Positions 1 through 64,000 of a DNA stretch of 64,000 nt are shown here, one piece after another. The DNA lies in NCBI GenBank assembly GCA_945786985.1, contig CALZGC010000131.1, positions 946-64,945 of the forward strand, given 5' to 3'. Positions within the stretch are counted from its first letter, which is position 1. Each line of letters opens with the position of its first letter. This DNA comes from an uncultured Nitrospirota bacterium (GTDB taxonomy: Bacteria > CG2-30-53-67). Position numbers and translations under genes: made by a program. The notes under the pieces were generated by a model. The model ran no database searches, was not told where the DNA came from, and was given only the letters and a program-made list of their open reading frames with translations.

Positions 1-201
1 CACCACTTGCGGGTCGGCAATATCACCGCGCACAATTCGGTAGCGCGTGTCCTGGGCGATGTCCTCCAGATTCAGCAGGTTCCCCGCATAGGTCAGCAGA
101 TCCAGATTGACGATCTCATCACCGGGATGTTCCCGAAGGAAATACCGGATATAGTTGCTGCCAATGAAGCCGGCCCCTCCGGTCACCAGCACTTTTCTCA
201 T
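1..201 (-). CDS. rfbB: dTDP-glucose 4,6-dehydratase, N-terminal part (gene runs off the window edge)
   Basis: Reverse strand reads MRKVLVTGGAGFIGSNYIRYFLREHPGDEIVNLDLLTYAGNL..., a classic Rossmann GGAGFIGS N-terminus of RmlB/RfbB. Start codon at 199-201. Confidence 0.7.
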   Translation of the reverse strand, partial: MRKVLVTGGAGFIGSNYIRYFLREHPGDEIVNLDLLTYAGNLLNLEDIAQDTRYRIVRGDIADPQVV

Positions 202-249
202 GATCTCTCCGCCTTCCGCCTCGGCCGCGCCCCGTTGGCGCCACCGGCC

Positions 250-705
250 TCACCCGTCTTGCCGGGACCAATCATAGGGGATGTCATTGTCGTAGGGATG
301 GACGCGGTACTCGTCGGGCTCGTCGTAATTATAGACCTCCGTGGGGCAGTTGATCACCAAGGCCTCTTCCGTACCAATGCCTTTGAACCCGTGATAAACC
401 CCCGCCGGGATCTGCAGGAGGAGCGGACGCCGGTCCCCCATGAAAAACTCGTTCACCTCCCCAAACGTACGCGATCCCTCCCGGTTGTCGTAGAGAACCA
501 CCTTCATCATGCCGCGGACCACCATGAAATTGTCTATCTGTTTCTTATGGTAATGCCAGCCTTTTACCACACCGGGATAGGCCGTGGTGAGATAGATCTG
601 ACCGAATTTAATAAAAAGGGGATCGTCACTTCGAAGCATCTCCATCAGGCGTCCCCGTTCATCGGGGATCATCTTCAGTTCCTTGGTCCTTACACCTTCG
701 ATCAT
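250..705 (-). CDS. RmlC-like cupin (dTDP-4-dehydrorhamnose 3,5-epimerase family)
   Basis: 151 aa, cupin-like (..GWHYHKKQIDNFMVVRGMMKVVLYD..). Lies immediately upstream of rfbB on the same strand, a typical rfbC-rfbB arrangement. Confidence 0.6.
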   Translation of the reverse strand: MIEGVRTKELKMIPDERGRLMEMLRSDDPLFIKFGQIYLTTAYPGVVKGWHYHKKQIDNFMVVRGMMKVVLYDNREGSRTFGEVNEFFMGDRRPLLLQIPAGVYHGFKGIGTEEALVINCPTEVYNYDEPDEYRVHPYDNDIPYDWSRQDG

Positions 706-969
706 CGGTCCTCCTTATTCAGTGCGCGTAGGCCGCCGCACGAAGCGCGCCGTCGGCCTGGACAAACCCGGGAACGCCGGCACGCGCAACACAATTCTCT
801 TTCCGCAAGACGACGCAGTCCCACTCCGCCGGGCGCTGCCCCCCGATTGTTCTGTCAAGGTAACGTATCGATTCTATTGAGAATCAAGCCCGCAGATGCC
901 TTCATCATAATATGTTTTCACAGGTTCATCAACCTCTAATATGGCGGCCCTACGAACCTCGGTTCAGGC

Positions 970-3375
970 CTAAATCCCCGACGTACCGTTCAATAATTTG
1001 AGACGGAAAGACTTGATGGTGAAATAGAGATGGACCTCGTTGACCCGGTCGATCTCCAATTTCCCGGTCCGGTCGTTCAGAACGGAATCATCAAAGCGCT
1101 GTCCACTCAGGGCGATCCCCCAGCATCGGGTTTCATAGCCCACATGGAAGGAGAGATCATCTCCCGTATCCTCATTGGCATTGAAATAGCCCGAAAATCC
1201 CGCCGAAATTTTTTCTGTGGGCTGCCAGTTCAGGCTGGTCGTCCAGAAAGAGATGCCGTCGTTGTCGAGTGCGTTCACCGTAGAGACGGCCCCGATGACA
1301 CGGGCCGTGCCGGTTCCCGTCGGTCGATTGGGATCGACCGGTATGGTTCGCGTGAAACGCCGGCCCAGCTGAACGGACAAGATATCCTGCCAACGATAGG
1401 TAAGATCAACATTGAGGCTCTGGAAACGGTCCGTCACGAAATCGTAATCGGCGTTGGCCTCCAGGTACAGGCCGTCGCGTAAATTCAGATCCATCTCCCC
1501 GCTGAGACGGCGCAGTCGCTGCGCGGCTCGCAACCGATCATACAAGGCGTCCAACTTGACGGTCAGTACCTCCCGCCGCTGCATCGCGGGGATGGTCTCC
1601 AGACCCGAATCCCTTTCCGGGCGGCCGGTGAGAACCAGACGGTTGATCAGCTTCAGGTGCACGGCGTCGACAGGATCCATCCGGTCGATCTCATCATAAA
1701 TGGGAATGTCTGCCTGCCCCTGTCGGGGACGATAGGCATAGGAAAGTCTTGGTTCCACAATGTGGCGAAGTCCTCTGCCCTCTCCGATGCGGAAATCCCG
1801 ATGCATCCGTGACGCCAGATCGAACCCGGCATGCAGCACGCCCCGTTCGACCGAATCGTCCTGCAGCGCCCCGCGACTGTAAAGAGTTCCCCGATAACCC
1901 ACCGAGGGGGTGAAAACCAGGAAGCTCGTCAGGTCCAGCGGAAGGGAGAGTCCGGGAAACAGGTCGAGACGCTGTCCGTCAATGCCCTGATGCCTCAGGG
2001 CAAGATCCTCATCCAGTCCGGCATCAACAAGCCGTTGCGTCCGGGCAACCTGTTCCGGCGTGGTCGGGCTCAGGCGCATGGGGTCCGATGAGATGTCCGC
2101 ACTGAAGTTGCTCGCGTAATCCTCGCGACGATGAAAATTGAGGATGCTAGATTCCAGCGAGTAAAACCAGTTGGACATCCCAAGGCGCGCCGGTGGCAGA
2201 TCCATCCGGATCTCCGGAAGACTCTGGAGGGTCGTCGTGCTGCTGCGCTGCCCCAGTTCCTGATAATAACGGACGTCCAGCCCCAGATTTCCGCCGGCCC
2301 AGCGTTTGACCAGGGTCAGATCGGACTGGCCGTTGTTCTGCACTCGCGCCTCCGACGCGAGCGAAAAATCATTCAGATATAGACCGTCACTGAACACGTC
2401 CATGAAGAGCCCGCCATAGAGCCGGTCCCCAAGATTGTGATAATGGGTGGCACCCATCTCCCAACGGTCCTGATTCATGTCGAGCCGGCTTCCGTTGCGG
2501 TCGGCATTCCGGTCGTGGATATAGCGGCCGAAGAGCACGCCGCCGATGGCCCGGTTGATGGCATAACGGTACTCCAGGCCGAAACGGTTTCCGTTGTCCT
2601 CCAGGTACTCATAGGTCATGGTCGCATCGCGACTGGCACTGAGGGCCCGGAAGTAGTCCAGCCGGATGGAGGCACCGTTGCGCCCGCCCTCGCCGAAGAG
2701 GGGCGGGAGAAACCCGCTCTGCCGGGCAGTCTTGATCGGATAAACAAAGTAGGGAGAATATAGAACCGGCACACCCCCCAGGCGAAGCGTCACCCCCCGG
2801 GCTGTCACATATTCCCCCTCTCGGACATGCATGGTCCGGCCCCGAAGCTCCCACAGAGGCCGCTCCCTGCCACACTCCGAGATCGTCCCTTGCTCCACCC
2901 GGTAGCTTTCATCACCGACCCGGTCGACCTTCTCGCCCGTCAGGGTGTAGCCCTTGTAATTGTCCATGGCTGCCCGGAAGAACGTCCCCGAAAGAGTGCG
3001 CACATTCCCCTCGACACGCTCACAGACGACGGTCCCCTCCTCATTCGTCAGGACGACATTTCCCTCGGCAACGAAATCTCCCGTCAGCTCAGAGTATTCG
3101 ACAGAATCACAGGTCAGATCCATCAGGCCCGAAGCCATCCGCACATTCCCTTCGGCCACGAAGAGCTGCCGCTCGTGGTCGAAATGGAATCGGTCCGCCT
3201 CAACACTCAACGCCTCCCCCCACTCAAAGGAAACCGCCCAGGTGCAGTCCGTCGGGAGGATCAGCATCAGACAGAGCAGTGCGGTGGCCCACAGCCCAAC
3301 CGGAAGCGGGGCGCATTCGCGGGACCACTGCTTTGCCGACTCAGGGGACCGGGACATTGCTTCGGCCACAGTCAT
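970..3375 (-). CDS. lptD: LPS-assembly outer-membrane protein LptD (OstA family)
   Basis: ~800 aa with a signal peptide, an OstA-like N-terminal domain carrying repeated AEGNV motifs, and a long beta-barrel C-terminus. Start is uncertain (internal Met at 3375 or 3357 preferred over the ORF-track start at 3462). Confidence 0.65.
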   Translation of the reverse strand: MTVAEAMSRSPESAKQWSRECAPLPVGLWATALLCLMLILPTDCTWAVSFEWGEALSVEADRFHFDHERQLFVAEGNVRMASGLMDLTCDSVEYSELTGDFVAEGNVVLTNEEGTVVCERVEGNVRTLSGTFFRAAMDNYKGYTLTGEKVDRVGDESYRVEQGTISECGRERPLWELRGRTMHVREGEYVTARGVTLRLGGVPVLYSPYFVYPIKTARQSGFLPPLFGEGGRNGASIRLDYFRALSASRDATMTYEYLEDNGNRFGLEYRYAINRAIGGVLFGRYIHDRNADRNGSRLDMNQDRWEMGATHYHNLGDRLYGGLFMDVFSDGLYLNDFSLASEARVQNNGQSDLTLVKRWAGGNLGLDVRYYQELGQRSSTTTLQSLPEIRMDLPPARLGMSNWFYSLESSILNFHRREDYASNFSADISSDPMRLSPTTPEQVARTQRLVDAGLDEDLALRHQGIDGQRLDLFPGLSLPLDLTSFLVFTPSVGYRGTLYSRGALQDDSVERGVLHAGFDLASRMHRDFRIGEGRGLRHIVEPRLSYAYRPRQGQADIPIYDEIDRMDPVDAVHLKLINRLVLTGRPERDSGLETIPAMQRREVLTVKLDALYDRLRAAQRLRRLSGEMDLNLRDGLYLEANADYDFVTDRFQSLNVDLTYRWQDILSVQLGRRFTRTIPVDPNRPTGTGTARVIGAVSTVNALDNDGISFWTTSLNWQPTEKISAGFSGYFNANEDTGDDLSFHVGYETRCWGIALSGQRFDDSVLNDRTGKLEIDRVNEVHLYFTIKSFRLKLLNGTSGI

Positions 3376-3466
3376 GCCCTGGGAATTTCCGGCAAGGATA
3401 TGCAGCGCCCGCGGGAGATGGCCGAGGGCGCGGGACGGATCGTTTTGGTGCAGCGCAGGCAAGGGC

Positions 3467-4783
3467 TCAACTCCACTGAAAAGAGAAATTCTCCTGTGAT
3501 AAGATGTAGTCTCGCGCTTCTCCGACGGTATAGAGTGACCCGGTAATCACAATCAGATCGCCCCTGCGATAAAGGGACAGGGCCTTCACCACCGCCTCGG
3601 GAATATGCTCACAGACGTGCAGTGCTTGACGCAGCGCGGGGATTCTCCGGGCCAACCGATGGGGGTCTTCACCGCGTACATAGGCCGGTCGCGTTAGTAT
3701 CAGTTGATCCGCCAGCGGGAGCAAATGCTCTGCCACGGCAGCAATGTCTTTATCCTGAAGAATGCCCAGGACGAGCGTAAGGCGATCGAAAGACAGATCA
3801 TTCTCCAGCGCCCGCCGCAGGGCTTGCGCAGCATGGGGATTGTGAGCGCCATCCAGGAGAATCCGAGGCGCCGTCGAAATCATTTCCAGTCGCCCGGGCC
3901 AACGGGCAGCAGCCAAACCGCGTCGTACCGCGTCCTCGGGAATCTGCGCACCGTTTGCGATCAAACCTTCCACGACACCCAGCGCCAGCGTCGCATTCTC
4001 GACCTGGTAATCTCCGAGCATGTCGATCCTCAGCCCGGACCAGCGGATGCCCCGCCCCAAGTAATCGAAACACCGGGAGCCATCCCCGCCTTGCAACACA
4101 ACGGACTCCGCCCGGATCTCGCCACCCACACGGACAAGTCGGCTTCCCCGTTGCACACACAGCTCTCGCAGAACGTCCAGGGCCTCCGGCACCGCTGCGG
4201 CCGTCAGCACACCCACACCGGGTTTGATGATCCCCCCCTTTTCCCGAGCGATCTGCTCCAGTGTGTCGCCCAGGTGATCGGTGTGCTCCATGGCCACATT
4301 GGTAATAACCGAGAAAAGGGGATTTAACAGATTCGTCGCATCCAGACGCCCGCCGAGCCCCGTCTCCACCACAGCATAGTCGACCTGCTGTTCGCCAAAA
4401 TAGGCGAAGGCCATGGCCGTGGTCACCTCGAAATAGGTGGGCGCCACCGTTTCCGGTGCCGACCGGATGATGGCCCGGAGCCGCTCGGCCAAAGTCGCCA
4501 CCTGTTCCTCGGTGATTTCAACACCGGATATTTTGATCCGCTCAGTGAATCGGCTCAGATGGGGAGAGGTGTAAAGGCCGGTACGGAAACCTGCCTCCTG
4601 CAGCATCGAGGCCAGGAAGGTGGCCGTGGATCCCTTGCCGTTGGTGCCGGCAATATGGATCGACGGGAAGCGCCGGTGGGGATCCCCCATTTGCTGCATG
4701 AGCCAGCGGATGCGGTCCAACCCGAGGATGACGCCGTGCGAGTCCAGGCCTGCCAGCCAGGCCATGGCATCATCCATGTTCAT
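3467..4783 (-). CDS. folC: Dihydrofolate synthase / folylpolyglutamate synthase
   Basis: Mur-ligase family P-loop AGTNGKGST. 438 aa. Overlaps accD, which is conserved accD-folC synteny. Confidence 0.85.
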   Translation of the reverse strand: MNMDDAMAWLAGLDSHGVILGLDRIRWLMQQMGDPHRRFPSIHIAGTNGKGSTATFLASMLQEAGFRTGLYTSPHLSRFTERIKISGVEITEEQVATLAERLRAIIRSAPETVAPTYFEVTTAMAFAYFGEQQVDYAVVETGLGGRLDATNLLNPLFSVITNVAMEHTDHLGDTLEQIAREKGGIIKPGVGVLTAAAVPEALDVLRELCVQRGSRLVRVGGEIRAESVVLQGGDGSRCFDYLGRGIRWSGLRIDMLGDYQVENATLALGVVEGLIANGAQIPEDAVRRGLAAARWPGRLEMISTAPRILLDGAHNPHAAQALRRALENDLSFDRLTLVLGILQDKDIAAVAEHLLPLADQLILTRPAYVRGEDPHRLARRIPALRQALHVCEHIPEAVVKALSLYRRGDLIVITGSLYTVGEARDYILSQENFSFQWS

Positions 4784-5621
4784 TGCGAAAAAAACGAATG
4801 AGACCGGCCAGCGTCTTCTTCATGTCCCGCCGCTCCACGATCATGTCAACCATTCCCTTTTCCAGCAGGAACTCGGCGCGCTGAAAACCGTCGGGGAGTT
4901 TTTCCCGGATGGTCTGCTCGATGACGCGAGGACCGGCAAACCCGATCAGGGCTTTGGGCTCAGCGATGATGATGTCCCCCAGCATGGCAAAACTTGCCGT
5001 CACACCGCCGAAGGTGGGGTCCGTGAGTACTGAGAAGAAGGGAACGCCCGCCTCGCCCAACTTGGACACCGCCGCACTGGTCTTGGCCATCTGCATCAGG
5101 GAAATAATTCCCTCCTGCATTCTGGCCCCGCCGGACGACGAGAAAGAGATGAAGGGCACCTTCAGGGCCAGTGATTTCTCGATGCCCCGAACAATCTTCT
5201 CACCGACGACCGACCCCATGCTCCCCCCCATGAAACGGAAGTCAAAAACCGCCAGAATCGCCGGGAGGCCCTCAATCCTGGCCTCCCCGGACACCAGGGC
5301 GTCCCGCCGCCCCGTAAGGTTTTCACCCTCCTTCAACCGGTCCCGGTATTTTCTGGAGTCTTTAAAGTGCAGAGGGTCCGTGGAAACAAGATCGGCGTCT
5401 GCTTCCTGGAAACTCCCTTCGTCCGCCACGATGCGGACCCGTTCATCGGCACTGATTCGGAAATGGTAGTTACATTTGGGGCAGACCCGGAAGTTCTTGT
5501 CGATCTCCTTCTTGTAGACAATCTCCTTGCAGTTCTGGCACTTCTCCCACATCCCCTCGGCGACCATGACCTTCCTGGGAGAAAAGGACGGCTTGATCTT
5601 CTTCTTCTTGAACCACTCCAT
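4770..5621 (-). CDS. accD: Acetyl-CoA carboxylase carboxyltransferase beta subunit
   Basis: N-terminal Zn-ribbon CxxC...CPKCNYH followed by the carboxyltransferase domain. 283 aa. Confidence 0.85.
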   Translation of the reverse strand: MEWFKKKKIKPSFSPRKVMVAEGMWEKCQNCKEIVYKKEIDKNFRVCPKCNYHFRISADERVRIVADEGSFQEADADLVSTDPLHFKDSRKYRDRLKEGENLTGRRDALVSGEARIEGLPAILAVFDFRFMGGSMGSVVGEKIVRGIEKSLALKVPFISFSSSGGARMQEGIISLMQMAKTSAAVSKLGEAGVPFFSVLTDPTFGGVTASFAMLGDIIIAEPKALIGFAGPRVIEQTIREKLPDGFQRAEFLLEKGMVDMIVERRDMKKTLAGLIRFFRNEHG

Positions 5622-5635
5622 AGGGGCCGGACCTT

Positions 5636-6400
5636 TTACAGTTGAATAATGTCGCCTTCCTGAAGGACGTGCAGCCGACCCCCCAGTTCCAGCCGCAGCT
5701 CGTCGACAATGGCCTGTTCGTAATTCGGTTTCATATGGAAAATATAGACGGGGACTTCCGGCCGGTTCAACTTGCGCAGATCCTGCAGCAGCATGGAGGG
5801 CGTCATGTGACCGCTCACCTCGGCAATATGCTTCATCCCTTCAGGAAAGGAGGCCTCGATCAGAACCGCAGAGAGTTCGGGAACATTCCTGGCCGCCTCC
5901 CAGATCGCCTCGGTAGCGCATGTATCGCCCGTGTACAGCAGCGCCCTGCCCTGCTTTCGCAACAAGAGTCCCACCGAAGGGATCACATGGCTGACAGCAT
6001 GGGGCGTGATTTGAAAATCGCCGATCTGTGTGCACTCGCCCGGCCGGAGCCTCTCGAAGCGAAGCAGCGGCGTCTTGCCGTTGAAGATCCGTGTGAAATC
6101 GGGCCAGATGGAATCATTGAAGAGGTGCTGCCGGAGATCTTCCAGGACCCGGTCGATTGCAAATACCGTGATCGATCGATCGGTCTCACCGATGCGGTTG
6201 TCCACCAGAAAGGGGAGGTCCTTAATATGATCGAGATGCGCATGACTGATGATCACATTGTCTATCTTGCGCTGCCGCTCCAGTGTCAGCACGGACGCCG
6301 CCGTGCCAGCCTCCAGCAGGAGCTCATCATCGATCAGAAAGCCGACCGTCCTGGTCGTCAGGGTCTCTGACCCATGACACCCAAGCACCTCAAGTCTCAT
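5636..6400 (-). CDS. MBL-fold hydrolase, class-II 3',5'-cyclic-nucleotide phosphodiesterase-like
   Basis: Motif ISHAHLDHIKDLPFL matches the HxHLDH signature of class-II cNMP phosphodiesterases within the MBL superfamily. 254 aa. Confidence 0.5.
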   Translation of the reverse strand: MRLEVLGCHGSETLTTRTVGFLIDDELLLEAGTAASVLTLERQRKIDNVIISHAHLDHIKDLPFLVDNRIGETDRSITVFAIDRVLEDLRQHLFNDSIWPDFTRIFNGKTPLLRFERLRPGECTQIGDFQITPHAVSHVIPSVGLLLRKQGRALLYTGDTCATEAIWEAARNVPELSAVLIEASFPEGMKHIAEVSGHMTPSMLLQDLRKLNRPEVPVYIFHMKPNYEQAIVDELRLELGGRLHVLQEGDIIQL

Positions 6401-6543
6401 CGGAAGACCTCCTCTTTGTCCAGCGGATCATCCGGGCGGCGGCGCAGCGGCCGGCGCCTCGGTCTGCCCCTGGGTGCATTCGGCCCTGCCCTCTGCAGCC
6501 GGGCGGGGTCCTCTCTTGCAGAAAAGCGCAGCCACCCGTTGCC

Positions 6544-7239
6544 TCAGGTCAGACCGCCGAACTGATCTTTCATTTCAAGAAAACGGGCAAACTTCTCCAG
6601 AGCCTCCATGCGTAAGATGGAAACCCGCCCTTCCACCGCCCGAACCATCTTGGCCGCAGCCAGTTTCTTCAGAACCTCTTCCAATTGCCGCTCCGAGATG
6701 CCGGCACCGGTCGCCAGGTCCTCTCTCGGATAATCCATGACGAACTCCCCGGAGGCGGACGCTCCTCGCTCCCGAGCCAGCCGCCTCAGCAAATTCACAA
6801 CACGGCTTACGTTGTCTTTCAGCAGAAGGTTCTCGATCTGATTGTTGGCTTCCTGAAGACGGGCGGCCAGTTTTTTGATGACCCGCACGGAAATTTCCCC
6901 GTTCGTCCGAATCATGCTTTCAAACGTTTCCCGGTCAATGATGAGAATCTTGCAGTCTTCAATGACAGTGGCCGTCGCCGAACGGGGCCGGCTGTTCAGA
7001 ATGGCCATTTCACCGAAGAATTCCCCCTTACCGAGAACCACCAGGGTTTTTTCGACATGGCGCACCCGTTTGCTGATGCGAACCTTCCCGGAAAGAACGA
7101 TGTACATCTCCTGACCGGGGTCGCCCTCGTAAAAGAGGACCGTCCCCCTCGGGATAATCTCGCCATACTTGTCAAACAGATGGCTGACGCCGAGGGATTC
7201 CCGAGCAAGATCGAGTGAGCCTTCCGTTTCCAGAGTCAT
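6544..7239 (-). CDS. Crp/Fnr-family transcriptional regulator (cNMP-binding + HTH)
   Basis: cNMP-binding fold (..FFGEMAILNSRPRSATA..) with a C-terminal HTH. No N-terminal Cys cluster, so Crp-like rather than Fnr-like. Confidence 0.75.
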   Translation of the reverse strand: MTLETEGSLDLARESLGVSHLFDKYGEIIPRGTVLFYEGDPGQEMYIVLSGKVRISKRVRHVEKTLVVLGKGEFFGEMAILNSRPRSATATVIEDCKILIIDRETFESMIRTNGEISVRVIKKLAARLQEANNQIENLLLKDNVSRVVNLLRRLARERGASASGEFVMDYPREDLATGAGISERQLEEVLKKLAAAKMVRAVEGRVSILRMEALEKFARFLEMKDQFGGLT

Positions 7240-7252
7240 GTCTGCCCTCTCC

Positions 7253-8056
7253 TCAATGCTTATGGATGATTGCCGCCCGCAGACTTCGAATGAACGCGCC
7301 GACCTGTCGCGGGCACTCGGGGTCGCCCAATCTCTCCTCCATGAGGCCTACTAAAGCGCTACCGACGATCACCCCATCGGCAAAGCGGCTCACAGCCCGC
7401 ACCTGCTCCGGTGAGGAAATGCCGAACCCGACGCAGACCGGCTGGTTCGTGATCTGGCGAACCCCCTGCACCGCCGCCTCCACGCCGGCAGGTAGTTCCC
7501 CTCTGGCACCAGTCACGCCCGCGAGAGAGACATAATAGATGAACCCGCGGCTTACTTCGGAGACACGGCGGACCCGCTCCGGCGTGCTCGTCGGGGCAAG
7601 GAGAAAAACGGTGTCCAGATCGACCGCCCGAGCCGCCTCGATGAGCCCGTCGGCCTCCTCCGGAGGCAGGTCCGGGACGATCAATCCATCGGCGCCCGCC
7701 TCTCGGGCCCCTTCGGCAAAGCGCGCCACGCCGTGCCGGTAAATGGGATTGTAATACCCCATGAGCACCACGGGCACGGCCACATTCCTGCGGAACTCCC
7801 GGAGAAACCCGAGAATGCCCTTGACCGTGATACCGCCGGCCAATGCCCGCTGGGACGCCCGCTGGATGGTGGGGCCGTCGGCCAAAGGGTCGGAAAAAGG
7901 CATTCCCAACTCAATCAGGTCGGCGCCGTTCTCGGCCATCTCAACCAGACACCGCCCCGTCAAGTCAAGCGACGGATCCCCCGCAGTGACAAAAGGCATC
8001 AGCGCCGCCCGGCCCTCCTGCCGGAGCCGAAGAAAGACATCATCGATTCTGCTCAA
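7253..8056 (-). CDS. trpA: Tryptophan synthase alpha subunit
   Basis: 267 aa TrpA-like. Last gene of the trp operon. Confidence 0.9.
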   Translation of the reverse strand: MSRIDDVFLRLRQEGRAALMPFVTAGDPSLDLTGRCLVEMAENGADLIELGMPFSDPLADGPTIQRASQRALAGGITVKGILGFLREFRRNVAVPVVLMGYYNPIYRHGVARFAEGAREAGADGLIVPDLPPEEADGLIEAARAVDLDTVFLLAPTSTPERVRRVSEVSRGFIYYVSLAGVTGARGELPAGVEAAVQGVRQITNQPVCVGFGISSPEQVRAVSRFADGVIVGSALVGLMEERLGDPECPRQVGAFIRSLRAAIIHKH

Positions 8057-8070
8057 CCGATGCTCCCCAT

Positions 8071-9276
8071 CTAGAAACTCCCCCGCTTCTTCAAAATGTC
8101 AGCCACCTGATTCACATCCTTGTCACCCCGGCCGGAAAGGTTCAACACAACAACGTCATCGGTCCCCGTATGGGGGATCAGCTTTGTCAAATAAGCAATG
8201 GCGTGGGCGCTTTCGAGCGCGGGGATAATCCCTTCCGTTTGGGAAAGGAGCTTGAAGCCCTCCAAGGCCTCCTCATCGGTCACCGAAACGTATTCGGCCC
8301 GCCCCGAGGCATGGTAAAAGGCATGCTCCGGACCGACCCCAGGATAGTCCAGCCCCGCCGAAATCGAGTGTGCCGGTGTCACTTGACCGTCTTCGCTCTG
8401 CAGCAGATAGCTCAAGCTTCCGTGCAGGACGCCCTTCTCGCCTGCCGTAATAGACGCAGCATGCTGACCGGTCTCCAGGCCGAAGCCGGCGGCCTCTACG
8501 CCGATCATCCGGACCGCGGCATCCTCGACGAAGGGGTGAAACAAGCCGATGGCGTTACTGCCGCCCCCGACACAGGCCACCAGAATATCCGGCGCTCTGC
8601 CCTCCGCCGCCAGCATCTGTTCGCGCGTCTCCCGGCCGATGACCGACTGGAAATCCCGCACCAGCATGGGGTAGGGGTGGGGTCCAACCACGGAGCCGAT
8701 GATGTAATGGGTGTCAGCCACTTGGGTCACCCAGTCCCGAATCGCTTCGTTGCAGGCATCCTTCAGGGTTTTCGTGCCGCTGCTCACGGGGGTCACCGTC
8801 GCCCCCAGCAGACGCATGCGAAACACGTTGAGGGCCTGCCGCTCGATGTCCTCTTCGCCCATGAAGATCTCACAAGCCAGGCCGAACATGGCAGCCGCCG
8901 TGGCCGTGGCCACGCCGTGCTGCCCGGCGCCGGTTTCCGCAATAATTCGCTTCTTGCCCATCCGACGGGCCATCAGAATTTGACCAATGGCGTTGTTGAT
9001 CTTGTGTGCGCCCGTGTGATTGAGGTCTTCCCGCTTCAGGTAGATCCGGGCACCCCCCAGCCGCTTCGTCAGGCGTTCCGCCAGATAGAGCGCCGTGGGC
9101 CGCCCCACATAGTCCCGCAGATAAGCGTTGAACTCCTCTTCGAACGCGGGGTCCTGACGGACCCTGTCGAACTCTCTCGTGAGTTCGTTCAGAGCCGGCA
9201 TCAGGGTCTCCGGCACAAACCGGCCGCCGAACTCCTGAAAATGTCCTCGGGTGTCTGGAAGTCTCATGAACCTCAT
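8071..9276 (-). CDS. trpB: Tryptophan synthase beta subunit
   Basis: 401 aa. PLP-lysine region HTGAHKINN and the GGGSNAIG motif. Confidence 0.9.
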
Positions 9277-9911
9277 TCCTTGGGAGAAATCATTGCGTCG
9301 GCCCGCCGGACAGCCTGCAGGAATCGCCGCAATTTACGCGGATCCTTACTGCCGGGGGCCCGTTCCACGCCGGAGCTGACATCGACCCCGTAGGGCCGAA
9401 CCTCGGCGATGGCCCGGCCGACATTTTCGGGGGTCAGCCCCCCCGCCAGCAGCACCGGCTTGAGGGCCACGGCGCTGCGCGCCAGCGACCAGTCAAAGGC
9501 TTCCCCCGTGCCCCCGTAGCCCTTCTCCGAGTAACTGTCCAGCAGATACCCCGAGACATCATAGCGTTTCATCTCATCCAGGACGGAGACATCCCGCATA
9601 CGAAAAGCCTTCACCACTCGGCTCGTGAACCAATCACAGTATTCGGGCGTCTCGCTGCCGTGAAACTGAAGAAGCCCCAGATAGCAGTATGTCTCAATCT
9701 CCCGCACGATCTTAATCTGCTCGTCCACGAACACACCGACAACCGTTACCAATGGGGGGAGCAGCCGGATGATTTCCCGTGCCACATCGGGATCGAGATA
9801 GCGGGGGCTCTTCGGGTAAAAGATGAACCCCAGGGCGTCGGCCCCGGCTTCAACGGCGCACAGGGCATCGTCCAGACTGGTGATCCCGCAAACCTTGACC
9901 CGGGTCTTCAC
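9273..9911 (-). CDS. trpF: Phosphoribosylanthranilate isomerase
   Basis: 212 aa. [11 protein letters not shown]... N-terminus. 4-bp overlaps with both trpC and trpB. Confidence 0.85.
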
Positions 9912-10699
9912 CTCACGCTCCTGTAGTGGAGCAGTTCCCTCAGTTTCTCCCCTGGATCGGGGACGCGCATCAGCGCCTCTCCGACGAGCACCGCGTCGAC
10001 CCGGTCCGCCAAGCGCGCCATATCGCGCGGCTCCCGGATCCCGCTTTCACTGACCACCACCCGGTCCGACGAAATGCCCCCCACCAGGGCCAGGGTCGTT
10101 TGCAGATCGGTCACAAAGGTCTTCAGGTTACGGTTGTTTATGCCGATCACCTCGGCAGACGAGGCGACGGCCCGCGCCAGTTCCTCGGCCGTGTGCACCT
10201 CTACCAGCGCCGTCATGCCCAGGTCCCGTCCCAATCCGATGAGCGACTCGAGCCGGGCGTCGTCGAGGAGGGAGACGATCAGCAGAAAGGCATCGGCTCC
10301 CAGAACACGCGCCTCCACCACCTGGTAGGGCTCCAGCATAAAATCCTTCCGCAGCAGCGGGAGCGTTACCGCCTCACCGATCCGGGTCAGATAGCTGGGA
10401 TGCCCCTGGAAAAAGTCTTCCTCCGTCAGGACGGAAATGGCCGATGCGCCGGCGGCCGCATACTGGCGAGCAATATCCACCGGATCCATGTCGGTGCGGA
10501 TGATGCCTTTGGAGGGGGACGCCTTTTTGACTTCGGCGATCACCCTGATCAGACCACCCGTCTCACGCCGGATACTCGCCGTAAAGTCGCGCACTGAGCG
10601 GCTGTCGCTGACTCTCTCCTGCAGAGCCTCCAAGGGAAGCACCTTCTTCCGTTCGGCCACTCTTCGCGCAACTACCTGAACTATATCATCTAGAATCAA
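9908..10699 (-). CDS. trpC: Indole-3-glycerol-phosphate synthase
   Basis: 263 aa IGPS fold (..KASPSKG.. / ..NNRNLKTF..). Confidence 0.85.
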   Translation of the reverse strand: MILDDIVQVVARRVAERKKVLPLEALQERVSDSRSVRDFTASIRRETGGLIRVIAEVKKASPSKGIIRTDMDPVDIARQYAAAGASAISVLTEEDFFQGHPSYLTRIGEAVTLPLLRKDFMLEPYQVVEARVLGADAFLLIVSLLDDARLESLIGLGRDLGMTALVEVHTAEELARAVASSAEVIGINNRNLKTFVTDLQTTLALVGGISSDRVVVSESGIREPRDMARLADRVDAVLVGEALMRVPDPGEKLRELLHYRSVR

Positions 10700-10812
10700 G
10701 GCTTACAAACCCTTTTTGACTCGGCAGCCCGGCGGACGAAGCCGCTGTTCACATACTGAAACACGACAGATCAACGCCTGTCATCGCGCCCTGGAAAGCA
10801 CCGGACACAGCC

Positions 10813-11829
10813 TCATGCCTTCCCCTGGCTCACCTGTTTCAATGCCTCCAGCTTTTGCATCGCCCGGCCCGAATCAATCGCCTCGCGGGCCACCCCAACG
10901 GCCTCCCCGATCGATCGGGTCCTGCCGGCCACATAAATGGCGGCGGCCGCGTTGAGCAGGGTGATATCCTTTTTCGGCCCGGCCGCTCCCCGAAGAATGG
11001 AGAGAGTGATCCCGGCGTTTTCCGCGGCGTTGCCCCCCTTGAGGGCCTCGGCACTGCAGCAGGAAAACCCAAGTTCCTCCGGATCCAGGTCAAAGGTATA
11101 GACGCGCCCCTGCCGGAGCTCGGAAACTTTGGTCTTCCCGGTCAGGGTTATTTCATCCAGGCCGTCGTGGCCGTGCACCACATAGGCGTGCCGGGTTCCC
11201 AGTTCCTCAAGGACTTCGCATACCGTTTCCGTCAGTCCCTCGGCGTAGACGCCGATCACCTGATTGGGGGCACCCGCGGGATTTGTCAGGGGTCCGAGAA
11301 TGTTGAAAACCGTGCGAATGCCGATCTCCCGTCTCGGACCGATGGCGTGCTTCATGGCGCCGTGCAGCAGCGGCGCGAAGAGAAACCCCATCCCCACCTC
11401 CCCGATGCAGCGCCGCACCACATCCAGCCCGGCGTCGATGTTCACGCCGAGGGCCTGAAAAAGATCGGCGCTTCCGCTCTGGCTCGAAACCGACCGGTTC
11501 CCGTGCTTGGCCACTGGGACGCCTGCTCCGGCCACCACAAAGGCCGCGGTGGTGGAAATATTGAAGGTTCTGGCACCGTCGCCTCCGGTGCCGCAGGTGT
11601 CCACCAGATCCGCGACATCCACGTCGACCCGCAGGACGCGGTCCCGCATGACCTGGGCGCAGGCCGTGATCTCCTGCACCGTCTCTCCCTTGATCCGCAG
11701 GGCTGTGATGAAGGCCGCGACCTGAGCCGGGGTGGCCCGCCCACCCATGATGTCATCCATCGCCCCGTAGCAATCGTCGCGGTTCAGGTCCTGCCCCTCT
11801 ACGACTTTCTTGATGGCGTTTACAATCAT
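10813..11829 (-). CDS. trpD: Anthranilate phosphoribosyltransferase
   Basis: 338 aa. GTGGDG motif. Confidence 0.9.
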   Translation of the reverse strand: MIVNAIKKVVEGQDLNRDDCYGAMDDIMGGRATPAQVAAFITALRIKGETVQEITACAQVMRDRVLRVDVDVADLVDTCGTGGDGARTFNISTTAAFVVAGAGVPVAKHGNRSVSSQSGSADLFQALGVNIDAGLDVVRRCIGEVGMGFLFAPLLHGAMKHAIGPRREIGIRTVFNILGPLTNPAGAPNQVIGVYAEGLTETVCEVLEELGTRHAYVVHGHDGLDEITLTGKTKVSELRQGRVYTFDLDPEELGFSCCSAEALKGGNAAENAGITLSILRGAAGPKKDITLLNAAAAIYVAGRTRSIGEAVGVAREAIDSGRAMQKLEALKQVSQGKA

Positions 11830-11891
11830 GAACCCCTCCGGGAATCATGCGTCTTTCGCTGCGGCCGGTCCACCGCACGATGTCCGATGCG

Positions 11892-12458
11892 TCACCGCTG
11901 TTTCAGAAAATTCCGCAACAAATCGTGTCCCACTTCGGTCAGAATCGACTCGGGATGGAACTGAACCCCCTCCAAGGGAAGTTGCTTGTGGCGGACCCCC
12001 ATGATCTCGCCGTCATCAGCTTCGGCAGTGATTTCGAAAGTATCCGGCAGACTCTCCCGGAGAATCACCAGGGAGTGATAACGGGTTGCGACAAAGGGGT
12101 TGGGAAGCCCCTCAAAAACCGACCTGCCGTCATGCCGGATCTCGGAAATCTTGCCGTGCATCAGCCGCCCGGCACCGACGATTTTCGCCCCGAAAGCGGC
12201 ACCCATCGACTGATGCCCCAGGCAGACGCCGAGGATCGGCAGCTTACCCGCAAAGTGCCGAATGGCCGCCACCGAGATCCCCGCCTCCCGCGGCGTACAC
12301 GGACCGGGAGAGATGACCATCCGATCCGGCCGCAGGGCCTCGATCTCCTCAATCGTGATCTTGTCGTTTCGGTAGACCGCCAGTTCCTCTCCCAACTCCC
12401 CAAGGTACTGCACCAGGTTGTAGGTGAAAGAATCGTAGTTGTCGATCATTAGAAGCAC
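11892..12458 (-). CDS. trpG: Anthranilate synthase component II (glutamine amidotransferase)
   Basis: 188 aa class-I GATase (..GVCLGHQ..). GTG start at 12458 (in-frame ATG at 12449). Confidence 0.85.
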
Positions 12459-12696
12459 AAAAACACCCAGTCAAAGATTAAAGACAAAAAATCAAAAATA
12501 AAGCATGAGGTCTGTCACGGCCATGTTGAGCCTTACATTTGGATTCTTGCCTTTCAACTCCTTCTCAATGGACAGATGAAGCCCAAGGAATGATCTCCTC
12601 TATCATAATCTTGATCTGCTTCTTGTCTCTAAACTTTTTGATCTTTGCCCTTTGATTCTTGATTTGCCTTATCTTTGATCCTTAAGCTTTGATCTT
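12459..12696. repeat. Low-GC (~38%) repeat-rich intergenic spacer inside the trp operon (GATCAAAG-type degenerate direct repeats)
   Basis: 238 bp between the trpE stop and the trpG start. On the operon strand, at least six copies of (A)GATCAA(A/G)G spaced about 8-17 nt apart. No ORF of 60 aa or more. Confidence 0.6.
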
Positions 12697-14187
12697 TCAA
12701 TTGTTATCTATCCCTTGCCGCGCAATCTCGATCGCCTTCAACATCCCCCGGGCCTTGTTGAGGGTCTCCTCGTACTCCCGCTCCGGATCGGAGTCAGCCA
12801 CAATGCCGGCGCCGGCCTGCAGGTAGAGATCCTCACCCCGGACAATAATGGTCCGAATGGTGATACAGGTGTCCATGTTTCCGGAAAAGCCGATGTAGCC
12901 GACCGCCCCCGCGTAGGGCCCGCGCCGCACCGGTTCGAGCTCCTCGATGATTTCCATGGCCCGGATCTTGGGAGCCCCCGATACCGTGCCGGCCGGAAAA
13001 CAGGCGCGCAGAACATCATAGGCGTCTTTGCCGGGAGCCAGCAGGCCCACCACATCCGAGACAATATGCATGACGTGGGAGTACTTCTCAATGACCATCA
13101 GCTCCTGCACCTCCACCGTCCCCGTGCGGACCACACGCCCCACGTCGTTGCGCCCGAGATCGACCAGCATGATATGCTCCGCACGCTCCTTGGGGTCGGC
13201 CAGCAGCTCTTCCATGAGCCGCGCGTCTTCGGCGGCATCCTGGCCGCGGGGGCGGGTGCCGGCGATGGGCCGCACCTCCACCCGATCCTGCTCCACCCGG
13301 ACGAGTACCTCCGGTGAGGAACCGATGATACGGATCTCCCCCATGCGCAGAAAATACATATAGGGCGAGGGATTGACCGTCCGCAGAACCCGGTAGATAT
13401 CGAAGGGATCATTCTTAAGCTGCGCATGGAATCGCTGGGACAGCACCACCTGAATGACGTCGCCCGCCACAATGTAATCCTTGGCCCGGTTCACCGCCTG
13501 GTGGAAATGCTCCCGAGAAAAACTGGACGCCGGAATGTCGACCGCCACCTTCCGGGGCAGGGACAGATTCACGATTTCGCACGGGACATTAAGCTGCGCA
13601 ATCATCCGGTCGATCCGCTCGCCGGCCTCCCGGTAACGGGCCTCGGGATCGTCCCCTTCTTCCAGGAAAACGTTGGAGACCACCAGGATCTTCTTCTCGT
13701 GGTTGTCGAAGATGAGCAGATCATACATGACCATGAGCAACAGATCCGGAAATCCAGAGTCCTCCTTGGCGATTTCGGGAATCTCTTCGAAGTACCGGAC
13801 CATATCGTAGCCCATGTAGCCGACCGCGCCCCCGACGAAACGGGGCAGGTCCGGATCGCTCACCGGCCTGAACTGAGACATCCGCTGCCGTACAAACTCC
13901 AGGGGGTCTTCCCCCTCCCGCCGCGCCTCAACCACGCCGTTGCGTGTCCAACGGACTTCGTTCCCCCTGGCCTCGAGCAAGGCACCGGGCGCACTCCCGA
14001 GAAAGCTGTAGCGGCCCCACTTCTCGCCCCCTTCCACACTCTCGAACAGGAAAGAAAACCGTCCGTCATCGATCTTCCGGAAGGCGGAGACAGGGGTCTC
14101 CATGTCGGCCAGGATCTCCTTGTAGACGGGCACAAGATTGCCTTCGCCCGATCGGCGGAGGAACTCCTTCAGGGATGGGTAGAGCAT
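12697..14187 (-). CDS. trpE: Anthranilate synthase component I
   Basis: 496 aa chorismate-binding enzyme. First gene of trpEGDCFBA. Confidence 0.9.
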   Translation of the reverse strand: MLYPSLKEFLRRSGEGNLVPVYKEILADMETPVSAFRKIDDGRFSFLFESVEGGEKWGRYSFLGSAPGALLEARGNEVRWTRNGVVEARREGEDPLEFVRQRMSQFRPVSDPDLPRFVGGAVGYMGYDMVRYFEEIPEIAKEDSGFPDLLLMVMYDLLIFDNHEKKILVVSNVFLEEGDDPEARYREAGERIDRMIAQLNVPCEIVNLSLPRKVAVDIPASSFSREHFHQAVNRAKDYIVAGDVIQVVLSQRFHAQLKNDPFDIYRVLRTVNPSPYMYFLRMGEIRIIGSSPEVLVRVEQDRVEVRPIAGTRPRGQDAAEDARLMEELLADPKERAEHIMLVDLGRNDVGRVVRTGTVEVQELMVIEKYSHVMHIVSDVVGLLAPGKDAYDVLRACFPAGTVSGAPKIRAMEIIEELEPVRRGPYAGAVGYIGFSGNMDTCITIRTIIVRGEDLYLQAGAGIVADSDPEREYEETLNKARGMLKAIEIARQGIDNN

Positions 14188-14217
14188 CTCATTCCTCGTT
14201 TGTACAAAAGATCTTAA

Positions 14218-14248
14218 TATTTAGCATATTGGTGACAGGTGTGTCAAG
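14218..14248 (-). promoter_or_regulatory. Candidate sigma70 promoter for trpE (TTGACA-N17/18-TAAATA)
   Basis: Minus strand: gttcTTGACAcacctgtcaccaatatgcTAAATAttaag, about 30-60 bp upstream of the trpE ATG. Confidence 0.3.
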
Positions 14249-14301
14249 AACTTCACATGGCGTAACTGCAGACAACAAAAGGGGAAACTGCTCTCGATCA
14301 C

Positions 14302-14342
14302 AAAAAAAGCACCCGGTGCCGTTGCGGATGCGGCACGGGTGC
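14302..14342 (-). terminator. Intrinsic-terminator-like hairpin (12-bp GC-rich stem, 9-nt loop, followed by T7 on the minus strand) in the trpE upstream region
   Basis: Minus-strand read: GCACCCGTGCCG-catccgcaa-CGGCACGGGTGC-TTTTTTTG, about 150 nt upstream of the trpE start. Divergent intergenic region, so there is no upstream minus-strand gene for it to terminate. Confidence 0.5.
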
Positions 14343-14552
14343 TTTCTTCTGAAAACCCGACCAGACAGCTAATAAACCACAAGATCGGTTTGTTGACTTA
14401 AAATTTATTCTGCCTGCCGGGTCCATTATGTAGCCAGACTATAGCGGAGGATCGGCGCTCTGTCAAGGTGGCGCTTAACATTTGTGAGCGGTCATCGTCT
14501 GTGGTATACATGGAGGAAACTGCAACCGACCACCGGCAGGGGAGACCTAATA

Positions 14553-15044
14553 ATGAGCCAGAAATTTTCGGGACAGGAAATCGTCGATATCGCCATCCGA
14601 ATCGAGAAGAACGGTGAAGCCCTCTATAAGGCACTTGCCGAACAAACCGAATACATGGATGTGAAACACGCCTTCAAAGCCCTGGCCAACGAAGAGAAAC
14701 AGCACATCGAATCGTTTGATCGCATCCGGGAACTGATCGGAAACTTTGCAGCGCAGGAGGCCTATCCGGGAGAGTACACTCTCTACCTGCAGGCACTCAT
14801 CGAAGAAAACGTCTTCTCCAAGGCCGACATCTTCCTGGAGCTGGCCAGAAAAGTCGCGACGGTTCCGGAGGCCCTCGACTTGGCGCTCGCGTTCGAAAAG
14901 GAGACGATCATCTTCCTCAACGGCGTCAGGGATGCTCTCGAAACGGACGATTTCCCCATTCTCAACGAATTGATTGAGCAGGAAAAGGAACACGTTCTCA
15001 AGCTGTCCGAGATCAAGCAGACCCTTACTACCAAAACAGACTGA
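14553..15044 (+). CDS. Ferritin-like/rubrerythrin-domain protein
   Basis: 163 aa (MSQKFSGQEIVDIAIRIEKNGEALYKALAE...EKQHIESF...), a four-helix-bundle ferritin-like pattern. RBS GGGGAGA before the ATG at 14553 (the ORF-track start at 14484 lacks an RBS). Confidence 0.5.
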   Translation: MSQKFSGQEIVDIAIRIEKNGEALYKALAEQTEYMDVKHAFKALANEEKQHIESFDRIRELIGNFAAQEAYPGEYTLYLQALIEENVFSKADIFLELARKVATVPEALDLALAFEKETIIFLNGVRDALETDDFPILNELIEQEKEHVLKLSEIKQTLTTKTD

Positions 15045-15134
15045 TCTCAGATCTCGCGCACCGGGGAACACCCCCGCGACACCGGACGGCTGGACATCGC
15101 TTAAAGCCGGTGCGGACACATGCCGTTCGGGCCC

Positions 15135-16487
15135 TCACGATTCCGGATCGCCCATGTCCCCCATCAGCCGGGCCGAGTCGGCAGCGGGGAGCTCCGCCAC
15201 CTTCCGCAGCTTCCGTTCGATGTTTCGAGACTTGCGGGCCGCACTCTCAATGGTGTTGCCCGCTTCCTTGAGTTTCTTCTGCGTCTTCTCCAGGATGTCC
15301 CCGAACTTTCCGAACTCCGTCTTGACCGCCCCCAGGAGTGCCCATACCTCACTGGAACGCTTCTCAATGGCCAGGGTTCGGAACCCCATTTGAAGGCTGT
15401 TGAGAAAGGCCGAAAGGGTGGTAGGGCCGGTCACCGTCACCCGGTGCTCCCGCTGCAGAAAATCGAAGAGACCGGAGCGGCGCAGAACCTCCGCATAGAG
15501 CCCCTCCGTCGGCAGGAACATGACGGCGAAATCGGTGGTGTGGGGCGGGTCGATATATTTGTCTTTGATCTCCCGGGCGCTCGCCTTGATCCTGAGTTCC
15601 AGCTGTTTCGCAGCCTCCTCGGCCCGGGCAGCATCGGCCGCCTCCTGCGCGGCCAGAAGCCTTTCATAATCCTCCTGCGGAAACTTGGCATCCAGAGGGA
15701 GCCAGACTTCCTGACCATTGCTTTCGTCCCGCCCGGGAAATCGGATGGCAAACTCCACACGGTGGCTGCTGCCCCGCTTGGTCGCCACGTTTCGGGCGTA
15801 TTGATCCTGGGTCAGAATCTCCTCGAGGATCGCCCCCAGTTGGATCTCCCCCCAGGTTCCGCGGGTCTTCACATTGGTCAAAACCCGCTTGAGGTCGCCC
15901 ACACCGGCCGCCAGGGTCTGCATCTCCCCGAGCCCCTGGTGGACCATCTCGAGGCGCTCGCTCACCAGTTTGAACGACTCGCCCAGTCGCTTCTCCAGAG
16001 TTTCATGCAATTTTTCGTCCACAATCGCCCGCATCTGATCTAGTTTCCGGCTGTTTTCGTCCTGGAGGCCTTTGAGCCGGGTATCCAGGGCCTGACGCAG
16101 GGACTCGAGTTTCGCCTCATTGGTCTGTGTCAGCGATGAGAGCTGTTTGGCAAAGGAGTCGAGCTGATCCTTCTGGAGGTGTGAAATCTGCGACGTCTGG
16201 GAGAGGAGTGAGTCGGTGAAGAATTTCAGGGAGCTGCGCAGTTCGTCACGACCTTGTCTGGCGTTGTAGGCGGCTTCCTCCCGATTGACCGAGAGTTCCT
16301 CCTTGACGGCCCGTTCGATCCGTTCCTGATCCCGTTCCACGGACGAGAAGCCTTCTTCCTGGTGGCGGCGCAACGATCCGTACCGCGCCACCAGGACGAT
16401 GATCAGTATCAGAGCGACCAGGAGAAGGAGACCGCCGATGAGTGCCGGCCAGCCCGATGTCAGCAGATGTTGCAGTTGGGGGTTCAT
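15135..16487 (-). CDS. rmuC: DNA recombination protein RmuC
   Basis: N-terminal TM helix, long coiled coil and a C-terminal RmuC nuclease-like domain. Start at MNPQLQ (16487) with RBS GGAGAGG. Confidence 0.75.
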   Translation of the reverse strand: MNPQLQHLLTSGWPALIGGLLLLVALILIIVLVARYGSLRRHQEEGFSSVERDQERIERAVKEELSVNREEAAYNARQGRDELRSSLKFFTDSLLSQTSQISHLQKDQLDSFAKQLSSLTQTNEAKLESLRQALDTRLKGLQDENSRKLDQMRAIVDEKLHETLEKRLGESFKLVSERLEMVHQGLGEMQTLAAGVGDLKRVLTNVKTRGTWGEIQLGAILEEILTQDQYARNVATKRGSSHRVEFAIRFPGRDESNGQEVWLPLDAKFPQEDYERLLAAQEAADAARAEEAAKQLELRIKASAREIKDKYIDPPHTTDFAVMFLPTEGLYAEVLRRSGLFDFLQREHRVTVTGPTTLSAFLNSLQMGFRTLAIEKRSSEVWALLGAVKTEFGKFGDILEKTQKKLKEAGNTIESAARKSRNIERKLRKVAELPAADSARLMGDMGDPES

Positions 16488-16698
16488 GGGTCCTCTCCGA
16501 TTCGACACGCCCATAGCACGTCTGTGGGCGGCCCCACGAGAAGCCGCCCGGGAGCACCGACCCGGCGTCATCGTATAGCATCGATGCCGCCCGGATCAAG
16601 GAAAATTCTGGCTCGCTGTGAACCGGACCGTCTTCACGTAACACCGTGACCGCTTCTGCTTGGGATTTGAGAGAATTTTCGGCTATACTGGGGCCGCG

Positions 16699-17721
16699 AT
16701 GCGACGGATTCTCCACATCGATATGGACGCCTTTTTCGCCGCGGTCGAGGAGCGGCGACACCCCAATTTGAAGGGCCGACCGATCGTCATCGGTGGCCGG
16801 GGCGACCCGGACAGCCGCGGGGTCGTCTCCACCGCGTCCTATGCGGCAAGAAAGTATGGCGTGCACTCCGGGATCCCGCTGAGAACGGCCCTCAAGCTCT
16901 GCCCGGATGCGGTCTTCCTCCCGGTGGACTACCGGAGCTATGCCCGGGTGTCGGAGGAGATCAAGATCATTCTCGCCTCCGTGACGCCCCTCATGGAAGA
17001 CGTGGGGATCGACGAGGCCTTCCTGGATCTGTCAGCCATGGACCAGCCGCCGGAAACGATCGCCCGGGAAATCAAGAAACGGATCCTGGAGGCCACCGGC
17101 CTGAGCTGCTCCATCGGTATTGCCCCGAACAAACTGCTGGCCAAGATCGCCTCCGACCTGCAGAAGCCGGACGGACTGACCGTGCTCGGCGAAGACGATA
17201 TTGCCGAGACGATCTGGCCGCTGCCGGTTCGCAAACTTCGGGGAGTCGGCCCCAAAACCGAAAGCGTTCTCAAGCGCATGGGAGTCCATACCATCGGCGA
17301 TCTTGCCGTGGCTTCGGTGGAGCGCATGACCGAACGTTTCGGCCCGTCCCACGGGCGCACCCTCCACCGCGCCGCCCTCGGGATCGATGAAAGTCCCATC
17401 ATCATACACTGGGAGCCAAAATCCATCGGCCGGGAAACAACCTTTCAGCGGGATCTGAGCCACTGGCAGGAAATCGCCCGAGCCCTGGCCCACCTGACCC
17501 GCCAGGTCGTCTCGTCACTCAAGGCCGCCGGCTACCGCGCACGGACTGTGACGGTCAAGGTCCGATTCAGTGATTTCGACACCCAGACGCGGGCGATGAC
17601 GCTGGACGGACCGAGCGACTCCCCGGACCTCCTGAGACGGGCCGCCTTTCAGTGCCTTGGCAGGTTTGAACTGAAAAAGAGCGTCCGGCTCCTCGGGATG
17701 CGGGTGAGCAAACTGGAATAG
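16699..17721 (+). CDS. dinB: DNA polymerase IV (Y-family)
   Basis: MRRILHIDMDAFFAAVEERR... is the canonical DinB N-terminus. 340 aa. Confidence 0.85.
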   Translation: MRRILHIDMDAFFAAVEERRHPNLKGRPIVIGGRGDPDSRGVVSTASYAARKYGVHSGIPLRTALKLCPDAVFLPVDYRSYARVSEEIKIILASVTPLMEDVGIDEAFLDLSAMDQPPETIAREIKKRILEATGLSCSIGIAPNKLLAKIASDLQKPDGLTVLGEDDIAETIWPLPVRKLRGVGPKTESVLKRMGVHTIGDLAVASVERMTERFGPSHGRTLHRAALGIDESPIIIHWEPKSIGRETTFQRDLSHWQEIARALAHLTRQVVSSLKAAGYRARTVTVKVRFSDFDTQTRAMTLDGPSDSPDLLRRAAFQCLGRFELKKSVRLLGMRVSKLE

Positions 17722-17804
17722 CACGCTGCGCACCGCTGACGCCGCTCACAGGCGCCCCCGGGTCCGCACTTTACAACAGTTGCGATTTAAGGTAGTGTCC
17801 TGCC

Positions 17805-18503
17805 ATGAGTGAGTTGAGCAGGCAGTCCCCCTCCGATACTAAGAAATCCCGCTTCGGGTGGATGCACATTCTGGGAATTGCCACCGGGGTGATTCTCTTG
17901 AGCGCGCTGATCACGGTCTGGTGGGTGAAGCATAACATTTATGCGTCCCAATTCAACCCGACCCAGTTGAATGTAAAGGAACAGCGGGTTCTGGACTCCA
18001 AGCTGGCGCGACTGGAGGCGTCGGCACAGAAGACCGGCGGCAAGGCCCTCCCGAAATACGCCGAACCCCAGGCTCCGCTGGAGCCCGAACCGTATACGGA
18101 AGAAGGAGCCAAGCGGGAAATCAGCCTCACCGAAAAGGAGCTCAACGCCCTCATCGCCAATCAGCCCGAGATCGCCCAGCGCGTCGCCATTGACCTCTCG
18201 GACAACCTCGTGAGTGTGAAGCTCGTCGTGCCCGTCGATGACGAAGTGCTGTTCCTGGGCGGCAAAACGCTGCGGCTTAACCTCGGCCTTGCCCTGAACT
18301 ATCAGGCGGGTCAACCGGTGGTCGCGCTGCAGGGAGTGACCCTGGGCGGGATCCCCCTGCCCAACGCATGGCTCGGCGGGGTGAAATACAAGAATCTGGT
18401 GAACGAATTCGGCACCGAAGGGGGGTTCTGGAAGCTTTTCGCGGACGGCGTGGAAGATCTGCAGGTCCGGGATGGCCGGATCCATATCCGGCTGAAAGAG
18501 TAA
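17805..18503 (+). CDS. Hypothetical N-terminally anchored membrane protein
   Basis: 232 aa, one N-terminal TM (ILGIATGVILLSALITVWWV). No recognisable catalytic motif. Confidence 0.4.
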   Translation: MSELSRQSPSDTKKSRFGWMHILGIATGVILLSALITVWWVKHNIYASQFNPTQLNVKEQRVLDSKLARLEASAQKTGGKALPKYAEPQAPLEPEPYTEEGAKREISLTEKELNALIANQPEIAQRVAIDLSDNLVSVKLVVPVDDEVLFLGGKTLRLNLGLALNYQAGQPVVALQGVTLGGIPLPNAWLGGVKYKNLVNEFGTEGGFWKLFADGVEDLQVRDGRIHIRLKE

Positions 18504-18535
18504 CCCGCCGCGGGTTAGCCCCCCTGCATGCAGGG
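18501..18535. terminator. Tandem GC-rich hairpins between convergent genes (TAACCCGCCGCGGGTTA; CCCTGCATGCAGGG)
   Basis: A perfect 8-bp-arm palindrome overlapping the TAA stop of the upstream gene, followed by a 7-bp-arm palindrome. No U-tract. Confidence 0.35.
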
Positions 18536-18651
18536 AATCCTGCCCCGTCGCCTCACCTCTGTTCAGACCATCGTTTCCCTTTGAAACTCCATCATACCGG
18601 GCACCGGCCGATCCCTTTTCTGCAGAGGTTTCTGTTTCCTCGGACGGGCCA

Positions 18652-20268
18652 TCATCGTGCGAGATAACCGGGCGGTGTGAGCACGGTGTTCTGAGGGGCT
18701 TGCCGGATGTCGGGCTCGGGATAGTCCAGGGTGAAGTGCAGACCCCGGCTCTCTTTCCGGGCCAGAGCCGAACGGATCATCAGGTCGGCCACCACGGCCA
18801 GATTCCGCAGCTCCAGCAGGTCACTGGTCACGCGGAAGTTGCCGTAGTATTCCTGAATCTCGTTGAGCAGAAGATCCACGCGGTGTTTGGCCCGCTGCAG
18901 TCTCTTGGTGGTGCGCACAATACCGACGTAATCCCACATGAAGCGGCGCAGTTCATGCCAGTTGTGGGAAACCACCACCTCCTCATCGGAATCGGTCACC
19001 CGGCTCTCGTCCCATTCAGGCAGCGCCGCTGCATCGGGCGCAAACACTTCATGATCGTGAGTCCGGATATGCGCCGCCGCGGACTGGCCAAAGACGAGAC
19101 ATTCCAGGAGGGAGTTGCTGGCCATCCGGTTGGCACCGTGAAGTCCGGTAAACGCGACTTCCCCCACGGCATAGAGATTGTCCACGTCGGTCCGCCCGTG
19201 GAGGTCGGTCATGACGCCGCCGCATGTATAGTGGGCAGCAGGCACCACGGGAATGGGGTCGGTGGAAAGATCAAATCCGTATTCCGTGCAGCGCTTATGA
19301 ATGTTGGGGAAATGAACCTGAATGAACTCTGCCGGTTTGTGGCTGATGTCGAGGTAGACACAGTCAATGCCGAGGCGTTTCATCTCATGGTCGATGGCGC
19401 GAGCCACCACATCGCGTGGCGCCAGCTCGGCGCGGCCATCGAAGCCTTCCATGAAGGCCGTCCCATCGGGCAGACGCAGGATCGCCCCTTCCCCCCGCAG
19501 CGCCTCGGTGATCAGAAAGGATTTGGCCTCGGGATGGTAGAGGCAGGTTGGATGGAACTGGTTGAACTCCATGTTGGCCACACGGCAGCCGGCGCGCCAG
19601 GCCATGGCAATGCCATCCCCCGTGGCCACATCGGGATTGCTCGTGTAAAGATAGACCTTGCTGGCCCCGCCCGTGGCGAGCACCACATGGCGGGCCTGCA
19701 CCACTTCGACCCGTCCGCCTGCCCGGTCCAGGACATAAGCCCCCAGGCAGCGATTGTTGGCCAGTCCCAACTTCCGGGAAACAATCAGATCAACCGCAAT
19801 ATGTTTTTCATGAACGGTGATGTTCGGATGATGACGGGCCTGATCTTCCAGCGTCGTCTCGATGGCCGCGCCGGTGGCATCTTCTGCATGGATGATGCGC
19901 CGATGACTGTGGCCACCTTCCCGGGTCAGGTGATAGCCGCCGATGCCCTCCCGCCGCCCCTCGCGCGTGAAGGAGACCCCCAGGTCAATGAGCCACTGGA
20001 TGTTCTCCCGTCCGTGCTTGACGGTGTGCGCAACAACCGCCTCATCGCAGAGACCGGCCCCGGCGTTCACGGTATCTTCAATATGAGCCTCGAGGGAGTC
20101 CTCCAGGTCGAGCACGGCTGCGAGCCCGCCCTGTGCGTAGTACGTGCCGCCTTCCCGGAGGATATCTTTGGAAATGACAGTGATACGGTAGGTGTCGGCC
20201 AGACGCAGTGCAAGACTCAGGCCCGCCGCGCCCGACCCGATGACCAGAATGTCGCTTTCGCGCTGCAT
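18652..20268 (-). CDS. nadB: L-aspartate oxidase
   Basis: FAD-binding [13 protein letters not shown]-terminus, succinate dehydrogenase/fumarate reductase flavoprotein fold. Start at MQRESD (20268). Confidence 0.85.
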
Positions 20269-20368
20269 GACTCGCCTCGATTGGGCTCCACCGAACCCGG
20301 GATCAACCCGGTTTGTCCCGGGCCCAAGACCGCTGCTCCGTGAGGCGTCCCGTCTTGCCGTCACGGCC

Positions 20369-20794
20369 TCAGTTGAATGTATCCAGAATATACTGGGCGA
20401 TCAGCCGTGCCTGATCGTCGGGCAGCGTCGTTTCATCGTAGCGCGCCATCCCGGGTCCGGGGTTTCGAATGGTCTGTACGATAGCCTCCACCGAGTTGGT
20501 GCCGTGGGTGTCCCGATCGGCCTTGCTGAGCGTCTTCTTGGGATTAATGATGTTGCCACCCCCGGCGTGACACATGGCACACAGCTCCTTGAAGAGCGCT
20601 TCTCCCGAACGTTCTCCTGCGGCGCTCTTGGCTGTTTCCATCGGCGCAGGCGCCGGTGCAGCTGCTTGCGGGGCCGGCTTCTCGGCCACGGCAGCAGGCT
20701 TTGCCTTCTCTGCGGGCTGCTGCTGACAACCGCCGGACCAAAACAAGAGGCACATCAGACACAGGGAAAGAACCATTGCAAAAAGATTTCTCAT
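20369..20794 (-). CDS. Monohaem c-type cytochrome (class I, lipoprotein-type signal)
   Basis: Signal peptide [23 protein letters not shown] and a single CAMCH haem-binding motif. RBS AAGGAGGAGA. Confidence 0.6.
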
Positions 20795-20921
20795 GCCCAC
20801 TCTCCTCCTTGGTGAATTTTTGTGGATGCCAAGAACCACAGCTTCTTCGCCGCAAGATGTTCGGGCACGCGGCGGGTGCATGGGGCCCGACGGCGCCGCG
20901 CCGTCCTACGCTATCTCTGGA

Positions 20922-21104
20922 CTAGCCCGGATATTGCATGAGTAAATCTATTACGAGGCCGGATCGTCTGCCACATGCGGCGTTACAGAGAATTTTCTGA
21001 CTTCGAGATATTTCAATATATCTTCAGCCAGTAAATTCTCTGCGCCTTGCCTGTGGCGCCCCTACGGCCTCTCATGACGATCACCTATGCAATATCCGGA
21101 CTAA
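20922..21104. mobile_element. MITE-like miniature inverted-repeat element, copy 1 (inverted orientation relative to copies 2-4)
   Basis: Ends CTAGCCCGGATATTGCATGAGT ... ACCTATGCAATATCCGGACTAA. The interior is the reverse complement of the conserved core of copies 3 and 4. Confidence 0.75.
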
Positions 21105-21484
21105 CCCGCGCGCTTCAGATGCCTCTCCAACTCCTCGGGGGTCGAAATCATGACATCATAGTATTCACCGAACCGCTCACAGTCGGGCGGTGCGTGCTCC
21201 CGGCATTTGTCGGACCGCCGCTCGTAGATGTCACAGAGATTCCTGCGGTTCAAATAGATGCACCGGCCGCGGGTCAGGACGTGCCACCGGTGGTTGCGAA
21301 TGAACACCTTCACTGTATCGAAATGGAGCTGCCATTTCAGCTCCTCGATGTCTTCCTTACTGCGCGGCCGTGTGATCATGACCGCCAAGTCTTTGCAGCA
21401 GATCGCCGAACACTCCAGACAAGTCTTCTCCGTCTCCTTCGCGGTTAACTTTCTGCTGGGCTTCCTCGTCTTGCGAGGACTCAT
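21101..21484 (-). CDS. Cys-rich YkgJ/UPF0153-like putative Fe-S/Zn-binding protein
   Basis: CLECSAICC...C...C pattern (CxxCxxCC). Start at MSPRKTRK preferred. The TAG stop lies inside the MITE terminus. Confidence 0.45.
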   Translation of the reverse strand: MSPRKTRKPSRKLTAKETEKTCLECSAICCKDLAVMITRPRSKEDIEELKWQLHFDTVKVFIRNHRWHVLTRGRCIYLNRRNLCDIYERRSDKCREHAPPDCERFGEYYDVMISTPEELERHLKRAG

Positions 21485-21754
21485 GGCACCCCTCCTCCTG
21501 ACCAAGTAACTAACGTCTGAACAGTCGAGCACAACATATACAAAATCATGCGGTAATGCAAACCAAAAACCAAAGACCGCCACATTCGCCGCGCGCGAGC
21601 CTGACGTCGCACCGACCTGGAGAACATTTGCCCCCGTGCGGCGGCGGTGCTATAGTTCGACCATGCGGGGCGCGCCTGTAGATCATGTGTAGATGAGGCT
21701 GGAGCCAGACGCTGTCCCATGAAGGCAATCCGAAGCGGATACCGGGAGGGTACC

Positions 21755-21973
21755 ATGTTTTTAACACATCAGCCCAGCGGCCACCTGGTGGAAGTGCTCA
21801 ATCAGGAGGATCTCTGGAACCCCTTTCGCCCGGAAGTATCGGGCCGGCTGCATTGTGGGGAAGAACGGCAAGAGCCGGAGCGCTTTGCCAAATCGGAGCT
21901 GATTTTCCCGTCCGGTGAGGCGCTGCCGCGCTGCTGGCGGGATGTCGGATACCGGCAACAGGCTTTGTGCTGA
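21755..21973 (+). CDS. Small hypothetical protein (72 aa)
   Basis: ORF with RBS GGGAGGG before the ATG (MFLTHQPSGHLVEVLNQEDLW...). No recognisable domain, so it could be spurious. Confidence 0.2.
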   Translation: MFLTHQPSGHLVEVLNQEDLWNPFRPEVSGRLHCGEERQEPERFAKSELIFPSGEALPRCWRDVGYRQQALC

Positions 21974-22126
21974 CCTCCCAGAGCCCCCTGGCCGTGACCC
22001 AAACCGTACGTCACCCCGCGCCTTCATGTGCGGGTCCCGCTGTCCCCAGCGGCCATGTTTACTTTTTCCACGCCCTATGCTACCTTTCCCGCAGATCCAC
22101 AGCCGCCAGGCCCGAGGAGAGCAAGG

Positions 22127-25100
22127 GTGAATCCCCGCAGCAAGATCAGCATCTTCCATGGAATCGGCAGGAGACTGCTGCTCTGGTTCAGCCTCTTTTT
22201 CCTGATCCCACTTCTGAGCGTCGGCACTGCAGGGTACCTGCAGAGCAAACGGGCCATCCGGCAGCATGTGTTCGACCATTTCGGGTCAATCCATACGCTG
22301 CAACTGGAGGCCCTGAAGACCTACATACGACAGCGGGAAGCCCAGCTGTTGTCCACCGTTACGGAAAACGAATTTGTATTCATCTCCACTGTGGTGTTGC
22401 AATCCTCGACGTTCTCAACGAATGACATCCAAACCGCCGCAGGCCGTCTCCGGGACTATCTGAAGGACAAGAATCAGGATCTCGGCTCGAGAAGCCTATG
22501 GATCACGGGGAGAAACGGGCTCGTCATTGCCGCTTCCGATCCCGGTTTGATCGGAAACGATCGTGCCCTATCTCCTGAGGCCATGGGGTACCAGGCCTCC
22601 CCGGCCCCGGTGTTGAGTCATTACACCGAAGTCCCCTACGGACCGGAGATCCTTGTTTCGACACCCATCGGAAGCCGGGGCGGTGAGTACCTGGGCCTGT
22701 TCACCATGTGCCTCTCGATGAAGGATATCTATCAGATCCTCCTGAACCGGACCGGCCTCGGCGCCTCCGGTGAAACCTATCTGGTCAACAAGGAGGGCTA
22801 CATGATTTCGCCCTCCCGCTTCCTGGCGAATGCCGTCCTCACGAAACAGATCCCTCTGGAGGAGATTTATGAGCTGGACCAGTCGCGGAGCGAGGAGCGC
22901 TACCCCATCAATTATCGCGGCGTCCCTGTCATTATGGCCCACACCCATCTACCGTTTTTCGAATGGACCCTGATCGCGGAGATGGAAAGCTCGGAAGCAT
23001 TCCGTGAGCTCACGGCTCAGCGTAATCGCACGCTGCTGATCATTGCGGTCCTTTTCTCAGTGCTGGTGGCCACGGCGGCCCTCATATCCCGGAACCTGAC
23101 GCAACCCATCCGGGTGCTCGTCCAGGCGGCCCGACGGGTCGGCGAAGGCGACCTCACCCCGAAGATTGAGACCCCCGCTCCCGACGAACTGGGTGAACTG
23201 GCGACGGAATTCAACCGGATGACCGATCGCCTGCGAATCTCCAAGGAGCGCATGGAGGCCTGGAACGCCACCATTCGGGCCGAGGTGGAGCGCCGGACTC
23301 AGGACCTGATCAATTCGGAGCTCAAGTTCAGAAACTTGATGGAGAAAGCCAACGATGCCATCCTGATCTTCGACGCGACCAACATGCTCTGCACGCTCGC
23401 CAACCTGGAGGCTGAGAGCCTGACCGGTTACAGCCAGGAAGAACTCCTGAATCTTCGTTTCCATGATCTCTTCCTGCCCGAAGACAGCGCCACCATTCAG
23501 GAGCATTGTCGAAAGGCCCGGATTGAAGGTTCGGCCAACCTCTACACCATGTCCCTGCGGCGCCGTGACGGACGGCACCTGTTCGTCGACGTGAGCAACA
23601 GCCTCATTGAATTTCAGAATCAGCGCTACATCAACTGCATTCTGCATGATGTGACCACCCAGAAGAACATCGCCCGGGAGCGGGAGGCCGTCTTCGAAAT
23701 TTCAGACATGGTGGCCAAGTCGTCCGACCTCGATGTCATCCTGCGCAAGTCCCTGGAGAACATTCTCTACAACCTGGAGCTGGAGGTGGGGAACGTCTTT
23801 GTCTACGAGCCCCGAACCCGGGAGCTGGTGCTGAACTGCCAGAAAGGCTTCTCCGAAACTTTCGAGAAAGACTTCTTGCGCCATGTCGTCACCGATGACG
23901 CCAACCGGATTTGCGCGCAAACCGTGAACACCCGAGAAACATCGATCCTCGACAACCCCTTTGTGGGCCCCTTGGAGAGATACCTCGAACCCGGTGTGCG
24001 CCGGGACAACCTGGAAGCCATCGTCAGCCTCCCCCTGATTGCGGAGGGAATTCTGGTAGGTGTACTACAGATCGTGACCCGACGGGAACGAGAGTTCTCG
24101 CCCAACGACCGCATTCTTCTCGAAGCCCTGGCAAATCAACTGGCCGCGGGGATCTTCCGAATCAAGCTGGAGCTGGAGAAACATGAAGGCGACCAGTTCC
24201 TGGCCGGCATTCTCACCGACTCGGTGGACGGCATCATCAGCATGGACGCAGAGAGCCGGATCACTTCCTGGAACAGGGGCGCCGCGAAAATATTTGACAT
24301 GGAAGAGGAAGAAGTGCTGGGCAAGCCTCTCCATTCCCTGTTCCGGGAGCCTCATCTGATCGACCAGGAGCGGATCCAGAAGGAACTGCGGCACAAGGGT
24401 TTTGTCAAGGATTACGAGATCAGAAACATCACCCGGGACGGCCGAGAGCTGATTCTGCAATTCTCCCAAACAGCGTTGCGAGACCAGACCGGCCGCTTCA
24501 TTGGAACCTCTGCGGTCATCCGGGATATTACCGAACAGCACCGGATGCGGACGCGCATTCAGCAGTCTGAGAAGCTCTCCAGCATCGGTCAGCTGGCCGC
24601 GGGCGTTGCTCACGAAATCGGCACCCCATTGAACATCATCTCAGGCAATGCCGAATACCTCATGATGGATATGAACGCACAGGATCCTCGGATGGAGGAG
24701 CTTTCGATCATCATCAACCAGACGGACCGGATCACCCGGCTCATACAACAGCTCATGGATTTTGCCCGAGAGACCCCGCCCCGTTGGGAGGAGACCGACA
24801 TCAATGAACTCATCGAAAACACCCTGATACTGGTGCGCCACCAGTTGAAGAAGCGTTCCATTGCACTGGCCTCGTCCCTTCACGGCTCCATGCCCAAGAT
24901 CGTGGCGGACCCCTACCAGCTCCAGCAGGTGCTGTTGAACATCATCATGAACGCCATCCAGGCCATGTCGGAGAAAGGGGCGCTCACCATCGAGACCGCT
25001 TTCGACACCGCCCGGGACGAGGTCCGGGTCACGGTCCGGGACACGGGCTCGGGGATCACCCCGGAGCACATGAAGAGCATCTTCAACCCCTTTTTCACCA

Positions 25101-25279
25101 CCAAAGAGGTCGGGCAGGGAACGGGGCTGGGGCTCTCGGTCAGTCATCGCATTATTGAAAACCACAACGGCCGCATCGAAGTAGAAAGCCATGTGGACAA
25201 AGGATCCGTCTTCACCCTCACGCTGCCCAGATGTGCCAGGGAAGTCTCACGGGAACCCCGGTTTATCCGCCGCGGTTGA
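22127..25279 (+). CDS. Multi-domain sensor histidine kinase (periplasmic Cache-like, HAMP, PAS, GAF, PAS, HisKA, HATPase)
   Basis: N-terminal TM, a large periplasmic domain and a second TM, then HAMP, PAS/GAF modules, the H-box HEIGTPLNIISGNAEYL, and N/G boxes. GTG start at 22127 has RBS GAGGAGA (the ORF-track ATG at 22028 lacks an RBS). Confidence 0.8.
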   Translation: MNPRSKISIFHGIGRRLLLWFSLFFLIPLLSVGTAGYLQSKRAIRQHVFDHFGSIHTLQLEALKTYIRQREAQLLSTVTENEFVFISTVVLQSSTFSTNDIQTAAGRLRDYLKDKNQDLGSRSLWITGRNGLVIAASDPGLIGNDRALSPEAMGYQASPAPVLSHYTEVPYGPEILVSTPIGSRGGEYLGLFTMCLSMKDIYQILLNRTGLGASGETYLVNKEGYMISPSRFLANAVLTKQIPLEEIYELDQSRSEERYPINYRGVPVIMAHTHLPFFEWTLIAEMESSEAFRELTAQRNRTLLIIAVLFSVLVATAALISRNLTQPIRVLVQAARRVGEGDLTPKIETPAPDELGELATEFNRMTDRLRISKERMEAWNATIRAEVERRTQDLINSELKFRNLMEKANDAILIFDATNMLCTLANLEAESLTGYSQEELLNLRFHDLFLPEDSATIQEHCRKARIEGSANLYTMSLRRRDGRHLFVDVSNSLIEFQNQRYINCILHDVTTQKNIAREREAVFEISDMVAKSSDLDVILRKSLENILYNLELEVGNVFVYEPRTRELVLNCQKGFSETFEKDFLRHVVTDDANRICAQTVNTRETSILDNPFVGPLERYLEPGVRRDNLEAIVSLPLIAEGILVGVLQIVTRREREFSPNDRILLEALANQLAAGIFRIKLELEKHEGDQFLAGILTDSVDGIISMDAESRITSWNRGAAKIFDMEEEEVLGKPLHSLFREPHLIDQERIQKELRHKGFVKDYEIRNITRDGRELILQFSQTALRDQTGRFIGTSAVIRDITEQHRMRTRIQQSEKLSSIGQLAAGVAHEIGTPLNIISGNAEYLMMDMNAQDPRMEELSIIINQTDRITRLIQQLMDFARETPPRWEETDINELIENTLILVRHQLKKRSIALASSLHGSMPKIVADPYQLQQVLLNIIMNAIQAMSEKGALTIETAFDTARDEVRVTVRDTGSGITPEHMKSIFNPFFTTKEVGQGTGLGLSVSHRIIENHNGRIEVESHVDKGSVFTLTLPRCAREVSREPRFIRRG

Positions 25280-25425
25280 TCTCAGGGGTGTCGGCCCGGG
25301 ATCCGGACAAGCTACGAAGGCATCCATGGCGAAACATCCCGCATGATCCGGGTGCGGTGAGAGGCTTTCGTTGACAGAGAGGCGCCCCGAGCCCCTCGGA
25401 GGCAGCCGTAAAAAGGGAGAGATTC

Positions 25426-26778
25426 ATGGGCAAATCACTTTCTGTCCTGGTTGTGGAAGACGACGACAGCATGCGAGACCTGCTGCGCAAGATTCTCACC
25501 GATGAGGGATATCGGGTGAACACTGCAGGGGACGGGACGACCGCCCTCACCATGGTCAAACAGGCCCCGGTGGACGTCGTGCTGAGCGACGTCAAGATGC
25601 CGGGGCTGGATGGATTGGAGCTTCTGAAGGCCGTGAAGAAAGTGACGCCCGGCACCTACGTGGCCATCATGACCGCCTTCGGCACCATCGATTCGGCCGT
25701 AGAAGCCATGAAGTATGGCGCCTACGACTATATTTCGAAACCGTTCAAAATCGACGAAATCCGAATTCTCATGAAGAAGATCGTCGAGCAGAAGGCCCTC
25801 CGCGAAGAGGTCGCGCATCTGCGCAAGGAAGTCAACCGGCGCTATGAGTACAGCAACATCATCGGCAAATCGAGACGAATGCAGGAGGTCTTCGACCTGC
25901 TGGCCAAGGTTGCGGAGGGGAAAAGCACCATCCTGGTTTACGGCAGGAGCGGTACCGGCAAGGAACTGGTGGCCAAGGCCATTCATTACAACAGCCCCCG
26001 AAAGAACCGGCCCTTCGTCGCCGTGAACTGCAGCGCCATTCCCGAAACCCTTCTGGAGAGCGAACTGTTCGGGCACATGAAGGGCGCCTTCACAGGCGCC
26101 ATCTCAACCCGGCACGGCCTCTTTGAAGAGGCCCACGGCGGCACCCTTTTCCTTGACGAAATCGGGGAGATTTCACCGGCCATCCAAGTCAAGCTGCTGC
26201 GGGTGCTTCAGGAGCGGAGCATCAAACCGGTGGGCGGCACAGGATCGAAGAAGATCGACATCCGACTCATCGGAGCAACCAACCAGAACCTGCAGGAAGC
26301 CGTCCGGGAAGGGCGATTCCGGGAGGACCTCTACTACCGGCTGAACGTTATTCCCATTCAACTGCCGTCCCTGAAGGAGCGGACGGACGACATCCCGCTT
26401 CTGGCCCGCCATTTTGTCGCACGATACAGCAAAGAAAACAACCGGGCAGGTATCAGCCTCTCCAGGCAAACGCTTCAGATCTTGATGAATTATCACTGGC
26501 CCGGCAACGTGCGGGAACTGGAAAACGTGATGGAGCGCTCGGTGATCCTCTGCCAGGGCAGCGAAATTACGCCGGAGGATCTACCGCCGCAGCTGATCGA
26601 GGAGAGCTTAGAGACAGCGTCGGACAAGGATCTGGCCCATCTCTCTCTCAAGGAGGTCGAGAAGGCACACATCAAACGTGTTCTGGAAAGTGTGGGCGGG
26701 CACAAAATGAAGGCCGCGGAAATACTTCAGATCGATCGCAGGACGATCTACCGGAAACTTAAAAGCTACAGTTTGTGA
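25426..26778 (+). CDS. Sigma54-dependent response regulator, NtrC family (REC + AAA+ + Fis-HTH)
   Basis: REC domain (VLVVEDDD...D), the AAA+ Walker motif GRSGTGKE, the GAFTGA sigma54-contact motif, and a C-terminal HTH. 450 aa. Confidence 0.85.
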   Translation: MGKSLSVLVVEDDDSMRDLLRKILTDEGYRVNTAGDGTTALTMVKQAPVDVVLSDVKMPGLDGLELLKAVKKVTPGTYVAIMTAFGTIDSAVEAMKYGAYDYISKPFKIDEIRILMKKIVEQKALREEVAHLRKEVNRRYEYSNIIGKSRRMQEVFDLLAKVAEGKSTILVYGRSGTGKELVAKAIHYNSPRKNRPFVAVNCSAIPETLLESELFGHMKGAFTGAISTRHGLFEEAHGGTLFLDEIGEISPAIQVKLLRVLQERSIKPVGGTGSKKIDIRLIGATNQNLQEAVREGRFREDLYYRLNVIPIQLPSLKERTDDIPLLARHFVARYSKENNRAGISLSRQTLQILMNYHWPGNVRELENVMERSVILCQGSEITPEDLPPQLIEESLETASDKDLAHLSLKEVEKAHIKRVLESVGGHKMKAAEILQIDRRTIYRKLKSYSL

Positions 26779-26791
26779 GAGAGGGGAGCTA

Positions 26792-26902
26792 CTAGCCCGG
26801 ATATTACATGAGTGATCGTCATGAAAGGGCTTAGAGGCGGCACAGGCAAGGCGCAGAAGATTTACTGCCCGTCATAGATTAACTCATGCAATATCCGGGC
26901 TA
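26792..26902. mobile_element. MITE-like element, copy 2 (shortest, ~111 bp)
   Basis: CTAGCCCGGATATTACATGAGTGATCGTCATGA...CAAGGCGCAGAAGATTT...ACTCATGCAATATCCGGGCTA. The TIRs differ at one position. Confidence 0.8.
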
Positions 26903-27229
26903 CACATCATCCAGTTCGGCAAAGCTGCGCCCCGACATCTGGTTTCGGAGTGCCTCATCGAGGTGTTCCGGCCCATCGGCCCCATGTTCAAGCGTCTCCA
27001 CCTCTTCGTGCTCCACGTTTTCCAGGAACGCGGCATCGGGCTCTTCGTTGCCGACCGACTCATCGGACACCTCATCGGGGCGCTGCCGGGCGCGCGCTTG
27101 CCGGAGCCGTTCAACCCACTGCTCGGGCGGCTCCCAGAAAGCATCCACCGGCAGCCGCTGCCCATAGGTCCTGACGGCTATTTCCAGGCGGGTCCAGAGA
27201 TAATCCGATGATGGTTGCGAGAGATCCAT
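26900..27229 (-). CDS. Small acidic hypothetical protein (109 aa)
   Basis: Highly acidic C-terminal half. Start abuts the stop of the upstream coiled-coil/TPR gene (operon). Its TAG stop is supplied by the MITE terminus. Confidence 0.4.
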   Translation of the reverse strand: MDLSQPSSDYLWTRLEIAVRTYGQRLPVDAFWEPPEQWVERLRQARARQRPDEVSDESVGNEEPDAAFLENVEHEEVETLEHGADGPEHLDEALRNQMSGRSFAELDDV

Positions 27230-27232
27230 AAG

Positions 27233-28564
27233 CTACCACACTCCCTGCTGCTGATGGTTGAGGAGTTCCAGCCCCTTCTTGGCATTCTGGTTCACGGGAT
27301 TTATCTGGAGGGCTTTGCTCCAGGCCTCGGCCGCATCCTCGTAGCGCTCCAGCTGATACAGGCTGTTGCCGTAGTTGGTGTAAGCCATCGATCGTTCCCG
27401 GCATCCGTCATCGAGGGCTTTGGAAAAGAGCTCCCGGGCCTTCTCGTAATCCATGACGGCATAATATTGTACGCCAAGATTGTGGTTGGCCTCAACTAGA
27501 TCGGGCTTCAGCTTGAGGGCCTGCTGAAACGCCTGGACGGCATGCTCCGAGCGATGCAGCTCGGTGTAGGCCAGCCCCAGATTGTTGTAGGCGTCGGCAT
27601 ATTCCGGGTCGCACTCTACGGCCTTCTCGAAGGCCCGCATGGCGGCTTCGTGGGCCCCGCGGTGAAAGTAGACCACGCCCCGGTTGTTCTGCTCCCGGGC
27701 GGCTTCCTGCCGCTGGTTGCGTGCCGCTTCGTCGACCTGCTCTTTATGGCCATCGTAGTATTCTTCGATTTTTCGCTGCCCCGAAACCAGATCGGTCAGA
27801 ACCTGTCGGGTCTCACCCATGAGTGTCTCCATTCGCTGCACGCCCTCCGCCTGCTCCGCGCTCTTTTGCGCCGCCAGCTCGCGACTATGCTGCAGCTCCT
27901 GTTGGAAATGCTCCTGCATCCCGTTGAGCTGTTCTTCAACGGCCGACCCCACAGCCGCCATTATCTGCAGGCCTTCCGACGCCCGACCGGCAAACCCCTC
28001 CTCCAACGTGGTCAGCCGCTCCAGAATCCCCTGCAGCAGAGCCTCCAGCCGCCCGCATACCGATTCGACAAGACCGATTTTCTGTTGGGATTCCTGAAGC
28101 TGGTTCGCGACGTCGCCGTGCACGCGCTGAAGCCGGTCTGTCAGGCCCTGGGTCGACTCGCCCATCAGATCGGTCCATGAATGGAATTCACCCTGAACGG
28201 TGCTGAAGCGGTCCGCAAGGTGCTGTCGAATCTCCTGAGAGAGCTGCTCAGGCAGCCGGCCGACCTGCTCTTTAAGGGTGGCCTGTCGCCGCTCGAAATC
28301 CTCCCGCTGCGCCTCCATCTTCTTGGAAACGTCTCCACGAAAGCCGTCCAGCTCCGAGCTGATCACCTGGAAGGAAGAGACAAAATCGACCTGATCCAGT
28401 ATATTGCGCATTTCATGGGTTGTCTCGGTGTTCTGGAAGAGGGAGCATTTCTTCTTTTTTCCAAAGAAGAGACTGCAGGCCTCCTCGAGGCAAGGCTGGC
28501 GCTCCCACTCCTCCAGTCCGTTTTCGGTCTTCTTGGTCTGCTTCAGCAGCAAAGGACAAATCAT
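27233..28564 (-). CDS. Coiled-coil protein with C-terminal TPR repeats
   Basis: 443 aa. Cys-containing N-terminus (CPLL...C...C...C), about 250 aa of predicted coiled coil, then 3-4 TPR units (..AYNNLGLAY.. / ..ANHNLGVQY..). Confidence 0.55.
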   Translation of the reverse strand: MICPLLLKQTKKTENGLEEWERQPCLEEACSLFFGKKKKCSLFQNTETTHEMRNILDQVDFVSSFQVISSELDGFRGDVSKKMEAQREDFERRQATLKEQVGRLPEQLSQEIRQHLADRFSTVQGEFHSWTDLMGESTQGLTDRLQRVHGDVANQLQESQQKIGLVESVCGRLEALLQGILERLTTLEEGFAGRASEGLQIMAAVGSAVEEQLNGMQEHFQQELQHSRELAAQKSAEQAEGVQRMETLMGETRQVLTDLVSGQRKIEEYYDGHKEQVDEAARNQRQEAAREQNNRGVVYFHRGAHEAAMRAFEKAVECDPEYADAYNNLGLAYTELHRSEHAVQAFQQALKLKPDLVEANHNLGVQYYAVMDYEKARELFSKALDDGCRERSMAYTNYGNSLYQLERYEDAAEAWSKALQINPVNQNAKKGLELLNHQQQGVW

Positions 28565-28606
28565 GGCCTCTCCTTAATTTTTCCAGATGCCGGACGGTAC
28601 CGGCGG

Positions 28607-31600
28607 TTACCCCGCAGACGGGAGATCATAGATTTTCAGGCGGGTCTGTCCCACCAGGGGCCGCCGCTGCCCCAAAAGCGACTCCTCCATGAGCACGCTG
28701 CAGGCAGCGTTCAAGCGATTCTGCAGCTGCGGATCGGGGTTCTCGTCGAGCATGTCCTCCAGAAGAACGCTGGCCGGCAGAGCATAACCCGCCTGCTCCA
28801 GAAGATAGAGCTGGTGGTAGCGGTCTTCCGGAGTTTGCAGTTGAACCGCCAATGCGTAGTTGCCGACCTGTTCATGATAGTGTCCCCAGATTTCCCGGGT
28901 GCTGTGAGCATCCCGGAAACGGATCTGCCGACGCACCCACTCCTCGGCTTCCTTGTCACGCCCGAGAAGAATCAGTTGGCTGATGAAGCGCTTCAACTGC
29001 GCCTCGGGGAGCGGACCGTCTCCGGCCGCCGCCTCCTGGAAAGCCTTCACGTCACGATGAATCCTCTTGAGAGTGAGTTCGGTTACCTTCTGATAATAGA
29101 AGCTCTGGTCCGAGGAGAGCTCCCTGGCTGCCTCGAGGTCCCGCTGCACCGCATCGGTCTGTCCGAGCCGTTCGTGTACTTCAGCTAGACGAAGGAGCAG
29201 CTCGATCTTTTCCGCCGGCTCCTGGGTGCCCTCCAGGGCTTCCTGATACAACTGGATCGACGGTTCGTGCTCCTTCCGGTCGGCGTAAAGGTCGCCCATG
29301 AAGAGCAGGAATTCCGTACCCTTCAGACCGTGCCCCCGCAACGCCTCCAGAAGCTCCAGACCGCCGGTCGTGCCTTCGGGGTTTGCCTCCACTGCAGCGC
29401 GGACATCCTCAAAGGCAGCCGGAAGATCCAGCTTATGGAGGCGGCAGGATCCCCGCTGCAGCCGTGCGCGACCGTGTTCGGGTTGTTTCTCAAGAACGTC
29501 ATTGTACAAGGCCTCCCCAGCCTCTACCATGGACGGCTCTAACGCAATGGTCCGTTCCATGGCCGCCACGGCCTCGTCGAGGCGACCGGCTTCGAGATAG
29601 TTCCAGGCTACAACCTTGACGACCTCCGCACTGCCCGGGGCGGCCTTCTCCAGGGCCTCCAGTTGGGGCAGGAGCGTGTCACCCATTTCGGGGTGCGAAT
29701 TCCCCGCCGACGAGAGAAATTGGGCCGCTGCCGCGGGACGCTGCAGCCGGAGCATGATAGTGGTAACGGTCGAATACGCCTTAAGTTCGCCGGGATCGAC
29801 GGCAATGATGTCATGACAGAACTTGATGGCCTGCTCCGAAAGGGTCAGGTCCGTCTCCACGGCCTGGAGGAAATGATGGGCCGCCTTGGCGCAAAGCCCC
29901 ACCTTCAGGTAGACCTTCCCCATCTCCAGATGGGTGCGGGCCATCCCCGGGTTCTTCGCCGCTATCTTATCAAGGAGCCGGAGGATGGAGGCAGACTGGT
30001 TCGAATCGCGCTGGATCCCTTTCCAGAGAAGATCCAGCGCGGTCTCGTAGGTGCCCGCCAGGACATGCAGTTCGGCCATTCCGAGAATGGGATCGACCGC
30101 CACGGGATGATTCACCGAGATTTGCTTCAGGTATTTCATGACGGTGCTGCTGCTCTGGGGCACATCGCGGACGAGCCGCAGAAGGCATTCCACCCCTTCC
30201 GCCACCCGTCCACAACCGGAGAGAACCACGCCGAGCGCTAGGGACGCTTTGGGAAGGGTGGGGTTCATGTCGAGGACCATCTGCAAGCGCTCGGCCGTGT
30301 CCGCGGCCATCGCCCCGTCCTCCTTGAACGCCTGGAAATAGAGCTTGACGGCATCGGTAAAGCGCCCCATCTCCTTGCAGGCATCCCCCATGCACTGATG
30401 GATCGCACCCAGCTGAGACCCCTCCAGGGTCTGTTCCAGCTTGGCGCCCTCCTCCAGAACCATGTCGTATGTTCCGCTCAGATGATACGCTTTCATCATC
30501 CCCTGATGCAGCGATGTCTCATCGGGGCGCTGCCGTATCATCTCCCGGTAAAATGGAATCGCCCTGCCAATCGCTTGCGGGTGATTGCGAAGATAGGCAT
30601 TGAGCGTCTCTCCCACCGCGTCGTACCGCTCTGTTCGAAAGCAAAGTTCCGCTCGCGCAAGCACGACGGTATGTTCATCGGGGTGGGCCTTCGCCCACTC
30701 GTCAATCAGCGCCGCCACGGCGGCATTTCGCTCCGGATCATCTCCGACACAGCGCATGAGATGGGACACGGCCTCCTGCTGGTCCGACGAAGCCATGGCC
30801 GCCTCGGCCCACACGAGATCCATGGCAGGCTCATGGACGCCCTTCCTCTCAAGTTCCTGGAAGAATGCCACGACCTCTGCCCCGAATCGCGGGCTCTTTC
30901 GGACCAGCATAGAGAGGTGCCGCAGCACTTCTCGGACGAGGAGCGCCTCGCCGGCCAACGTCAGTCGCAGCGACTGCAGCGCCTCCTGATCCCGACCGAG
31001 GGACATCAGCGCCTCCGCTTCTCCCAGGCGTATCGACGGGTGGTCGGGGTGTTTCTCTGCCAATCTCTTCAGCAGCAGGAGTGCCCGCTCCGGGCTGTCG
31101 GGTGTCAGGCGTATAAAACGCCTGAGCAGCACCACCGGTCGCTCCACGTCCGGATCATCGAGACAGAGCTCAGCCAGAAAGAGGGGCAGCTCGGGCTCAT
31201 CGAAGTGATCCGACAGCATGGGGAAGGTTCTGTCAAAGAAAATATGCCTTTGCACCGGGTCGGTCTGAACGATCTTTCTCATCTGAGCGATGGACCCTAC
31301 CATATCCCCTTCGTCGAGACAGAGCTCCCCGAAGGTGCGCGCGGCACCGATGTTCTCCGGGTCCAGTTCGACGAGACGCTTGAATCGCTCGCGAAGCTGC
31401 TCCCCGTCGACCCGACCGTGGAGAAGCCCGTAAATTGTTGAAGCCTCCTCAAAGTTTCCGGCGTCCCGAAGCCGGTCTCCCAGCAGCAACAGAACGGGCT
31501 CCACACCTTCCAGCGAGGGGTTGACGCGCTTGAGTAGCGCCATCGTGCGAGGTTCCAGCGCCGGATCGTGTATCTCCTGAAAGCAGGCGACCCCTTTTGC

Positions 31601-32401
31601 CCACTCCTTGGCTATCAGATGCGCCTTGCCCAGAACCCAGAGCTCCCACGGGGCCTCGGCCGAATCCTCGAAGTGTTGGATCGCGGTGGGCGCCGATTTG
31701 GGATCCAGATCGAGGGAGCGGTCGTAGTAGGCCGCAGACCGTTCCGGTTTCGAGCCTCGCAACAGACTCCCGAGATAAAGGAAGGGCACAGCTTCGTTTG
31801 GGATCTGTTCGAGGAGCTGTTCCAGACGGGGCAGAACCCAGATCAATTCCTCTTCCCTGGCTTTGAGTACGGTGGAATAAGCCGTGAAGGCCTCGCCGTA
31901 AGCACCCTGTCCTTCGAGGATCAGCGCCATCATATATCTCAGCTCGTTCATGAGCAGCACGTTTTGCCCGACACCCGAGAGCTTGCGCAGCTCCTCGGTT
32001 CTCATGCGGGTCCGCTCGAACACGCGGGACAGCACCTCCGCCTCGGTCTCGCCGATGACCGCCAGCACGGCCTTCAAGTCCCGCATGTGGATCATCATTT
32101 CCAGGCGAAGCTCAAAGAATTCGGACCGCCGGATTCCCCCCGGAGGGTTGATGAGTACCTTCAGGATTTCCCGCCCGCGCTCCGGGTCTGCTTTGAACGC
32201 CTTTCGGTACTCCCGGGACGCGGCCTGCGGATCCTGGATCTGGCAGTAGAGCTCTCCCAGCGCCATGAGAAGCGGGATATTCCTTGGATCCTTCCTGACA
32301 GCCGTCTCACAGCACTGAATGCCCTTGTCGATCTTCCCTTTCTCGACAAGTCTATGAGCCTTTTCGATCACTTTTTCCGGTGTTGAAAGATTTGCGAACA
32401 T
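28607..32401 (-). CDS. Giant TPR-repeat protein (1264 aa)
   Basis: TPR-like helical repeats throughout, no enzymatic motif. First gene of a three-gene minus-strand operon. Confidence 0.65.
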   Translation of the reverse strand: MFANLSTPEKVIEKAHRLVEKGKIDKGIQCCETAVRKDPRNIPLLMALGELYCQIQDPQAASREYRKAFKADPERGREILKVLINPPGGIRRSEFFELRLEMMIHMRDLKAVLAVIGETEAEVLSRVFERTRMRTEELRKLSGVGQNVLLMNELRYMMALILEGQGAYGEAFTAYSTVLKAREEELIWVLPRLEQLLEQIPNEAVPFLYLGSLLRGSKPERSAAYYDRSLDLDPKSAPTAIQHFEDSAEAPWELWVLGKAHLIAKEWAKGVACFQEIHDPALEPRTMALLKRVNPSLEGVEPVLLLLGDRLRDAGNFEEASTIYGLLHGRVDGEQLRERFKRLVELDPENIGAARTFGELCLDEGDMVGSIAQMRKIVQTDPVQRHIFFDRTFPMLSDHFDEPELPLFLAELCLDDPDVERPVVLLRRFIRLTPDSPERALLLLKRLAEKHPDHPSIRLGEAEALMSLGRDQEALQSLRLTLAGEALLVREVLRHLSMLVRKSPRFGAEVVAFFQELERKGVHEPAMDLVWAEAAMASSDQQEAVSHLMRCVGDDPERNAAVAALIDEWAKAHPDEHTVVLARAELCFRTERYDAVGETLNAYLRNHPQAIGRAIPFYREMIRQRPDETSLHQGMMKAYHLSGTYDMVLEEGAKLEQTLEGSQLGAIHQCMGDACKEMGRFTDAVKLYFQAFKEDGAMAADTAERLQMVLDMNPTLPKASLALGVVLSGCGRVAEGVECLLRLVRDVPQSSSTVMKYLKQISVNHPVAVDPILGMAELHVLAGTYETALDLLWKGIQRDSNQSASILRLLDKIAAKNPGMARTHLEMGKVYLKVGLCAKAAHHFLQAVETDLTLSEQAIKFCHDIIAVDPGELKAYSTVTTIMLRLQRPAAAAQFLSSAGNSHPEMGDTLLPQLEALEKAAPGSAEVVKVVAWNYLEAGRLDEAVAAMERTIALEPSMVEAGEALYNDVLEKQPEHGRARLQRGSCRLHKLDLPAAFEDVRAAVEANPEGTTGGLELLEALRGHGLKGTEFLLFMGDLYADRKEHEPSIQLYQEALEGTQEPAEKIELLLRLAEVHERLGQTDAVQRDLEAARELSSDQSFYYQKVTELTLKRIHRDVKAFQEAAAGDGPLPEAQLKRFISQLILLGRDKEAEEWVRRQIRFRDAHSTREIWGHYHEQVGNYALAVQLQTPEDRYHQLYLLEQAGYALPASVLLEDMLDENPDPQLQNRLNAACSVLMEESLLGQRRPLVGQTRLKIYDLPSAG

Positions 32402-32453
32402 GGAAAGTCCTCACCAGTATGAGAGAAAATCCGGATAAGTATCAGTATAATAT

Positions 32454-32478
32454 GCGTCAATTTTCCGTGTCAATTTTT
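32454..32478 (-). promoter_or_regulatory. Tandem direct repeat (G[CT]GTCAATTTT x2, 13-bp period) in the promoter region of the TPR operon
   Basis: gcgtcaatttt-cc-gtgtcaatttt, about 55-75 bp upstream of the 32401 start. On the coding strand this reads AAAATTGACAC/AAAATTGACGC, overlapping -35-like TTGAC hexamers. Confidence 0.3.
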
Positions 32479-32906
32479 ATGTCACTTTGAGGGCTCTTTT
32501 TTGATCCGGCCCGTCGAGACGACGCTCTCTGCGGATGACACAGGGATGCCGCGGAGCAGCTCCCGGACGCTCCTCCCCCGAATACAGAGCCGGCCGGAGC
32601 TGTTGCGATGAAAAACGGGAGAATTATTCTAGAAACCTCAGAAAGAACGGTTAACGGTCCGTTCACGGAATTTGGCTGGATGTTCCCGGGGGGCGACACC
32701 GTGCCTGGCGGGAAACCAACCCGGACCGGTGGCGCTGCATGGCGCAGGAACACGATATCGGCGTCATGATCCTGTTATATTACTGGCGGACAACTCGTTG
32801 AAATCGGACGGATGGGGTGGGGTGCGGGGAATCGATCCTCTCAGCCGGGGCGAAGCACCTGTCCCTCGCCCCGGAGATTCGCCGGCTGAGGGGGGCCGGC
32901 AGCAGG

Positions 32907-33383
32907 CTATTTCAGGGCGGTGTCGAGTATCTTCTCCGCCTGTTTCTCGGAGATCCCCTTGGCCAGGGATATCTCTGAACTGATGAGATGCTTCGTATCA
33001 CAGAGCATCTTCTTCTCACCGAAGGAAAGCTCCTTGTCTCGGGAAAGAAGGGTCAGGTTGCGAAACACTGCTGCTATTTCATAGATGGAGCCGGTCTTAA
33101 TCCTCTCGAGGCTCTCCCGGTAACGCTTATTCCAGTTCGGAACGATGGCCTTGGGCTTTTGCTTCAAGACCTTCACAACCTTCTTGACATCGGAGGACTG
33201 GATGACCTCCCGAAGACCGACTTTATCAACATTGCCGCAGGGGATCATGATCCGGGTCCCCTTCTCGATAATCTTCAAAATGTAGAACTTCTGCTTCTCT
33301 CCCATCAACTCCTTTTCTTCTATGGCTTCGATTTTCCCCAGCCCATGCGAAGGATAGACTACCGTCTTCCCGATCTTATACAT
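32907..33383 (-). CDS. CarD/CdnL-family RNA-polymerase-binding transcription factor
   Basis: MYKIGKTVVYPSHGLGKIEAIEEKELMGEKQKFYIL... is the CarD_CdnL_TRCF N-domain. 158 aa. Confidence 0.75.
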   Translation of the reverse strand: MYKIGKTVVYPSHGLGKIEAIEEKELMGEKQKFYILKIIEKGTRIMIPCGNVDKVGLREVIQSSDVKKVVKVLKQKPKAIVPNWNKRYRESLERIKTGSIYEIAAVFRNLTLLSRDKELSFGEKKMLCDTKHLISSEISLAKGISEKQAEKILDTALK

Positions 33384-33603
33384 ACAACCACTCCCTTCTG
33401 ATGAAAGCACATGGAAAGTCCTTTAAGAATGCCATAAAATACAATAAATTGCAAACGGAGTCAATAAAAATCTAACGCACCCAGAGTCAGAACGAGAATC
33501 TCCTTGACAATTTCCGCCTCCCTAAGATAAATTAGAAGCACCAGAGCATCCTAACATATTGAAAAACATAACTTTTTGCCATCACCCAAAGGAAGGAGCC
33601 CCC

Positions 33604-34683
33604 ATGGCCAAAAATATCCTCGATTTGAGACCGGAAAATGCGGTGAAAAAGCTGGGAAGCGGGAGCAAGGTCTGTTTGTTGAGCTCGAAGGATATCTTTG
33701 ACGTGCTGAAGCAGGAAAGTTGCATTGTGATGGCCAACAACTGCCGGATCAAGCATGCCATCCCGGGGATCATGCGGGCAGCCCAGGAACTCGATGCCGT
33801 CATCGCCTTTGAGCTGGCCAAATCAGAGGGGGGCCTCCCCGCCGGCGGCTATACCGGAATGCCCCCCGCGGTCTACTTCGAAACGGTCGTGGGATATGCT
33901 GAAGAAATGGGGTTCACCACCCCGTTTTTCATCCACGGGGATCACGTCACCACCAAAAGCCCCGCCCCCGACGTGGTGGCCGACTCACGCGCCCTCATTG
34001 AAGCGGAGCTTGCGGCCGGCTACACGTCCATCGCCGTGGACGCCTCCTTTAACGAAACCGCCGACAATGTCAGGATTTCCACCGAACTGGGTAAGATCGT
34101 GCGCAATGCCGGTGCCGGTCTCGAAACGGAAGTCGGGGAAATACTCGCCACCGGCGTCGATGCCCGGATCACCTCAGTGAAAGATGCGGTCGAATTCATG
34201 GAGGGGATCACGGCCAACGGCGTCACGCCAGATCTGCTGGCCATCAACAACGGCTCCAAGCACGGCAATTATACGCCCGGCGAAGAAGTGCACATCGACC
34301 TGAAACGGACGAAGGAGATCTTCGATGCCATCTCCAAGTGGCATGTGGGCATAGCGCAGCACGGCATCACCGGAACACCGGTGCACCTCCTGAGCCAGTT
34401 TGTGGACCACGGTGTTCGCAAGGGAAATGTCGCCACGCTGTGGCAGAACATTGCCCACGAGGGACTGCCGGCCGATCTCATGGGGCAGATCCGCGACTGG
34501 AGCCAAAAGGAGAACAAAGCAATCAAACTCACGACGGTCGTCTTCAAAAAGGAGATCGACAGTATCCCCGAAGAGAACCGAAAGAAGATCGCCGATATGG
34601 CTTACGAAGCCGCCAAGGACTTCCTCACCAACTTCCGCGCCCGGGGGACGGCCACCAAAGTGATTGAGGCCCTCACGCGGTAG
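33604..34683 (+). CDS. Class-II fructose-bisphosphate aldolase family protein
   Basis: Motifs FIHGDHV and INNGSKHGNY resemble the metal-ligand regions (..HxDHG.. / ..GTSHGAY..) of ~360-aa class-II FBAs. Strong RBS AAGGAAGGAG. Confidence 0.55.
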   Translation: MAKNILDLRPENAVKKLGSGSKVCLLSSKDIFDVLKQESCIVMANNCRIKHAIPGIMRAAQELDAVIAFELAKSEGGLPAGGYTGMPPAVYFETVVGYAEEMGFTTPFFIHGDHVTTKSPAPDVVADSRALIEAELAAGYTSIAVDASFNETADNVRISTELGKIVRNAGAGLETEVGEILATGVDARITSVKDAVEFMEGITANGVTPDLLAINNGSKHGNYTPGEEVHIDLKRTKEIFDAISKWHVGIAQHGITGTPVHLLSQFVDHGVRKGNVATLWQNIAHEGLPADLMGQIRDWSQKENKAIKLTTVVFKKEIDSIPEENRKKIADMAYEAAKDFLTNFRARGTATKVIEALTR

Positions 34684-34789
34684 CCGGCCGGCGGCCTGTT
34701 ATCCGGCGGGCCCTTGATTATACCGCTTACAGTGCTCGACGATCCACCCGGAGGCCGCGGCCCCGCCGCGGCGGGGTCATCACCCATCG

Positions 34790-35653
34790 ATGTTGTGGTT
34801 CTATCTCTCGCTGATCTGTGCCGTCTCCGTGGCCATCGTCGACGCTCTGAGCAAGCGCGCGCTGGGCCGCAGCGACCCGTACGTAATTGCGTGGGTCCGC
34901 CTCGGCTACTGCATCCCTTTCCTGGCCTTCAGTTTCATCTGGATCGAAGTCCCCGAACTGGACGCCCCCTTCTTTCGGACCGTTCTGGTCATGCTGCCGC
35001 TGGAGATCGCAGCACTGATCCTTTATACCCACGCGATCCGGCAGTCGCCCCTCTCCCTGACCATTCCTTTTCTGGCCCTGACCCCGCTGTTTCTCATCGT
35101 CACTGCCTTCGTCATCCTCCAAGAGCGGCCTGACGGGTCGGGAGTGGCGGGGATTGTCCTGATAGCGGCGGGCGCGTATCTGCTGAATGTGCATACCCGG
35201 CGCGACGGTTGGCTGGCGCCGATTCGCGCCATCCTCCAGGAAAGGGGGTCCCGGAAGATGATCGTCGTGGCCTTCCTCTACAGCATTACCTCGGTCCTGG
35301 GCAAGGTGGCCATCCAGCATTCCAGCCCGGCGTTTTTCGGTGTGGTCTACTTTCCCCTCCTCGCACTGGTCAGTCTGCCCTTTCTCGGACTCGCTGCCGG
35401 ACGTCAGGCCTACGGCACGCTGGTGTCGCGAAAAGGGATCTTTACCCTCATTGGTCTGGTCCAGACCGTCATGATCCTCACCCATGTCACCGCCATCAGC
35501 CTGGTGGAAGTCCCCTACATGATCGCTATCAAACGAACCAGTCTTCTGTTCGCCATCGTGCTGGGGTGGATGTTCTTCGGGGAGATCCATATCCGCGAAA
35601 GAGCTCTCGGATCGCTCTGCATGCTGGCGGGCGTGGTGTTGATTCTGTTTTGA
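34790..35653 (+). CDS. EamA/DMT-family transporter
   Basis: 287 aa, about 10 TM helices, duplicated EamA pattern. Confidence 0.7.
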   Translation: MLWFYLSLICAVSVAIVDALSKRALGRSDPYVIAWVRLGYCIPFLAFSFIWIEVPELDAPFFRTVLVMLPLEIAALILYTHAIRQSPLSLTIPFLALTPLFLIVTAFVILQERPDGSGVAGIVLIAAGAYLLNVHTRRDGWLAPIRAILQERGSRKMIVVAFLYSITSVLGKVAIQHSSPAFFGVVYFPLLALVSLPFLGLAAGRQAYGTLVSRKGIFTLIGLVQTVMILTHVTAISLVEVPYMIAIKRTSLLFAIVLGWMFFGEIHIRERALGSLCMLAGVVLILF

Positions 35654-35704
35654 GCGTGGACGAAAACGCGGCACACGGAACCTGGGGAAAGAGGCCCCGT
35701 CTTT

Positions 35705-36739
35705 TCAGGGCGCACCCCGGTGCGGTTCGAGGATGACCTTGAGGGACACGGCGCTCTCGGCCACCAGACGGAATCCCTCCTGCGCCTCCGCCAGGTCGAG
35801 GCGGTGGGTAATCATGCGGCCCACCGACACGGTTCCGCTCCGCAGCAGTTCGATGGCCACAGCGGTGTCGGCGGGGCTGCTGCCATAGGAATGGATGAGC
35901 CTGATATTGTTGCGCCAGAACGTCTGAACCGGCACCGGCAGTTCGACACCAGGATCGGTGGGGGCAAAAAAGAGAATGGTCCCCGCCCGGTCCACCGACG
36001 CCAGCGCCTGCTGAAAAGCGGGAAGAGCCGAGGTGCAGACGATAACATGGTCCGCGAGGCGGGCACCCCTGCCCTCACCGAGCAGCCGGGCGACATCCTC
36101 GCTCGCCGGAATGACCCCGTCGGCGCCGAGGGTCTCGGCCATTTTGAGACGCGCGGCACTGACATCGGTCACGACGATGCGCGCCGCGCCCGAGGCGCGT
36201 GCCAGTCGCAGATGGAGCAGACCGGAAAGGCCGCTTCCGAGAATGAGCACATGCTGCCCGGGGCCCACCCCGACGGCCCGCTGGGCCCGGACCACGCATG
36301 CCAGGGGTTCGATGAAGGTTCCGTCCTCGAAGGAGACCTCCTCGGGAAGCCGAAAGGTGCCCCGATCGACATGGAGGGCCGGAATGCGGATGTATTCCGA
36401 GAAGCCGCCGGGATCGAAATTGGTGGTGTGCAGGGTATCGCAGGAGGTGTGATCGCCGTTCAGGCAGTAACGGCAAGTGTTACAGGGCACATGATGGGCT
36501 ACAAAAACCCGGTCTCCCGCTTGAAATCGGCGGGCCCGGGAATCGGCTTCCGCCACCACGCCCGTCACCTCATGGCCGAGGACCAGGGGCGCCTTGCGGA
36601 TCCGGTACCACTCCATTACATCGCTGCCGCAGATGCCGCTGGCCATGGTTTTCAGCAGCATCTCCCCCGGCCCCGGGGCAGGCGTCGGCATCTCCTCAAG
36701 CCGGACATCCCGGTTGTTGTAATACATGGCCACCCGCAT
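35705..36739 (-). CDS. Zn-dependent medium-chain dehydrogenase (threonine/sorbitol dehydrogenase-like)
   Basis: GICGSDVMEWYRIRKAP..GHEVTG zinc-ADH signature, Rossmann GSGLSG. 344 aa. Confidence 0.75.
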   Translation of the reverse strand: MRVAMYYNNRDVRLEEMPTPAPGPGEMLLKTMASGICGSDVMEWYRIRKAPLVLGHEVTGVVAEADSRARRFQAGDRVFVAHHVPCNTCRYCLNGDHTSCDTLHTTNFDPGGFSEYIRIPALHVDRGTFRLPEEVSFEDGTFIEPLACVVRAQRAVGVGPGQHVLILGSGLSGLLHLRLARASGAARIVVTDVSAARLKMAETLGADGVIPASEDVARLLGEGRGARLADHVIVCTSALPAFQQALASVDRAGTILFFAPTDPGVELPVPVQTFWRNNIRLIHSYGSSPADTAVAIELLRSGTVSVGRMITHRLDLAEAQEGFRLVAESAVSLKVILEPHRGAP

Positions 36740-36773
36740 CCGTCACACTCCGGAGCGCAGCCAGGCGTCCGCC

Positions 36774-37568
36774 TCACTCGCCCTGCATGGTCTCCTGATA
36801 GAGTTCGTAGGCCTCGGCAACGCCTGCCTTGGCGTGGATGATCGCGTGCAAGGCCCGCGCCATCGGCACGGGATGCTTGCTCTGCCAGACATTGCGCCCC
36901 AGGTTGATTCCGATGGCCCCTTTCTGCATGCCGTCATGGACAAACTCCAGAACCTCCCGCTCGGTCTCACACTTGGGCCCTCCCGCCATCACCACCGGAA
37001 CGGGACAGCCGTTGACGACCTTGTCGAACCCGTCGTCACACCAGTAGGTCTTCACAATCCTGGCCCCCAACTCGGCCGCAATGCGGCACGCCAGGGCGAG
37101 ATAGCGCGCGTCCCGTTTGACCAGTTCCTTGCCCACGGCCGTGACGGCCATCACGGGAATGCCGTAGTCCTCGCAGGCATTCACCAACTCCGCGAGATTC
37201 ATCAGTGTCTGGCGTTCGTATCGGCTCCCCACGAAGACGGACACACCGACGGCCGCTACGTTGAGGCGCAGGATCTCCTCGATGGAGGTGGTGATCTCTT
37301 CATTGGCAAGATCCTCTCCCACCACGCTCGTACCGCCCGAGACGCGAAGAATGATCGGTTTGCTCTGAACCGGGTTCACCGCCGCCCGCAACACCCCCCG
37401 GGTGACAAAGAGCGCATCGCAATAGGGAAGCAGCGGTTCAATCGTCTCGCCCGGCTTTTCAAGGCATCGCGTTGGTCCCTGGAAATACCCGTGATCGATC
37501 GGCAGGAAATAGCAGTGACCGTCGGGCTGCACCACTTGGCTCAGCCGGTTTTCCATACCCCAATCCAT
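36774..37568 (-). CDS. DhnA-type class-I aldolase family protein (fructose-bisphosphate aldolase / ADH-synthase-like)
   Basis: LPIDHGYFQG and the KTYW Schiff-base-lysine region typical of the DeoC/LacD/DhnA TIM-barrel aldolases. Start MDWG at 37568 with RBS GGAGGAAG. Co-operonic with the Zn-dehydrogenase. Confidence 0.6.
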   Translation of the reverse strand: MDWGMENRLSQVVQPDGHCYFLPIDHGYFQGPTRCLEKPGETIEPLLPYCDALFVTRGVLRAAVNPVQSKPIILRVSGGTSVVGEDLANEEITTSIEEILRLNVAAVGVSVFVGSRYERQTLMNLAELVNACEDYGIPVMAVTAVGKELVKRDARYLALACRIAAELGARIVKTYWCDDGFDKVVNGCPVPVVMAGGPKCETEREVLEFVHDGMQKGAIGINLGRNVWQSKHPVPMARALHAIIHAKAGVAEAYELYQETMQGE

Positions 37569-37720
37569 AACGTCTTCCTCCGTGTCTGACTTTGAAAAGA
37601 GAAGGTTCCACGGCAAACCCGCCGCCGGCCGTTGCAAAACGGACATCTTCGGTGTCATCCGATTTAAAGGCTAAACTAATCTTTTTGCGAGACGCGTGTC
37701 AAGCCACTTTTCCCGGGTGA

Positions 37721-38076
37721 CTAGCCCGGACATTGCATGAGTGATCGTCATGAGAGGCCCCAGAGGTGCTAGAGGCGCCACAAGCAAGGCGCAGAAGATT
37801 TTCTGGCTGAAGACATATTGAAATATTTAAGTGGTCCTGTTCGCAAGTATGGTGACGTATCGAGAGGGTCGTAGCGCGGTCTCCTCAAGGCGCGCGACTG
37901 AGGCGTGCCCCCTGCGGTACGACGCAGGGAGCGCCACGCAGAGGAGGGCGCACTACGGCACTCGAATGCCATCGTATTTGCGAATAGGGCCACCAGATCA
38001 ATAAATTTTCTGTAACGCCGCATGTGGCAGACTATCCGGCCTCCTAATAGATTGACTCATGCAATATTCGGGCTAA
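37721..38076. mobile_element. MITE-like element, copy 3 (longest, ~356 bp; putative full-length form)
   Basis: CTAGCCCGGACATTGCATGAGTGATCGTCATGAGAGGCCCCAGAGG...GCAAGGCGCAGAAGATTTTCTGGCTGAAG...TTCTGTAACGCCGCATGTGGCAGACTATCCGGCCTCCTAATAGATTGACTCATGCAATATTCGGGCTAA. The interior holds GC-rich palindromes (CCCTGCGgtacgaCGCAGGG). No ORF. Confidence 0.8.
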
Positions 38077-38259
38077 GCGGAGGCTCGCCGCGTGAAACAA
38101 GGCCGCGTGCGGCTGCGGCGGAGCGGTGGCCCCGGCACCGACACCTCCCGACGCCGGCGGACGCCGATGCACAGGGGCGTTCCACACGCTATGGGTTGAC
38201 ATAACGGCGGTTCTGACAAATAATAGGCCAGGGCTTTGGCGAGCTTTTGTACGGGAGCC

Positions 38260-40098
38260 ATGCAAAAACGAATCATCCTCCTGGTTATGCTCAGTATGCT
38301 GATCATTCTGGTCAGTCTCGGGATCATCAGTCAACTGAGCGTAAACAATTCTATTCAACGGTCTCTGGACAAACGGCTGACGCTGGCATCCATCATCAGC
38401 CGCTACTTCGACTACATCCTCGAGACCAACCTCACCCGGCTGTATGACATCTCCATCTCGGGACGGGTGGACTTTGCGGATCAGAACTGGGTGCCTGAAA
38501 CAAAGGCCCTCAAAACTGCTTACGAATATTCCATCTTTACGGATCGTATTTTTCTTCTCGACCAGCACGGCAATGTGGTGTTGAATTATCCCCTGCAGGA
38601 GAGCGGGAAGGTGAATCTCCTGAGCATCCCCGCGGTTAGTCGAGTCATGGCGGAGGGCAAGCCGGTGGTCTCCGATGTGTTCACCATGGAACCGACCAAA
38701 AAGAAAGTGATCCTGGCGCTCGTCCCCCTGAAGGATAGGAACGGAGAAAACATCGGTGTGGCCGGCGGGGAGATTAACCCCACGAATTATCTGTTCAACC
38801 AGATGATCAAGTCCATCCCGACGGAGACGGCCACCTGCATCGAACTCGTCGACAGTCAGGGAATCATTATTGCCTCCAACATCCCCAAACGGATTCTCAC
38901 CTGCAGCGACCACAACCAGTTTCTCGGCAAGCTCATCGCCGCACGCAAGAGTTCGGTGGGCACCTGTCACCGCTGCCACCTTGAAGAAGGCTCGCAGAAA
39001 CGTAAAACCAAGGACATGCTGGCCTTCTCACCGCTCTCTGTCGCCCCCTGGGGAATCTCTCTGCGGGAGCCCCAGGATTCGGTCTTCTCCCCAGCCATCA
39101 CCCTGAGACGCAATTTTGTCATCCTCGGCGTCATCGCCCTCGGTGCGGCCCTCGTCCTGGCTATGGGCATGAGCCGCAGCATCGTGCGGCCCATCCAGCT
39201 CCTCATTCAGGCATCCCAGCGGCTGGGGCGGGGAAATCTTCACGAACCCGTTGCCATCACGAGCCGGGACGAAACGGGAGTGCTGGCCGACAGTTTCGAA
39301 GTGATGCGACAGAAACTCGCAGCCTCCCTGGAGCGCATCCAGAAACAGAATCTCGAACTGGAGCAGCGGGTCCTGGACAGAACGGAAGAACTGGAGATGA
39401 GCCGCAAGAAGCTGGCCCGCCTGTACCGAAAGAACATTTCTGTACAGGAGGAAGAGCGCAAACGCATCGCCCGGGAGCTGCATGACGAAACGAGCCAGTC
39501 CCTGAATGCCGTCCTCATTTCCCTGGATACGCTCAACATCGTGTTGCATCAAAGCAATGCCAACCGCACCCATCTGGAAAAGCTGAGAAAAAATGTGGCC
39601 GCCACCCTTCAGGGGATACATCAACTCATCCAGGATCTCCGGCCACCCGTTCTGGACGATCTCGGTCTCGATTCGGCCATTCGGTGGGTGCTGGAGGGAC
39701 ATCTGGGCGCCAGGGGGATCGGCTATTTTTTTGAGACAGAGGGAGCATGCCCGAACACCTCCTCCAACGGCGGAACGGGGGCGGTCGATTGTGCCACCCT
39801 GGAACTGACGCTCTTCCGCGTCATCCAGGAGGCTGTCATCAACATTGAAAAGCACGCCGACGCCAAACATGTTTTTGTGTCGCTTGTCTTCCAAGAAGCC
39901 CATGTGGAGGTCGAAATCGAAGACGACGGGCGGGGGTTCGATGTAGATCGCGTCTACACCACAGTGGAGACGGCGCGCGATACCGGTTCTTTCGGTCTGC
40001 TTGGGATGCGGGAGCGGGTGGCCCTACTGGACGGGCGGCTCACCATCTGCTCGAGACCACATGAGGGGACCCATATCAGCATGACCATCCCCTTCTGA
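38260..40098 (+). CDS. Sensor histidine kinase, NarX/UhpB type (periplasmic Cache-like domain, HAMP, HisKA_3, HATPase)
   Basis: N-terminal TM, a ~270-aa periplasmic domain and a second TM, then HAMP and the HisKA_3 H-box EERKRIARELHDETSQ. 612 aa. RBS GGGAG. Confidence 0.8.
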   Translation: MQKRIILLVMLSMLIILVSLGIISQLSVNNSIQRSLDKRLTLASIISRYFDYILETNLTRLYDISISGRVDFADQNWVPETKALKTAYEYSIFTDRIFLLDQHGNVVLNYPLQESGKVNLLSIPAVSRVMAEGKPVVSDVFTMEPTKKKVILALVPLKDRNGENIGVAGGEINPTNYLFNQMIKSIPTETATCIELVDSQGIIIASNIPKRILTCSDHNQFLGKLIAARKSSVGTCHRCHLEEGSQKRKTKDMLAFSPLSVAPWGISLREPQDSVFSPAITLRRNFVILGVIALGAALVLAMGMSRSIVRPIQLLIQASQRLGRGNLHEPVAITSRDETGVLADSFEVMRQKLAASLERIQKQNLELEQRVLDRTEELEMSRKKLARLYRKNISVQEEERKRIARELHDETSQSLNAVLISLDTLNIVLHQSNANRTHLEKLRKNVAATLQGIHQLIQDLRPPVLDDLGLDSAIRWVLEGHLGARGIGYFFETEGACPNTSSNGGTGAVDCATLELTLFRVIQEAVINIEKHADAKHVFVSLVFQEAHVEVEIEDDGRGFDVDRVYTTVETARDTGSFGLLGMRERVALLDGRLTICSRPHEGTHISMTIPF

Positions 40099-40188
40099 AG
40101 CGACCGACCCGAAGCCCATCGTACATCCGGTGGCCACCGGACGAATCATCGTCAGCGCCCGACGCGGGTGTTGCAGAGAAGGGACGCC

Positions 40189-40839
40189 ATGCCCAAGACA
40201 CGCATTCTCGTCGCCGATGACCATGCCTTGGTGCGGGAGGGAGTCTCCGCCCTGCTGCAGTTGCAGGACGACATGGAGGTGGTGGGCGAAGCCTGCGACG
40301 GACGAGACGCAGTCCGGCTAACGGCAAAACTCAAACCGGACATCGTGCTGATGGACATCGCCATGCCGGGGCTGGGGGGTCTCGAAGCCACCACTGAACT
40401 CAGGAAAACCATGCCCGAGATCAGCATCCTCATCCTGAGCCAGTACGACGACCGCGAATACATCAGCAGGCTGCTCAAAGCGGGGGTGTCGGGCTATATA
40501 CTCAAACACGCGGTCGGCACGGACCTGGTATCGGCCATCCGGGCCGTGGCTCGGGGGGAGTTTTATCTCTACTCCGGTATCGCCTCATCCGTAATCGACG
40601 GCTTTCTCGACAGGAAACAGGCCTTTGCCGAGGACCCCTATGACAAGCTCACGGACCGGGAGAAACAGGTCCTCAAACTGATTGCCGAGGGAAACACCCA
40701 TAAGGAGATTGCCGAACTTCTCAACATCAGCACCAAGACCGTCATCGCCCATCAGACCCATCTTTCGGAGAAACTGGATATCCATTCCCGAGCGGAGCTC
40801 ATCAAGTTTGCCATTCGGAGAGGCATCATCAAAATCTGA
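40189..40839 (+). CDS. NarL/LuxR-family response regulator (REC + LuxR HTH)
   Basis: RILVADDHALVREG...D..MPGLGG REC domain and a C-terminal GNTHKEIAELLNISTKTV HTH. 216 aa. Confidence 0.85.
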   Translation: MPKTRILVADDHALVREGVSALLQLQDDMEVVGEACDGRDAVRLTAKLKPDIVLMDIAMPGLGGLEATTELRKTMPEISILILSQYDDREYISRLLKAGVSGYILKHAVGTDLVSAIRAVARGEFYLYSGIASSVIDGFLDRKQAFAEDPYDKLTDREKQVLKLIAEGNTHKEIAELLNISTKTVIAHQTHLSEKLDIHSRAELIKFAIRRGIIKI

Positions 40840-40840
40840 G

Positions 40841-41836
40841 ATGAATCTTTTTGACTTCCTGAACTCCTACGCCGGGATGTATCTCGTGCAGTCTTTCGTG
40901 CATTCGCTAATCACCGCCATCGTGGTGGACCGGGCGATCAATGCCTGGCGAATCGTGAACCCCCTCGTGATTCAACGCTTCCGGCTGCTGGTCATCCTGC
41001 TGCCGGTTCTCTCCTTTCCCCTCTTCCAGTGGATGCATCCCGAGCGCGGCGCCGTCGACTTTCGGCTTCGCGCACTCTTTGACAGCGCCCGATGGCTCAA
41101 TCTGGAGCTCTTCGGCGCGCTCTCGGTGCACCTACTCTTCGTGGGCTTGCTGCTCATTGCGGGCCTCGTCTTCCTCGTGCAGGAGCTGATCCCCTTGGTG
41201 CGACACACCTTTCTCTCGAAAAGATCTGCGGTTCCTCGAACCCCAGCCGACGAGCACGCACATGTGGCCCGAGCGCTGGAGGATCTTCCCGGGGAAAAGC
41301 CGGCGGTTTATCTCATGGACGATGATGCCTTCACGGTTCTTTCAACCACGGGAAGTGACTCGGCTATTTTTCTCTCCACGGGACTCCTGGAGGTCCTGAG
41401 CCCCTCACAGCTCCAGGCCGCCATCGCCCATGAGATGGCCCACATTCAACGGAGCAAGAGACCTCTGCTGGTAATCGTCTACCTTTTCCGCATACTCATG
41501 TTTCTCAACCCTGTTGTCCTGCTGGAATTTCGCAGAATCGCGCAGGAAGAGGAGAATATCTGTGACGACATGGCCGTATCCATGACCCGGAATCCCCGGG
41601 CTCTGGCGGATACCCTTCGGAATGTCTACGGGACCCAGCGGGATCCCGCGCCGGCGGGGCGCGGGAAACTGGCGGCCGTTAACGAGGCCCTGGAAGACTA
41701 CAGCCATCGGCTGCTGATCGAAAAAAGGATCAATCGGCTGACGGAAGCACGGAGCGACGGGGCACCGAAACGGGGTCGACTGGGCTGGGTGCTCACGGCT
41801 GCGGCCGTCTCGGTGATCAACTATTTTGTGGTTTGA
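40841..41836 (+). CDS. M56-family (BlaR1-like) membrane metallopeptidase
   Basis: Four N-terminal TM helices, the HEXXH motif AIAHEMAHIQR, and a C-terminal TM. The ATG lies 1 nt after the response-regulator TGA. 331 aa, with no large extracellular sensor domain. Confidence 0.7.
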   Translation: MNLFDFLNSYAGMYLVQSFVHSLITAIVVDRAINAWRIVNPLVIQRFRLLVILLPVLSFPLFQWMHPERGAVDFRLRALFDSARWLNLELFGALSVHLLFVGLLLIAGLVFLVQELIPLVRHTFLSKRSAVPRTPADEHAHVARALEDLPGEKPAVYLMDDDAFTVLSTTGSDSAIFLSTGLLEVLSPSQLQAAIAHEMAHIQRSKRPLLVIVYLFRILMFLNPVVLLEFRRIAQEEENICDDMAVSMTRNPRALADTLRNVYGTQRDPAPAGRGKLAAVNEALEDYSHRLLIEKRINRLTEARSDGAPKRGRLGWVLTAAAVSVINYFVV

Positions 41837-41855
41837 AGGAACCGGGGAACAACCG

Positions 41856-42383
41856 ATGCGAGATGCACTGCGAGGTCTCCTCTCTTTTGCCGCCATTTTG
41901 CTGGTTCTGCTGGCCGCCCTGAAGCTGCTCAACTGGGCGCCCACCGTGTTGGACCCGGGGGGCCTGCGGGAATATCCCAACGTCCCCGCGGTCAGGGCCG
42001 CGCTGCAGGTGCAGGACCTGCTGGTCCCGTCCTATTTTCCCGAACAGGTCCGCTGGCCTCCTCGCCGCATCCTTGCCCAGAGCAAACCCTACCCGGCCAT
42101 GGCCGTGACCTATGACGGGACGCACCAGGAGGAGACTGTCCTGCACACCACCCAGGCGGCGTCGGCCGAGTTTGCCCCCGAAACGGGGATTGCGCCCACC
42201 ACCCTGCGTGAAACCGTGCCCTACGACCTCAATGGCCGAGAAGCGATTCTGGAAGTGGGTGTGTGCAGCAACGGAGCGCCTTGCAGCCGCCTCACGTGGC
42301 AGCAGGATCGATACTGGATCAAAGTCGAGATGGTCTCGTCCCCGTTCGAGTTGATCAAGATCGCGCAAAGCATGCGTCCGTGA
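41856..42383 (+). CDS. Hypothetical signal-anchored periplasmic protein
   Basis: MRDALRGLLSFAAILLVLLAALKLL N-terminal anchor. 175 aa. Follows the M56 gene with a 19-bp gap. Confidence 0.4.
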   Translation: MRDALRGLLSFAAILLVLLAALKLLNWAPTVLDPGGLREYPNVPAVRAALQVQDLLVPSYFPEQVRWPPRRILAQSKPYPAMAVTYDGTHQEETVLHTTQAASAEFAPETGIAPTTLRETVPYDLNGREAILEVGVCSNGAPCSRLTWQQDRYWIKVEMVSSPFELIKIAQSMRP

Positions 42384-42655
42384 CATCGCCCCGGTGCGCA
42401 CACCCGTGCCCGCCACAGCCCATGGCAAGGAACCTCCAGGTACCCCTTCCCGGTTGACGCTGCCGCACAAAGGTGTCGTTTATTTGTATCAAGAACTGTA
42501 GAAGTGTTCGTGAATTAGAACAGATTCTCTCCTCGAAACACACTTTACATCGCGCCTAAGACAAAAATCACCTCAAAATAGGAACTTCTTCCAATTGTTG
42601 GGACCGCTCGTCTTCGATATAAATCAAACATAACATGGGAAAGGAGGTGAGCTTG

Positions 42656-43048
42656 ATGTTTAGATACAAAGGAGGCGATTGGGTAACAGAAGGCACGTAT
42701 TGGAACCTGGTCTCAGGAAGGCGGGTCGATGCCACGGGGGAGGGGTTGGCGCTTCCGGGCGCACGGAACCTCGTTTACCTTCGCATGCCCGCCGGCGTGA
42801 TGCTGCTGTCCGGCCCGCTGTTCGGGTTGTTGTACATCGTTTTTTTCCCAATGATCGGCATCGCCGCATTGAGCTTTTTCACGGTACGGGGGATTTTCAG
42901 AGGGGCCTTTGGCCTGTTGTCCAGGGCCATGTACTTTGAGTGGCGACCGGCCGAGGCCTATTTGGCCGGAAGAAAAAGGCGGTCCAAGAAACAGAAACAA
43001 GAGCAAGGGGACGGTTCGAAGCAGAAGGACAGCGAAGCGCAATCTTAA
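42656..43048 (+). CDS. Small two-TM membrane protein with basic C-terminal tail (paralog A)
   Basis: 130 aa. RBS AGGAGGTGA. Shares with the next gene a conserved hairpin-like hydrophobic core and the motif F(E/D)WRPxEAYLAG(R/K)K followed by a Lys/Glu-rich tail. Confidence 0.45.
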   Translation: MFRYKGGDWVTEGTYWNLVSGRRVDATGEGLALPGARNLVYLRMPAGVMLLSGPLFGLLYIVFFPMIGIAALSFFTVRGIFRGAFGLLSRAMYFEWRPAEAYLAGRKRRSKKQKQEQGDGSKQKDSEAQS

Positions 43049-43106
43049 GTTTTCCATGATCCCGGCGGGGTGCCCTGCACCCCCCATTTGAAGAGGAGGA
43101 GAAACC

Positions 43107-43532
43107 ATGAATACCTATTTCGATTTCATCACACATGTCAAGGGGATTGAGTACCTCGTCGCCATCGGTTCCATTGTCGGATTCATCGTGCTCTGGGAGG
43201 TCCTGAAGCCCAAGCCCTTCTCCAAAATGGTGCACTCGGCCAAAGAGGATCTGACCTATATGAAAGCAGGCGGTTCCAGGCAGGCCCTCCGAAACGTGGG
43301 CAAACTGGTGAGTGCTCCCTTCATCGGACTGGCTTATGTGATCAGTCTACCCATTGCCTTTATGGGTGCCCTGCTTTTCGCCACCGTCAACGGCCTGATG
43401 AACTACGTCGGCCGGACCACCTCCTTCGATTGGCGGCCCATGGAAGCATACCTGGCCGGCAAAAAACACAAGAAGACAGAAGCCCGTGGAGAGGAAGAAA
43501 AGCCTGCGCCCAAGAAGACCGAGCAGGACTAG
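43107..43532 (+). CDS. Small two-TM membrane protein with basic C-terminal tail (paralog B)
   Basis: 141 aa. RBS GAGGAGGAGAAACC. Shares ...SFDWRPMEAYLAGKKHKK... with paralog A. Confidence 0.5.
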   Translation: MNTYFDFITHVKGIEYLVAIGSIVGFIVLWEVLKPKPFSKMVHSAKEDLTYMKAGGSRQALRNVGKLVSAPFIGLAYVISLPIAFMGALLFATVNGLMNYVGRTTSFDWRPMEAYLAGKKHKKTEARGEEEKPAPKKTEQD

Positions 43533-43570
43533 CCGTCATCCACACCCGATCAAAGAGGAGGTCATATCCC

Positions 43571-44044
43571 ATGGAAGCCACAAGAGCAATCCCCATTTTG
43601 ATTTGCGCCACCTTGCTGACGGCGGCCTTTGCTTCCTGGCTTTACGCCGGGGACACCGGCCCCGTGCCCCAACCGGGCGTAGTGACTCTGGACAGCCTGA
43701 GCGATCAGTACGAACCGGTGACCTTCGATCATGAGATGCACGTCATGGTCGCGGAGGAGTGCGCCCAATGCCACCATCAGCACGGAAGCCGGGTAACCCG
43801 GTCCTGCGGGGACTGTCACACCCTCAATTCGGAGGCCTTTAGACGCACAGCAGTCAACACGTTCACGCCTTGCCAGGACTGCCACGGCGAATACGATCCC
43901 GATACGCCGCAGATGCCGGGCCTCAAGGGAGCCTACCACCGCACCTGTTTCGCATGTCATCGCGGGATGGGGCAAGTCGGTCTGGACCCGACGGGTTGCA
44001 CCCAAATGTGCCACGCGAAGAGAGACCGGATGGCCGGAAAATGA
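43571..44044 (+). CDS. Periplasmic tetrahaem cytochrome c3-family protein
   Basis: Signal peptide, then four CxxCH (CAQCH, CGDCH, CQDCH, CFACH) plus one CxxxCH (CTQMCH). The VTFDHEMH context resembles c3 haem-1 regions. RBS AAAGAGGAGG. Confidence 0.75.
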   Translation: MEATRAIPILICATLLTAAFASWLYAGDTGPVPQPGVVTLDSLSDQYEPVTFDHEMHVMVAEECAQCHHQHGSRVTRSCGDCHTLNSEAFRRTAVNTFTPCQDCHGEYDPDTPQMPGLKGAYHRTCFACHRGMGQVGLDPTGCTQMCHAKRDRMAGK

Positions 44045-44101
44045 CGCGCAGAGTCCGCGGCCCCGCAAAGGCTGCGGTGTTTGCTGAAAGGAGGTTTCGC
44101 A

Positions 44102-45112
44102 ATGACACAGGAGAGACAAGAGAAGGGGGCCGGCGGCCTGCAGCACGGGGGGCGCCGTTCCGACAGCACGGATCAACCCCATGGACCGTGCGGCATCAAC
44201 CGCAGAGGCTTTCTCGGCGTCATGGGAGCGGTGAGCGGGTCGGCCCTGCTGGCCAGCGCCGCAGAGGTTCATGCATACAAGCAGTTCGAAGGATGGCCCG
44301 ATCGCTACGGCATGCTGTCCGACCTGACAGCCTGTGTGGGCTGCCGCAGCTGTGAACGGGCCTGCAACGAGGCCAACGGCCTGCCCAAACCGAAAAAGTC
44401 CTTTGACGACGGATCGGTTTTTGCCGAACTGCGGCGGACCGATGATAAAACTTACACCGTGGTCAATCGCTATGAAAACCCCGGGGACCCCGGGACGCCC
44501 GTCTATCGCAAGGTCCAGTGCATGCACTGCAACGAGCCGGCCTGCGCCACGGCCTGCCCTATCCATGCCTACTCCAAAACTCCCGAAGGGGCCGTCATGT
44601 ACGATCCGGACAAGTGTTTTGGTTGCCGGTACTGCATGGTGGCCTGCCCCTTCGGCATTCCGACCTATGACTACGAGAGTGCCTTTCAGCCCCGGATCTA
44701 CAAGTGCGTGCTGTGCTATGACCGCCTCAAGGTCGGCCAGATACCGGCCTGCGCCCAGGGTTGCCCGACGGAGGCCATTACCTTCGGGAAACGGTCCGAC
44801 CTGCTCCGACTCGCGCGAGAGAGGATCCTGGAACACCCGGATCGCTACATCGACCATATCTACGGAGAGCATGAAGCCGGGGGCACCAGCTGGCTCTATC
44901 TGTCGTCGGTCCCCTTCGGCCAACTCGATTTTCCCACCAACCTGCCGGACAGGCCGCTGGTGGAAGAGACCAAGGGATTTCTCTCCTCGGTGCCGGTGGT
45001 GTTTACCGTCTGGCCGGCCCTCTTCGGGATGATCTACGCGTCGGTTCGCCACCGCGATGCCTTGCAGGAAGAGCTGAAACAAGAGCAGGAAAAAGAGGAG
45101 GAGAGACAATGA
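44102..45112 (+). CDS. Tat-exported 4Fe-4S ferredoxin-type subunit (HmcB/DsrO/NrfC/PsrB-like)
   Basis: Twin-arginine motif RRGFLGVMGAVSG. Four Cys clusters (CVGCRSCERAC, CMHCNEPACATACP, CFGCRYCMVACP, CVLCYDRL..C..CP). RBS AAAGGAGG. Confidence 0.8.
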   Translation: MTQERQEKGAGGLQHGGRRSDSTDQPHGPCGINRRGFLGVMGAVSGSALLASAAEVHAYKQFEGWPDRYGMLSDLTACVGCRSCERACNEANGLPKPKKSFDDGSVFAELRRTDDKTYTVVNRYENPGDPGTPVYRKVQCMHCNEPACATACPIHAYSKTPEGAVMYDPDKCFGCRYCMVACPFGIPTYDYESAFQPRIYKCVLCYDRLKVGQIPACAQGCPTEAITFGKRSDLLRLARERILEHPDRYIDHIYGEHEAGGTSWLYLSSVPFGQLDFPTNLPDRPLVEETKGFLSSVPVVFTVWPALFGMIYASVRHRDALQEELKQEQEKEEERQ

Positions 45113-46347
45113 ACCATCATGAGACCGCTGTGAAAACTGATAACTTTCGGGCATGGTTCATGGACAAGCTGCTGATGGGGATGGACTGGCCGGACTATAT
45201 GCGACAGCTGATCACGCCGTTTAACATCATCGCCGCCATCATTCTCAGCATCGGTCTGCCGCTGATAGCCATCCGCTTCATCTACGGCCTGGCCTCGGTG
45301 ACGCACGCATCACAGGATTATCCCTGGGGGATCTTTCTCGGCTGGGGGCTCTTCGGGGGCGTGCCCCTCTCGGCCACAGGCTTTGTGTTGGCCACGGCCT
45401 ACTACATCTTCGGGTTCAAGAAGTACAAACCGCTGGTGCGGCTGGCCGTGCTCGCGGGTTTTCTGGGGTACCTCTTCGCCGTGATCTATCTGCTCTGCGA
45501 TCTGGGGCGGCCCTGGCGGATTTACTACCCCATGATCATCGGGTTCGGGACAGCCTCGGTCCTCTTTCTCGTGGCCTGGCATGTGGCCACCTATCTGACC
45601 GTGCAGTTCCTTGAGTTCAGCCCGGCCATCCTGGAGTGGCTCCAGTCCAAACGTATTCGCAAATGGGCCTTGAGTATCACCATTGCCATGACTATCGCCG
45701 GGATCATTCTCTCAACCCTGCACCAGTCGGCGCTGGGGGCCATGTTCCTTCTGGCGCCGGGGAAGATGCACCCGCTCTGGTATTCGTCCTATCTGCCGGT
45801 CCTCTTCCTCTGCTCGAGCATCTATGCGGCGCTGAGCATGGTCATTGTGGTGAGCACCCTGGCTGCCCGCTTCCTGAAAAAGGCCGCGGACCAGACGTTC
45901 CTGAGCAACCTGAATCCACTGACCTTGGGCCTGGGCAGGGGCGCCTCCCTGACGATGTACGTCTATTTCGTGCTTAAACTCATCAGCGTTGCCCACGATA
46001 ACAATTGGGCCCTGTTGGCAACGCCCTATGGCCAGTGGTTTCTCCTGGAGATCGTCGGCTTTGTGCTGCTGCCGGCCCTGATCCTGAGCCTCGGAGTCAA
46101 GACGGGCCGTGTCGGAATCGTCCGACTGGGAGCCTTCGCCGGTGCGCTCGGCATCGTGGTGAACCGTATCAACGTCTCCATGGTGGCACTCAATTGGAAC
46201 TTGCCGGACCATCTGCATCACATCGTTCCGCCCTGGCAGGAAGTCGCCATTGTCCTCGCCATCGCGACGATCCACGTTCTCGTCTTTCGCTGGATCCTGA
46301 TGCGCATGCCGGTGATTCGAGAGGCACCGGAGTACACGGACCATTAG
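45109..46347 (+). CDS. NrfD/PsrC/HmcC-family polytopic membrane quinone-interacting subunit
   Basis: 412 aa, about 10 TM helices, NrfD-like pattern. Its ATG overlaps the upstream TGA (ATGA coupling). Confidence 0.8.
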   Translation: MNHHETAVKTDNFRAWFMDKLLMGMDWPDYMRQLITPFNIIAAIILSIGLPLIAIRFIYGLASVTHASQDYPWGIFLGWGLFGGVPLSATGFVLATAYYIFGFKKYKPLVRLAVLAGFLGYLFAVIYLLCDLGRPWRIYYPMIIGFGTASVLFLVAWHVATYLTVQFLEFSPAILEWLQSKRIRKWALSITIAMTIAGIILSTLHQSALGAMFLLAPGKMHPLWYSSYLPVLFLCSSIYAALSMVIVVSTLAARFLKKAADQTFLSNLNPLTLGLGRGASLTMYVYFVLKLISVAHDNNWALLATPYGQWFLLEIVGFVLLPALILSLGVKTGRVGIVRLGAFAGALGIVVNRINVSMVALNWNLPDHLHHIVPPWQEVAIVLAIATIHVLVFRWILMRMPVIREAPEYTDH

Positions 46348-46520
46348 CAAGCCCCCAACCCGCGGCCCGGTTGTGCACCACCGATTGGGGTCATTGTGCA
46401 CCGGACCGCGGGGAACCCCGTCGCCCCAAGGGGTTGCATTGCGGCCCCCGGTGCGGCGGGAGAGAGCAGCGGGCCGATAAACGGCTCGAGACAACGTGAG
46501 CGGATCAAGGGGAGGGCGCC

Positions 46521-47966
46521 ATGCACGGACGAAAACAACTGATCGGGTGGCTCACCGCCTGCCTAATTCTCATCCAGCCTGCGATTACGCAAGCCACAGT
46601 CCCCGCAAGCCCCACGTCCGAAACCCAGAATTGCCTGGTCTGCCATGGCCGCGAACCGGCCGAAAAAGGCGGCATAGGCGAGGAACCGAGGGCGCCCTAC
46701 GTCGATATGGCCGCCCTGAAGACGTCCGCGCATCCCAACACCGCCTGCTCCGAATGCCACCGGGAGTTCGCATCGGGTAAACACCCGGACCCACGCTTTC
46801 GGGATGCACAGCAGCGGAAACTCCGGTATGCGTTGAAGTGCAGAGAATGCCATTCGGACGCGGAGATCACGCTGAAACCGATCCATGCCCGTCTGCTGGA
46901 GAACGCGCAGGAGGGGGATGCCCCCGTGTGTACCGACTGCCACGGCGCCCACAATGTCACTCCCATCTCGGGGGGGAAGGTCCTGCAGAGTGAGCGGCGT
47001 TACTGCCAGGGGTGTCATGAGCACCCCGTCACCACGGACCTCCGAAGCGGCGAGACTCTGATGCTGCAAACCGACTTAACGGTACTGGACGGGTCCGAGC
47101 ACCACATGCTCAGCTGCTCAGACTGCCATTTCGGCTTCTCCTCCCAGGAGCATCCGCAGCGCAATTTCCGAACATTGCGGGATTACGCGATCGCCTCCTC
47201 GGACAGCTGCAAGCGCTGCCACTTTGACAAACATACCCGCACGCTGGAGAGCATTCATTATGCCATCCTGAACCAAGGAAACCAGAGCGCGCCGGTCTGT
47301 ACCGACTGCCACGGCGCCCACGGGATTGCGGCCGTCGGCAAGGATCGCGCCTTTAGTGCGACACGCTGCAAGCAATGCCACGCGGCGGTTTATGAAACCT
47401 ACGCCCACAGCGTACACGGCAACGCCCTGATCAACGAGCGCAACCAGGACGTGCCGGTCTGCATCGACTGCCACCGGGCGCACGACATCGTCAATCCCCT
47501 GACCCTGGAATTTCACGACGGCATTCCCGACACTTGCGCCAACTGCCATTCCAACAAACGGATCATGGGCAAATACGGTCTTTCCACCGACGTGGTCAAG
47601 ACCTATCTCTCAGATTTCCACGGGGTCACCCTGAATTTCTACAGAAAACAGAAAGAAGCCCTTCTCAAACCCGGACGGCCCATCGCCGTCTGCACCGATT
47701 GCCACGGTACCCATGATATTGCCGGCGACGCCGATACGGATCCCCTGATTGTCAAGGGGCGCTTGCTGAAACGGTGTCAGAAGTGCCACCCCGATGCCAC
47801 AGAGAATTTCTCCGATGCCTGGCTGTCCCACTATGAGCCGACCCTGGAGAAGGCGCCGATCGTCTATCTGGTGAATCTGAGCTACAGGATTTTCCTGCCG
47901 GTGATGGTGGTGGGCCTGATCCTGCAGATACTGCTGCACATCTGGCGGTATGCGGTCAACCGCTGA
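46521..47966 (+). CDS. Multihaem cytochrome c (13 CxxCH motifs) with C-terminal membrane anchor
   Basis: Signal peptide. 13 CxxCH motifs including three CTDCHGxH repeats. C-terminal TM IFLPVMVVGLILQILLHIW. Confidence 0.85.
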   Translation: MHGRKQLIGWLTACLILIQPAITQATVPASPTSETQNCLVCHGREPAEKGGIGEEPRAPYVDMAALKTSAHPNTACSECHREFASGKHPDPRFRDAQQRKLRYALKCRECHSDAEITLKPIHARLLENAQEGDAPVCTDCHGAHNVTPISGGKVLQSERRYCQGCHEHPVTTDLRSGETLMLQTDLTVLDGSEHHMLSCSDCHFGFSSQEHPQRNFRTLRDYAIASSDSCKRCHFDKHTRTLESIHYAILNQGNQSAPVCTDCHGAHGIAAVGKDRAFSATRCKQCHAAVYETYAHSVHGNALINERNQDVPVCIDCHRAHDIVNPLTLEFHDGIPDTCANCHSNKRIMGKYGLSTDVVKTYLSDFHGVTLNFYRKQKEALLKPGRPIAVCTDCHGTHDIAGDADTDPLIVKGRLLKRCQKCHPDATENFSDAWLSHYEPTLEKAPIVYLVNLSYRIFLPVMVVGLILQILLHIWRYAVNR

Positions 47967-48003
47967 CCGCGCTCCTCAAGCGCGTGCAGCAACGGAGGCT
48001 ACT

Positions 48004-48762
48004 ATGAAGAACCGCAAAATAAACGGTGGAATGATCCGCCGCTTCAGCCCCCTGCGACTGGCCGAGCACTGGGTGAACGCAGGCGCCATCGCCGTTCTCG
48101 TGCTGACCGGGCTCGCACAGAAGTTCCACACCCTGGAGGCGTCCCAGTGGTTTGTGCTGCACCTGGGCGGCATCGATACGGTCCGCCTCATCCACCACAC
48201 GGCAGGCGTCGTGGTGATCCTGCTGACCCTGCAGCATATCTTGGCTACCTCCTTCCTGGTCGTCTTGCGAAAGGGGCAGCCCGGCATGTTGATCAACAAG
48301 AAGGATGTGGCCGATACGCTGGAAAACCTGCGGTACTACTTTGGACTGCGGCAGAGCCCGGCCCTCTGCGACCGATACGATTACAAGCAGAAGTTTGAGT
48401 ACTGGACGATCCTGACGGGCCAGATCCTGATGACCGTCTCCGGCCTCATTCTCTGGTTTCCGACGGTTGCGGCTCGCTTCCTGCCGGGCGAATTCATTCC
48501 GGCCGCCAAGGCGCTGCACACCAATGAAGCCCTGCTCATTTTCCTCCTCATCGCCGTCTGGCATATCTACAATGCCATCTTCAGCCCCGACGTCTTCCCC
48601 CTGGACACGAGCATCTTCACCGGTCGCATCTCACGGGAGCGGATGGTCCACGAACACCCCCTGGAGTTGGGAAGAATGGAGGGAATCCCTCTGGAGGCCG
48701 TTCTGAAAGAAAGACGGGAGGAGATGCACCTTCTGGACGCGGAGAGCCCCCTGCTGCACTAA
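48004..48762 (+). CDS. Di-haem cytochrome b membrane subunit (FdnI / NiFe-hydrogenase CybH-like)
   Basis: Four TM helices with conserved His (..AEHWVNAG.., ..LIHHTAG.., ..ALHTNEA.., ..WHIYN..). RBS ACGGAGG. Confidence 0.65.
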   Translation: MKNRKINGGMIRRFSPLRLAEHWVNAGAIAVLVLTGLAQKFHTLEASQWFVLHLGGIDTVRLIHHTAGVVVILLTLQHILATSFLVVLRKGQPGMLINKKDVADTLENLRYYFGLRQSPALCDRYDYKQKFEYWTILTGQILMTVSGLILWFPTVAARFLPGEFIPAAKALHTNEALLIFLLIAVWHIYNAIFSPDVFPLDTSIFTGRISRERMVHEHPLELGRMEGIPLEAVLKERREEMHLLDAESPLLH

Positions 48763-48820
48763 CCGGCCAAAACGCGCGCACGTTTCCGCTCTTTGGCCCC
48801 CGCGTAATGCACAATTCGAC

Positions 48821-49291
48821 TCAGGCGGCCTGCACGGAGAACTTCAGGATCTTCGGCTGCACGAGCCGTTCGAAATCCCTGTAGGACACCCGGATCAGCT
48901 CGATGTGCGACCCCGCGTTGAAGGCGATCTTCTCGTCCTGTGTGAGGCTCTCCGCAACATAGACGCCCAGGCCGTAAAGGTTGCCGAAGGGGGGCATGGC
49001 CCCGATATCGCACCCCGGGAACAAGTCCTGAAATTCCTGCTCTCCGGCCAGTTTGGCCTCCGCAACGCCGGCCGCTTCCTTCAGGAGACGGAAATCGACC
49101 TTGTAAGATGCCGGAAGCACGGTCATGGCGAGCTTGCCGTCGAGCTTCACCATCACGGTCTTCGCCAATTCCCGTCCCGGGATGTGGGCGGCGGCGGCAA
49201 TTTCCTGGGTGGTGAAGGCCTCCGAATGATGAATGACTTCATAGGAAACCCGTTCCCGGTCCAGATAGTCCTTTAGTTTTTTTGCGGGCAT
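48821..49291 (-). CDS. YbaK/ProX-like aminoacyl-tRNA deacylase family protein
   Basis: 156 aa; size and overall sequence pattern consistent with the YbaK/EbsC domain. Tentative. Confidence 0.45.
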   Translation of the reverse strand: MPAKKLKDYLDRERVSYEVIHHSEAFTTQEIAAAAHIPGRELAKTVMVKLDGKLAMTVLPASYKVDFRLLKEAAGVAEAKLAGEQEFQDLFPGCDIGAMPPFGNLYGLGVYVAESLTQDEKIAFNAGSHIELIRVSYRDFERLVQPKILKFSVQAA

Positions 49292-49560
49292 CTCAATTCC
49301 CTCCTTCGCTCACGTCATGCGGCTTCGCACCGCAGCGTTCGTGAACGATTCCCCTGTTTTTGGCGCCGTACCTCGTACCGTCTAGATTAATAGCACGGAT
49401 CCAGCACTTGTCAAGAAGCCGCAAGCGTCCGGCCTTCCAGTCCTTCGGAACGTCTCGCACTCCCCCTTGACATCCCGAATCGGGTGATTATCTTTTGGAC
49501 AGTAGGCTTTAGGATGCGGCCCTAGCCCATCCGCCCAATCAACGACAGGAGGTAAGCACC

Positions 49561-50001
49561 ATGGCCCTTTTGACCCAATTTGATCCGATTGTCAACTTGC
49601 AGTCCCTGAACCGCTGGCTCGACGGGGAGTTCCCCGGTTTTCGTGCATACACGGGGACTTCCACTGAAGAAACCTGGCGTCCCGCGGTGGACATTCTGGA
49701 GGATGTAGATGCCTTCATCATTGAAATCGAAATTCCCGGCATTGCCGAAACAAGCATCGATATGAAAATCGAGAAACAGGTTTTGACATTGACGGGTGCG
49801 CGAGAAACCGATGAGCAGAACCCAACTCGCAAAACGATCAGGAGGGAACGCGCACAGGGAAACTTCGTGCGCTCATTCCAGCTGCCTGACACGGTCGACA
49901 CGGAGAAGATTACCGCGAAGCTGAAGCAGGGGGTGCTGCGAATAGAGCTTCTCAAGAAAGAAGAGACCAAACCGAGGACCATCAAGGTCGAAATGAAATA
50001 A
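49561..50001 (+). CDS. Hsp20/alpha-crystallin small heat-shock protein
   Basis: WRPAVDILEDVDAFIIEIEIPG...GVLRIELLK alpha-crystallin domain. RBS CAGGAGGTAAG. Candidate TTGACA-N16-TATCTT promoter about 70 nt upstream. Confidence 0.85.
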   Translation: MALLTQFDPIVNLQSLNRWLDGEFPGFRAYTGTSTEETWRPAVDILEDVDAFIIEIEIPGIAETSIDMKIEKQVLTLTGARETDEQNPTRKTIRRERAQGNFVRSFQLPDTVDTEKITAKLKQGVLRIELLKKEETKPRTIKVEMK

Positions 50002-50185
50002 CCGCCTCGGTTGACAACCCAAGCCAGGATTCCTCAACGGGGGAGGCGACCCACGTGTCCCTCCCCCGCCTTCCTCCATCCATCGGAAGATCTGTCCCAC
50101 GCCAGCGTCGCACCGAAAAAAAGCCTGTTGCCACAATGGGATACCCCATAGTAAAATAGACCCAGTTCAACACACCGACTGAGAA

Positions 50186-52147
50186 ATGCGAACATCCAAA
50201 TTTCCCGTGGCAGCGCATGCCATGCAAGCAGAGGGCTCCAAGCACGTGATCAGTCGCATTATTGATTTCATTACCTTTGTGGGGCTGCCCATCCGGAAGA
50301 AGTTTCTGCTCTTTTCCATCGGCGTCCTTTTCTGGTTCCTGGTCATCTTCGTGATGAGCGTGGCCACGCTGTACGACATCAACCGCCGCTCGACCAACAT
50401 CGTCGACTCCATCATTCCCCATGACCGCATCGCCCAGAAGACCACCCGAAAGCTGCAGAGTCTCCACGTGGATGCCGTGGAAATCACGGACGCCTCTAAC
50501 CTGGAGTTCGTAACGCAGCGCACAATGGTCTCAAAGTCCAGGCTGAAAGATATCGATACCTTTCTAGCCGCCTTCGCCCGCGGGGGCCGAGTCCATGACT
50601 ACTCCCGGGACACCGATGAGCTCATTGAAAGTTTCGAGGTCGTCCCGGTCACAGAATACGCAGAGGGCGCCAAGTATGTGCAGGAATTGTCAGGGCTGAT
50701 CGAGACACTGGGCCTCGCCTTCGACGAACTGGCCCGCGTCAAGGGGGAGCTGCTCCAAGGCAGGGAACCGGAGGCCGTTGCGTTGCCGGGGGTCTATCAG
50801 AAGTTGCAAAAGGATCTGGCCGCGGCGCGGACCCTGTCTAACGGCTTCTCCGCCAAGTCGGCCTATCTCTACCAAGTGCAGTCGCAGAAGATCAAAGACG
50901 CTGTGCACTGTACCTCGTCGGCCGTCGTCGTCGTGCTCGTGATCGCCACCTCCCTGCTGGCACTTTTTACCATCTGGATTTCCCGTTCACTGGCCAACCC
51001 CATCAACTCCATGATCAAGCAAATCCATGCCCTCGGTGAGGGCACAGCCGATTTGTCCCAGAAGATCACCGTTTCCACGAAAGACGAAATCGGAAAGCTC
51101 TCATCCGAGTTCAATGGACTCATGGAGTCGATTCACGGAATGGCCACTTTCAAGAAGGTGATCGAGGAAGACGATACCCTGGATGATGTCTACCATCGCC
51201 TGGGGCGGGAATTTCGTAATGTCGTCGGGTTGGAGGAGTTCATCATTTTTGAAGTCGAAAAGAACGCCAAGAAAATGAAGGCGGCCTACCCGTTCCTGCT
51301 GCCCCATGAGGAGATCCACTGTCACGAGGACATTCTGGTGAACTCCGATCTCTGCCGAGCCAGGAAGACGGGACACCAAGTCTCCTCCCTGAGCTATCCG
51401 GGCATGTGCAGACAGTTTCGCGCGGACACCGGGAAGGAACACATCTGCCTTCCCATGATCGTTGGAGGCAGCACGGGCGGCGTGGTCCAATTCCTCTTCG
51501 ATAAGAACGGGCGGGCGACGGTGCATACAGACGCCATCGACCGGAAAGTTTTTGCGGCAGCCCAATACATCCAGGAATCCCTTTCGGTGATCGAGGCCAA
51601 GAAGCTCATGAACACCCTGAGAGAGTCGGCCATCAAGGACTCCCTGACGGGGCTTTATAACCGACGTTTTCTGCAGGACTATACGGAAACCCTCGTCGCG
51701 GGAGCCTTGCGGCGCGGGAAAGCCATCGGCCTGATCATGTGCGACCTCGATTACTTCAAACAGGTCAACGACACCTACGGCCATGATGTGGGTGACGCCA
51801 TCCTTCGAGAAACGGCCGCGACCCTGACCGAGTGCGTCCGCAAGACGGATTTCGTGCTGCGCTTCGGAGGCGAGGAGTTTCTGGTTCTGCTCGTCGATGT
51901 GGAAGAGGGAGAAGCGCTCACAATCGCCGAGAAGATCCGCACGACCTTGGCCGCCAAAAAACTCAAGGTTCCCGACGGCACCCTAACGAAAACCATCAGC
52001 CTCGGCGTCAGCGAGTTCCCCACCGACACCGAGGGCATCTGGCAGGCCATCAAGTACGCCGACGTGGCCCTCTACGAGGCGAAGCACCGCGGCAGGAACC
52101 TGACGGTTCGATTCGCATCCGAGATGTGGACCGAGGCAAAGTTCTAG
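50186..52147 (+). CDS. GGDEF diguanylate cyclase with N-terminal TM/HAMP and GAF-like sensor region
   Basis: RFGGEEF active site with an RxxD I-site upstream. Two TM helices and a HAMP. 653 aa. Confidence 0.8.
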   Translation: MRTSKFPVAAHAMQAEGSKHVISRIIDFITFVGLPIRKKFLLFSIGVLFWFLVIFVMSVATLYDINRRSTNIVDSIIPHDRIAQKTTRKLQSLHVDAVEITDASNLEFVTQRTMVSKSRLKDIDTFLAAFARGGRVHDYSRDTDELIESFEVVPVTEYAEGAKYVQELSGLIETLGLAFDELARVKGELLQGREPEAVALPGVYQKLQKDLAAARTLSNGFSAKSAYLYQVQSQKIKDAVHCTSSAVVVVLVIATSLLALFTIWISRSLANPINSMIKQIHALGEGTADLSQKITVSTKDEIGKLSSEFNGLMESIHGMATFKKVIEEDDTLDDVYHRLGREFRNVVGLEEFIIFEVEKNAKKMKAAYPFLLPHEEIHCHEDILVNSDLCRARKTGHQVSSLSYPGMCRQFRADTGKEHICLPMIVGGSTGGVVQFLFDKNGRATVHTDAIDRKVFAAAQYIQESLSVIEAKKLMNTLRESAIKDSLTGLYNRRFLQDYTETLVAGALRRGKAIGLIMCDLDYFKQVNDTYGHDVGDAILRETAATLTECVRKTDFVLRFGGEEFLVLLVDVEEGEALTIAEKIRTTLAAKKLKVPDGTLTKTISLGVSEFPTDTEGIWQAIKYADVALYEAKHRGRNLTVRFASEMWTEAKF

Positions 52148-52500
52148 ACCCCCGCCGTTTCTTCTCAAAATCGCACCAACCGTGGACACTCCGGCAACCC
52201 CTGTTTTCCGATCCTCCCGGAGTCCCTTCGAAAGAACTCTCCGATCAGGCGGGCCGATACGCAATCGGTCACGCAGCACGCAGCCTGGCACCCGGGGATA
52301 GGTTGTGAAAAAAGTGTGAAAAAAGCTTCCCAAGGTGCCGCATGTCCCGATTCCCCGGGCGCCGCCGCCTCCCACTGGAAACGCTTTTCATCGAGGAAAG
52401 GCACGACCCGCCGCAGTCTCACCCCGTCAAGTGCCAAAAAGGGCATAACCGACACTCTATCGCTTGACAATCGAGCGCCAATTGAATAGCATACGGCGTG

Positions 52501-52691
52501 CTAACCTGGATATTGCATGAGTCATCGTCGTGAGAGGCCCCCCAGATCCTGGAGGCGCCACAGTCAAGGCGCAGAAGATTGACTGGCTGAAGGCCTATTG
52601 AAGTATTTCGAAGTCAGTAAATCTTCTGTAACGCCACATGGAGCAGACTATCCCGCCCCGCAATTGATTGCCTCATGCAATGTACGGGCTA
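52501..52691. mobile_element. MITE-like element, copy 4 (~191 bp, internal-deletion derivative of copy 3)
   Basis: CTAACCTGGATATTGCATGAGTCATCGTCGTGAGAGGCCCC...GTCAAGGCGCAGAAGATTGACTGGCTGAAGG...TTCTGTAACGCCACATGGAGCAGACTATCC...CCTCATGCAATGTACGGGCTA. Confidence 0.8.
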
Positions 52692-52753
52692 TACCGGGCC
52701 GAGATCTGGGGGGCCGCAGCCGAAACGATAGTGTCCTCATGAAGGAGATCGGG

Positions 52754-54649
52754 ATGGGAAAATACCAGGATATTTTCGACAGGAGCATCAGGGATCCACA
52801 GGGCTTTTGGGGTGAAGCCGCCGAGGCCATTGCGTGGGACCAGAAATGGGACAAGGTGCTGGACGATTCGAATGCCCCCTTTTACCGTTGGTTTGTCGGC
52901 GGGGAATTGAACACCTGTTACAACGCCCTGGACCGCCACGTCGAAGGGGGCCGGGCCGATCAGGTGGCCATCATCTATGACAGCCCCGTGACCGGCCAGG
53001 TCCGGAAAATCACCTACCGGGAGCTCCTGGACCAGGTCTCGAAATTTGCCGGCGCGCTGCAGGGACTGGGGGTCGGGAAGGGAGACACGGTGGTTGTTTA
53101 CATGCCCATGGTTCCGGAGGCGGCCGTGGCCATGCTGGCCTGTGCCCGCCTGGGGGCAATCCACTCGGTGGTCTTCGGGGGCTTTGCGCCCAACGAGTTG
53201 GCCATCCGGATCGACGATGCGAAACCCAAAGCGATGGTCACCGCCTCCTGCGGCATCGAGGTCAAACGCCTCATCGAATACAAGCCGCTGCTCGACAAGG
53301 CCATCGAACTGGCCAAGAACAAGCCGCAGCACTGCGTGATCCTCCAGAGACCGCAGGCCAAGGCCACACTCAAGCCCGGTCGGGACCATGACTGGGAAGC
53401 GCTGACGAGCGGGGCCAAACCGGCCGCGTGTGTGCCGGTCCAGGCGACGGATCCACTCTATATTCTCTACACCTCCGGGACGACGGGCATGCCCAAGGGG
53501 GTGGTCCGGGACAACGGCGGCCACGCCGTGGCTCTCCGGTGGAGTATGGAGAACATCTACGATGTGGCGCCGGGCGATGTCTACTGGGCGGCCTCCGACG
53601 TCGGATGGGTTGTCGGGCACTCCTACATCGTTTATGCTCCGCTGATCACGGGCTGCACCACGGTGCTCTTCGAGGGCAAGCCCGTGGGAACGCCCGACCC
53701 CGGCGCCTTCTGGCGGGTCATCTCGGAACATGACGTGAAGGTTCTCTTTACCGCCCCCACGGCGTTCAGAGCGATCAAACGGGACGATCCCAATGGAGAA
53801 TATCTCAAGAAATACGACCTCTCCGGATTCAAATACCTGTTTCTGGCCGGCGAGCGCCTCGATCCAGACACCTACCACTGGGCCAGCGAGCGTCTCAATC
53901 GCCCCGTGATCGATCACTGGTGGCAGACCGAAACGGGGTGGCCCATCACCGCCAACCCCATGGGGATCGAGCCATTTCCCGTCAAACCGGGCTCATCGAC
54001 GAAACCCGTCCCCGGATACAACATCAAGATACTCGATCCCGAAGGCAAGGAGCTGGGGGCTAACCAGGAAGGCCTTGTGGCGGCAAAGCTCCCGCTGCCG
54101 CCGGGCAACCTGCCGACCCTCTGGCAGGCCGATCAGCGGTTCAAAGAATCTTACACCGAGCCCTACCCGGGTTACTACTTTACCAGCGACGGCGGCTACA
54201 TCGACGACGAGGGGTATGTCTTCGTCATGGGGCGGGTGGACGATGTCATCAATGTGGCGGGGCACCGTCTCTCCACCGGGGCCCTGGAGGAAGTGGTCGC
54301 CACGCACCCCGACGTGGCCGAGTGTGCGGTGATCGGCGTCGCGGACACCCTGAAAGGGCAACTCCCTCTCGGTTTTGCCGTTCTCAAATCAGGGGTTAGT
54401 ACGGATCACGGGAACATACAGAAGACCCTGATCCAGATGGTCCGCGAACAGGTTGGGGCCGTTGCGGCCTTCAAAAAGGTTGCCATTGTCGGCAGTCTCC
54501 CGAAGACCCGATCCGGCAAGATCCTGCGGGGAACCATGCGGAAAATCGCCGATGGAGAATCCTACAAGGTTCCATCCACCATCGACGATCCTGCCATTCT
54601 GGGTCAGATCGAAACGGCTTTGAAGGATATCGGCTACGGGGGAAAATAA
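52754..54649 (+). CDS. AMP-forming acyl-CoA synthetase of the acetyl-/propionyl-CoA synthetase (Acs/PrpE) family
   Basis: N-terminus YQDIFDRSIRDPQGFWGEAA...DSNAPFYRWFVGGELNTCYNALDRH resembles the PrpE/Acs N-terminus. AMP-binding motif YTSGTTGMPKGV. Start at the second ATG (52754) with RBS AAGGAGA. The longer upstream frame would run into the MITE. Confidence 0.8.
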   Translation: MGKYQDIFDRSIRDPQGFWGEAAEAIAWDQKWDKVLDDSNAPFYRWFVGGELNTCYNALDRHVEGGRADQVAIIYDSPVTGQVRKITYRELLDQVSKFAGALQGLGVGKGDTVVVYMPMVPEAAVAMLACARLGAIHSVVFGGFAPNELAIRIDDAKPKAMVTASCGIEVKRLIEYKPLLDKAIELAKNKPQHCVILQRPQAKATLKPGRDHDWEALTSGAKPAACVPVQATDPLYILYTSGTTGMPKGVVRDNGGHAVALRWSMENIYDVAPGDVYWAASDVGWVVGHSYIVYAPLITGCTTVLFEGKPVGTPDPGAFWRVISEHDVKVLFTAPTAFRAIKRDDPNGEYLKKYDLSGFKYLFLAGERLDPDTYHWASERLNRPVIDHWWQTETGWPITANPMGIEPFPVKPGSSTKPVPGYNIKILDPEGKELGANQEGLVAAKLPLPPGNLPTLWQADQRFKESYTEPYPGYYFTSDGGYIDDEGYVFVMGRVDDVINVAGHRLSTGALEEVVATHPDVAECAVIGVADTLKGQLPLGFAVLKSGVSTDHGNIQKTLIQMVREQVGAVAAFKKVAIVGSLPKTRSGKILRGTMRKIADGESYKVPSTIDDPAILGQIETALKDIGYGGK

Positions 54650-54691
54650 CGGGCACGGGGGGCCGTTGCGCCCTCCGGCTCTTCGCTTGGG

Positions 54692-55906
54692 CTATAGAAT
54701 AAGGAGTTTGATCAGGAGCATGCTGATCGCGGCGATCGTGGCGGTGGAGCAGATACTCAGCAGGACCGGTTTGTAGCCGACCCGCATCAGTTGCCGTAGA
54801 TCCGTTTCCAGACCCATCCCCGCCATGGCCATGGTCAGCAGAAACATGTCAAAGATCTCGATCCACCGGATCGCCTTCGGCGTGAAGAACTCCAATGAGT
54901 TCAGCACGACCATCCCCACGAATCCCAGAAGGAAATAGGGGAAGGCCACCCTGGCGGCCGCCGCACCGTCGCCCCCTTGAGGGCCCCGGTTGACCGCAAG
55001 CCAGGAGAGGACGAAAGCCACCGGCACCAGCGCGGCCACTCGCGTCAGCTTGACGATGGTGCCTATCTCTCCGCTCACCTCGCCGCCGCCGAAGGCTGCG
55101 GCAATCACCTGCGCCACCTCATGGATGGACGCGCCGGCCCAGAATCCATACTGCGCGTCGCTCAGATGAAAGATCCCGAGCTTGTGCAGCAGCGGGTAGA
55201 GCAGCATGGAGACGGTTCCAAAGATGGTAATGGAACTGATGGCGACGATCACGTGCTCCTCCCGGGAGCGAGTGATGGCCCCGGCCGTCAGGATCGCAGA
55301 GGCACCGCAGATGGAGGTCCCCGTTGCAATGAGCAGCGTCTGTGAGGGGTCCATCCCCAGCACCTTTCCGGCACCCACGGTGGCCAGCAGGGTGACGGTC
55401 AGCGGAACCAGCGCGATGGCCGCACCCTCCCACCCCAGTCCCGTGATCTGTTCAAAGGTGATCCGAACCCCGAGCAGCGCCACGGCAAATCGCAGCACCT
55501 GTCGCATGGAGAAGAAGATCCCCTGCTTATAGGCCGCCGGCAGGATGAACGCATTTCGCAGGACCATCCCCATGGCCATGGCCGCTATCAGAGGGGTCAC
55601 ATAATGAAGCTGGGCCCCCGTATGCAGCGCCATGGCCGAGATCACAGCGGTGAGCATGAGTCCCGGCAGAAGTATCTCGACTTCCGGCGGTACGATGAAC
55701 CTGAATTTGATGGCCAGGGACTCGCGCGCACCCCCCGGATCGATGACGCTATCCCCACCGGTATGGCTCTGATCCACGTTCAACTCCTTCCCCGAAAAGA
55801 CGGCCTGGAAAGTTTCGTCCCGGTTGCCGGCACGGGAGGCATTATCATGATCCGAACGAACCAAGTCAAATGCATTCGGCTCATGGTTGCCATGCGTTTG
55901 AAGCAT
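54692..55906 (-). CDS. YeiH/UPF0324-family putative sulfate exporter-type membrane protein
   Basis: Polytopic membrane protein with YeiH-like pattern. The true start is probably internal (roughly 55657-55750). Confidence 0.55.
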   Translation of the reverse strand: MLQTHGNHEPNAFDLVRSDHDNASRAGNRDETFQAVFSGKELNVDQSHTGGDSVIDPGGARESLAIKFRFIVPPEVEILLPGLMLTAVISAMALHTGAQLHYVTPLIAAMAMGMVLRNAFILPAAYKQGIFFSMRQVLRFAVALLGVRITFEQITGLGWEGAAIALVPLTVTLLATVGAGKVLGMDPSQTLLIATGTSICGASAILTAGAITRSREEHVIVAISSITIFGTVSMLLYPLLHKLGIFHLSDAQYGFWAGASIHEVAQVIAAAFGGGEVSGEIGTIVKLTRVAALVPVAFVLSWLAVNRGPQGGDGAAAARVAFPYFLLGFVGMVVLNSLEFFTPKAIRWIEIFDMFLLTMAMAGMGLETDLRQLMRVGYKPVLLSICSTATIAAISMLLIKLLIL

Positions 55907-55981
55907 GGATGCAACCAGACGATCTTTGGCGGGTAGAGGAGGAAAGACAAACGGGTTTCAGGATCGGTCCCGCGTGCGGTT

Positions 55982-57796
55982 CTAGCGATACCCTGCGGCC
56001 TGCAGGGAAAAGAGGCGGGCATAGTGCCCGTCGGCAGCCATGAGTTGTTCGTGACTGCCGTGCTCGATGATTCGGCCCTCCTGAATGACCAGGATCTTGT
56101 TGGCCATTCGCACCGTTGAGAAGCGGTGGGAAATGAGAATGGCCATCCGGTCTCCGGCGAGATTCCGGACGTGTTCGAAGATCTCCGCCTCGGCCTGGGC
56201 GTCGATGGAAGCCGTCGGCTCGTCGAGCACCAGAATGTCCGCCTGGCTCCGCATGAACGCGCGCGCCAGGGCGATCTTCTGCCACTCCCCGCCGGAGAGT
56301 TCCTTGCCACCCTTGAACCATCGGCCCAGCTGGGTCCAATAGGTCTCGGGCAGGGACTCGACGAAGGGAGCTGCCATCCCCATCTCCGCCGCACGTTCCC
56401 ATCGGGACCGGTCCTCGAAGTGCTTCACGTCTCCGGCGCCGATGTTTTCACCCACCAGAAGCTGGTAGCGGGCGAAATCCTGGAAAATCACTCCGATCCG
56501 CTGTCGCAGCGACTCGGGATCCCACTGTGCAAGATCGGTCCCATCCAGGAGAATGCGGCCCGACGTCGGGGTGTAGAGGCGGGTCAGCAGTTTGATCAGG
56601 GTCGTTTTTCCGGAGCCGTTCTGACCGACCAGGGCCAGACTCTCCCCTGGCTTCAGCGCAAAGGAAATACCCTCCAACGCAGCGCTGTCGGTGCCGGGGT
56701 AGGTAAAGGTGACGTTTTCGAACCGGACACCGTCGCCGGGCACGGCGCCCGCTGTTTCGATCCCAGGCGCTGCGGGGACCTCCTGTTCGAGGTATTCGTA
56801 GAGGTTCGACAGATAGAGGTTGTCCTCGTACATACCGCCGATGGCGCTCAGGCTCGCCGAGACCGCGGCCTGACCCTGCTTGAAGACCAGCAGATACATG
56901 GTCATCTGGCCGAGGGAGATGCGGCCGGCAATGGTGGACAGAGCCACCCAGGCATAGGCGCCGTAGAAGGCGGCGGTCCCGATCAGCCCGAGACCGTACC
57001 CCCACAGACCGCGCCGCAAGGTCAGCCGCCGGTCTTCCCCGTAGAGCGTGCGGAAGATCCCGTGATAGCGATCGAGCAGGAGGGGGCCGAGCTGGTAGAG
57101 CTTGACCTCCTTGGCATAGTCCTCCCGGGCCAGCACGGTTTCGAGGTAGAACTGCTTGCGGGTTTCCGGTGAGCGCCACCGGAAAAGGCGGAAGGCGTCG
57201 CCGGAGAATTTTGCCTCCCCCACGAACTCGGGCAGGCCCGCCACCACTAGAACGGCCACAGCCCACGGGGAGAATTGCACGAGCAGCACGCCGTAGCTCA
57301 CCAGAGAAATCCCCTGCTGGATCAGTCCAAAGGTTTTAGTGATAAGGCTGAGCGGCCGGCTCGAGGCCTCCCGGCGCGCGCGGGTCAGTTTGTCGTAGAA
57401 CTCGGAGTCTTCGAAGTTGGCCATCTCCAGGCTCAGCGCCTTTTCCAGAATCATCACATTGACCCGCTGTCCCAGCAGAGCCCGGAGCAGCGACTGACAG
57501 ATGGAAATGCCCCGTTGGGCGCCGGCGAGCAGCACCACGATGGCCGCCTCCAGCCCTACAAAGTAGAGCACCGGGGCCGCATCGATCGCCCCGCCGGCCA
57601 TCCGCTGGTTGATGGCAGCCACGACGCCGTCCACGATCAGTTTGCCCACGTACGCCGCCCCAGCCGGCAGAACCCCGGCCACCAGGGTGAGCACCGCAAG
57701 GATCATGGTCAGACCGCGGCTCGTTGACCAGACCAATGCAATGGCCCGGCGGCTGTACCGGAAAACACCGAGAAAACGGCCGAAGGGGTCAGTCAT
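55982..57796 (-). CDS. ABC transporter, fused permease/ATPase (MsbA-like exporter family)
   Basis: Six-TM N-domain. Walker A GQNGSGKT, signature LSGGEWQKIALARA, Walker B ILVLDEPTASID. 604 aa. Confidence 0.85.
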   Translation of the reverse strand: MTDPFGRFLGVFRYSRRAIALVWSTSRGLTMILAVLTLVAGVLPAGAAYVGKLIVDGVVAAINQRMAGGAIDAAPVLYFVGLEAAIVVLLAGAQRGISICQSLLRALLGQRVNVMILEKALSLEMANFEDSEFYDKLTRARREASSRPLSLITKTFGLIQQGISLVSYGVLLVQFSPWAVAVLVVAGLPEFVGEAKFSGDAFRLFRWRSPETRKQFYLETVLAREDYAKEVKLYQLGPLLLDRYHGIFRTLYGEDRRLTLRRGLWGYGLGLIGTAAFYGAYAWVALSTIAGRISLGQMTMYLLVFKQGQAAVSASLSAIGGMYEDNLYLSNLYEYLEQEVPAAPGIETAGAVPGDGVRFENVTFTYPGTDSAALEGISFALKPGESLALVGQNGSGKTTLIKLLTRLYTPTSGRILLDGTDLAQWDPESLRQRIGVIFQDFARYQLLVGENIGAGDVKHFEDRSRWERAAEMGMAAPFVESLPETYWTQLGRWFKGGKELSGGEWQKIALARAFMRSQADILVLDEPTASIDAQAEAEIFEHVRNLAGDRMAILISHRFSTVRMANKILVIQEGRIIEHGSHEQLMAADGHYARLFSLQAAGYR

Positions 57797-57916
57797 GCGT
57801 CACTCGAGGGAAAAGTCTTGGCGGACATGGAGGACCTGATAAAAGTACAGCGGGTGCACTCAAAAGTAAAGCGTTAATCTCTTTACAGGATCAGTGCAAT
57901 GTCCTGGCGCAAGTCT

Positions 57917-57936
57917 AAACGGTTGCCGAACCGTTT
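57917..57936. promoter_or_regulatory. Perfect palindrome AAACGGTT-GCCG-AACCGTTT (8-bp arms)
   Basis: About 120 bp upstream of the ABC-exporter start and 130 bp downstream of the pirin stop. No U-tract. Operator-like symmetry. Confidence 0.25.
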
Positions 57937-58069
57937 GTGAACCCGCTTGAGCAGATCTCGCATGCTGATACGCTGGGGGCATCAAAGGGTGGAATTCGGT
58001 GGGACAAAGGCGCCCCGCGGAGCTTCGGTTGATATCATCCGCTTGCAGGAGAAAGTGCCTCCTCCCGCA

Positions 58070-58972
58070 TCAGGGGCGGCCGTCTTTGCCGAGCTTCACA
58101 AACGTACCCTGCTCATATTCTTCGAAGGCAACCCGCAGCTCCTCCTGCGTGTTCATGACGATGGGTCCCCGCCACGCCACGGGCTCCCCGATGGGCTTCC
58201 CGGAAATCAGGAGGAAGCGGACGGCCTCATCTTCGGTGCCCACTGCCAGGGAGTCACCGTCCCCGAAAAGAATCAGGGTCTCGTTGCCGATGAGAGCACC
58301 CCCAGGCACCTCCCGGTTTGGAGCGGTCTGCTCTTCCCCCGAAAAGTCACCCCGGCCACCGATGACATAGACAAAGACGGTGTGCCCCCGCTTCGTCGGG
58401 TGGGTGAAGTGGGTGCCGGGCGGCACCGTCACATCCAGGTACTCCGGATCGATCACAATGTCCCCGACGGCGCCTTGCGTGTCCCCGATCTGCCCGCTGA
58501 TGATCCTGATTTCTGTGCCATCGTCCAGCCGCACCTTCGGAATTTGCGCAGCCTGGATATCCCGGTACCGCGGGTCCATCATCTTCCGGGCGGCCGGCAG
58601 GTTGGCCCAGAGCTGAAAGCCTTCCATCCGCCCTTCGGCATCCCCCTTCGGCATCTCCTGATGGATGATCCCGCTGCCAGCGGTCATCCACTGGACGTCT
58701 CCCGAAGTAATATCTCCGCGGTTTCCCATGCTGTCGCCGTGCTCCACATCTCCCCGGAGAACATAGGTAATCGTCTCGATGCCCCGATGCGGGTGCCATG
58801 GAAATCCTTTCAGGTAATGCTCCGGATTGTCCGAGCGGAAATCATCGAGCATCAGGAAAGGGTCGAACCGGGGCACGTCGCTGGAGCCGAAGGCCCGCCT
58901 GAGGTGAACGCCGGCCCCTTCGATGACCGACTTGCTCTTGAAAACTCTACGAATGCTTCTGGACGCTTCCAT
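58070..58972 (-). CDS. Pirin-family protein
   Basis: Bicupin with the ..HPHRGIETITYVLRGDVEHGDSMGN.. metal-site region. Start at MEASRS (58972) with RBS GGGAG. Confidence 0.8.
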   Translation of the reverse strand: MEASRSIRRVFKSKSVIEGAGVHLRRAFGSSDVPRFDPFLMLDDFRSDNPEHYLKGFPWHPHRGIETITYVLRGDVEHGDSMGNRGDITSGDVQWMTAGSGIIHQEMPKGDAEGRMEGFQLWANLPAARKMMDPRYRDIQAAQIPKVRLDDGTEIRIISGQIGDTQGAVGDIVIDPEYLDVTVPPGTHFTHPTKRGHTVFVYVIGGRGDFSGEEQTAPNREVPGGALIGNETLILFGDGDSLAVGTEDEAVRFLLISGKPIGEPVAWRGPIVMNTQEELRVAFEEYEQGTFVKLGKDGRP

Positions 58973-59070
58973 GACCACACTCCCATGTTTTTGAAGAAGC
59001 AGCGGCTCTCTTGCATGGGCCGTGTTGCAACGCGGGCACGGCTCGCCTCCAGGTGCCGCCGCCTCGGGCT

Positions 59071-59754
59071 TCACGAAGGCATTTCTACTTTCCGATAGTT
59101 CGCCACGGATCGGTTGCAGATGTCGCAGGGGGAACTTGGCTCCCGGTCAATGGTGGAACCACAAACCATGCAGATATGGAAGTACAGCTTGAGCCGCTCA
59201 ATCTTGCCCACGGCAGTGCCAACGAAGAATCCCTTAAATCTAGTGAGTTCTCTTATTTTTCTTTCATGCTGGCGGTGCGATTTCCATGAATACATGCAGT
59301 TGACGATGGCGCCCTCGTGGGATTCCGCTTCCAGTTCACTCAGAAAGTCCGGATAGACGGCTTCAATCTTCTCCAGCTCATTCTCTGCCGCCTGCCGCAG
59401 ATTGGCTCTCGTGTCCGCGATATGAAGATCCACCGTCGCCCTTTCCAACTCTCTGCCCAGGGTTTTCAGGATGCGCTGATAGTTCTCCGCATGCACGCGT
59501 TCCGAAATCGAAAAAGCATGGAAGAGGTGCGCCACGTTCCCCAGTTCCTCCTGGAGGGCCTTTTGTGTGTAACCGACATAATGTTCATGGGCTGTCATCT
59601 CCGTCCCATGGGCACGTTCCAGAACCCCAGTGGTCTGCTGCCAGACGCGAGGGCTGCTCTGTCCCTGGCGTTGCGCGGCCAACGCCGAAGGGGAGCAGAG
59701 AAAAGGCAAAGCGGAAGCAAGACTGAGGAATTCCCTTCTTGAAAATGGCACCAT
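59071..59754 (-). CDS. Rubrerythrin-family protein with an N-terminal twin-arginine (Tat) signal
   Basis: MVPFSRREFLSLASALPFLCSPSALAAQRQ Tat-type signal, a ferritin-like diiron domain (EHYVGYT...E..H, ..ENELEKIE..), and a C-terminal rubredoxin-like CMVCG...CDIC. Confidence 0.6.
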   Translation of the reverse strand: MVPFSRREFLSLASALPFLCSPSALAAQRQGQSSPRVWQQTTGVLERAHGTEMTAHEHYVGYTQKALQEELGNVAHLFHAFSISERVHAENYQRILKTLGRELERATVDLHIADTRANLRQAAENELEKIEAVYPDFLSELEAESHEGAIVNCMYSWKSHRQHERKIRELTRFKGFFVGTAVGKIERLKLYFHICMVCGSTIDREPSSPCDICNRSVANYRKVEMPS

Positions 59755-60136
59755 GCTCACACCCCTTTTCCCTCCAGAGGAGCGAGGCCGCCCGCCAGAC
59801 TCATATTTTCGGACTTTCGCCTCTCGGAAATCAGCCAAACCCCTCTCGCTGCGCAACAAGCGTCCTTGCCTTTGTGCGTAATACAGCATTTGTCAGGTCA
59901 AATGTATACCGCAAAACTGCCGAACAAGCAATTGACGCTCATTCCTGCAGTTTTATTCGACGCTCTTGCTATTCAACACAGGAATGGGAAGCAGAGAAAG
60001 GCCAGGCAGAATGAGGGGATGAGGAAGAATGGAGTTTGACAGCCGAAGGCCCATCCCTGTCCCGACAAACTGAAGCGCTCTCAGGGCGAGCAGTAAATTG
60101 CTTAGACCTTCAGCCTTCAACCTACGTCCTGAATTT

Positions 60137-60667
60137 CTAATACTCGATCCCTTCCCTGGCCTGCGTTCCCGAGGTCTGGGCCGGATGCTTGACCATCTTC
60201 AACTCCGTCACATAGTCGGCCTTTTCAATGACCCGGGGATGGGCACCCCGTCCGGTGAGAACTATTTCCACAGGCTCGGGTTTGCCGTCCAGCAGGTCCA
60301 GCGCGGATTGCAGGGGAAGCAGGTCCTGGGAGATGCAGTTGTTGATCTCATCGAGTACGACCAGATCGAAGCCGCCTTCCATGATGCGCAGCCGCAGCGT
60401 TTCGAAATCCCTTTGCACCCGCGCGGCAAGCTCCTCGACCTTCACCGACGGATCAAAGAGCGGATGAACCTGCGCAAAACGGAGCACCTCCACGCCGGGC
60501 AGCAGCTTGTGGACCAGGGAGATTTCCCCGGAAACTTCCCCGCCCCCCTTCAGAAACTGGGCCAGCAAGACACGTTTGCCATGGCCCGCGGCCCGCATGG
60601 CCAGCCCGACGGCGGCCGTGGTCTTCCCCTTGCCGTCTCCCGTATAGACATGAATCAGTCCCCGCAT
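60137..60667 (-). CDS. cobO: Cob(I)yrinic acid a,c-diamide adenosyltransferase
   Basis: GLIHVYTGDGKGKTTAAVGLAMRAAGHGKRVLLAQFLKGG is the CobA/CobO/BtuR P-loop. 177 aa. Confidence 0.8.
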   Translation of the reverse strand: MRGLIHVYTGDGKGKTTAAVGLAMRAAGHGKRVLLAQFLKGGGEVSGEISLVHKLLPGVEVLRFAQVHPLFDPSVKVEELAARVQRDFETLRLRIMEGGFDLVVLDEINNCISQDLLPLQSALDLLDGKPEPVEIVLTGRGAHPRVIEKADYVTELKMVKHPAQTSGTQAREGIEY

Positions 60668-61004
60668 AGGACGGCCCCCCTGCCCTGGTAATACACAGTG
60701 AACATAGGCTGATCCGATACTGTTCAACGGCGCCTGCATCCCGGTGAACCATTCAACTCTGCATCAGACATGCAGAGAGAGTCAAGAGATTTTCGTTCGG
60801 AGAAGCTCCGATGGCGCGTCAGGCCAAAGGCAGAATAGGTATTGCAGTGCTCTTTCGATTTCTACGGGATTTACTTGAAGCAGGCACGACCGCCAGAGGA
60901 AAACTCTCCAGCGGGCGGGCAGTTCAATCTGCTGAAATCCATTGCCATGCAGGCGGTCTCCAATGCCTGCCAACTTTCTTCTTGACTTTGGGTGTCCCCT
61001 CCGA

Positions 61005-61195
61005 TTACATAGGGAGGCATAGTTCCAGGCGCTCTTATGAGCTTAATAGGGAATCCCGTCAAAACGGGAACGGGCCCGCCGCTGTGATCGGGGACGAACA
61101 CCGGAACAGGCCACTGTCTCACCGAGTGAGACGGGAAGGCACGGTCAGTAGGACGATCCGAGAGTCAGAAGACCTGCCTGGAAACGAGGGGTGCG
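61005..61195 (+). ncRNA. Cobalamin (adenosylcobalamin) riboswitch
   Basis: Conserved elements: AATAGGGAATCC...GTCAAAACGGGAA, the B12-box-like GCCACTG, GGGAAGGC and AGTCAGAAGACCTGCC. Located in the 5' leader of a TonB-dependent receptor gene. Confidence 0.8.
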
Positions 61196-61245
61196 GCCTC
61201 CGAGGACTGGGGTTGCCCGCAAGCGTCTGAGGATAAAAAAGGGAC

Positions 61246-61283
61246 ATCCCCGGATCATTTCACATGGGTCCGGGGATTTTTTT
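61246..61283 (+). terminator. Riboswitch expression-platform intrinsic terminator (ATCCCCGGA-N14-TCCGGGGAT + T7)
   Basis: 9-bp stem followed by TTTTTTT, lying between the riboswitch aptamer and the btuB RBS/ATG. Confidence 0.6.
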
Positions 61284-61330
61284 CATTTTCGGGGCCCATA
61301 TGATAGAACTTTTGGGAGGAGGCACCAAGA

Positions 61331-63352
61331 ATGAAAAAACGGATGGCCCTGTTCGGACTCGTTGTCGTCCTTGTACTCCCGGGAGTAGCCCAGACAATGG
61401 AGGAGCCGAAGGAGAAGGAGGTATTGCAAACATTGGAAACGGTCTTGGTGACGGGCACAAGGATGGAACAGAATGTGGAAAGCGTGCCAGCCAATGTCAC
61501 CGTCATCGACCGGGAAGACATTAAGCAGTCGAATGCTAAGAACGTTCCCGACTTGCTCCGTGCCCAAGAAGGGATTGTTGTGCGGGATCTTCTAGGAAAT
61601 GGAAAATCCGCGCAGGTGGACCTGCGTGGCTTTGGAGAAACGGGGCCATTCAACACACTCGTGCTAGTGGACGGACGGCGGATCAACGAAGTTGACTTGA
61701 GTGGCGTCGATTGGACGCAGATCCCGCTGGACCAGATCGAGCGAGTGGAGATTGTTCGGGGAACCGGAACGGTCCTCTATGGTGACAACGCCTCGGGAGG
61801 CGTCATAAATATCATCACCAAAACCCCGGCGCAGGTGCTTCGGGTCCAATTTGGAGAAACCCTTGGAAGCTACGAGCGCCATAAGGAAGGGCTCTCCCTG
61901 AACGGCGGAAGCCAAAGGGTCGCCGCATCGATCTTTGCCAGCCGTGACCGCACGAATGGTTACCGGGAGAACAATGAGTTTGAGACAAAGGATGTAGGAG
62001 GGAAAATCGTCTTCGATCCCACCGAATCCTTGAGCTTGACTCTCAACGCGTCCTATCATGCCGACGAATATGGCCAGCCGGGGGCAATCCCTGAGACCCT
62101 GCTCGCATCCGACCGCAGAGCAGCGAGGTTTCCCTTCGATGACGCAGAAAGTACGGACAAATACATGAAATTGGATGTGGACATGGACCTCGGCACCCCC
62201 GGTCGCCTTTCCGCCGATGTATCCTTCAGAGATCGAGAGAGCGAATCGACATTTGTCGAGTTCATATCAGGGGAGAAAAGAGAGACTCAGACCTGGGGTT
62301 TCACGCCGCGCTATGTTTGGAGCGGCGCCATCTCGAATCACAGCAACACCTTGATTGCCGGCATCGACCTTTACAGGGCCGAACAAGACCTGAAGACCTT
62401 CTTCGCCTTCACGCCGCCCCCCGCGTTATCCGGCACCTCCAACACAGACAGGGACTCCTCCGGGTTCTACGTCCACAATGAATTTTCACTTCTTGAGAAT
62501 CTTCTGTTTTCGGTGGGCGCACGGCGCGAACGAGTCAAGTACGATTTAAGCCAACAAGACCTGGCTTTCGGACTGGCGCCGCTCGACGATAAATTGACTG
62601 AGCGGGAAAGCGCCTACACCGCGGGGCTTGTCTTCCTGTACAACCGGAATTCCTCCGTCTTCGTCCGGGCCAACCGTAGTTTTCGTTTTCCGCTGGTGGA
62701 TGAACTGATTGTCTTTGATTTCATGAACGGTCGGATTAACGTTAATTCAGAGCTGAGCGCACAAGTCGGGCGGCATTACGAGGTCGGTTTCAGGCACCAC
62801 TTTAACAAAGCCCTGCAGGCAAATTTGACGCTCTATCACGCAAAATTCGAGGACGAGATCTTTTTCAATACTGCAAACTTTGCCAACGAAAATCATCCGG
62901 AGACCCGCCACCGCGGGATCGAGGTCGGAGGCAAGGCGGATCTCCTCAGATGGGTGACCGTGCTGGGAAACTACACGTACGCCAAGGCGACCTTTGAGAA
63001 AGATCCCTTCAAGGACAACGATATTCCCGCCGTGCCGAAGCGAAAAGCCCATGTGGGGCTCCGGATCCATGACATCCTCCCCGGCCTTGTCCTCTCTTCC
63101 GATTACAATTACGTGGGTTCGAGTTTCGCCATCAGCGATCAGGTGAATGGATTCAATAAACTGGGGAGATACGCCACGATTGACGCTCGTGTTTCCTATG
63201 CCTGGAATCGGTTGGAAGCTTTTTTCGGAGTCAACAATATCACGGACAAGAAATATGCCGAGTATGCCGTCATCGGCGGATCCCCCCGGGGACTCAATTT
63301 CCATCCGGCGCCGGAGCGAAACGTGGTGGGAGGACTGACCATCACCTTCTAA
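61331..63352 (+). CDS. btuB: TonB-dependent outer-membrane receptor, vitamin B12 transporter BtuB-like
   Basis: Signal peptide. TonB box ETVLVTGTR. Plug and 22-strand barrel ending ...GGLTITF (terminal aromatic). Controlled by the cobalamin riboswitch. Confidence 0.85.
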   Translation: MKKRMALFGLVVVLVLPGVAQTMEEPKEKEVLQTLETVLVTGTRMEQNVESVPANVTVIDREDIKQSNAKNVPDLLRAQEGIVVRDLLGNGKSAQVDLRGFGETGPFNTLVLVDGRRINEVDLSGVDWTQIPLDQIERVEIVRGTGTVLYGDNASGGVINIITKTPAQVLRVQFGETLGSYERHKEGLSLNGGSQRVAASIFASRDRTNGYRENNEFETKDVGGKIVFDPTESLSLTLNASYHADEYGQPGAIPETLLASDRRAARFPFDDAESTDKYMKLDVDMDLGTPGRLSADVSFRDRESESTFVEFISGEKRETQTWGFTPRYVWSGAISNHSNTLIAGIDLYRAEQDLKTFFAFTPPPALSGTSNTDRDSSGFYVHNEFSLLENLLFSVGARRERVKYDLSQQDLAFGLAPLDDKLTERESAYTAGLVFLYNRNSSVFVRANRSFRFPLVDELIVFDFMNGRINVNSELSAQVGRHYEVGFRHHFNKALQANLTLYHAKFEDEIFFNTANFANENHPETRHRGIEVGGKADLLRWVTVLGNYTYAKATFEKDPFKDNDIPAVPKRKAHVGLRIHDILPGLVLSSDYNYVGSSFAISDQVNGFNKLGRYATIDARVSYAWNRLEAFFGVNNITDKKYAEYAVIGGSPRGLNFHPAPERNVVGGLTITF

Positions 63353-63477
63353 GCGCACCATAGAGGGCGCGGATTTACACTAATCTGGCAGACGGGACGT
63401 AACAGAGATGCCCGAGATCTTCAACAGCGGCGGGCCGCTCATGTACCCGCTGCTGCTCCTTGGGAAAATCGATCCAT

Positions 63478-64000
63478 ATGCCATCACACACGCCCGAGAA
63501 GAAGAAAACCCCGTCACCAATCGGACACTGGAGCCGGGTGTCGTTGCTCTGTTTGATGTTCTTTCCCCTGCTGACCCCCACAACAGAGTGCGCACGACTT
63601 TTCCTCGATCAAGTGGGGCGCGAGGTCCAGGTTCCTGACAATCCCGAGCGGGTGGTCGCGCTGGCACCCAGCCTGACCGAAATGGTTTATGCCTTGGAAG
63701 AAGCGTCGCGCCTGAAGGGGGTCACGCAATTCAGCAACTACCCGGAGGCCGCGCGCGCCCTGCCCCGCGTCGGCTCATACATCCGGCCCGACATGGAAAA
63801 AATCGTGGCCCTGCGACCCGATCTATGCCTGGCGATCCGGGATGGCAATCCCAGGCACGCTGTCGAAAAACTCGAGCGCCTCGGCATACCGGTCTACGTC
63901 GTGGATCCCCGTAATCTGCAGGGGATCATGGAGACCATCACGGGCATCGGCGACGTGCTGGACGCTGGTGAAAAAGCAGCGTCCGTGGTCCGCTACATGC
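63478..64000 (+). CDS. BtuF-like periplasmic cobalamin/siderophore ABC substrate-binding protein (C-terminus beyond the window)
   Basis: Frame reads ...EVQVPDNPERVVALAPSLTEMVYALEEASRLKGVTQFSNYPEAARALPRVGSYIRPDMEKIVALRPDLCLAIRDGN..., a typical BtuF/FhuD-type class III SBP. The start is uncertain (ATG 63478 or 63556). Confidence 0.6.
   Translation, partial: MPSHTPEKKKTPSPIGHWSRVSLLCLMFFPLLTPTTECARLFLDQVGREVQVPDNPERVVALAPSLTEMVYALEEASRLKGVTQFSNYPEAARALPRVGSYIRPDMEKIVALRPDLCLAIRDGNPRHAVEKLERLGIPVYVVDPRNLQGIMETITGIGDVLDAGEKAASVVRYM

Follow-up and report, generated by a model that had tools for sequence, protein, structure and literature searches.

In cyanobacteria, the STRR sequences are intergenic heptamer repeats. 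[quoted passage not shown] The hairpins of the ERIC and Correia elements alter the stability of the neighbouring mRNA (PMC2229807). The IVS in the 23S rRNA of Coxiella has tandem heptameric repeats, with the number of repeats varying from strain to strain, together with terminal inverted repeats that form a 28-bp stem; it is excised by RNase III and contains a decaying S23p ORF (PMC4990558). In the literature we found no paper that places PF05635/IVS elements or intergenic heptamer hairpins in operon junctions.

The window analysed here is a stretch of 64,000 nt (64 kb) from an uncultured Nitrospirota bacterium, and its minus strand carries a trpEGDCFBA operon, with all the genes confirmed by NCBIfam. 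These are trpE (anthranilate synthase component I, 12697..14187, TIGR00564, 592 bits, with the stop codon TGA at 12699..12697), trpG (glutamine amidotransferase component II, 11892..12458, TIGR00566, 283 bits), trpD (11829..10813), trpC (10699..9908), trpF (9911..9273), trpB (9276..8071) and trpA (8056..7253). The spacer between trpE and trpG (12459..12696, minus strand) is 238 nt long, while the other trp junctions are of 62 nt (GC 0.66), 113 nt (GC 0.58), two 4-nt overlaps and 14 nt. An earlier reading made from the sequence only had set this 238-bp gap against the tight and GC-rich other junctions, and both the lengths and the GC contents agree with that description.

The GC content of the spacer is 37%, as compared to 59% for the window, close to the value of about 38% claimed before. 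It is noted that three other regions of the window, made up of ordinary intergenic or promoter DNA, also go down to a GC content of 36-40% (in 200-nt windows); what is odd about the spacer is its non-coding type of composition within an operon and not the low GC as such.

The sequence-only reading had also described a degenerate array of direct repeats on the operon strand, and the array is real, as seen both from the count of GATCAARG relative to shuffles and from a period-7 signal. The operon strand of the spacer contains two exact copies of GATCAAAG and three copies of GATCAARG with one mismatch; thus, with at most one mismatch allowed, 5 copies are observed while 0.72 are expected, and none of 2000 dinucleotide shuffles of the spacer reaches 5. 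Of the 50 occurrences of ATCAA on the operon strand of the whole window, 6 fall in the spacer. The repeats form the 5' arm (12610..12696, minus strand), with about 10 units of period 7, the consensus (G)ATCAAAG and an A/G-rich operon strand. The lag-7 autocorrelation gives z = 3.0 in the window spacer and 4.0 in the homologous spacer of locus L082. The strongest lag-7 segment of the entire 64 kb is the spacer array, at 12634-12707, and the scan of the 64 kb gives no other array, one borderline segment apart. The repeats are too degenerate for Tandem Repeats Finder, which called no array in the spacer. Note also that the remaining 5 exact copies of GATCAAAG in the window are isolated and not in arrays; no second ATCAAAG array is present in the 64 kb.

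A T-rich run ahead of the trpG start, mentioned in the same reading, is present as well. What was overlooked there is that the T-rich 3' part of the spacer (3' arm, 12471..12507, minus strand, inverted repeats I1-I13) carries the 5' repeat in reverse complement, with units of the form CTTTGAT. The spacer thereby takes the form of an imperfect palindrome, with about 100 nt of unique core in its middle. The inverted arms 12473-12505 and 12665-12697 are of 33 nt and are 76% complementary. The arm-to-arm alignment in the window has a score of 16, as compared to a shuffle mean of 10.8, and is reached in 7 of 500 shuffles; the corresponding numbers are 0 of 500 for the spacer of locus L081 and 4 of 500 for that of L082. 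TTGA is present at both ends of the spacer, at one end within an arm unit and at the other overlapping the trpE stop codon, and no alignable empty site was found.

When the window, L081 and L082 are compared, no part of the spacer is better conserved than the unique core (12508..12609, minus strand), which has no repeats; its three-way identity is 13-14 positions per 20, versus 0-9 per 20 in the 5' arm. Inside the core, the three genomes agree at 15 of the 17 positions of the block TTCATnnGTCCATTGAG (12564..12580, minus strand), and the chance probability of such a block is, by a rough estimate, about 0.06. The tiny ORFs noticed before, namely a 13-codon frame (12606..12565) and a small plus-strand ORF (12505-12579), are both present. 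A remnant of a protein gene was considered and rejected: Pfam at E<=10 has no match to the core frames (the main conserved frames), to the 24-aa ORF of the plus strand or to the frame of the 5' arm and the 13-codon ORF. In particular, a remnant of PF05635 is found in the core neither by Pfam at E<=10 nor by phmmer with the protein of locus L061 against the window.

Downstream of the palindrome, trpG was said to have no RBS, which does not strictly hold: a weak SD-like GGGUG (12468..12464) lies 5 nt upstream of the start codon GUG (12458..12456), and both (12456..12468, minus strand) are kept in L081 and L082. The NCBIfam alignment of TrpG begins at residue 1, fitting the GUG start. Relatives at 77-81% TrpE identity have ATG at the position where trpG of the window has GUG.

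Homologous spacers were found only in the three nearest genomes, L081 (TrpE identity 93%), L082 and L093 (91%), and the spacer is missing from the relatives at 77-81% TrpE identity (L083, L084-86, L087-92, L102-104). The relatives at 77-80% have trpE-trpG spacers of 83-110 nt with normal GC that are unalignable with the window spacer, with no convincing homology past the trpG start, and the trpE-trpG junctions of L084 and L104 are of 12-27 nt. This distribution, with the spacer limited to the window and L081, L082 and L093 and unalignable elsewhere, agrees with the idea of the sequence-only reading that the segment is an inserted element or the remnant of a foreign insertion. With only three distinct homologous spacer sequences, the power to detect conservation and covariation is low.

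The identity among the spacers is 61-70%, versus 60-70% at the four-fold degenerate sites of trpE, trpG and trpD, and with this equal divergence the spacer has drifted at about the neutral rate. In the three pairwise spacer comparisons, 43, 53 and 26 columns contain gaps, and many of these columns belong to the 5' arm; the number of ATCAA per spacer is 6 in the window, 3 in L082 and 2 in L081, and the three do not have the same number of repeat units. In these comparisons, constraint is limited to the region where trpG initiates (GGGUG-N5-GUG) and, perhaps, to one short block of the core. Other heptamers are present in the relatives: L083 has a different array, CTATCTA, in the trpE-trpG junction and AATCAAG with TTTTGAT in the trpG-trpD junction, where L084 has GGGGTCAA with TTGAACCC and L104 has GCTGACA. 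These arrays, carried by relatives of the clade, are unrelated to the window array and represent the same phenomenon at neighbouring junctions.

A second copy of the spacer was found neither in the 64-kb window, nor in 872 kb of fetched loci, nor in one pattern scan of metagenomes. A profile of the three spacers run with nhmmer against the fetched sequence gave only the spacers themselves and hits of the core pattern, and blastn of the spacer against plasmids and phages gave no match. The core pattern TTCATNNGTCCATTGAGNNNNANTTG gave 8 chance hits in metagenome contigs, which are apparently unrelated, are probably coding DNA and have no arms. The window does contain a genuine MITE-like family, with 3 copies, which is unrelated to the spacer.

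We consider that the spacer is a lineage-specific, non-coding insertion without an ORF, an IVS-like or MITE-like palindrome of heptamer repeats that is largely neutral, and we assign to this reading a probability of roughly 0.55. An ancestor shared by the window genome and its three nearest relatives received the insertion at the trpE-trpG junction, and replication slippage would explain the changed unit number. The spacer would be co-transcribed with the operon because it contains no terminator and no conserved promoter. Its main effect would be passive: the translation of trpG would be uncoupled from that of trpE, so that trpG would initiate on its own, at a weak site behind a U-rich tract. 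The A-rich and U-rich arms of the mRNA could pair to form a long imperfect stem, which is apparently degraded here, and RNase III might cleave such a stem, or the stem might change mRNA decay, in the manner of the IVS, Correia and ERIC elements. It should be noted that the core block, together with a short hairpin that reads AUGAU/AUCAU in the window and AUGAG/CUCAU in L081, hints at some constraint that would be unexpected for a purely neutral relic.

The spacer may form an RNA hairpin in the folding models, and a functional intercistronic hairpin is the next reading to consider: the paired arms would be cut by RNase III or would block or recruit decay enzymes ("IVS in an mRNA"), with the cleavage or decay setting different levels of the trpE and trpGDCFBA messages. 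The minimum-energy folds of the window, L081 and L082 all join the 5' arm to the 3' arm, and the arm complementarity is kept in the three genomes despite the differing sequences and lengths of the arms. In the outer 10-bp helix, 90% of the positions pair when all three genomes are considered, and 2 pairs are compensatory, but these pair counts are biased, the structure having been derived from the same three sequences. Moreover, the folds are not more stable than those of shuffles (z = -0.17, -1.19 and -1.49, non-significant), the RNAalifold consensus has just -11.7 kcal/mol over 271 columns and the A-U-rich arms are only partly complementary (76%). A stem around the conserved block that seemed to covary, with UCCUU/AAGGA in the window and CUUGUU/AACAAG in L081, was rejected, as the two pairings lie in different alignment registers. 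There are precedents in the stems of IVSs cut by RNase III (PMC4990558) and in the Correia and ERIC hairpins acting on mRNA stability (PMC2229807), and other trpE-trpG spacers often contain strong hairpins, with 7 of the 28 distinct ones in our junction survey folding at z < -3. There are, however, relatives that do without the spacer while sharing the operon and the leader upstream of trpE, and we regard a functional hairpin as rather unlikely.

According to another reading, the AT-rich spacer is an internal promoter that drives trpGDCFBA independently of the trpE leader, which might be of importance should TrpG be used for PABA synthesis as well; against NF005799, an amphibolic PabA/TrpG model, the score of TrpG is near the cut-off (315.6 bits, with the cut-off at 327). 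Low GC is typical of the promoter regions of the window, and trpE-trpG is the most often expanded trp junction across phyla, with a gap of at least 60 nt in 32 of 68 cases surveyed. On the operon strand there are two promoter-like matches of 9/12, present in the window only, at 12631..12602 (TAGAGA-18-TATGAT) and at 12474..12445. The TATGAT is nearly conserved, but its counterpart in L081, TATGAG, is without the final T of the -10 hexamer, and the second site overlaps the trpG start codon. The scan, which was limited to sigma-70-type promoters, gave no operon-strand site in the spacers of L081 and L082. Moreover, the promoters of the clade have clear and invariant CTTGACA -35 boxes, with no counterpart in the spacer, and the relatives at 79-81% have junctions of 12-27 nt, implying that no such promoter is needed there. 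An internal promoter is thus improbable.

Equally doubtful in our estimation is a platform for protein binding, where ribosomal protein S1, a cold-shock protein or a CsrA-like protein would bind the heptamers on the RNA, acting as a translational enhancer or repressor of trpG, or where IHF or a GATC-recognising protein would bind the DNA. The spacer has 5 GATC sites within its 238 nt, and its ATCAAAGCTTA fits ATCAANNNNTTR, which we take to be the IHF core consensus. On the RNA, a period-7 array would suit such a protein, CspB having been reported on heptamer repeats with one protein per unit; the U-rich tract lies directly upstream of the weak SD and GUG; and post-transcriptional regulator sites have been proposed for the TAACTGA heptamers (PMC4679880). 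On the other hand, neither the number nor the sequence of the units is conserved, as the ATCAA counts given above show, and quite different heptamers are present at the same or other junctions of related genomes. Since there is no other ATCAAAG array in the 64 kb, there is also no regulon.

The sites of TRAP contain about 9-11 (G/U)AG triplets. The 13-codon ORF of the core, MIEEIIPWASSVH (12565..12606, minus strand), has one Trp codon and was judged not to be a leader peptide, the Trp codon and the frame both lacking conservation: the counterpart in L081, MREALISCFSSVH, has no Trp, and in L082 a 2-nt indel shifts the frame. A classical tryptophan control element in the spacer, whether a leader-peptide attenuator, a T-box or a TRAP-type site, can therefore, on the level of the sequence, be dismissed as very improbable despite this ORF and the location in a trp operon, as the spacers of the window, L081 and L082 also have no terminator hairpin, Rfam gives no hit in the window spacer (at the gathering score for the whole window, or at E<=10 on 11800-15200) and, T-box included, nothing at E<=1 in those of L081 and L082, and in the three genomes the chains of (G/U)AG triplets at 2-3-nt spacing reach at most 2, 1 and 2. 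Apart from a cobalamin riboswitch at 61010-61195, the window has no real Rfam hit.

The regulatory functions proposed in the sequence-only reading (promoter, attenuator or RNA-binding site) thus find no terminator, conserved promoter, conserved leader peptide or TRAP chain to stand on, and the spacer is probably not the regulator of the operon and is not its tryptophan-sensing element. The conserved region with a regulatory look is the one upstream of trpE. Outside the spacer, a conserved structured leader RNA with an intrinsic terminator is present at 14301..14443 (minus strand), with the promoter-like P1 upstream of it (14466..14438, minus strand) and the promoter-like P2 downstream (14247..14218, minus strand). 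The leader RNA is strongly covarying and corresponds to no Rfam family, and it is a separate and better candidate for a new tryptophan-linked regulation in this uncultured lineage. For annotators, this means that the spacer is not to be labelled an attenuator or a promoter and that the trp operon is probably not controlled there.

For the spacer locus, the result is mostly deflationary, and the wider pattern is more useful. Heptamer and mirror-image architecture, sometimes together with a PF05635 gene, recurs at trp junctions in unrelated phyla, and among the fetched loci heptamer-armed cassettes are present in records labelled Nitrospirota, Methylomirabilota, Chloroflexota, Desulfobacterota, Verrucomicrobiota and Actinomycetota. 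In L061, a PF05635 ORF (49.8 bits) lies between trpE and trpG, with GCATTTA-type arms of 30 nt that are 97% complementary; in L052, a PF05635 ORF (142.6 bits) lies in an operon junction, with GCTATCA / TGATAGC arms of 33 nt that are 91% complementary. It is conceivable, but we think unlikely, that heptamer-armed hairpin cassettes with or without PF05635 make up one widespread mobile or self-expanding class, of which the trpE-trpG spacer would be a member without an ORF, excised or cleaved by RNase III and splitting the trp transcript. If this is true, such cassettes colonise the 23S rRNA and ordinary operon junctions across many phyla; the IVSs would then be general colonisers of transcribed spacers and not a peculiarity of rRNA, and operon junctions would be a simple system for studying the origin, spread and processing of such elements.

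Compared with the known systems, the spacer resembles the TAACTGA arrays in having non-coding units of period 7 that end near a start codon with a poor SD and in being lineage-specific (PMC4679880). Those arrays are, however, near-perfect, with a single heptamer that recurs at hundreds of sites in a genome, and are mostly in direct orientation only, whereas the spacer, when set against the TAACTGA or STRR type, has one degenerate array plus an inverted complement. With ERIC/IRU, Correia/NEMIS, RUP and MITE-like elements it shares the size of 100-250 bp, the imperfect terminal inverted repeats, the intergenic position within transcription units, the potential long stem-loop in the mRNA and the insertion polymorphism (PMC2229807). 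Those elements are dispersed in multiple copies, with a defined consensus and target-site duplications, while the spacer is single-copy in the sequence searched and, unlike them, has arms that are internally repetitive heptamer arrays. The IVSs of the 23S rRNA (Coxiella, Leptospira; with an S23p/PF05635 ORF for a four-helix bundle) differ from the spacer in lying in helix 25 or 45 of the 23S rRNA rather than at an intercistronic site of an mRNA, in carrying a PF05635 ORF where the spacer has neither an ORF nor a detectable remnant, and in having near-perfect arms where those of the spacer are 76% complementary. The kinship of the spacer to the IVS cassettes is thus suggested by architecture only, and the architecture is indeed similar: both have a 5' arm of heptamers with variable copy number and a complementary 3' arm corresponding to the terminal inverted repeats, both lie within a transcribed region, and in both the sequence is apparently under little selection and decaying (PMC4990558).

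On the minus strand of the window a complete trpEGDCFBA operon is present, with 7/7 genes identified by NCBIfam equivalog-level matches. Between the trpE stop codon (TGA, 12699..12697) and trpG lies a spacer of 238 nt (12459-12696, minus strand) with 37% GC versus 59% for the whole window, and the remaining trp junctions are gaps of 62 nt (66% GC), 113 nt (58% GC) and 14 nt and two 4-nt overlaps. The trpG start is GTG 12458, because TrpG begun there aligns with its family profile from residue 1 and because the start reads GTG-CTT-YTR-ATG in the three closest relatives, with ATG-CTN-CTN-ATG there in more distant relatives. It is noted that the low GC itself is unexceptional: the window has equally AT-rich stretches in ordinary intergenic regions with promoters (near 32.4, 33.4 and 42.5 kb), and the oddity is that 238 nt of non-coding-type DNA stand within an operon. 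At another junction, a AAAGGTTTGTAAGC motif directly 5' of the trpC start (TTG, ATG or GTG) is kept clade-wide (window 10700-10812; homologous trpD-trpC spacers in loci L081-L091) and is probably the ribosome-binding region.

The AT-rich, repeat-bearing spacer noticed by the sequence-only reading is borne out and can be described more sharply. In its first ~87 nt on the operon strand, GATCAARG occurs in two exact copies and three copies with one mismatch, compared with a mean of 0.72 in dinucleotide shuffles of the spacer, of which 0/2000 reach five. Distances between units are multiples of 7, with a lag-7 identity of z = 3.0 in the window and z = 4.0 in the relative L082, and this 5' stretch gives the top lag-7 signal of the entire 64 kb; Tandem Repeats Finder misses the array because the units are degenerate. 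The T-rich run preceding trpG, the nature of which was overlooked in that reading, is the reverse complement (CTTTGAT) of the 5' repeat unit. The spacer is therefore composed of a 5' heptamer array, a unique core of ~100 nt, an inverted heptamer array and the trpG initiation region. The two inverted arms, at 12473-12505 and 12665-12697, have 76% complementarity over 33 nt, and aligning the 5' arm locally to the reverse-complemented 3' arm gives a score above those of shuffles in the window (7/500) and in the relatives L081 (0/500) and L082 (4/500). In the whole window GATC occurs 502 times, i.e., 7.8 per kb, which by simple arithmetic is about twice the base-composition expectation.

The species-representative collection yields no TrpE closer than 60% identity (a Candidatus Methylomirabilis MAG), and closer relatives were drawn from a large protein collection with their contigs fetched, one of them at 79% TrpE identity being a 'Nitrospirae bacterium' MAG. 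Comparison of the trpE-trpG junctions, which the sequence-only reading had proposed as a check, finds homologous spacers only in L081 (TrpE 93%; 212 nt, 40% GC) and in L082 and L093 (91%; 206 nt, 35% GC), with the same layout as in the window and fewer repeat units. In L087-92 and L102-103 (77-80%) the spacer is GC-normal, 83-110 nt long and not alignable. In L084-86 (79%) the junction is 12 nt, and it is the trpG-trpD junction that holds 255 nt of GGGGTCAA units and their complement (L084 6062-6316); in L104 (81%) trpE and trpG are ~27 nt apart and a GCTGACA / GCTGATC array lies between trpG and trpD (L104 2636-2750). In L083 (81%; junction array at 3405-3610) an unrelated CTATCTA-type repeat occupies the trpE-trpG junction, and an AATCAAG...TTTTGAT hairpin with no core lies between trpG and trpD. 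Thus, the operon junctions of this clade have been filled repeatedly and independently by differing heptamer arrays, and the window's version is limited to one shallow branch. A profile of the three spacers (window, L081 and L082) finds no further copies in the window and 872 kb of fetched loci, and no matches are present in plasmid and phage collections.

Aligned pair by pair, the three spacers show 43, 53 and 26 gap columns, many of which fall within the 5' arm. Their identity in aligned columns is 61-70%, and that of the four-fold degenerate positions in trpE, trpG and trpD of the same genomes is 60-70%. Judged by these alignments, the spacer as a whole drifts at a neutral rate. Two parts differ from this. 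The first is the final ~25 nt, where an SD-like GGGUG is followed by 5 nt and GUG, so that the trpG start, called RBS-less before, is not strictly so. The second is a core block, TTCATnnGTCCATTGAG, with 15/17 positions identical in the window, L081 and L082; the rough binomial chance of such a block somewhere in the spacer is ~0.06 and its conservation is therefore no more than suggestive. In a metagenome scan the block gave 8 matches, all without arms and in apparently unrelated, probably coding DNA.

That the spacer is an inserted regulatory element, as proposed before, is upheld for the insertion, which is homologous only in the shallow branch, and finds no evidence for the regulator in scans for RNA families, terminators, promoters, leader peptides and TRAP sites. 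Among the regulatory readings a functional hairpin formed by the spacer RNA survives best, and we consider it unlikely. Pairs with compensatory changes number 7 versus 3.5 in shuffled alignments, and 91% versus 86% of consensus pairs are formed, the support from these counts being weak because these three sequences also supplied the structure; the RNAalifold consensus reaches -11.7 kcal/mol over 271 columns, and the MFE z-scores of the three spacers are -0.17, -1.19 and -1.49. A covarying stem around TTCATnnGTCCATTGAG was dropped, the alignment registers differing between genomes. No known RNA family was found in the spacer, and none of the three spacers contains a terminator. An internal promoter is a good deal less probable still: on the operon strand the window's spacer has two 9/12 matches, one overlapping the trpG start and the other depending on a TATGAT for which L081 has TATGAG; the L081 and L082 spacers have no operon-strand match, and nothing in the spacer resembles the CTTGACA boxes that are invariant in the clade's real promoters. 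A protein-binding array is about as improbable as the promoter. As for a leader peptide, the lone Trp codon of the window's MIEEIIPWASSVH is not kept, the L081 counterpart being MREALISCFSSVH and the L082 frame being changed by a 2-nt indel; TRAP-like triplet chains in the spacer are no longer than 2.

How a constrained element of the trp operon looks is seen, by contrast, outside the spacer in the region upstream of trpE, which is probably the operon's control region. Every relative of at least 77% TrpE identity has the same layout here, whichever gene precedes: a promoter-like CTTGACAG-N16/17-GTATAGT (14466..14438), a conserved RNA of ~110 nt with an intrinsic terminator (14301-14443, minus strand), and a second promoter-like CTTGACA-N17/18-TGnTAAAnA (14247..14218). 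The RNA forms a long imperfect hairpin followed by GCACCCGUGCCG...CGGCACCGGGUGCUUUUUUU and folds at -59.1 kcal/mol (z = -7.1); its consensus is 93% paired (slid controls, 34-56%) with 13 compensatory pairs versus 4.9 in shuffles (0/500). Its covariance model finds 13/13 clade loci having the region (TrpE 77-93%) and 0/80 distant loci. Neither an Rfam match nor a conserved leader peptide is seen, and the RNA is a candidate for a new trp-linked attenuator, riboswitch or sRNA. Elsewhere in the window a cobalamin riboswitch is present (61010-61195, plus strand, 108.8 bits).

We read the spacer, from its sequence features, as an ORF-less insertion that is IVS-like, i.e., similar to the intervening sequence of 23S rRNA, or MITE-like. 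It would have been acquired once in the shallow lineage and now be decaying, with replication slippage possibly behind the variation in unit number. It would be co-transcribed with the operon, the arm pairing perhaps having a role in RNase III cleavage or decay, and its effect may be passive, trpG translation being uncoupled and restarting, after a U-rich tract, at the weak GGGUG-GUG site. A MITE-like family unrelated in sequence to the spacer has three copies in the window (20923-21103, 37722-38075 and 52502-52691) with CTAGCCCGGAYATTGCATGAGT as their common terminal inverted repeats and an internal insertion of ~165 nt in the middle copy.

The main value lies in the neighbouring leader RNA and in the recurrence of heptamer-armed cassettes at operon junctions. 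Among 80 more distant trp loci, 32/68 trpE-trpG junctions have a gap of 60 nt or more, the most of any trp junction, versus 1/37 trpF-trpB junctions; 7/28 distinct trpE-trpG spacers fold far better than shuffles (z -3 to -10). By eye, many are built like the window's, with short direct repeats and then complements, for example GTTCGGCA... / ...CACCGAAC in L001 (3500-3611), GTGAAGC... / GCTTCAC in L079, and further spacers in L051, L063 and L042. Such lineage-specific heptamer or octamer arrays, differing and often with complements, are seen at trpE-trpG or trpG-trpD in many phyla. The trpE-trpG junction of Chloroflexi-type loci is occupied by an entire gene, the translation of which, judged by eye, resembles tryptophanyl-tRNA synthetase (trpS-like) in L042 and L058 and is PGAM/histidine-phosphatase-like in L063, L066, L067 and L078. 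Two operon junctions hold an ORF of PF05635, the '23S rRNA-intervening sequence protein', with near-perfect heptamer arms: in L061 (3666-4127, 49.8 bits) exactly between trpE and trpG, with GCATTTA-type arms of 30 nt, 97% complementary, and in L052 (6718-7140, 142.6 bits) downstream of trpG by a few hundred nt, with an ORF on either side and with GCTATCA / TGATAGC arms of 33 nt, 91% complementary.

The ingredients of these arm-flanked cassettes, heptamers, inverted repeats and an S23p ORF, are those of the Coxiella 23S rRNA IVS. There, terminal inverted repeats make up a stem of 28 bp, the 5' region carries tandem heptameric GACAGAT repeats in strain-variable number, RNase III cuts at the first repeat, the S23p ORF is under reductive evolution, and the element is viewed by the authors as selfish and possibly neutral (PMC4990558). 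The other close analogy is with the palindromic Correia and ERIC repeats, which are co-transcribed and can change the stability of the flanking mRNA (PMC2229807), and intergenic TAACTGA heptamer arrays are reported to adjoin start codons having poor ribosome-binding sites (PMC4679880). In contrast to the IVS, the trp spacer lacks the defining ORF and lies outside rRNA, with an arm complementarity of 76% versus 91-97% in the ORF-bearing cassettes of L052 and L061. By analogy, the spacer may work like, or descend from something like, an IVS, rather than being classed as a member of the IVS family.

Follow-up and report, generated by a model that had tools for sequence, protein, structure and literature searches.

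Four copies of one repeat in the window

The window, that is, the whole stretch of 64,000 nucleotides of an uncultured Nitrospirota bacterium that was analysed, contains exactly four copies of one repeat, of about 110, 181, 190 and 354 bp when measured from TAG to CTA, all of them sharing inverted ends of about 21 bp. With a profile made from 181-bp copies, nhmmer retrieved these four copies and none besides in the 64 kb.

20922..21104, minus strand: MITE copy 1, canonical 181-bp form (nhmmer 197 bits, model positions 1-181); flanks CTAG 20922-20925 and CTAA 21101-21104, element proper 20926-21100
26792..26903, plus strand: MITE copy 2, internal-deletion derivative in which model positions 1-77 and 148-181 are kept; flanks CTAG 26792-26795 and CTAC 26900-26903
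37721..38076, plus strand: MITE copy 3, composite in which both arms of the 181-bp unit are present and a nested palindrome occupies the apex; flanks CTAG 37721-37724 and CTAA 38073-38076
37829..37997, plus strand: nested GC-rich palindromic repeat of 169 bp, inside copy 3
52501..52692, plus strand: MITE copy 4, 190 bp, the 181-bp unit plus a 9-bp insertion (nhmmer 172 bits); flanks CTAA 52501-52504 and CTAT 52689-52692

A preliminary description of this DNA had placed four elements at these coordinates, all bounded by the same inverted ends, and they are indeed present. The shared ends of about 22 bp that it reported are borne out by the 22-mer CTAGCCCGGATATTGCATGAGT, which matches six times with at most three mismatches where shuffled sequences lead one to expect 0.01 matches; six of the eight ends thus lie within three mismatches of the consensus, the other two being more diverged. 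Repeat search and alignment likewise recovered the shared sub-terminal core and the inverted orientation of copy 1 relative to the others, and the lengths given earlier agree with 181, 110, 354 and 190 bp to within the flanking bases. All four copies lie between genes and, as had been stated, have no coding capacity of their own, the ORFs found there being spurious and overlapping. At 110-354 bp and non-coding, the elements fall in the size range of miniature inverted-repeat elements (MITEs; less than about 600 bp and non-coding). The similarity among the copies stops at the element boundaries and the genes alongside are unrelated by Pfam, which rules out a segmental duplication.

The basic unit measures 181 bp. 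The nested lengths had been explained by deletions from a longer master copy, and this explanation stands for the 110-bp copy, which is an internal deletion, and fails for the 354-bp copy, which cannot be the master because it consists of the basic unit and a nested repeat found alone elsewhere. The GC-rich palindrome noticed earlier in this largest copy is genuine and belongs to a second repeat family. Inserts about 90% identical to it occupy positions 105-271 of locus L046 and 387-554 of locus L052, where the same composite as copy 3 occurs (81-85% identity), and locus L039 carries, at 4069-4282, a relative that has the same ends and stands alone. A plasmid search with the 356-bp copy and with 20 kb of the window returned no match.

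Target sites and occupancy in related genomes

The termini of the elements read 5'-CC..GG-3' (CCCGG...CCGGG) and are flanked by YTAR, mostly CTAG. A logo of 119 ends gives for the four outside bases Y (C 63%, T 29%), T 84%, A 94% and R (G 76%, A 22%), and any preference is absent beyond them. In the window the flanking repeats are imperfect in all four copies, the fourth base being different on the two sides. We also observed that conservation of the flanks in old copies is better at the inner bases than at the outer ones, and a duplication of TA only was for this reason first favoured.

The search for target-site duplications, which had been proposed as a check, gave a positive answer in a comparison of empty and filled sites: three empty sites hold a single tetranucleotide (CTAT, CTAG and CTTT), and the filled sites two CTAN. 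The idea that TAG...CTA form part of the element, with no duplication, is rejected by the same three sites. The orthologous Nitrospirota contig CAMYMF010000001.1, with 82-85% identity over about 26 kb in common, lacks copies 1, 2 and 3 and carries one full and one degenerate copy without counterpart in the window, so that none of five insertions is common to the window and this relative. The site orthologous to copy 1 in locus L093 is empty and reads atgCTATccc; that of copy 2, in the same locus, is empty too, has CTAG just once (12686-12689), at a position that overlaps the stop of the same 109-aa gene, and copy 3 is missing from the syntenic locus L065. Copies occur at no fewer than 26 loci in two related genomes, and two unbiased stretches have about one every 10-16 kb; the hundreds of copies per genome suggested in the preliminary description are an extrapolation. 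They differ from each other by about 10-25%, and the family may therefore be old or inactive, as judged from sequence divergence.

Regarding the neighbouring genes, the CTA at 21101-21103 beside copy 1 is the TAG stop of a minus-strand CxxCxxCC gene (21101-21583), and copy 2 lies 13 nt after the stop of a sigma-54 response regulator gene. Copy 4 is found between a promoter-like site (52464-52492) and an in-frame ATG (52739) of an acetyl-CoA synthetase gene, a placement that probably puts it in the 5' UTR. Of about 28 copies, at least 8 directly adjoin a gene that has its TAG stop inside the flanking CTAG. This tetranucleotide is about 11-fold depleted in the genome, and a TAG stop codon is frequently contained in it; because of this, and because gene-disrupting insertions are purged, the copies are intergenic and often abut stops. 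Targeting of 'safe sites' as the sole cause of the intergenic position is only partly supported, since the window has 18 free CTAG sites, 11 of them inside genes.

Hairpin structure and a possible role for the host

The body of each element is an imperfect palindrome, and each element folds into a single end-to-end hairpin. Copy 1 folds into one hairpin of -92.4 kcal/mol (z -11.6), and copy 3 reaches -188.6 kcal/mol (z -12.9). In an alignment of 10 copies, 94.6% of the cells pair, and 10 of 65 pairs are changed on both sides, compared with 5.7 +/- 1.5 after shuffling and 0-2 for slid controls. Seven of these ten two-sided changes are outside the terminal repeats; such compensatory changes in the internal hairpin, which a plain MITE does not need, hint at an extra constraint.

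These features could be taken to mean that the elements serve, or came to serve, the host, the hairpin having been selected as an RNA stabiliser, processing site, terminator or sRNA and transposition being just the original mode of spread. The very stable folds, the pairing and its two-sided changes in excess of both controls, the probable 5' UTR position of copy 4 and the location of copies 1 and 2 directly after stop codons speak for such a role. On the other hand, Rfam 15 gave no match at the elements at the gathering score and stayed silent even at E values up to 5 for copy 3 and for the stand-alone nested repeat; simple scans found neither an intrinsic terminator nor a sigma-70 promoter within the elements, so that an internal promoter or terminator was discarded. 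A strand-specific RNA function was set aside as well, the orientation with respect to the abutting gene being unbiased (about four sense and six antisense, by crude gene calls). Furthermore, occupancy is not conserved between relatives, and the covariation could stem from lineages of master copies or from correction between the two arms. We consider a host-serving role of the elements, original or acquired, improbable.

Ends shared with IS1380 transposons

The preliminary description had called for an autonomous partner carrying the same ends and had named IS630/Tc1, IS5 and PIF/Harbinger as candidate families. Such partners exist in other phyla, and in every full-length element found they belong instead to IS1380; none was seen in the window or in the Nitrospirota loci sampled, where tblastn with three transposases revealed no IS1380 transposase. 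An 18-mer from the MITE end occurs at more than 82 loci of many phyla. At eight of them, two inverted ends stand 1617-1626 bp apart (1588 bp in one case) around an ORF of 437-461 aa. Three of the enclosed ORFs were scanned and match NCBIfam NF033539, the IS1380 transposase, with E values of 1e-121 to 3e-127 (406-425 bits, cut-off 180), as well as Pfam PF13701 (553-571 bits); the remaining ones encode the same transposase by tblastn, and the IS1380 model is the sole NCBIfam match of the partner transposases. The full-length elements with the ends of the MITE are accordingly 1.58-1.63 kb IS1380 transposons. An Arenicellales genome holds at least six copies of one of them, 99.8-100% identical with the identity stopping at the ends, and all five complete copies have CTAG on both sides. 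A scan of metagenomes for the end together with a transposase motif yielded nine further full-length elements, whose bodies are unrelated to the MITE.

Named members of the IS1380 family, ISPa33, ISPosp7 and ISMaq4 from Pseudomonas, Polaromonas and Marinobacter plasmids, resemble the MITE in having YTAR followed by CCCGGAT..., ...ATCCGGG followed by YTAR, and a 4-bp target duplication. Between their transposases and those of the full-length elements with the exact ends of the MITE, identity amounts to 50-56%. These IS are autonomous, about 1.56-1.62 kb long, and carry a transposase gene, whereas the window elements have 110-354 bp and are non-coding, with bodies in which similarity to the sampled IS is undetectable; the inner part of the end differs too (CCCGGATTTCTCATGA in ISPa33, CCCGGATATTGCATGAGT in the MITE). 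Near-identical copies of ISPa33 at seven sites are flanked by CTAA/CTAA (three), CTAG/CTAG (two), TTAG/CTAG (one) and CTAC/CTAA (one), so the 4-bp flanks are equal at five of the seven. The fourth base depends on the site and matches on both sides, which demonstrates a 4-bp target duplication; the reading of a TA-only, IS630-like duplication was dropped on these grounds.

Derivation from another family with a similar target is very improbable. In IS630/Tc1-mariner elements TA is duplicated, IS630 itself preferring CTAG; the IS5 group makes a 4-bp duplication at YTAR. An origin from one of these groups would suit the invariant TA core of the flank and its preferred CTAG context, and also the outer flank bases of older copies, which match less often than the inner ones. 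However, the full-length elements found with these ends are all of IS1380 type, none being IS630 or IS5. The 4-bp duplication, in place of a 2-bp TA, speaks against IS630/Tc1-mariner, and the exclusive match of the partners to the IS1380 model in NCBIfam against the IS5 group. The CC..GG termini are those of IS1380, for which, together with piggyBac, common 4-bp duplications and 5'-CC..GG-3' termini have been reported (PMC10045372); a 5-bp target duplication is described for IS1247 of the same family (PMC3281130). The ends analysed here thus display what defines the IS1380 family, namely CC..GG termini and a duplication of 4 bp, sometimes 5 bp.

REP and BIME are short palindromes linked to a RAYT (IS200/IS605-like) gene, without target duplication. 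It is hardly conceivable that our repeats are palindromes of the REP/BIME/ERIC type that owe their spread to a RAYT enzyme or recombination, or leftovers of segmental duplication: beyond a general resemblance (intergenic, palindromic, multi-copy), they have discrete inverted ends identical to those of IS1380-type IS and a target duplication seen at empty and filled sites, neither of which fits REP/BIME, and their similarity is confined to the elements. The REP/ERIC-like alternative mentioned in the first description is consequently unneeded.

All this supports the earlier view of a non-autonomous, TIR-bounded MITE family: the units are discrete, duplicate their target, are present in many copies in two related genomes at positions that differ between relatives, and have ends found elsewhere on transposase-encoding elements. 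We conclude that the four repeats very probably constitute a MITE family with the ends of an ISPa33/ISPosp7-like clade of the IS1380 family. A different MITE of 282 bp, at locus L029, also bears these ends; in it the left end of a full-length IS is preserved over about 105-113 bp, and it therefore arose by internal deletion. For the window family, no full-length IS with a similar body beyond about 21-25 bp was present among the sampled elements, a metagenome scan for the MITE subterminal sequence followed by the transposase motif gave zero matches, and a profile built on IS left ends did not detect the MITE body.

Mobilisation in trans within this genome, like any effect on the neighbouring genes, is what we infer from these comparisons. 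In the mechanism that we propose, a full-length element located elsewhere in the genome, now or formerly, would supply the transposase, which would bind the ends of about 18-21 bp (5'-CCCGGATATTGCATGAGT...) and insert the element at YTAR, in most cases CTAG, this tetranucleotide being duplicated on both sides. Selection would then remove gene-disrupting insertions, the survivors being intergenic and frequently abutting a stop codon, and a read-through transcript of the element would form a long hairpin.

Comparison with other elements and significance

The element is of an ordinary kind, a MITE. We compared it with the Correia/NEMIS elements of Neisseria, RUP of Streptococcus pneumoniae (IS630-derived), ERIC/IRU of enterobacteria, cyanobacterial MITEs and TIMEs (Tn3-derived). 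Unlike these, it has IS1380 as parent family and a rare palindromic tetranucleotide, instead of TA or AT-rich DNA, as target. Like them, it is a small intergenic element that encodes no protein, has inverted ends and duplicates its target, and it belongs to a class of many-copy, trans-mobilised elements of which many fold into hairpins when transcribed (PMC4133298, PMC2779907). With piggyBac it shares the 5'-CC..GG-3' termini and a duplicated 4-bp palindromic target, although this is TTAA in piggyBac and YTAR here, mostly CTAG and sometimes TTAA; piggyBac, a relative of IS1380, is, in addition, eukaryotic and strict for its target, with a much larger transposase. A broader reading joins three propositions: that an IS1380 clade with a near-invariant 18-21-bp end across many phyla repeatedly spawned, in different lineages, MITEs of unrelated body, that its rare CTAG/YTAR target makes it the bacterial counterpart of piggyBac and TTAA, and that the pairing of the Nitrospirota hairpins is actively maintained, the structure being required. 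Taken jointly, we regard it as a tentative and rather unlikely proposal.

In the full-text literature we found no paper describing IS1380-derived MITEs or linking IS1380 to CTAG, and MITEs seem to be unreported so far for this family. The gain is one of annotation and comparison, not a conceptual one. A previously unannotated repeat, present about once per 10-16 kb in uncultured Nitrospirota genomes, is named and explained; such repeats break metagenome assemblies, many end matches lying at contig ends, and give rise to spurious ORFs and displace start or stop calls. IS1380 joins the transposon families known to yield MITEs, and for one of its clades a CTAG/YTAR target is documented, which steers insertions to stop codons and parallels the TTAA of piggyBac. 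If the hairpin pairing is truly maintained, the structure would be needed for transposition or used by the host, for instance as a hairpin of UTRs or 3' ends whose position coincides exactly with TAG stop codons.

Four elements and the repeats nested in them

Inspection of the four elements confirmed the positions of the preliminary description, and a repeat finder and a four-way alignment both recovered the ends and core that they share, copy 1 being in inverted orientation. The common unit of these MITEs is 181 bp, the modal length of complete copies in related genomes, and the copies relate to it as follows:

20922-21104, minus strand: copy 1, the full 181-bp unit
26792-26903, plus strand: copy 2, keeping model positions 1-77 and 148-181 in the profile alignment
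37721-38076, plus strand: copy 3, the 181-bp unit carrying at its apex a GC-rich palindrome of 169 bp (37829-37997)
52501-52692, plus strand: copy 4, the full unit with a 9-bp insertion

The 22-mer end has six matches in the window at up to three mismatches, against 0.01 expected from shuffles, and a profile built from 181-bp copies matches these four copies only over the 64 kb searched; the subterminal sequences are GATCGTCATGAGAGG and AAATCTATTACGAGG. The flanking genes encode a cytochrome c, a CxxCxxCC protein, a sigma-54 response regulator, a TPR protein, a DeoC-type aldolase, a histidine kinase, a GGDEF protein and an acetyl-CoA synthetase, and since they are unrelated to one another, segmental duplication is excluded. 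Internal deletion had been proposed for their nested lengths; it holds for copy 2, where only two blocks of the model remain, and fails for copy 3, which is a unit enlarged by the palindrome that had been noticed inside it. Directly upstream of copy 4 lies a sigma-70-like site (TTGACA-17-TAGCAT, 52464-52492), and the acetyl-CoA synthetase gene begins 47 bp downstream of this copy, at 52739, so that this copy is probably transcribed inside the leader of that gene.

The palindrome of copy 3 is itself a repeat. Two MITE copies of one other genome hold inserts about 90% identical to it at the corresponding position (loci L046, 105-271, and L052, 387-554), and a diverged relative with identical ends stands alone at locus L039, 4069-4282. 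These sequences make up a second palindromic family, about 170-215 bp long, whose ends are GTGGYCC...GGRCCAC and which has no match in Rfam; some MITE copies carry a member nested at their apex. Furthermore, in three copies of one related genome (L056, about 4875-4915; L011; L033) a perfect GC-rich palindrome, GGGTGCCAGGCAGGCCTGCCTGGCACCC, takes the place of part of the MITE core and looks like another small nested repeat.

Elsewhere in the window, a full-length cobalamin riboswitch (Rfam RF00174, 108.8 bits) is found at 61010-61195 on the plus strand, upstream of a long ORF (61331-63352), with a related copy of 85% identity at L042, 4475-4618. Four spaced repeats coding CxxCH haem-binding motifs (46920-47714) fall within ORF 46521-47966, probably a multihaem cytochrome c.

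Origin of the ends in the IS1380 family

Scanning CCCGGAYATTGCATGAGT against one genome per species gave at least 82 loci in many phyla, including Nitrospirota, Nitrospinota, several gammaproteobacterial orders, Brocadiaceae, Desulfosudaceae and Kiritimatiellia. Among the matches listed, inverted end pairs lie 70-460 bp apart, the size of a MITE, at 20 loci and 1588-1626 bp apart at 8, and each of these 8 long elements carries one ORF of 437-461 aa. The three ORFs scanned pass the cut-off of the NCBIfam IS1380 transposase model (E values of 1e-121 to 3e-127) and also match Pfam PF13701; in the remaining long elements the same transposase was recovered by tblastn. Transposase-bearing elements with the same ends, such as the preliminary description called for, thus exist in other phyla, with an IS1380 transposase instead of the suggested IS630/Tc1, IS5 or PIF/Harbinger type. 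A metagenome scan for the end and then for a transposase motif added nine full-length elements of 1577-1592 bp. By transposase, the nearest named relatives on annotated plasmids are ISPosp7 and ISPa33 (both 56% identity) and ISMaq4 (50%) by tblastn, and the first two share the end architecture of the elements described here (CTAG|CCTGAATATTTCAC and CCCGGATTTCTCATGA, respectively).

At least six copies in one Arenicellales genome are 99.8-100% identical, with identity stopping at the ends, which points to an element that is, or recently was, active. No IS1380 transposase turned up in the window, nor in any fetched Nitrospirota locus, and no full-length element among those sampled has a body similar to that of this MITE past the end of about 21-25 bp. 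Another MITE with the same ends, the 282-bp element of L029 (Azotimanducaceae), has kept the leftmost 105-113 bp or so of a full-length element, so that an origin by internal deletion is documented for this IS1380 clade.

A hairpin lies immediately before the transposase ATG of full-length IS1380-type elements, e.g. GGCAAGGCG...CGCCTTGCC-ATG (L018, 3711-3780; left ends of L082, L008, L005 and L085). Its stem pairs in each of these elements although the stem sequence varies among them, a pattern suggesting that the transposase may be under translational control. Many end matches (e.g. L034, L054, L079, L062 and L053) fall less than 100 bp from a contig end; metagenome assemblies appear to be interrupted at these repeats, and copy numbers taken from such assemblies are therefore underestimates.

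Insertion sites and target duplication

Contig CAMYMF010000001.1 of a related Nitrospirota genome is collinear with window positions 14062-39841 at 82-85% nucleotide identity, and over this stretch the two have no insertion in common. The relative is without copies 1, 2 and 3, and its locus L093 carries a full copy (18272-18452) and a degenerate partial copy (7297-7406), both missing from the window. The empty sites read atgCTATccc for copy 1 and cccggCTAGacct for copy 2 in the relative, and atgtcaCTTTgagggc in the window for the insertion of the relative. Each holds a single CTAG-like tetranucleotide where its filled counterpart holds two, which excludes the idea that TAG...CTA belongs to an element inserted without duplication. 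For copies 1 and 2, the CTA of the site doubles as the TAG stop of the minus-strand gene next to it, and the last sense codon of that gene has its wobble position at the differing fourth base. The empty copy 2 site (L093, 12676-12689) reads ATCCCGGCTAG, which agrees in 10 of 11 bases with the MITE end and flank ATCCGGGCTAG; the agreement may be accidental, may show that end-like targets are preferred, or may be what is left of an older insertion.

Outside CCCGG, 119 ends show Y (C 63%, T 29%), T (84%), A (94%) and R (G 76%, A 22%), without base preference beyond these four positions. A duplication of TA only was first suggested by old copies, in which the outer flank bases agree less than the inner ones. 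It was rejected on the evidence of seven independent insertions of near-identical ISPa33 copies, whose flanks are CTAA/CTAA (three), CTAG/CTAG (two), TTAG/CTAG (one) and CTAC/CTAA (one): the fourth base varies by site and matches on both sides. The element proper is thus CCCGG...CCGGG, with a 4-bp duplication at YTAR, and the target-site duplication that had been proposed as a check appears as such both in these flanks and between empty and filled sites. Common 4-bp duplications and 5'-CC..GG-3' termini have been described for IS1380 and piggyBac (PMC10045372), in agreement with the present elements. Some young or intact IS copies (L096 and L100, from Shewanella plasmids; L083, L091, L082 and L005) have non-identical flanks, both from the YTAR set, e.g. 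TTAG/CTAG or CTAA/CTAG; by analogy with piggyBac, we speculate that the imperfect flanks of young copies may come from carry-over of 4-nt donor flanks.

Location, hairpin and proposed mobilisation

CTAG is depleted about 11-fold in the window (22 observed, 232 expected; ratio 0.09). For other tetranucleotides over the whole window, the values are about 0.4 for GTAC, TTAA and TATA and 2.2 for GATC. Three of the 22 CTAG are MITE flanks and one lies inside copy 3; the 18 free sites comprise three at stop codons, three intergenic and the rest in ORFs as crudely called. Since most free sites fall inside such ORFs, the target alone is insufficient to account for copies lying between genes; selection against insertions that disrupt genes must also play a part. 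Of about 28 copies in the window and related loci, at least 8 adjoin a gene that has its TAG stop within the flanking tetranucleotide, and the copies show no bias in orientation relative to adjoining genes.

Over its whole length the MITE forms an imperfect palindrome, folding as RNA at -92.4 kcal/mol for copy 1 (z -11.6) and -188.6 kcal/mol for copy 3 (z -12.9). Among ten full-length copies, standard pairs fill 94.6% of pair cells and two-sided changes occur in 10 of 65 pairs, whereas shuffles give 5.7 +/- 1.5 such pairs and slid controls 0-2; 7 of the 10 are outside the terminal repeats. Transposition may require the maintained hairpin, the two arms may correct one another, or the host may make use of it; a role at the host level, or a structural one, seems unlikely. 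The elements have no match in Rfam, and simple scans gave no promoter or terminator within them.

MITEs are well known as a class, and a full-text literature search returned no report of IS1380-derived MITEs or of a CTAG target for the IS1380 family. Taken together, we consider it highly probable that the elements form a MITE family derived from IS1380 and mobilised in trans, in which an IS1380-type transposase would act on the MITE and the latter would insert at YTAR with duplication of 4 bp.

Follow-up and report, generated by a model that had tools for sequence, protein, structure and literature searches.

Among the known systems closest to the locus reported here are BlaR1/BlaI and MecR1/MecI of Staphylococcus and Bacillus, in which TM3 and TM4 flank an M56 zinc protease domain bearing HEXXH and EXXXD motifs, and a C-terminal penicillin-binding domain serves as the sensor. 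A BlaI-type gene is found within five genes of ~96% of some 15,000 M56 proteins, and M56 proteins without such a neighbour are rare (about 4%); only ~6% have a penicillin-binding domain (PMC13492132). Atypical BlaIR systems that lack the transpeptidase domain have been described as BlaIR in M. tuberculosis and M. abscessus, CenIR in C. difficile and PvmSR in P. aeruginosa (PMC13492132; bioRxiv 10.64898/2026.08.03.742534).

Four open reading frames were confirmed on the forward strand of the window (the whole 64-kb stretch of DNA analysed): a sensor histidine kinase (HK, 38260-40098), a response regulator (RR, 40189-40839), a 331-aa BlaR1-like M56/M48 zinc metallopeptidase (M56, 40841-41836) and an uncharacterised 175-aa signal-anchored periplasmic protein (P4, 41856-42383). 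A candidate sigma-70-like promoter, TTGACA-17 nt-AATAAT, precedes them at 38196-38224 on the same strand (11/12 in a consensus scan, a pattern match alone). An earlier sequence-only reading had described a NarX/NarL-type two-component system coupled to a sensor-less M56 peptidase and an anchored periplasmic protein. That observation was confirmed, with HisKA_3, GerE and Peptidase_M56 all recovered by Pfam, and its interpretation was partly supported. Our best reading, a tentative one at a probability of roughly 0.42, is that HK, RR, M56 and P4 make up a four-component regulatory unit in which a BlaR1-like sensor-protease is split, the four genes being the likely regulatory section of a cluster of respiratory genes.

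M56 consists of three transmembrane helices, a periplasmic loop (aa 66-95), a cytoplasmic protease domain with HEMAH (aa 197-201) and EXXXD motifs, and a C-terminal transmembrane helix. E238-x3-D242 is invariant in a 22-sequence alignment. The best structural match by Foldseek is BlaR1 (8exp_A, E 5e-4, 324 columns). Because the chain stops at the C-terminal helix (...INYFVV), M56 has no extracellular domain, as the sequence-only reading had noted; unlike BlaR1 and MecR1, it ends at TM4 without the penicillin-binding domain. It shares the lack of a beta-lactam sensor with BlaIR, CenIR and PvmSR and, given how few M56 proteins have a penicillin-binding domain, being sensor-less is not an unusual trait.

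P4 has a single N-terminal hydrophobic helix (aa 1-32) and is modelled by AlphaFold2 as a beta-rich domain (pLDDT 90.5). It matches no Pfam family, even at E = 10. Its family comprises 275 representatives, each of at most 199 aa, and none of them is an M56-P4 fusion protein. Independent gene calls show the M56 and P4 genes overlapping by 4 nt or abutting. Several orthologues of P4 have lost its cysteine pair, which makes a thiol switch improbable as a general feature.

The cluster is conserved in ~80 Nitrospirota genomes of Thermodesulfovibrionia-like lineages (80 orthologous loci), with the gene order M56-P4-(sm)n-(cytA-HmcB-HmcC)-cyt481-cytb-HK-RR. Downstream of P4 in the window, all on the forward strand, are the paralogous small membrane proteins sm1 (42656-43048, its likely true start an ATG at 42656 behind AAGGAGG) and sm2 (43107-43532), the latter with an HmcD-like (DVU_0533-like) N-terminus (NCBIfam HmcD, 23 bits vs a cut-off of 34); an sm2 orthologue matches PF28260 weakly. 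Pfam and NCBIfam then place an optional Hmc/Nhc-like module at 43568-46347, made up of a tetrahaem c3-type cytochrome (43568-44044), an HmcB-like FeS protein (44102-45112; 409 bits vs a cut-off of 420) and an HmcC/NrfD-like membrane protein (45109-46347; 442 bits vs 550). In the core pair (46521-48762), the first gene (46521-47966) encodes a 13-haem cytochrome c with a C-terminal transmembrane helix and the second (47950-48762) a Ni_hydr_CYTB-family cytochrome b. The Hmc-like module is missing from about a third of the orthologous clusters, and the HmcD-like small membrane proteins are likewise optional insertions. Of the 51 loci that extend far enough, 46 have a cyt481 orthologue downstream of M56-P4. 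At a minimum, the conserved set comprises M56-P4, the operator/promoter, the 13-haem cytochrome c, cytochrome b and HK-RR.

The Desulfovibrio hmc operon has its own regulators, rrf1 and rrf2, and the cluster resembles it both in its HmcB-, HmcC- and HmcD-like genes and in having regulators encoded at the operon end. Unlike hmc, it has no HmcA, HmcE or HmcF, and M56-P4 together with a different two-component system take the place of rrf1 and rrf2. The pairing of a multihaem cytochrome c with an FdnI/HydC-type cytochrome b recalls a split form of Geobacter CbcL; CbcL-type proteins are quinol-linked cytochromes.

M56-P4 is the constant unit of the orthologous loci: of the 73 loci in which this could be tested, 72 have P4 after M56, and the region upstream of M56 varies. 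HK is located 3′ of the cytochrome b gene in 25 loci, 3-7 kb downstream of M56, with RR next wherever the sequence reaches far enough. Only in the window and in two other loci, L001 and L079, is HK-RR fused upstream of M56, so that the four putative regulatory genes form one unit. The close spacing first reported between RR and M56 holds in the window, where the M56 ATG (40841) follows the RR stop codon (TGA, 40837-40839) after 1 nt, but the coupling is lineage-specific, since it is confined to these three loci. The proposed conserved neighbourhood stands in the same qualified sense: the two-component system, M56, P4 and the small-membrane-protein/cytochrome genes are linked, but the four-gene order is found only in these three.

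The gap after P4 is at least 145 nt in all orthologous loci. In the window this region (42384-42650) is indeed AT-richer, as first described, with a G+C of 0.52-0.54 vs ~0.64 in the flanks. A position weight matrix (PWM) identified in it a strongly conserved operator, GAnAAAnTnCC-N5-AAATAGGAAnTTCTTCCAATTG (42560-42597, forward strand), whose proximal inverted repeat, ATAGGAA (42578-42584), CTTC, TTCCAAT (42589-42595), lies next to the -35. It is the sole match in the window (core PWM 36.3 vs at most 14.6 in 20 shuffles), with none upstream of M56 or HK there; over the 80 loci, 59 of 63 matches to the operator core fall between P4 and the next gene. The adjoining putative activator-dependent promoter (42595-42623, forward strand) combines a weak -35, TTGTTG (42595-42600), with a -10, TATAAA (42618-42623), at a spacing of 17 nt, and a conserved TGnTATAnT element keeps a constant spacing to the operator in the different loci. 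The inverted repeats would be centred ~43 bp upstream of the predicted transcription start. The suggestion of a regulated promoter after P4 is supported to the extent that the region holds a regulated-looking one; the NarL-heptamer-like TACCCCT cited for it is present (42441-42447) but is a chance match, missing in the closest relative, L001, and NarL-type heptamers are near chance in 60 orthologous intergenic regions (29 observed vs 22 expected). We therefore rejected it as a conserved regulatory element. Since the operator of the structural genes sits after P4, it does not precede M56-P4, which is placed where regulators are typically encoded. As in BlaR1/BlaI and MecR1/MecI, the M56 gene adjoins a promoter presumably under its control.

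Pfam and hydropathy resolve HK into TM1, a periplasmic dCache_1 domain (57 bits), TM2, HAMP, HisKA_3 and HATPase_c. The dCache domain probably carries haem c, given the haem-c motif CHRCH encoded around nt 38965-38979 (aa 236-240); this CXXCH is kept in 11 of 16 orthologues and replaced in 5. Haem-c-containing periplasmic sensor domains, sCache_haem/DUF3365 and those of Geobacter GSU0582 and GSU0935, also have CXXCH within a Cache-type domain (PMC12889525, PMC3460858). The window HK differs from sCache_haem/DUF3365 sensors in matching dCache_1 and in the position of its predicted haem motif, near the membrane-proximal end. Haem-c Cache-type sensors are common in the phylum of HK.

RR belongs to the NarL/FixJ family by Pfam, with a REC domain (Response_reg, 97 bits) and a GerE/LuxR-type HTH (70 bits). 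The label NarX/NarL-type thus fits the kinase core and the output domain but goes no further: NarX, NarQ and NarL equivalog scores are far under cut-off. RR was rejected as a NarL equivalog (NCBIfam NarL, 158 bits vs 250), and HK as NarX-like, because its sensor is of the dCache type and contains a CXXCH haem motif. RR orthologues are 61-69% identical with a nearly invariant recognition helix, and RR is the sole DNA-binding protein conserved in the cluster. From sequence, RR would be the binder of the operator, although no covariation of its helix with operator variants was detectable. LiaFSR and VraTSR are three- or four-component HisKA_3/NarL-family systems with membrane accessory proteins, and in the window locus, similarly, additional membrane proteins that could modulate signalling are encoded beside a NarL-family regulator and a HisKA_3 kinase. 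Unlike in those systems, one accessory is a metalloprotease and the other a beta-rich periplasmic protein, neither of them related to LiaF or VraT, and the kinase carries a large dCache sensor instead of belonging to the intramembrane-sensing type.

In the proposed four-component unit, HK would sense a periplasmic redox or ligand signal via its dCache domain, probably with haem c, and phosphorylate the LuxR/NarL-type RR, which would bind the ATAGGAA-N4-TTCCAAT inverted repeats and activate the cytochrome operon from the weak -35 promoter. M56 and P4 would form a two-subunit BlaR1-like transmembrane sensor-protease, with P4 giving in trans the periplasmic domain that BlaR1 has in cis and probably docking on the C-terminus and the conserved periplasmic loop of M56 (conservation 0.75 vs 0.72 for the protease core). 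Calling P4 a sensor is only an analogy, because its fold has no significant PDB match (best E 0.02). The cytoplasmic zinc protease would cut a circuit component other than a BlaI repressor, the candidates being RR, HK and M56 itself; aa 265-281 of M56 form a variable, low-confidence loop in the predicted structure, presumably where BlaR1 has its autocleavage loop. In the window's lineage, HK-RR would have left its place at the cluster's 3′ end for a position just upstream of M56, giving one HK-RR-M56-P4 operon.

The main rival, which we consider rather unlikely, is that M56-P4 is a dedicated HtpX/Ste24/BepA-like biogenesis or quality-control protease for the membrane-bound cytochrome complex, with P4 as a periplasmic adaptor or chaperone and the two-component system alone regulating. 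HtpX and similar M48 relatives are proteases of quality control, and M56 passes the Pfam threshold for Peptidase_M48 (35.5 bits, cut-off 20.3) as well as that for Peptidase_M56 (40.2 bits, cut-off 31), which was counted against a regulatory reading. Its best PDB sequence match is HtpX 3cqb (E 1.7e-5), through the HEXXH region; neither it nor HtpX, Ste24 or BepA has a repressor partner. Relatives of M56 are annotated at source as "HtpX" or "Zn-dependent protease with chaperone function", M56 is strictly linked to membrane cytochrome genes, and in L050, where these are absent, it is frameshifted. However, the HtpX equivalog score is tiny (44 bits vs a cut-off of 355), fold and transmembrane topology follow BlaR1 rather than HtpX, and M56 is tied to one gene cluster whereas HtpX is a general stress gene. 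M56-P4 also lies outside the operator-controlled unit and so would not be induced together with the proteins it is supposed to serve; in the window's lineage it is co-transcribed with regulators, not structural genes. The small membrane proteins cannot be obligatory clients, because ~nine loci are without them. We infer a regulatory rather than housekeeping role for M56-P4.

A canonical BlaR-type pathway, with a BlaI/MecI/CopY-family repressor encoded elsewhere in the genome and acting in trans, is improbable. Every characterised M56 protease acts on BlaI-type repressors and, with the ~96% neighbour rate (PMC13492132), conserved chemistry would be expected. The absence of a BlaI/MecI partner noted by the sequence-only reading nevertheless extends beyond the window, where no BlaI-like gene occurs within five genes either side of M56: no recurrent Penicillinase_R gene was found within 5 kb upstream in 41 loci (among the best 25 of 42 Pfam families) or in the 10 kb on each side in four loci with independent annotation. 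Upstream of M56 the loci vary, and the 7-4-7 repeat abutting the weak -35 resembles an activator site, not a repressor site over the promoter core. BlaIR, CenIR and PvmSR, in contrast, all retain an adjoining BlaI-family repressor, and neither a P4-like partner nor a two-component system has been described for any of them. The window locus differs from BlaR1/BlaI and MecR1/MecI in having a constant separate periplasmic partner, no BlaI-type repressor nearby, a phosphorylation-dependent LuxR/NarL-type regulator and, as predicted targets, respiratory cytochromes.

More doubtful still is the original proposal that M56 processes P4, cleavage of the anchor releasing or activating the periplasmic domain. 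In its favour, M56 and P4 are obligate neighbours with translational coupling, and the P4 anchor helix would share the membrane with the M56 helices. The gluzincin site of BlaR1-type enzymes, however, faces the cytoplasm (8EXP), where P4 has only ~7 residues, leaving the proposal unsupported; nor is a conserved cleavage-like motif evident in the anchor, its N-terminal 30 residues being the least conserved part of P4.

Fortuitous adjacency, with M56 an unrelated housekeeping gene or decaying fragment, could draw on L062, where a truncated M56 is joined to an HmcC fragment, and on the frameshift in L050, but is already refuted by synteny kept at 35-50% protein identity over ~80 genomes and by the full-length orthologues, all 76 of which keep HEXXH intact and are free of internal stops. 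These data indicate that the gene is intact and under selection, and not the pseudogene or fragment in relatives that the first reading had named as its potential refutation. MAGs labelled Gammaproteobacteria and Deferrimicrobia also carry the cluster, with M56-P4 kept.

All four open reading frames described in the sequence-only reading are present: a histidine kinase (HK, 38260–40098), a response regulator (RR, 40189–40839), an M56 peptidase (M56, 40841–41836) and a 175-aa protein (P4, 41856–42383). The ATG of the peptidase gene at 40841 lies one base past the TGA stop of RR, and its 331-aa product matches Pfam Peptidase_M56 (PF05569) with 40.2 bits (cut-off 31), over profile positions 175–257 of 296 only, as well as Peptidase M48 (PF01435) with 35.5 bits (cut-off 20.3). 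The best HtpX equivalog gives 43.9 bits (cut-off 355), the topology is unlike that of HtpX, and with 21 bits against NCBIfam blaR1_generic (cut-off 400) the protein is not BlaR1/MecR1 proper. A database search found more than 200 relatives, nearly all of 316–347 aa and from Nitrospirota MAGs, annotated variously as M48, M56, HtpX or "BlaR1-like". Alignment of 22 diverse orthologues showed that the zinc-ligand motifs (H197, E198 and H201 of HEXXH; E238 and D242 of EXXXD) are invariant, as are many residues of the loop at aa 66–95 and the C-terminal ...NYFVV. Across the genome loci, HEXXH is kept and internal stops are absent in 76/76 full-length orthologues, so the gene is not the pseudogene or fragment in relatives against which the sequence-only reading had cautioned. 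A public protein identical to the M56 product (P0001) has 342 aa, implying a TTG start at 40808 within the RR gene; the orthologues, which share an N-terminus MN(L/I)..., favour ATG 40841 and the 331-aa form.

The AlphaFold2 model of M56 (pLDDT 75, pTM 0.72) has helices at residues 10–35, 41–65, 96–126 and 312–330, and runs from three N-terminal transmembrane (TM) helices through a globular HEXXH domain and a disordered loop (aa 265–281) to a final TM helix, a predicted four-TM architecture in which TM3 and TM4 enclose the protease domain. The top Foldseek matches in the PDB were the cryo-EM structures of Staphylococcus aureus BlaR1 (8exp, 8exs and 8exq; E 5e-4 to 9e-4, TM about 0.44), the likeness to 8exp_A (E 5e-4, 324 aligned columns) being moderate rather than strong; a soluble M48-like peptidase, BepA and HtpX came next. 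M56 ends at TM4 (331 aa) and lacks the extracellular penicillin-binding (transpeptidase) sensor domain. It is a BlaR1-like protease that stops exactly where the BlaR1 sensor domain would start. By analogy with BlaR1, we take the protease domain to be cytoplasmic, and the loop at aa 66–95 and the C-terminus to be periplasmic. Mean column conservation is 0.75 in this loop vs. 0.72 in the catalytic core, indicating a conserved periplasmic interaction.

P4 gave no sequence match in Pfam, NCBIfam or the PDB, with the Pfam and PDB profile searches taken to E = 10. Its family is small, with 275 representatives at 50% clustering in a profile search of 1.84 billion proteins, and none of these representatives, all of at most 199 aa, is fused to M56 or to any other domain, signalling or not. 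The model is confident (pLDDT 90.5) and predicts a long helix at the N-terminus and, after it, an antiparallel sheet of seven strands with two helices. No fold was assigned, as the best Foldseek matches in the PDB, PA0094/EagT6 (DUF1795), the N-terminal domain of RseB/MucB and PsbP, reached only E 0.02–0.6. Conserved motifs include PSYFP, WPP, ILAQ and SPFELIKIAESM. A Cys137/Cys143 pair is frequent and not universal; a universal redox switch was rejected, since one or both cysteines are missing from at least five locus orthologues (L002, L013, L030, L040 and L043), and a pair pattern is found in fewer than half of the representatives of the wider family.

Scanning one genome per species yielded 80 loci with M56 orthologues of 35–79% identity, almost all from Nitrospirota or Thermodesulfovibrionales MAGs and a few from genomes labelled Gammaproteobacteria, Steroidobacteraceae or Deferrimicrobia. 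Searching these loci by tblastn with all proteins of the window revealed a recurring order: M56, P4, one to six copies of small membrane proteins (sm1, 42656–43048, and sm2, 43107–43532, in the window), an optional module of tetrahaem cytochrome, HmcB-like and HmcC-like proteins, a 13-haem cytochrome c (46521–47966), a cytochrome b (47950–48762), HK and RR. P4 comes next after M56 in 72/73 loci with enough sequence, the exception (L062) having a deletion, and the 13-haem cytochrome lies downstream of the pair in 46 of the 51 loci that extend for 6.5 kb or more. Among the other five, three merely have expanded sm arrays; in L022 a paralogous cytochrome pair is divergently transcribed, and in L050 M56 is frameshifted. 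Independent gene calls for two further orthologues gave the same order, with M56 and P4 overlapping by 4 nt or abutting. The optional module is Hmc-like only: scores fall below the cut-offs of the Hmc complex (HmcABCDEF) families (HmcB 409 vs. 420, HmcC 442 vs. 550, HmcD 23 vs. 34, HmcA 53 vs. 400), and the window cluster contains no HmcE or HmcF gene.

The HK gene lies downstream of cytochrome b in 25 loci, and HK-RR directly precedes M56 only in the window, its close relative L001 and L079. The window cluster ends with the cytochrome b gene, next to a convergent YbaK-like gene. The position of HK-RR at the 5′ end in the window vs. the 3′ end in those 25 loci indicates that the two-component system was relocated in the window's lineage. 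The four-gene neighbourhood proposed from the sequence therefore survives as a linkage of all four genes, and its fused HK-RR-M56-P4 order is confined to those three loci. Likewise, the proposed translational coupling stands for the 1-nt RR-M56 junction and fails as a conserved feature, the conserved coupling being that of M56 to P4.

P4 is always separated from the next gene by 145 nt or more, and no terminator-like site was seen after P4. This gap carries the motif GAnAAAnTnCC-N5-AAATAGGAAnTTCTTCCAATTG, about 17–20 nt, then TGnTATAnT, which is kept between genomes whose proteins share only 40–50% identity. In the window, the putative operator (42560–42597) includes a proximal inverted repeat, ATAGGAA-CTTC-TTCCAAT (42578–42595), and several loci have a perfect upstream palindrome, TTCCTAT-N4-ATAGGAA. 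Abutting the repeat is a putative promoter with a weak −35 element (TTGTTG, 42595–42600), a 17-nt spacer and TATAAA (42618–42623). This places the repeat centre some 43 bp ahead of the inferred transcription start, a spacing that would fit a class-II activator site. With a position weight matrix (PWM) built from 39 sites, the core operator site of the window scores 36.3 and is the sole match in the 64 kb (maximum in 20 shuffles, 14.6). The 80 loci contain 63 core matches, 59 of which occupy the post-P4 intergenic position (51 of the 59 on the + strand), and no PWM match, which would indicate autoregulation or co-regulation, lies upstream of M56 or HK in these loci. The M56-P4 pair thus directly precedes the operator-controlled cytochrome operon and is not part of it. 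The element initially picked out as NarL-heptamer-like, TACCCCT (42441–42447), had to be abandoned: L001 lacks it, and heptamers of this type are found at close to the chance rate (29 vs. 22 expected). Within 300 nt upstream of M56 genes that come first in their unit (loci L002–L080), TGGCACG- and CTGGCAAC-type words and GCTATAAT-type −10 boxes are enriched, and these could be sigma-54-type or other promoter elements of the M56-P4 unit.

Of the proteins conserved in the cluster, RR alone is a DNA-binding one, and its recognition helix hardly varies, making RR the obvious candidate for binding the operator; with so little variation in the helix, covariation with operator variants is not detectable. 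The NarL-family regulator NreC binds TAGGG-N4-CCCTA sites, and the 6-4-6 layout of the cluster operator recalls those sites. RR consists of REC and GerE domains (Pfam Response_reg 97 bits, GerE 70 bits) and is a NarL/FixJ (LuxR-type) response regulator, scoring below threshold as a NarL equivalog (158 bits, NCBIfam cut-off 250). HK has hydrophobic segments at aa 1–32 and 280–309 on either side of a dCache_1 domain, and then HAMP, HisKA_3 and HATPase_c (Pfam and hydropathy). Its matches to NarQ (99 bits, cut-off 553) and NarX (82 bits, cut-off 578) in NCBIfam are confined to the kinase core, and in Pfam its periplasmic domain is dCache_1 and not of NarX type. The label "NarX/NarL-type" consequently holds for the kinase core and the output domain, and not at the level of equivalogs (82–158 bits vs. 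cut-offs of 250–578). A pattern match places a good sigma-70-like promoter, TTGACA-17 nt-AATAAT, upstream of HK (38196–38224).

Within the dCache_1 domain of HK is a c-type haem-binding motif, CHRCH (HK aa 236–240; 38965–38979). CXXCH is kept at the same alignment column in 11/16 orthologous kinases; the other 5/16 have C[RS]H[GR][FY] there instead, with L063 deviating further. Pfam assigns HK to dCache_1 only, and not to sCache_haem (DUF3365/Tll0287; PF11845). The motif suggests that the domain uses haem c to sense redox state or a gas, and that it is separate from the sCache_haem (DUF3365) family already described.

The cluster thus encodes its own kinase and regulator, together with an intact, BlaI-less BlaR1-like protease that has an obligatory periplasmic partner. 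We propose that HK and RR would activate the cytochrome operon through the operator, and that M56 and P4 may form a split BlaR1-like sensor-protease adding a proteolytic input to this circuit. The target of M56-P4 might, for example, be the kinase, or the NarL-type regulator, whose DNA-binding domain would be set free or destroyed by the cut. We give odds of roughly one in five to the full form of this proposal, in which M56-P4 would be a split BlaR1-type receptor-protease that feeds a two-component pathway rather than BlaI, so that phosphorylation and regulated proteolysis jointly control the cytochrome operon. As the main alternative, it is quite possible that the protease is instead dedicated to maturation or quality control of the cytochrome complex. 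A regulatory over a housekeeping role is modestly favoured, because the pair is not downstream of the operator, joins the regulators and not the structural genes in the window's lineage, has BlaR1 rather than HtpX architecture, and has a highly conserved periplasmic face on M56.

That a BlaI repressor for M56-P4 is encoded in trans seems unlikely, though the search for one covered only the surroundings of M56. In the window, no BlaI/MecI/CopY (Penicillinase_R) gene occurs within five genes of M56. Clustering of all ORFs within 3 kb upstream of M56 across loci returned only variable neighbours (opposite-strand NUDIX, Rieske plus cytochrome b, enolase and GH57). A Pfam scan of 76 small ORFs at most 5 kb upstream in 41 loci gave no recurrent Penicillinase_R among the best 25 of 42 families, and a conserved BlaI-like ORF was rejected on these two grounds. 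For four loci, precomputed Pfam annotation reaching 10 kb to each side of M56 lists none either. The absence of a BlaI/MecI partner, claimed from the window, is thus matched by the lack of a recurrent one next to M56 in the orthologous loci searched. In a recent survey, a penicillin-binding domain occurs on only about 6% of roughly 15,000 M56 proteins, and a BlaI-like gene lies within five genes for about 96% (PMC13492132), so that being "sensor-less" is ordinary and being BlaI-less is unusual. The M56-P4 family belongs to the rare remainder of M56 proteins that have no BlaI neighbour.

Among known systems, the nearest are atypical BlaIR pairs with no transpeptidase domain (Mycobacterium BlaIR, CenIR and PvmSR), from which the M56-P4 family differs in having no BlaI, in having P4 and in its linkage to a two-component system and respiratory cytochromes. 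Our literature search found no description of the cluster or of BlaI-less M56 systems; a paper on a multihaem selenoprotein (PMC13510729) was set aside as irrelevant, concerning a different, five-haem family. The cluster embeds M56-P4 with a two-component system and quinone-linked multihaem cytochromes in mostly uncultured hosts, and every step of the mechanism is a proposal. Knowledge of M56 proteases derives almost entirely from the BlaR1-BlaI paradigm. If M56-P4 is regulatory, another type of transcription factor can be connected to the BlaR1 protease module, and a BlaR1-type sensor can come in trans; joint control by phosphorylation and proteolysis would be a four-component signalling design without earlier description. 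Electron-transfer pathways of subsurface and sediment Nitrospirota (Thermodesulfovibrionia) are poorly understood, and the analysis defines a putative operator, a promoter and a candidate regulator for a respiratory module widespread among them.

The full cluster including M56-P4 occurs in L060, L071, L074 and L052, from MAGs labelled Gammaproteobacteria, Steroidobacteraceae and Candidatus Deferrimicrobia, which could reflect whole-module horizontal transfer or mis-binning. A second, diverged pair of multihaem cytochrome and cytochrome b lies on the minus strand in L022 (4946–6527) and L074 (4931–6715), transcribed away from M56; it is 25–34% identical to the window pair, and in L022 it is the sole pair near M56-P4. 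L062 (7001–11190) has a truncated M56 joined to an HmcC fragment and a split RR, L050 (7001–7989) has the frameshifted M56 with no cytochrome genes downstream, and in L073 (10949–13715) the HmcC and cytochrome genes are in pieces. Genuine pseudogenes or indel errors of long-read assemblies could explain these loci.

The sm1 and sm2 proteins are paralogous and share a conserved C-terminal (F/S)xWRPxEAYLAGxK motif with a Lys/Glu-rich tail, and the N-terminus of sm2 is HmcD-like (DVU_0533-like). The mechanical ORF start of sm1 is ATG 42635 (42635–43532 spanning sm1 and sm2); a Shine-Dalgarno sequence, AAGGAGG (42641–42647), and homology beginning at query residue 8 argue for translation from ATG 42656. 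Two to six tandem sm copies occur in other genomes (L015, L018, L035, L056 and L081), and in L081 opposite-strand genes for Zn_ribbon_8, Nitro_FeMo-Co and DUF134 lie between the copies. About 1.4 kb past the cluster end, beyond the YbaK-like gene, the window encodes a HAMP-GGDEF diguanylate cyclase whose N-terminal region is large (50186–52147).
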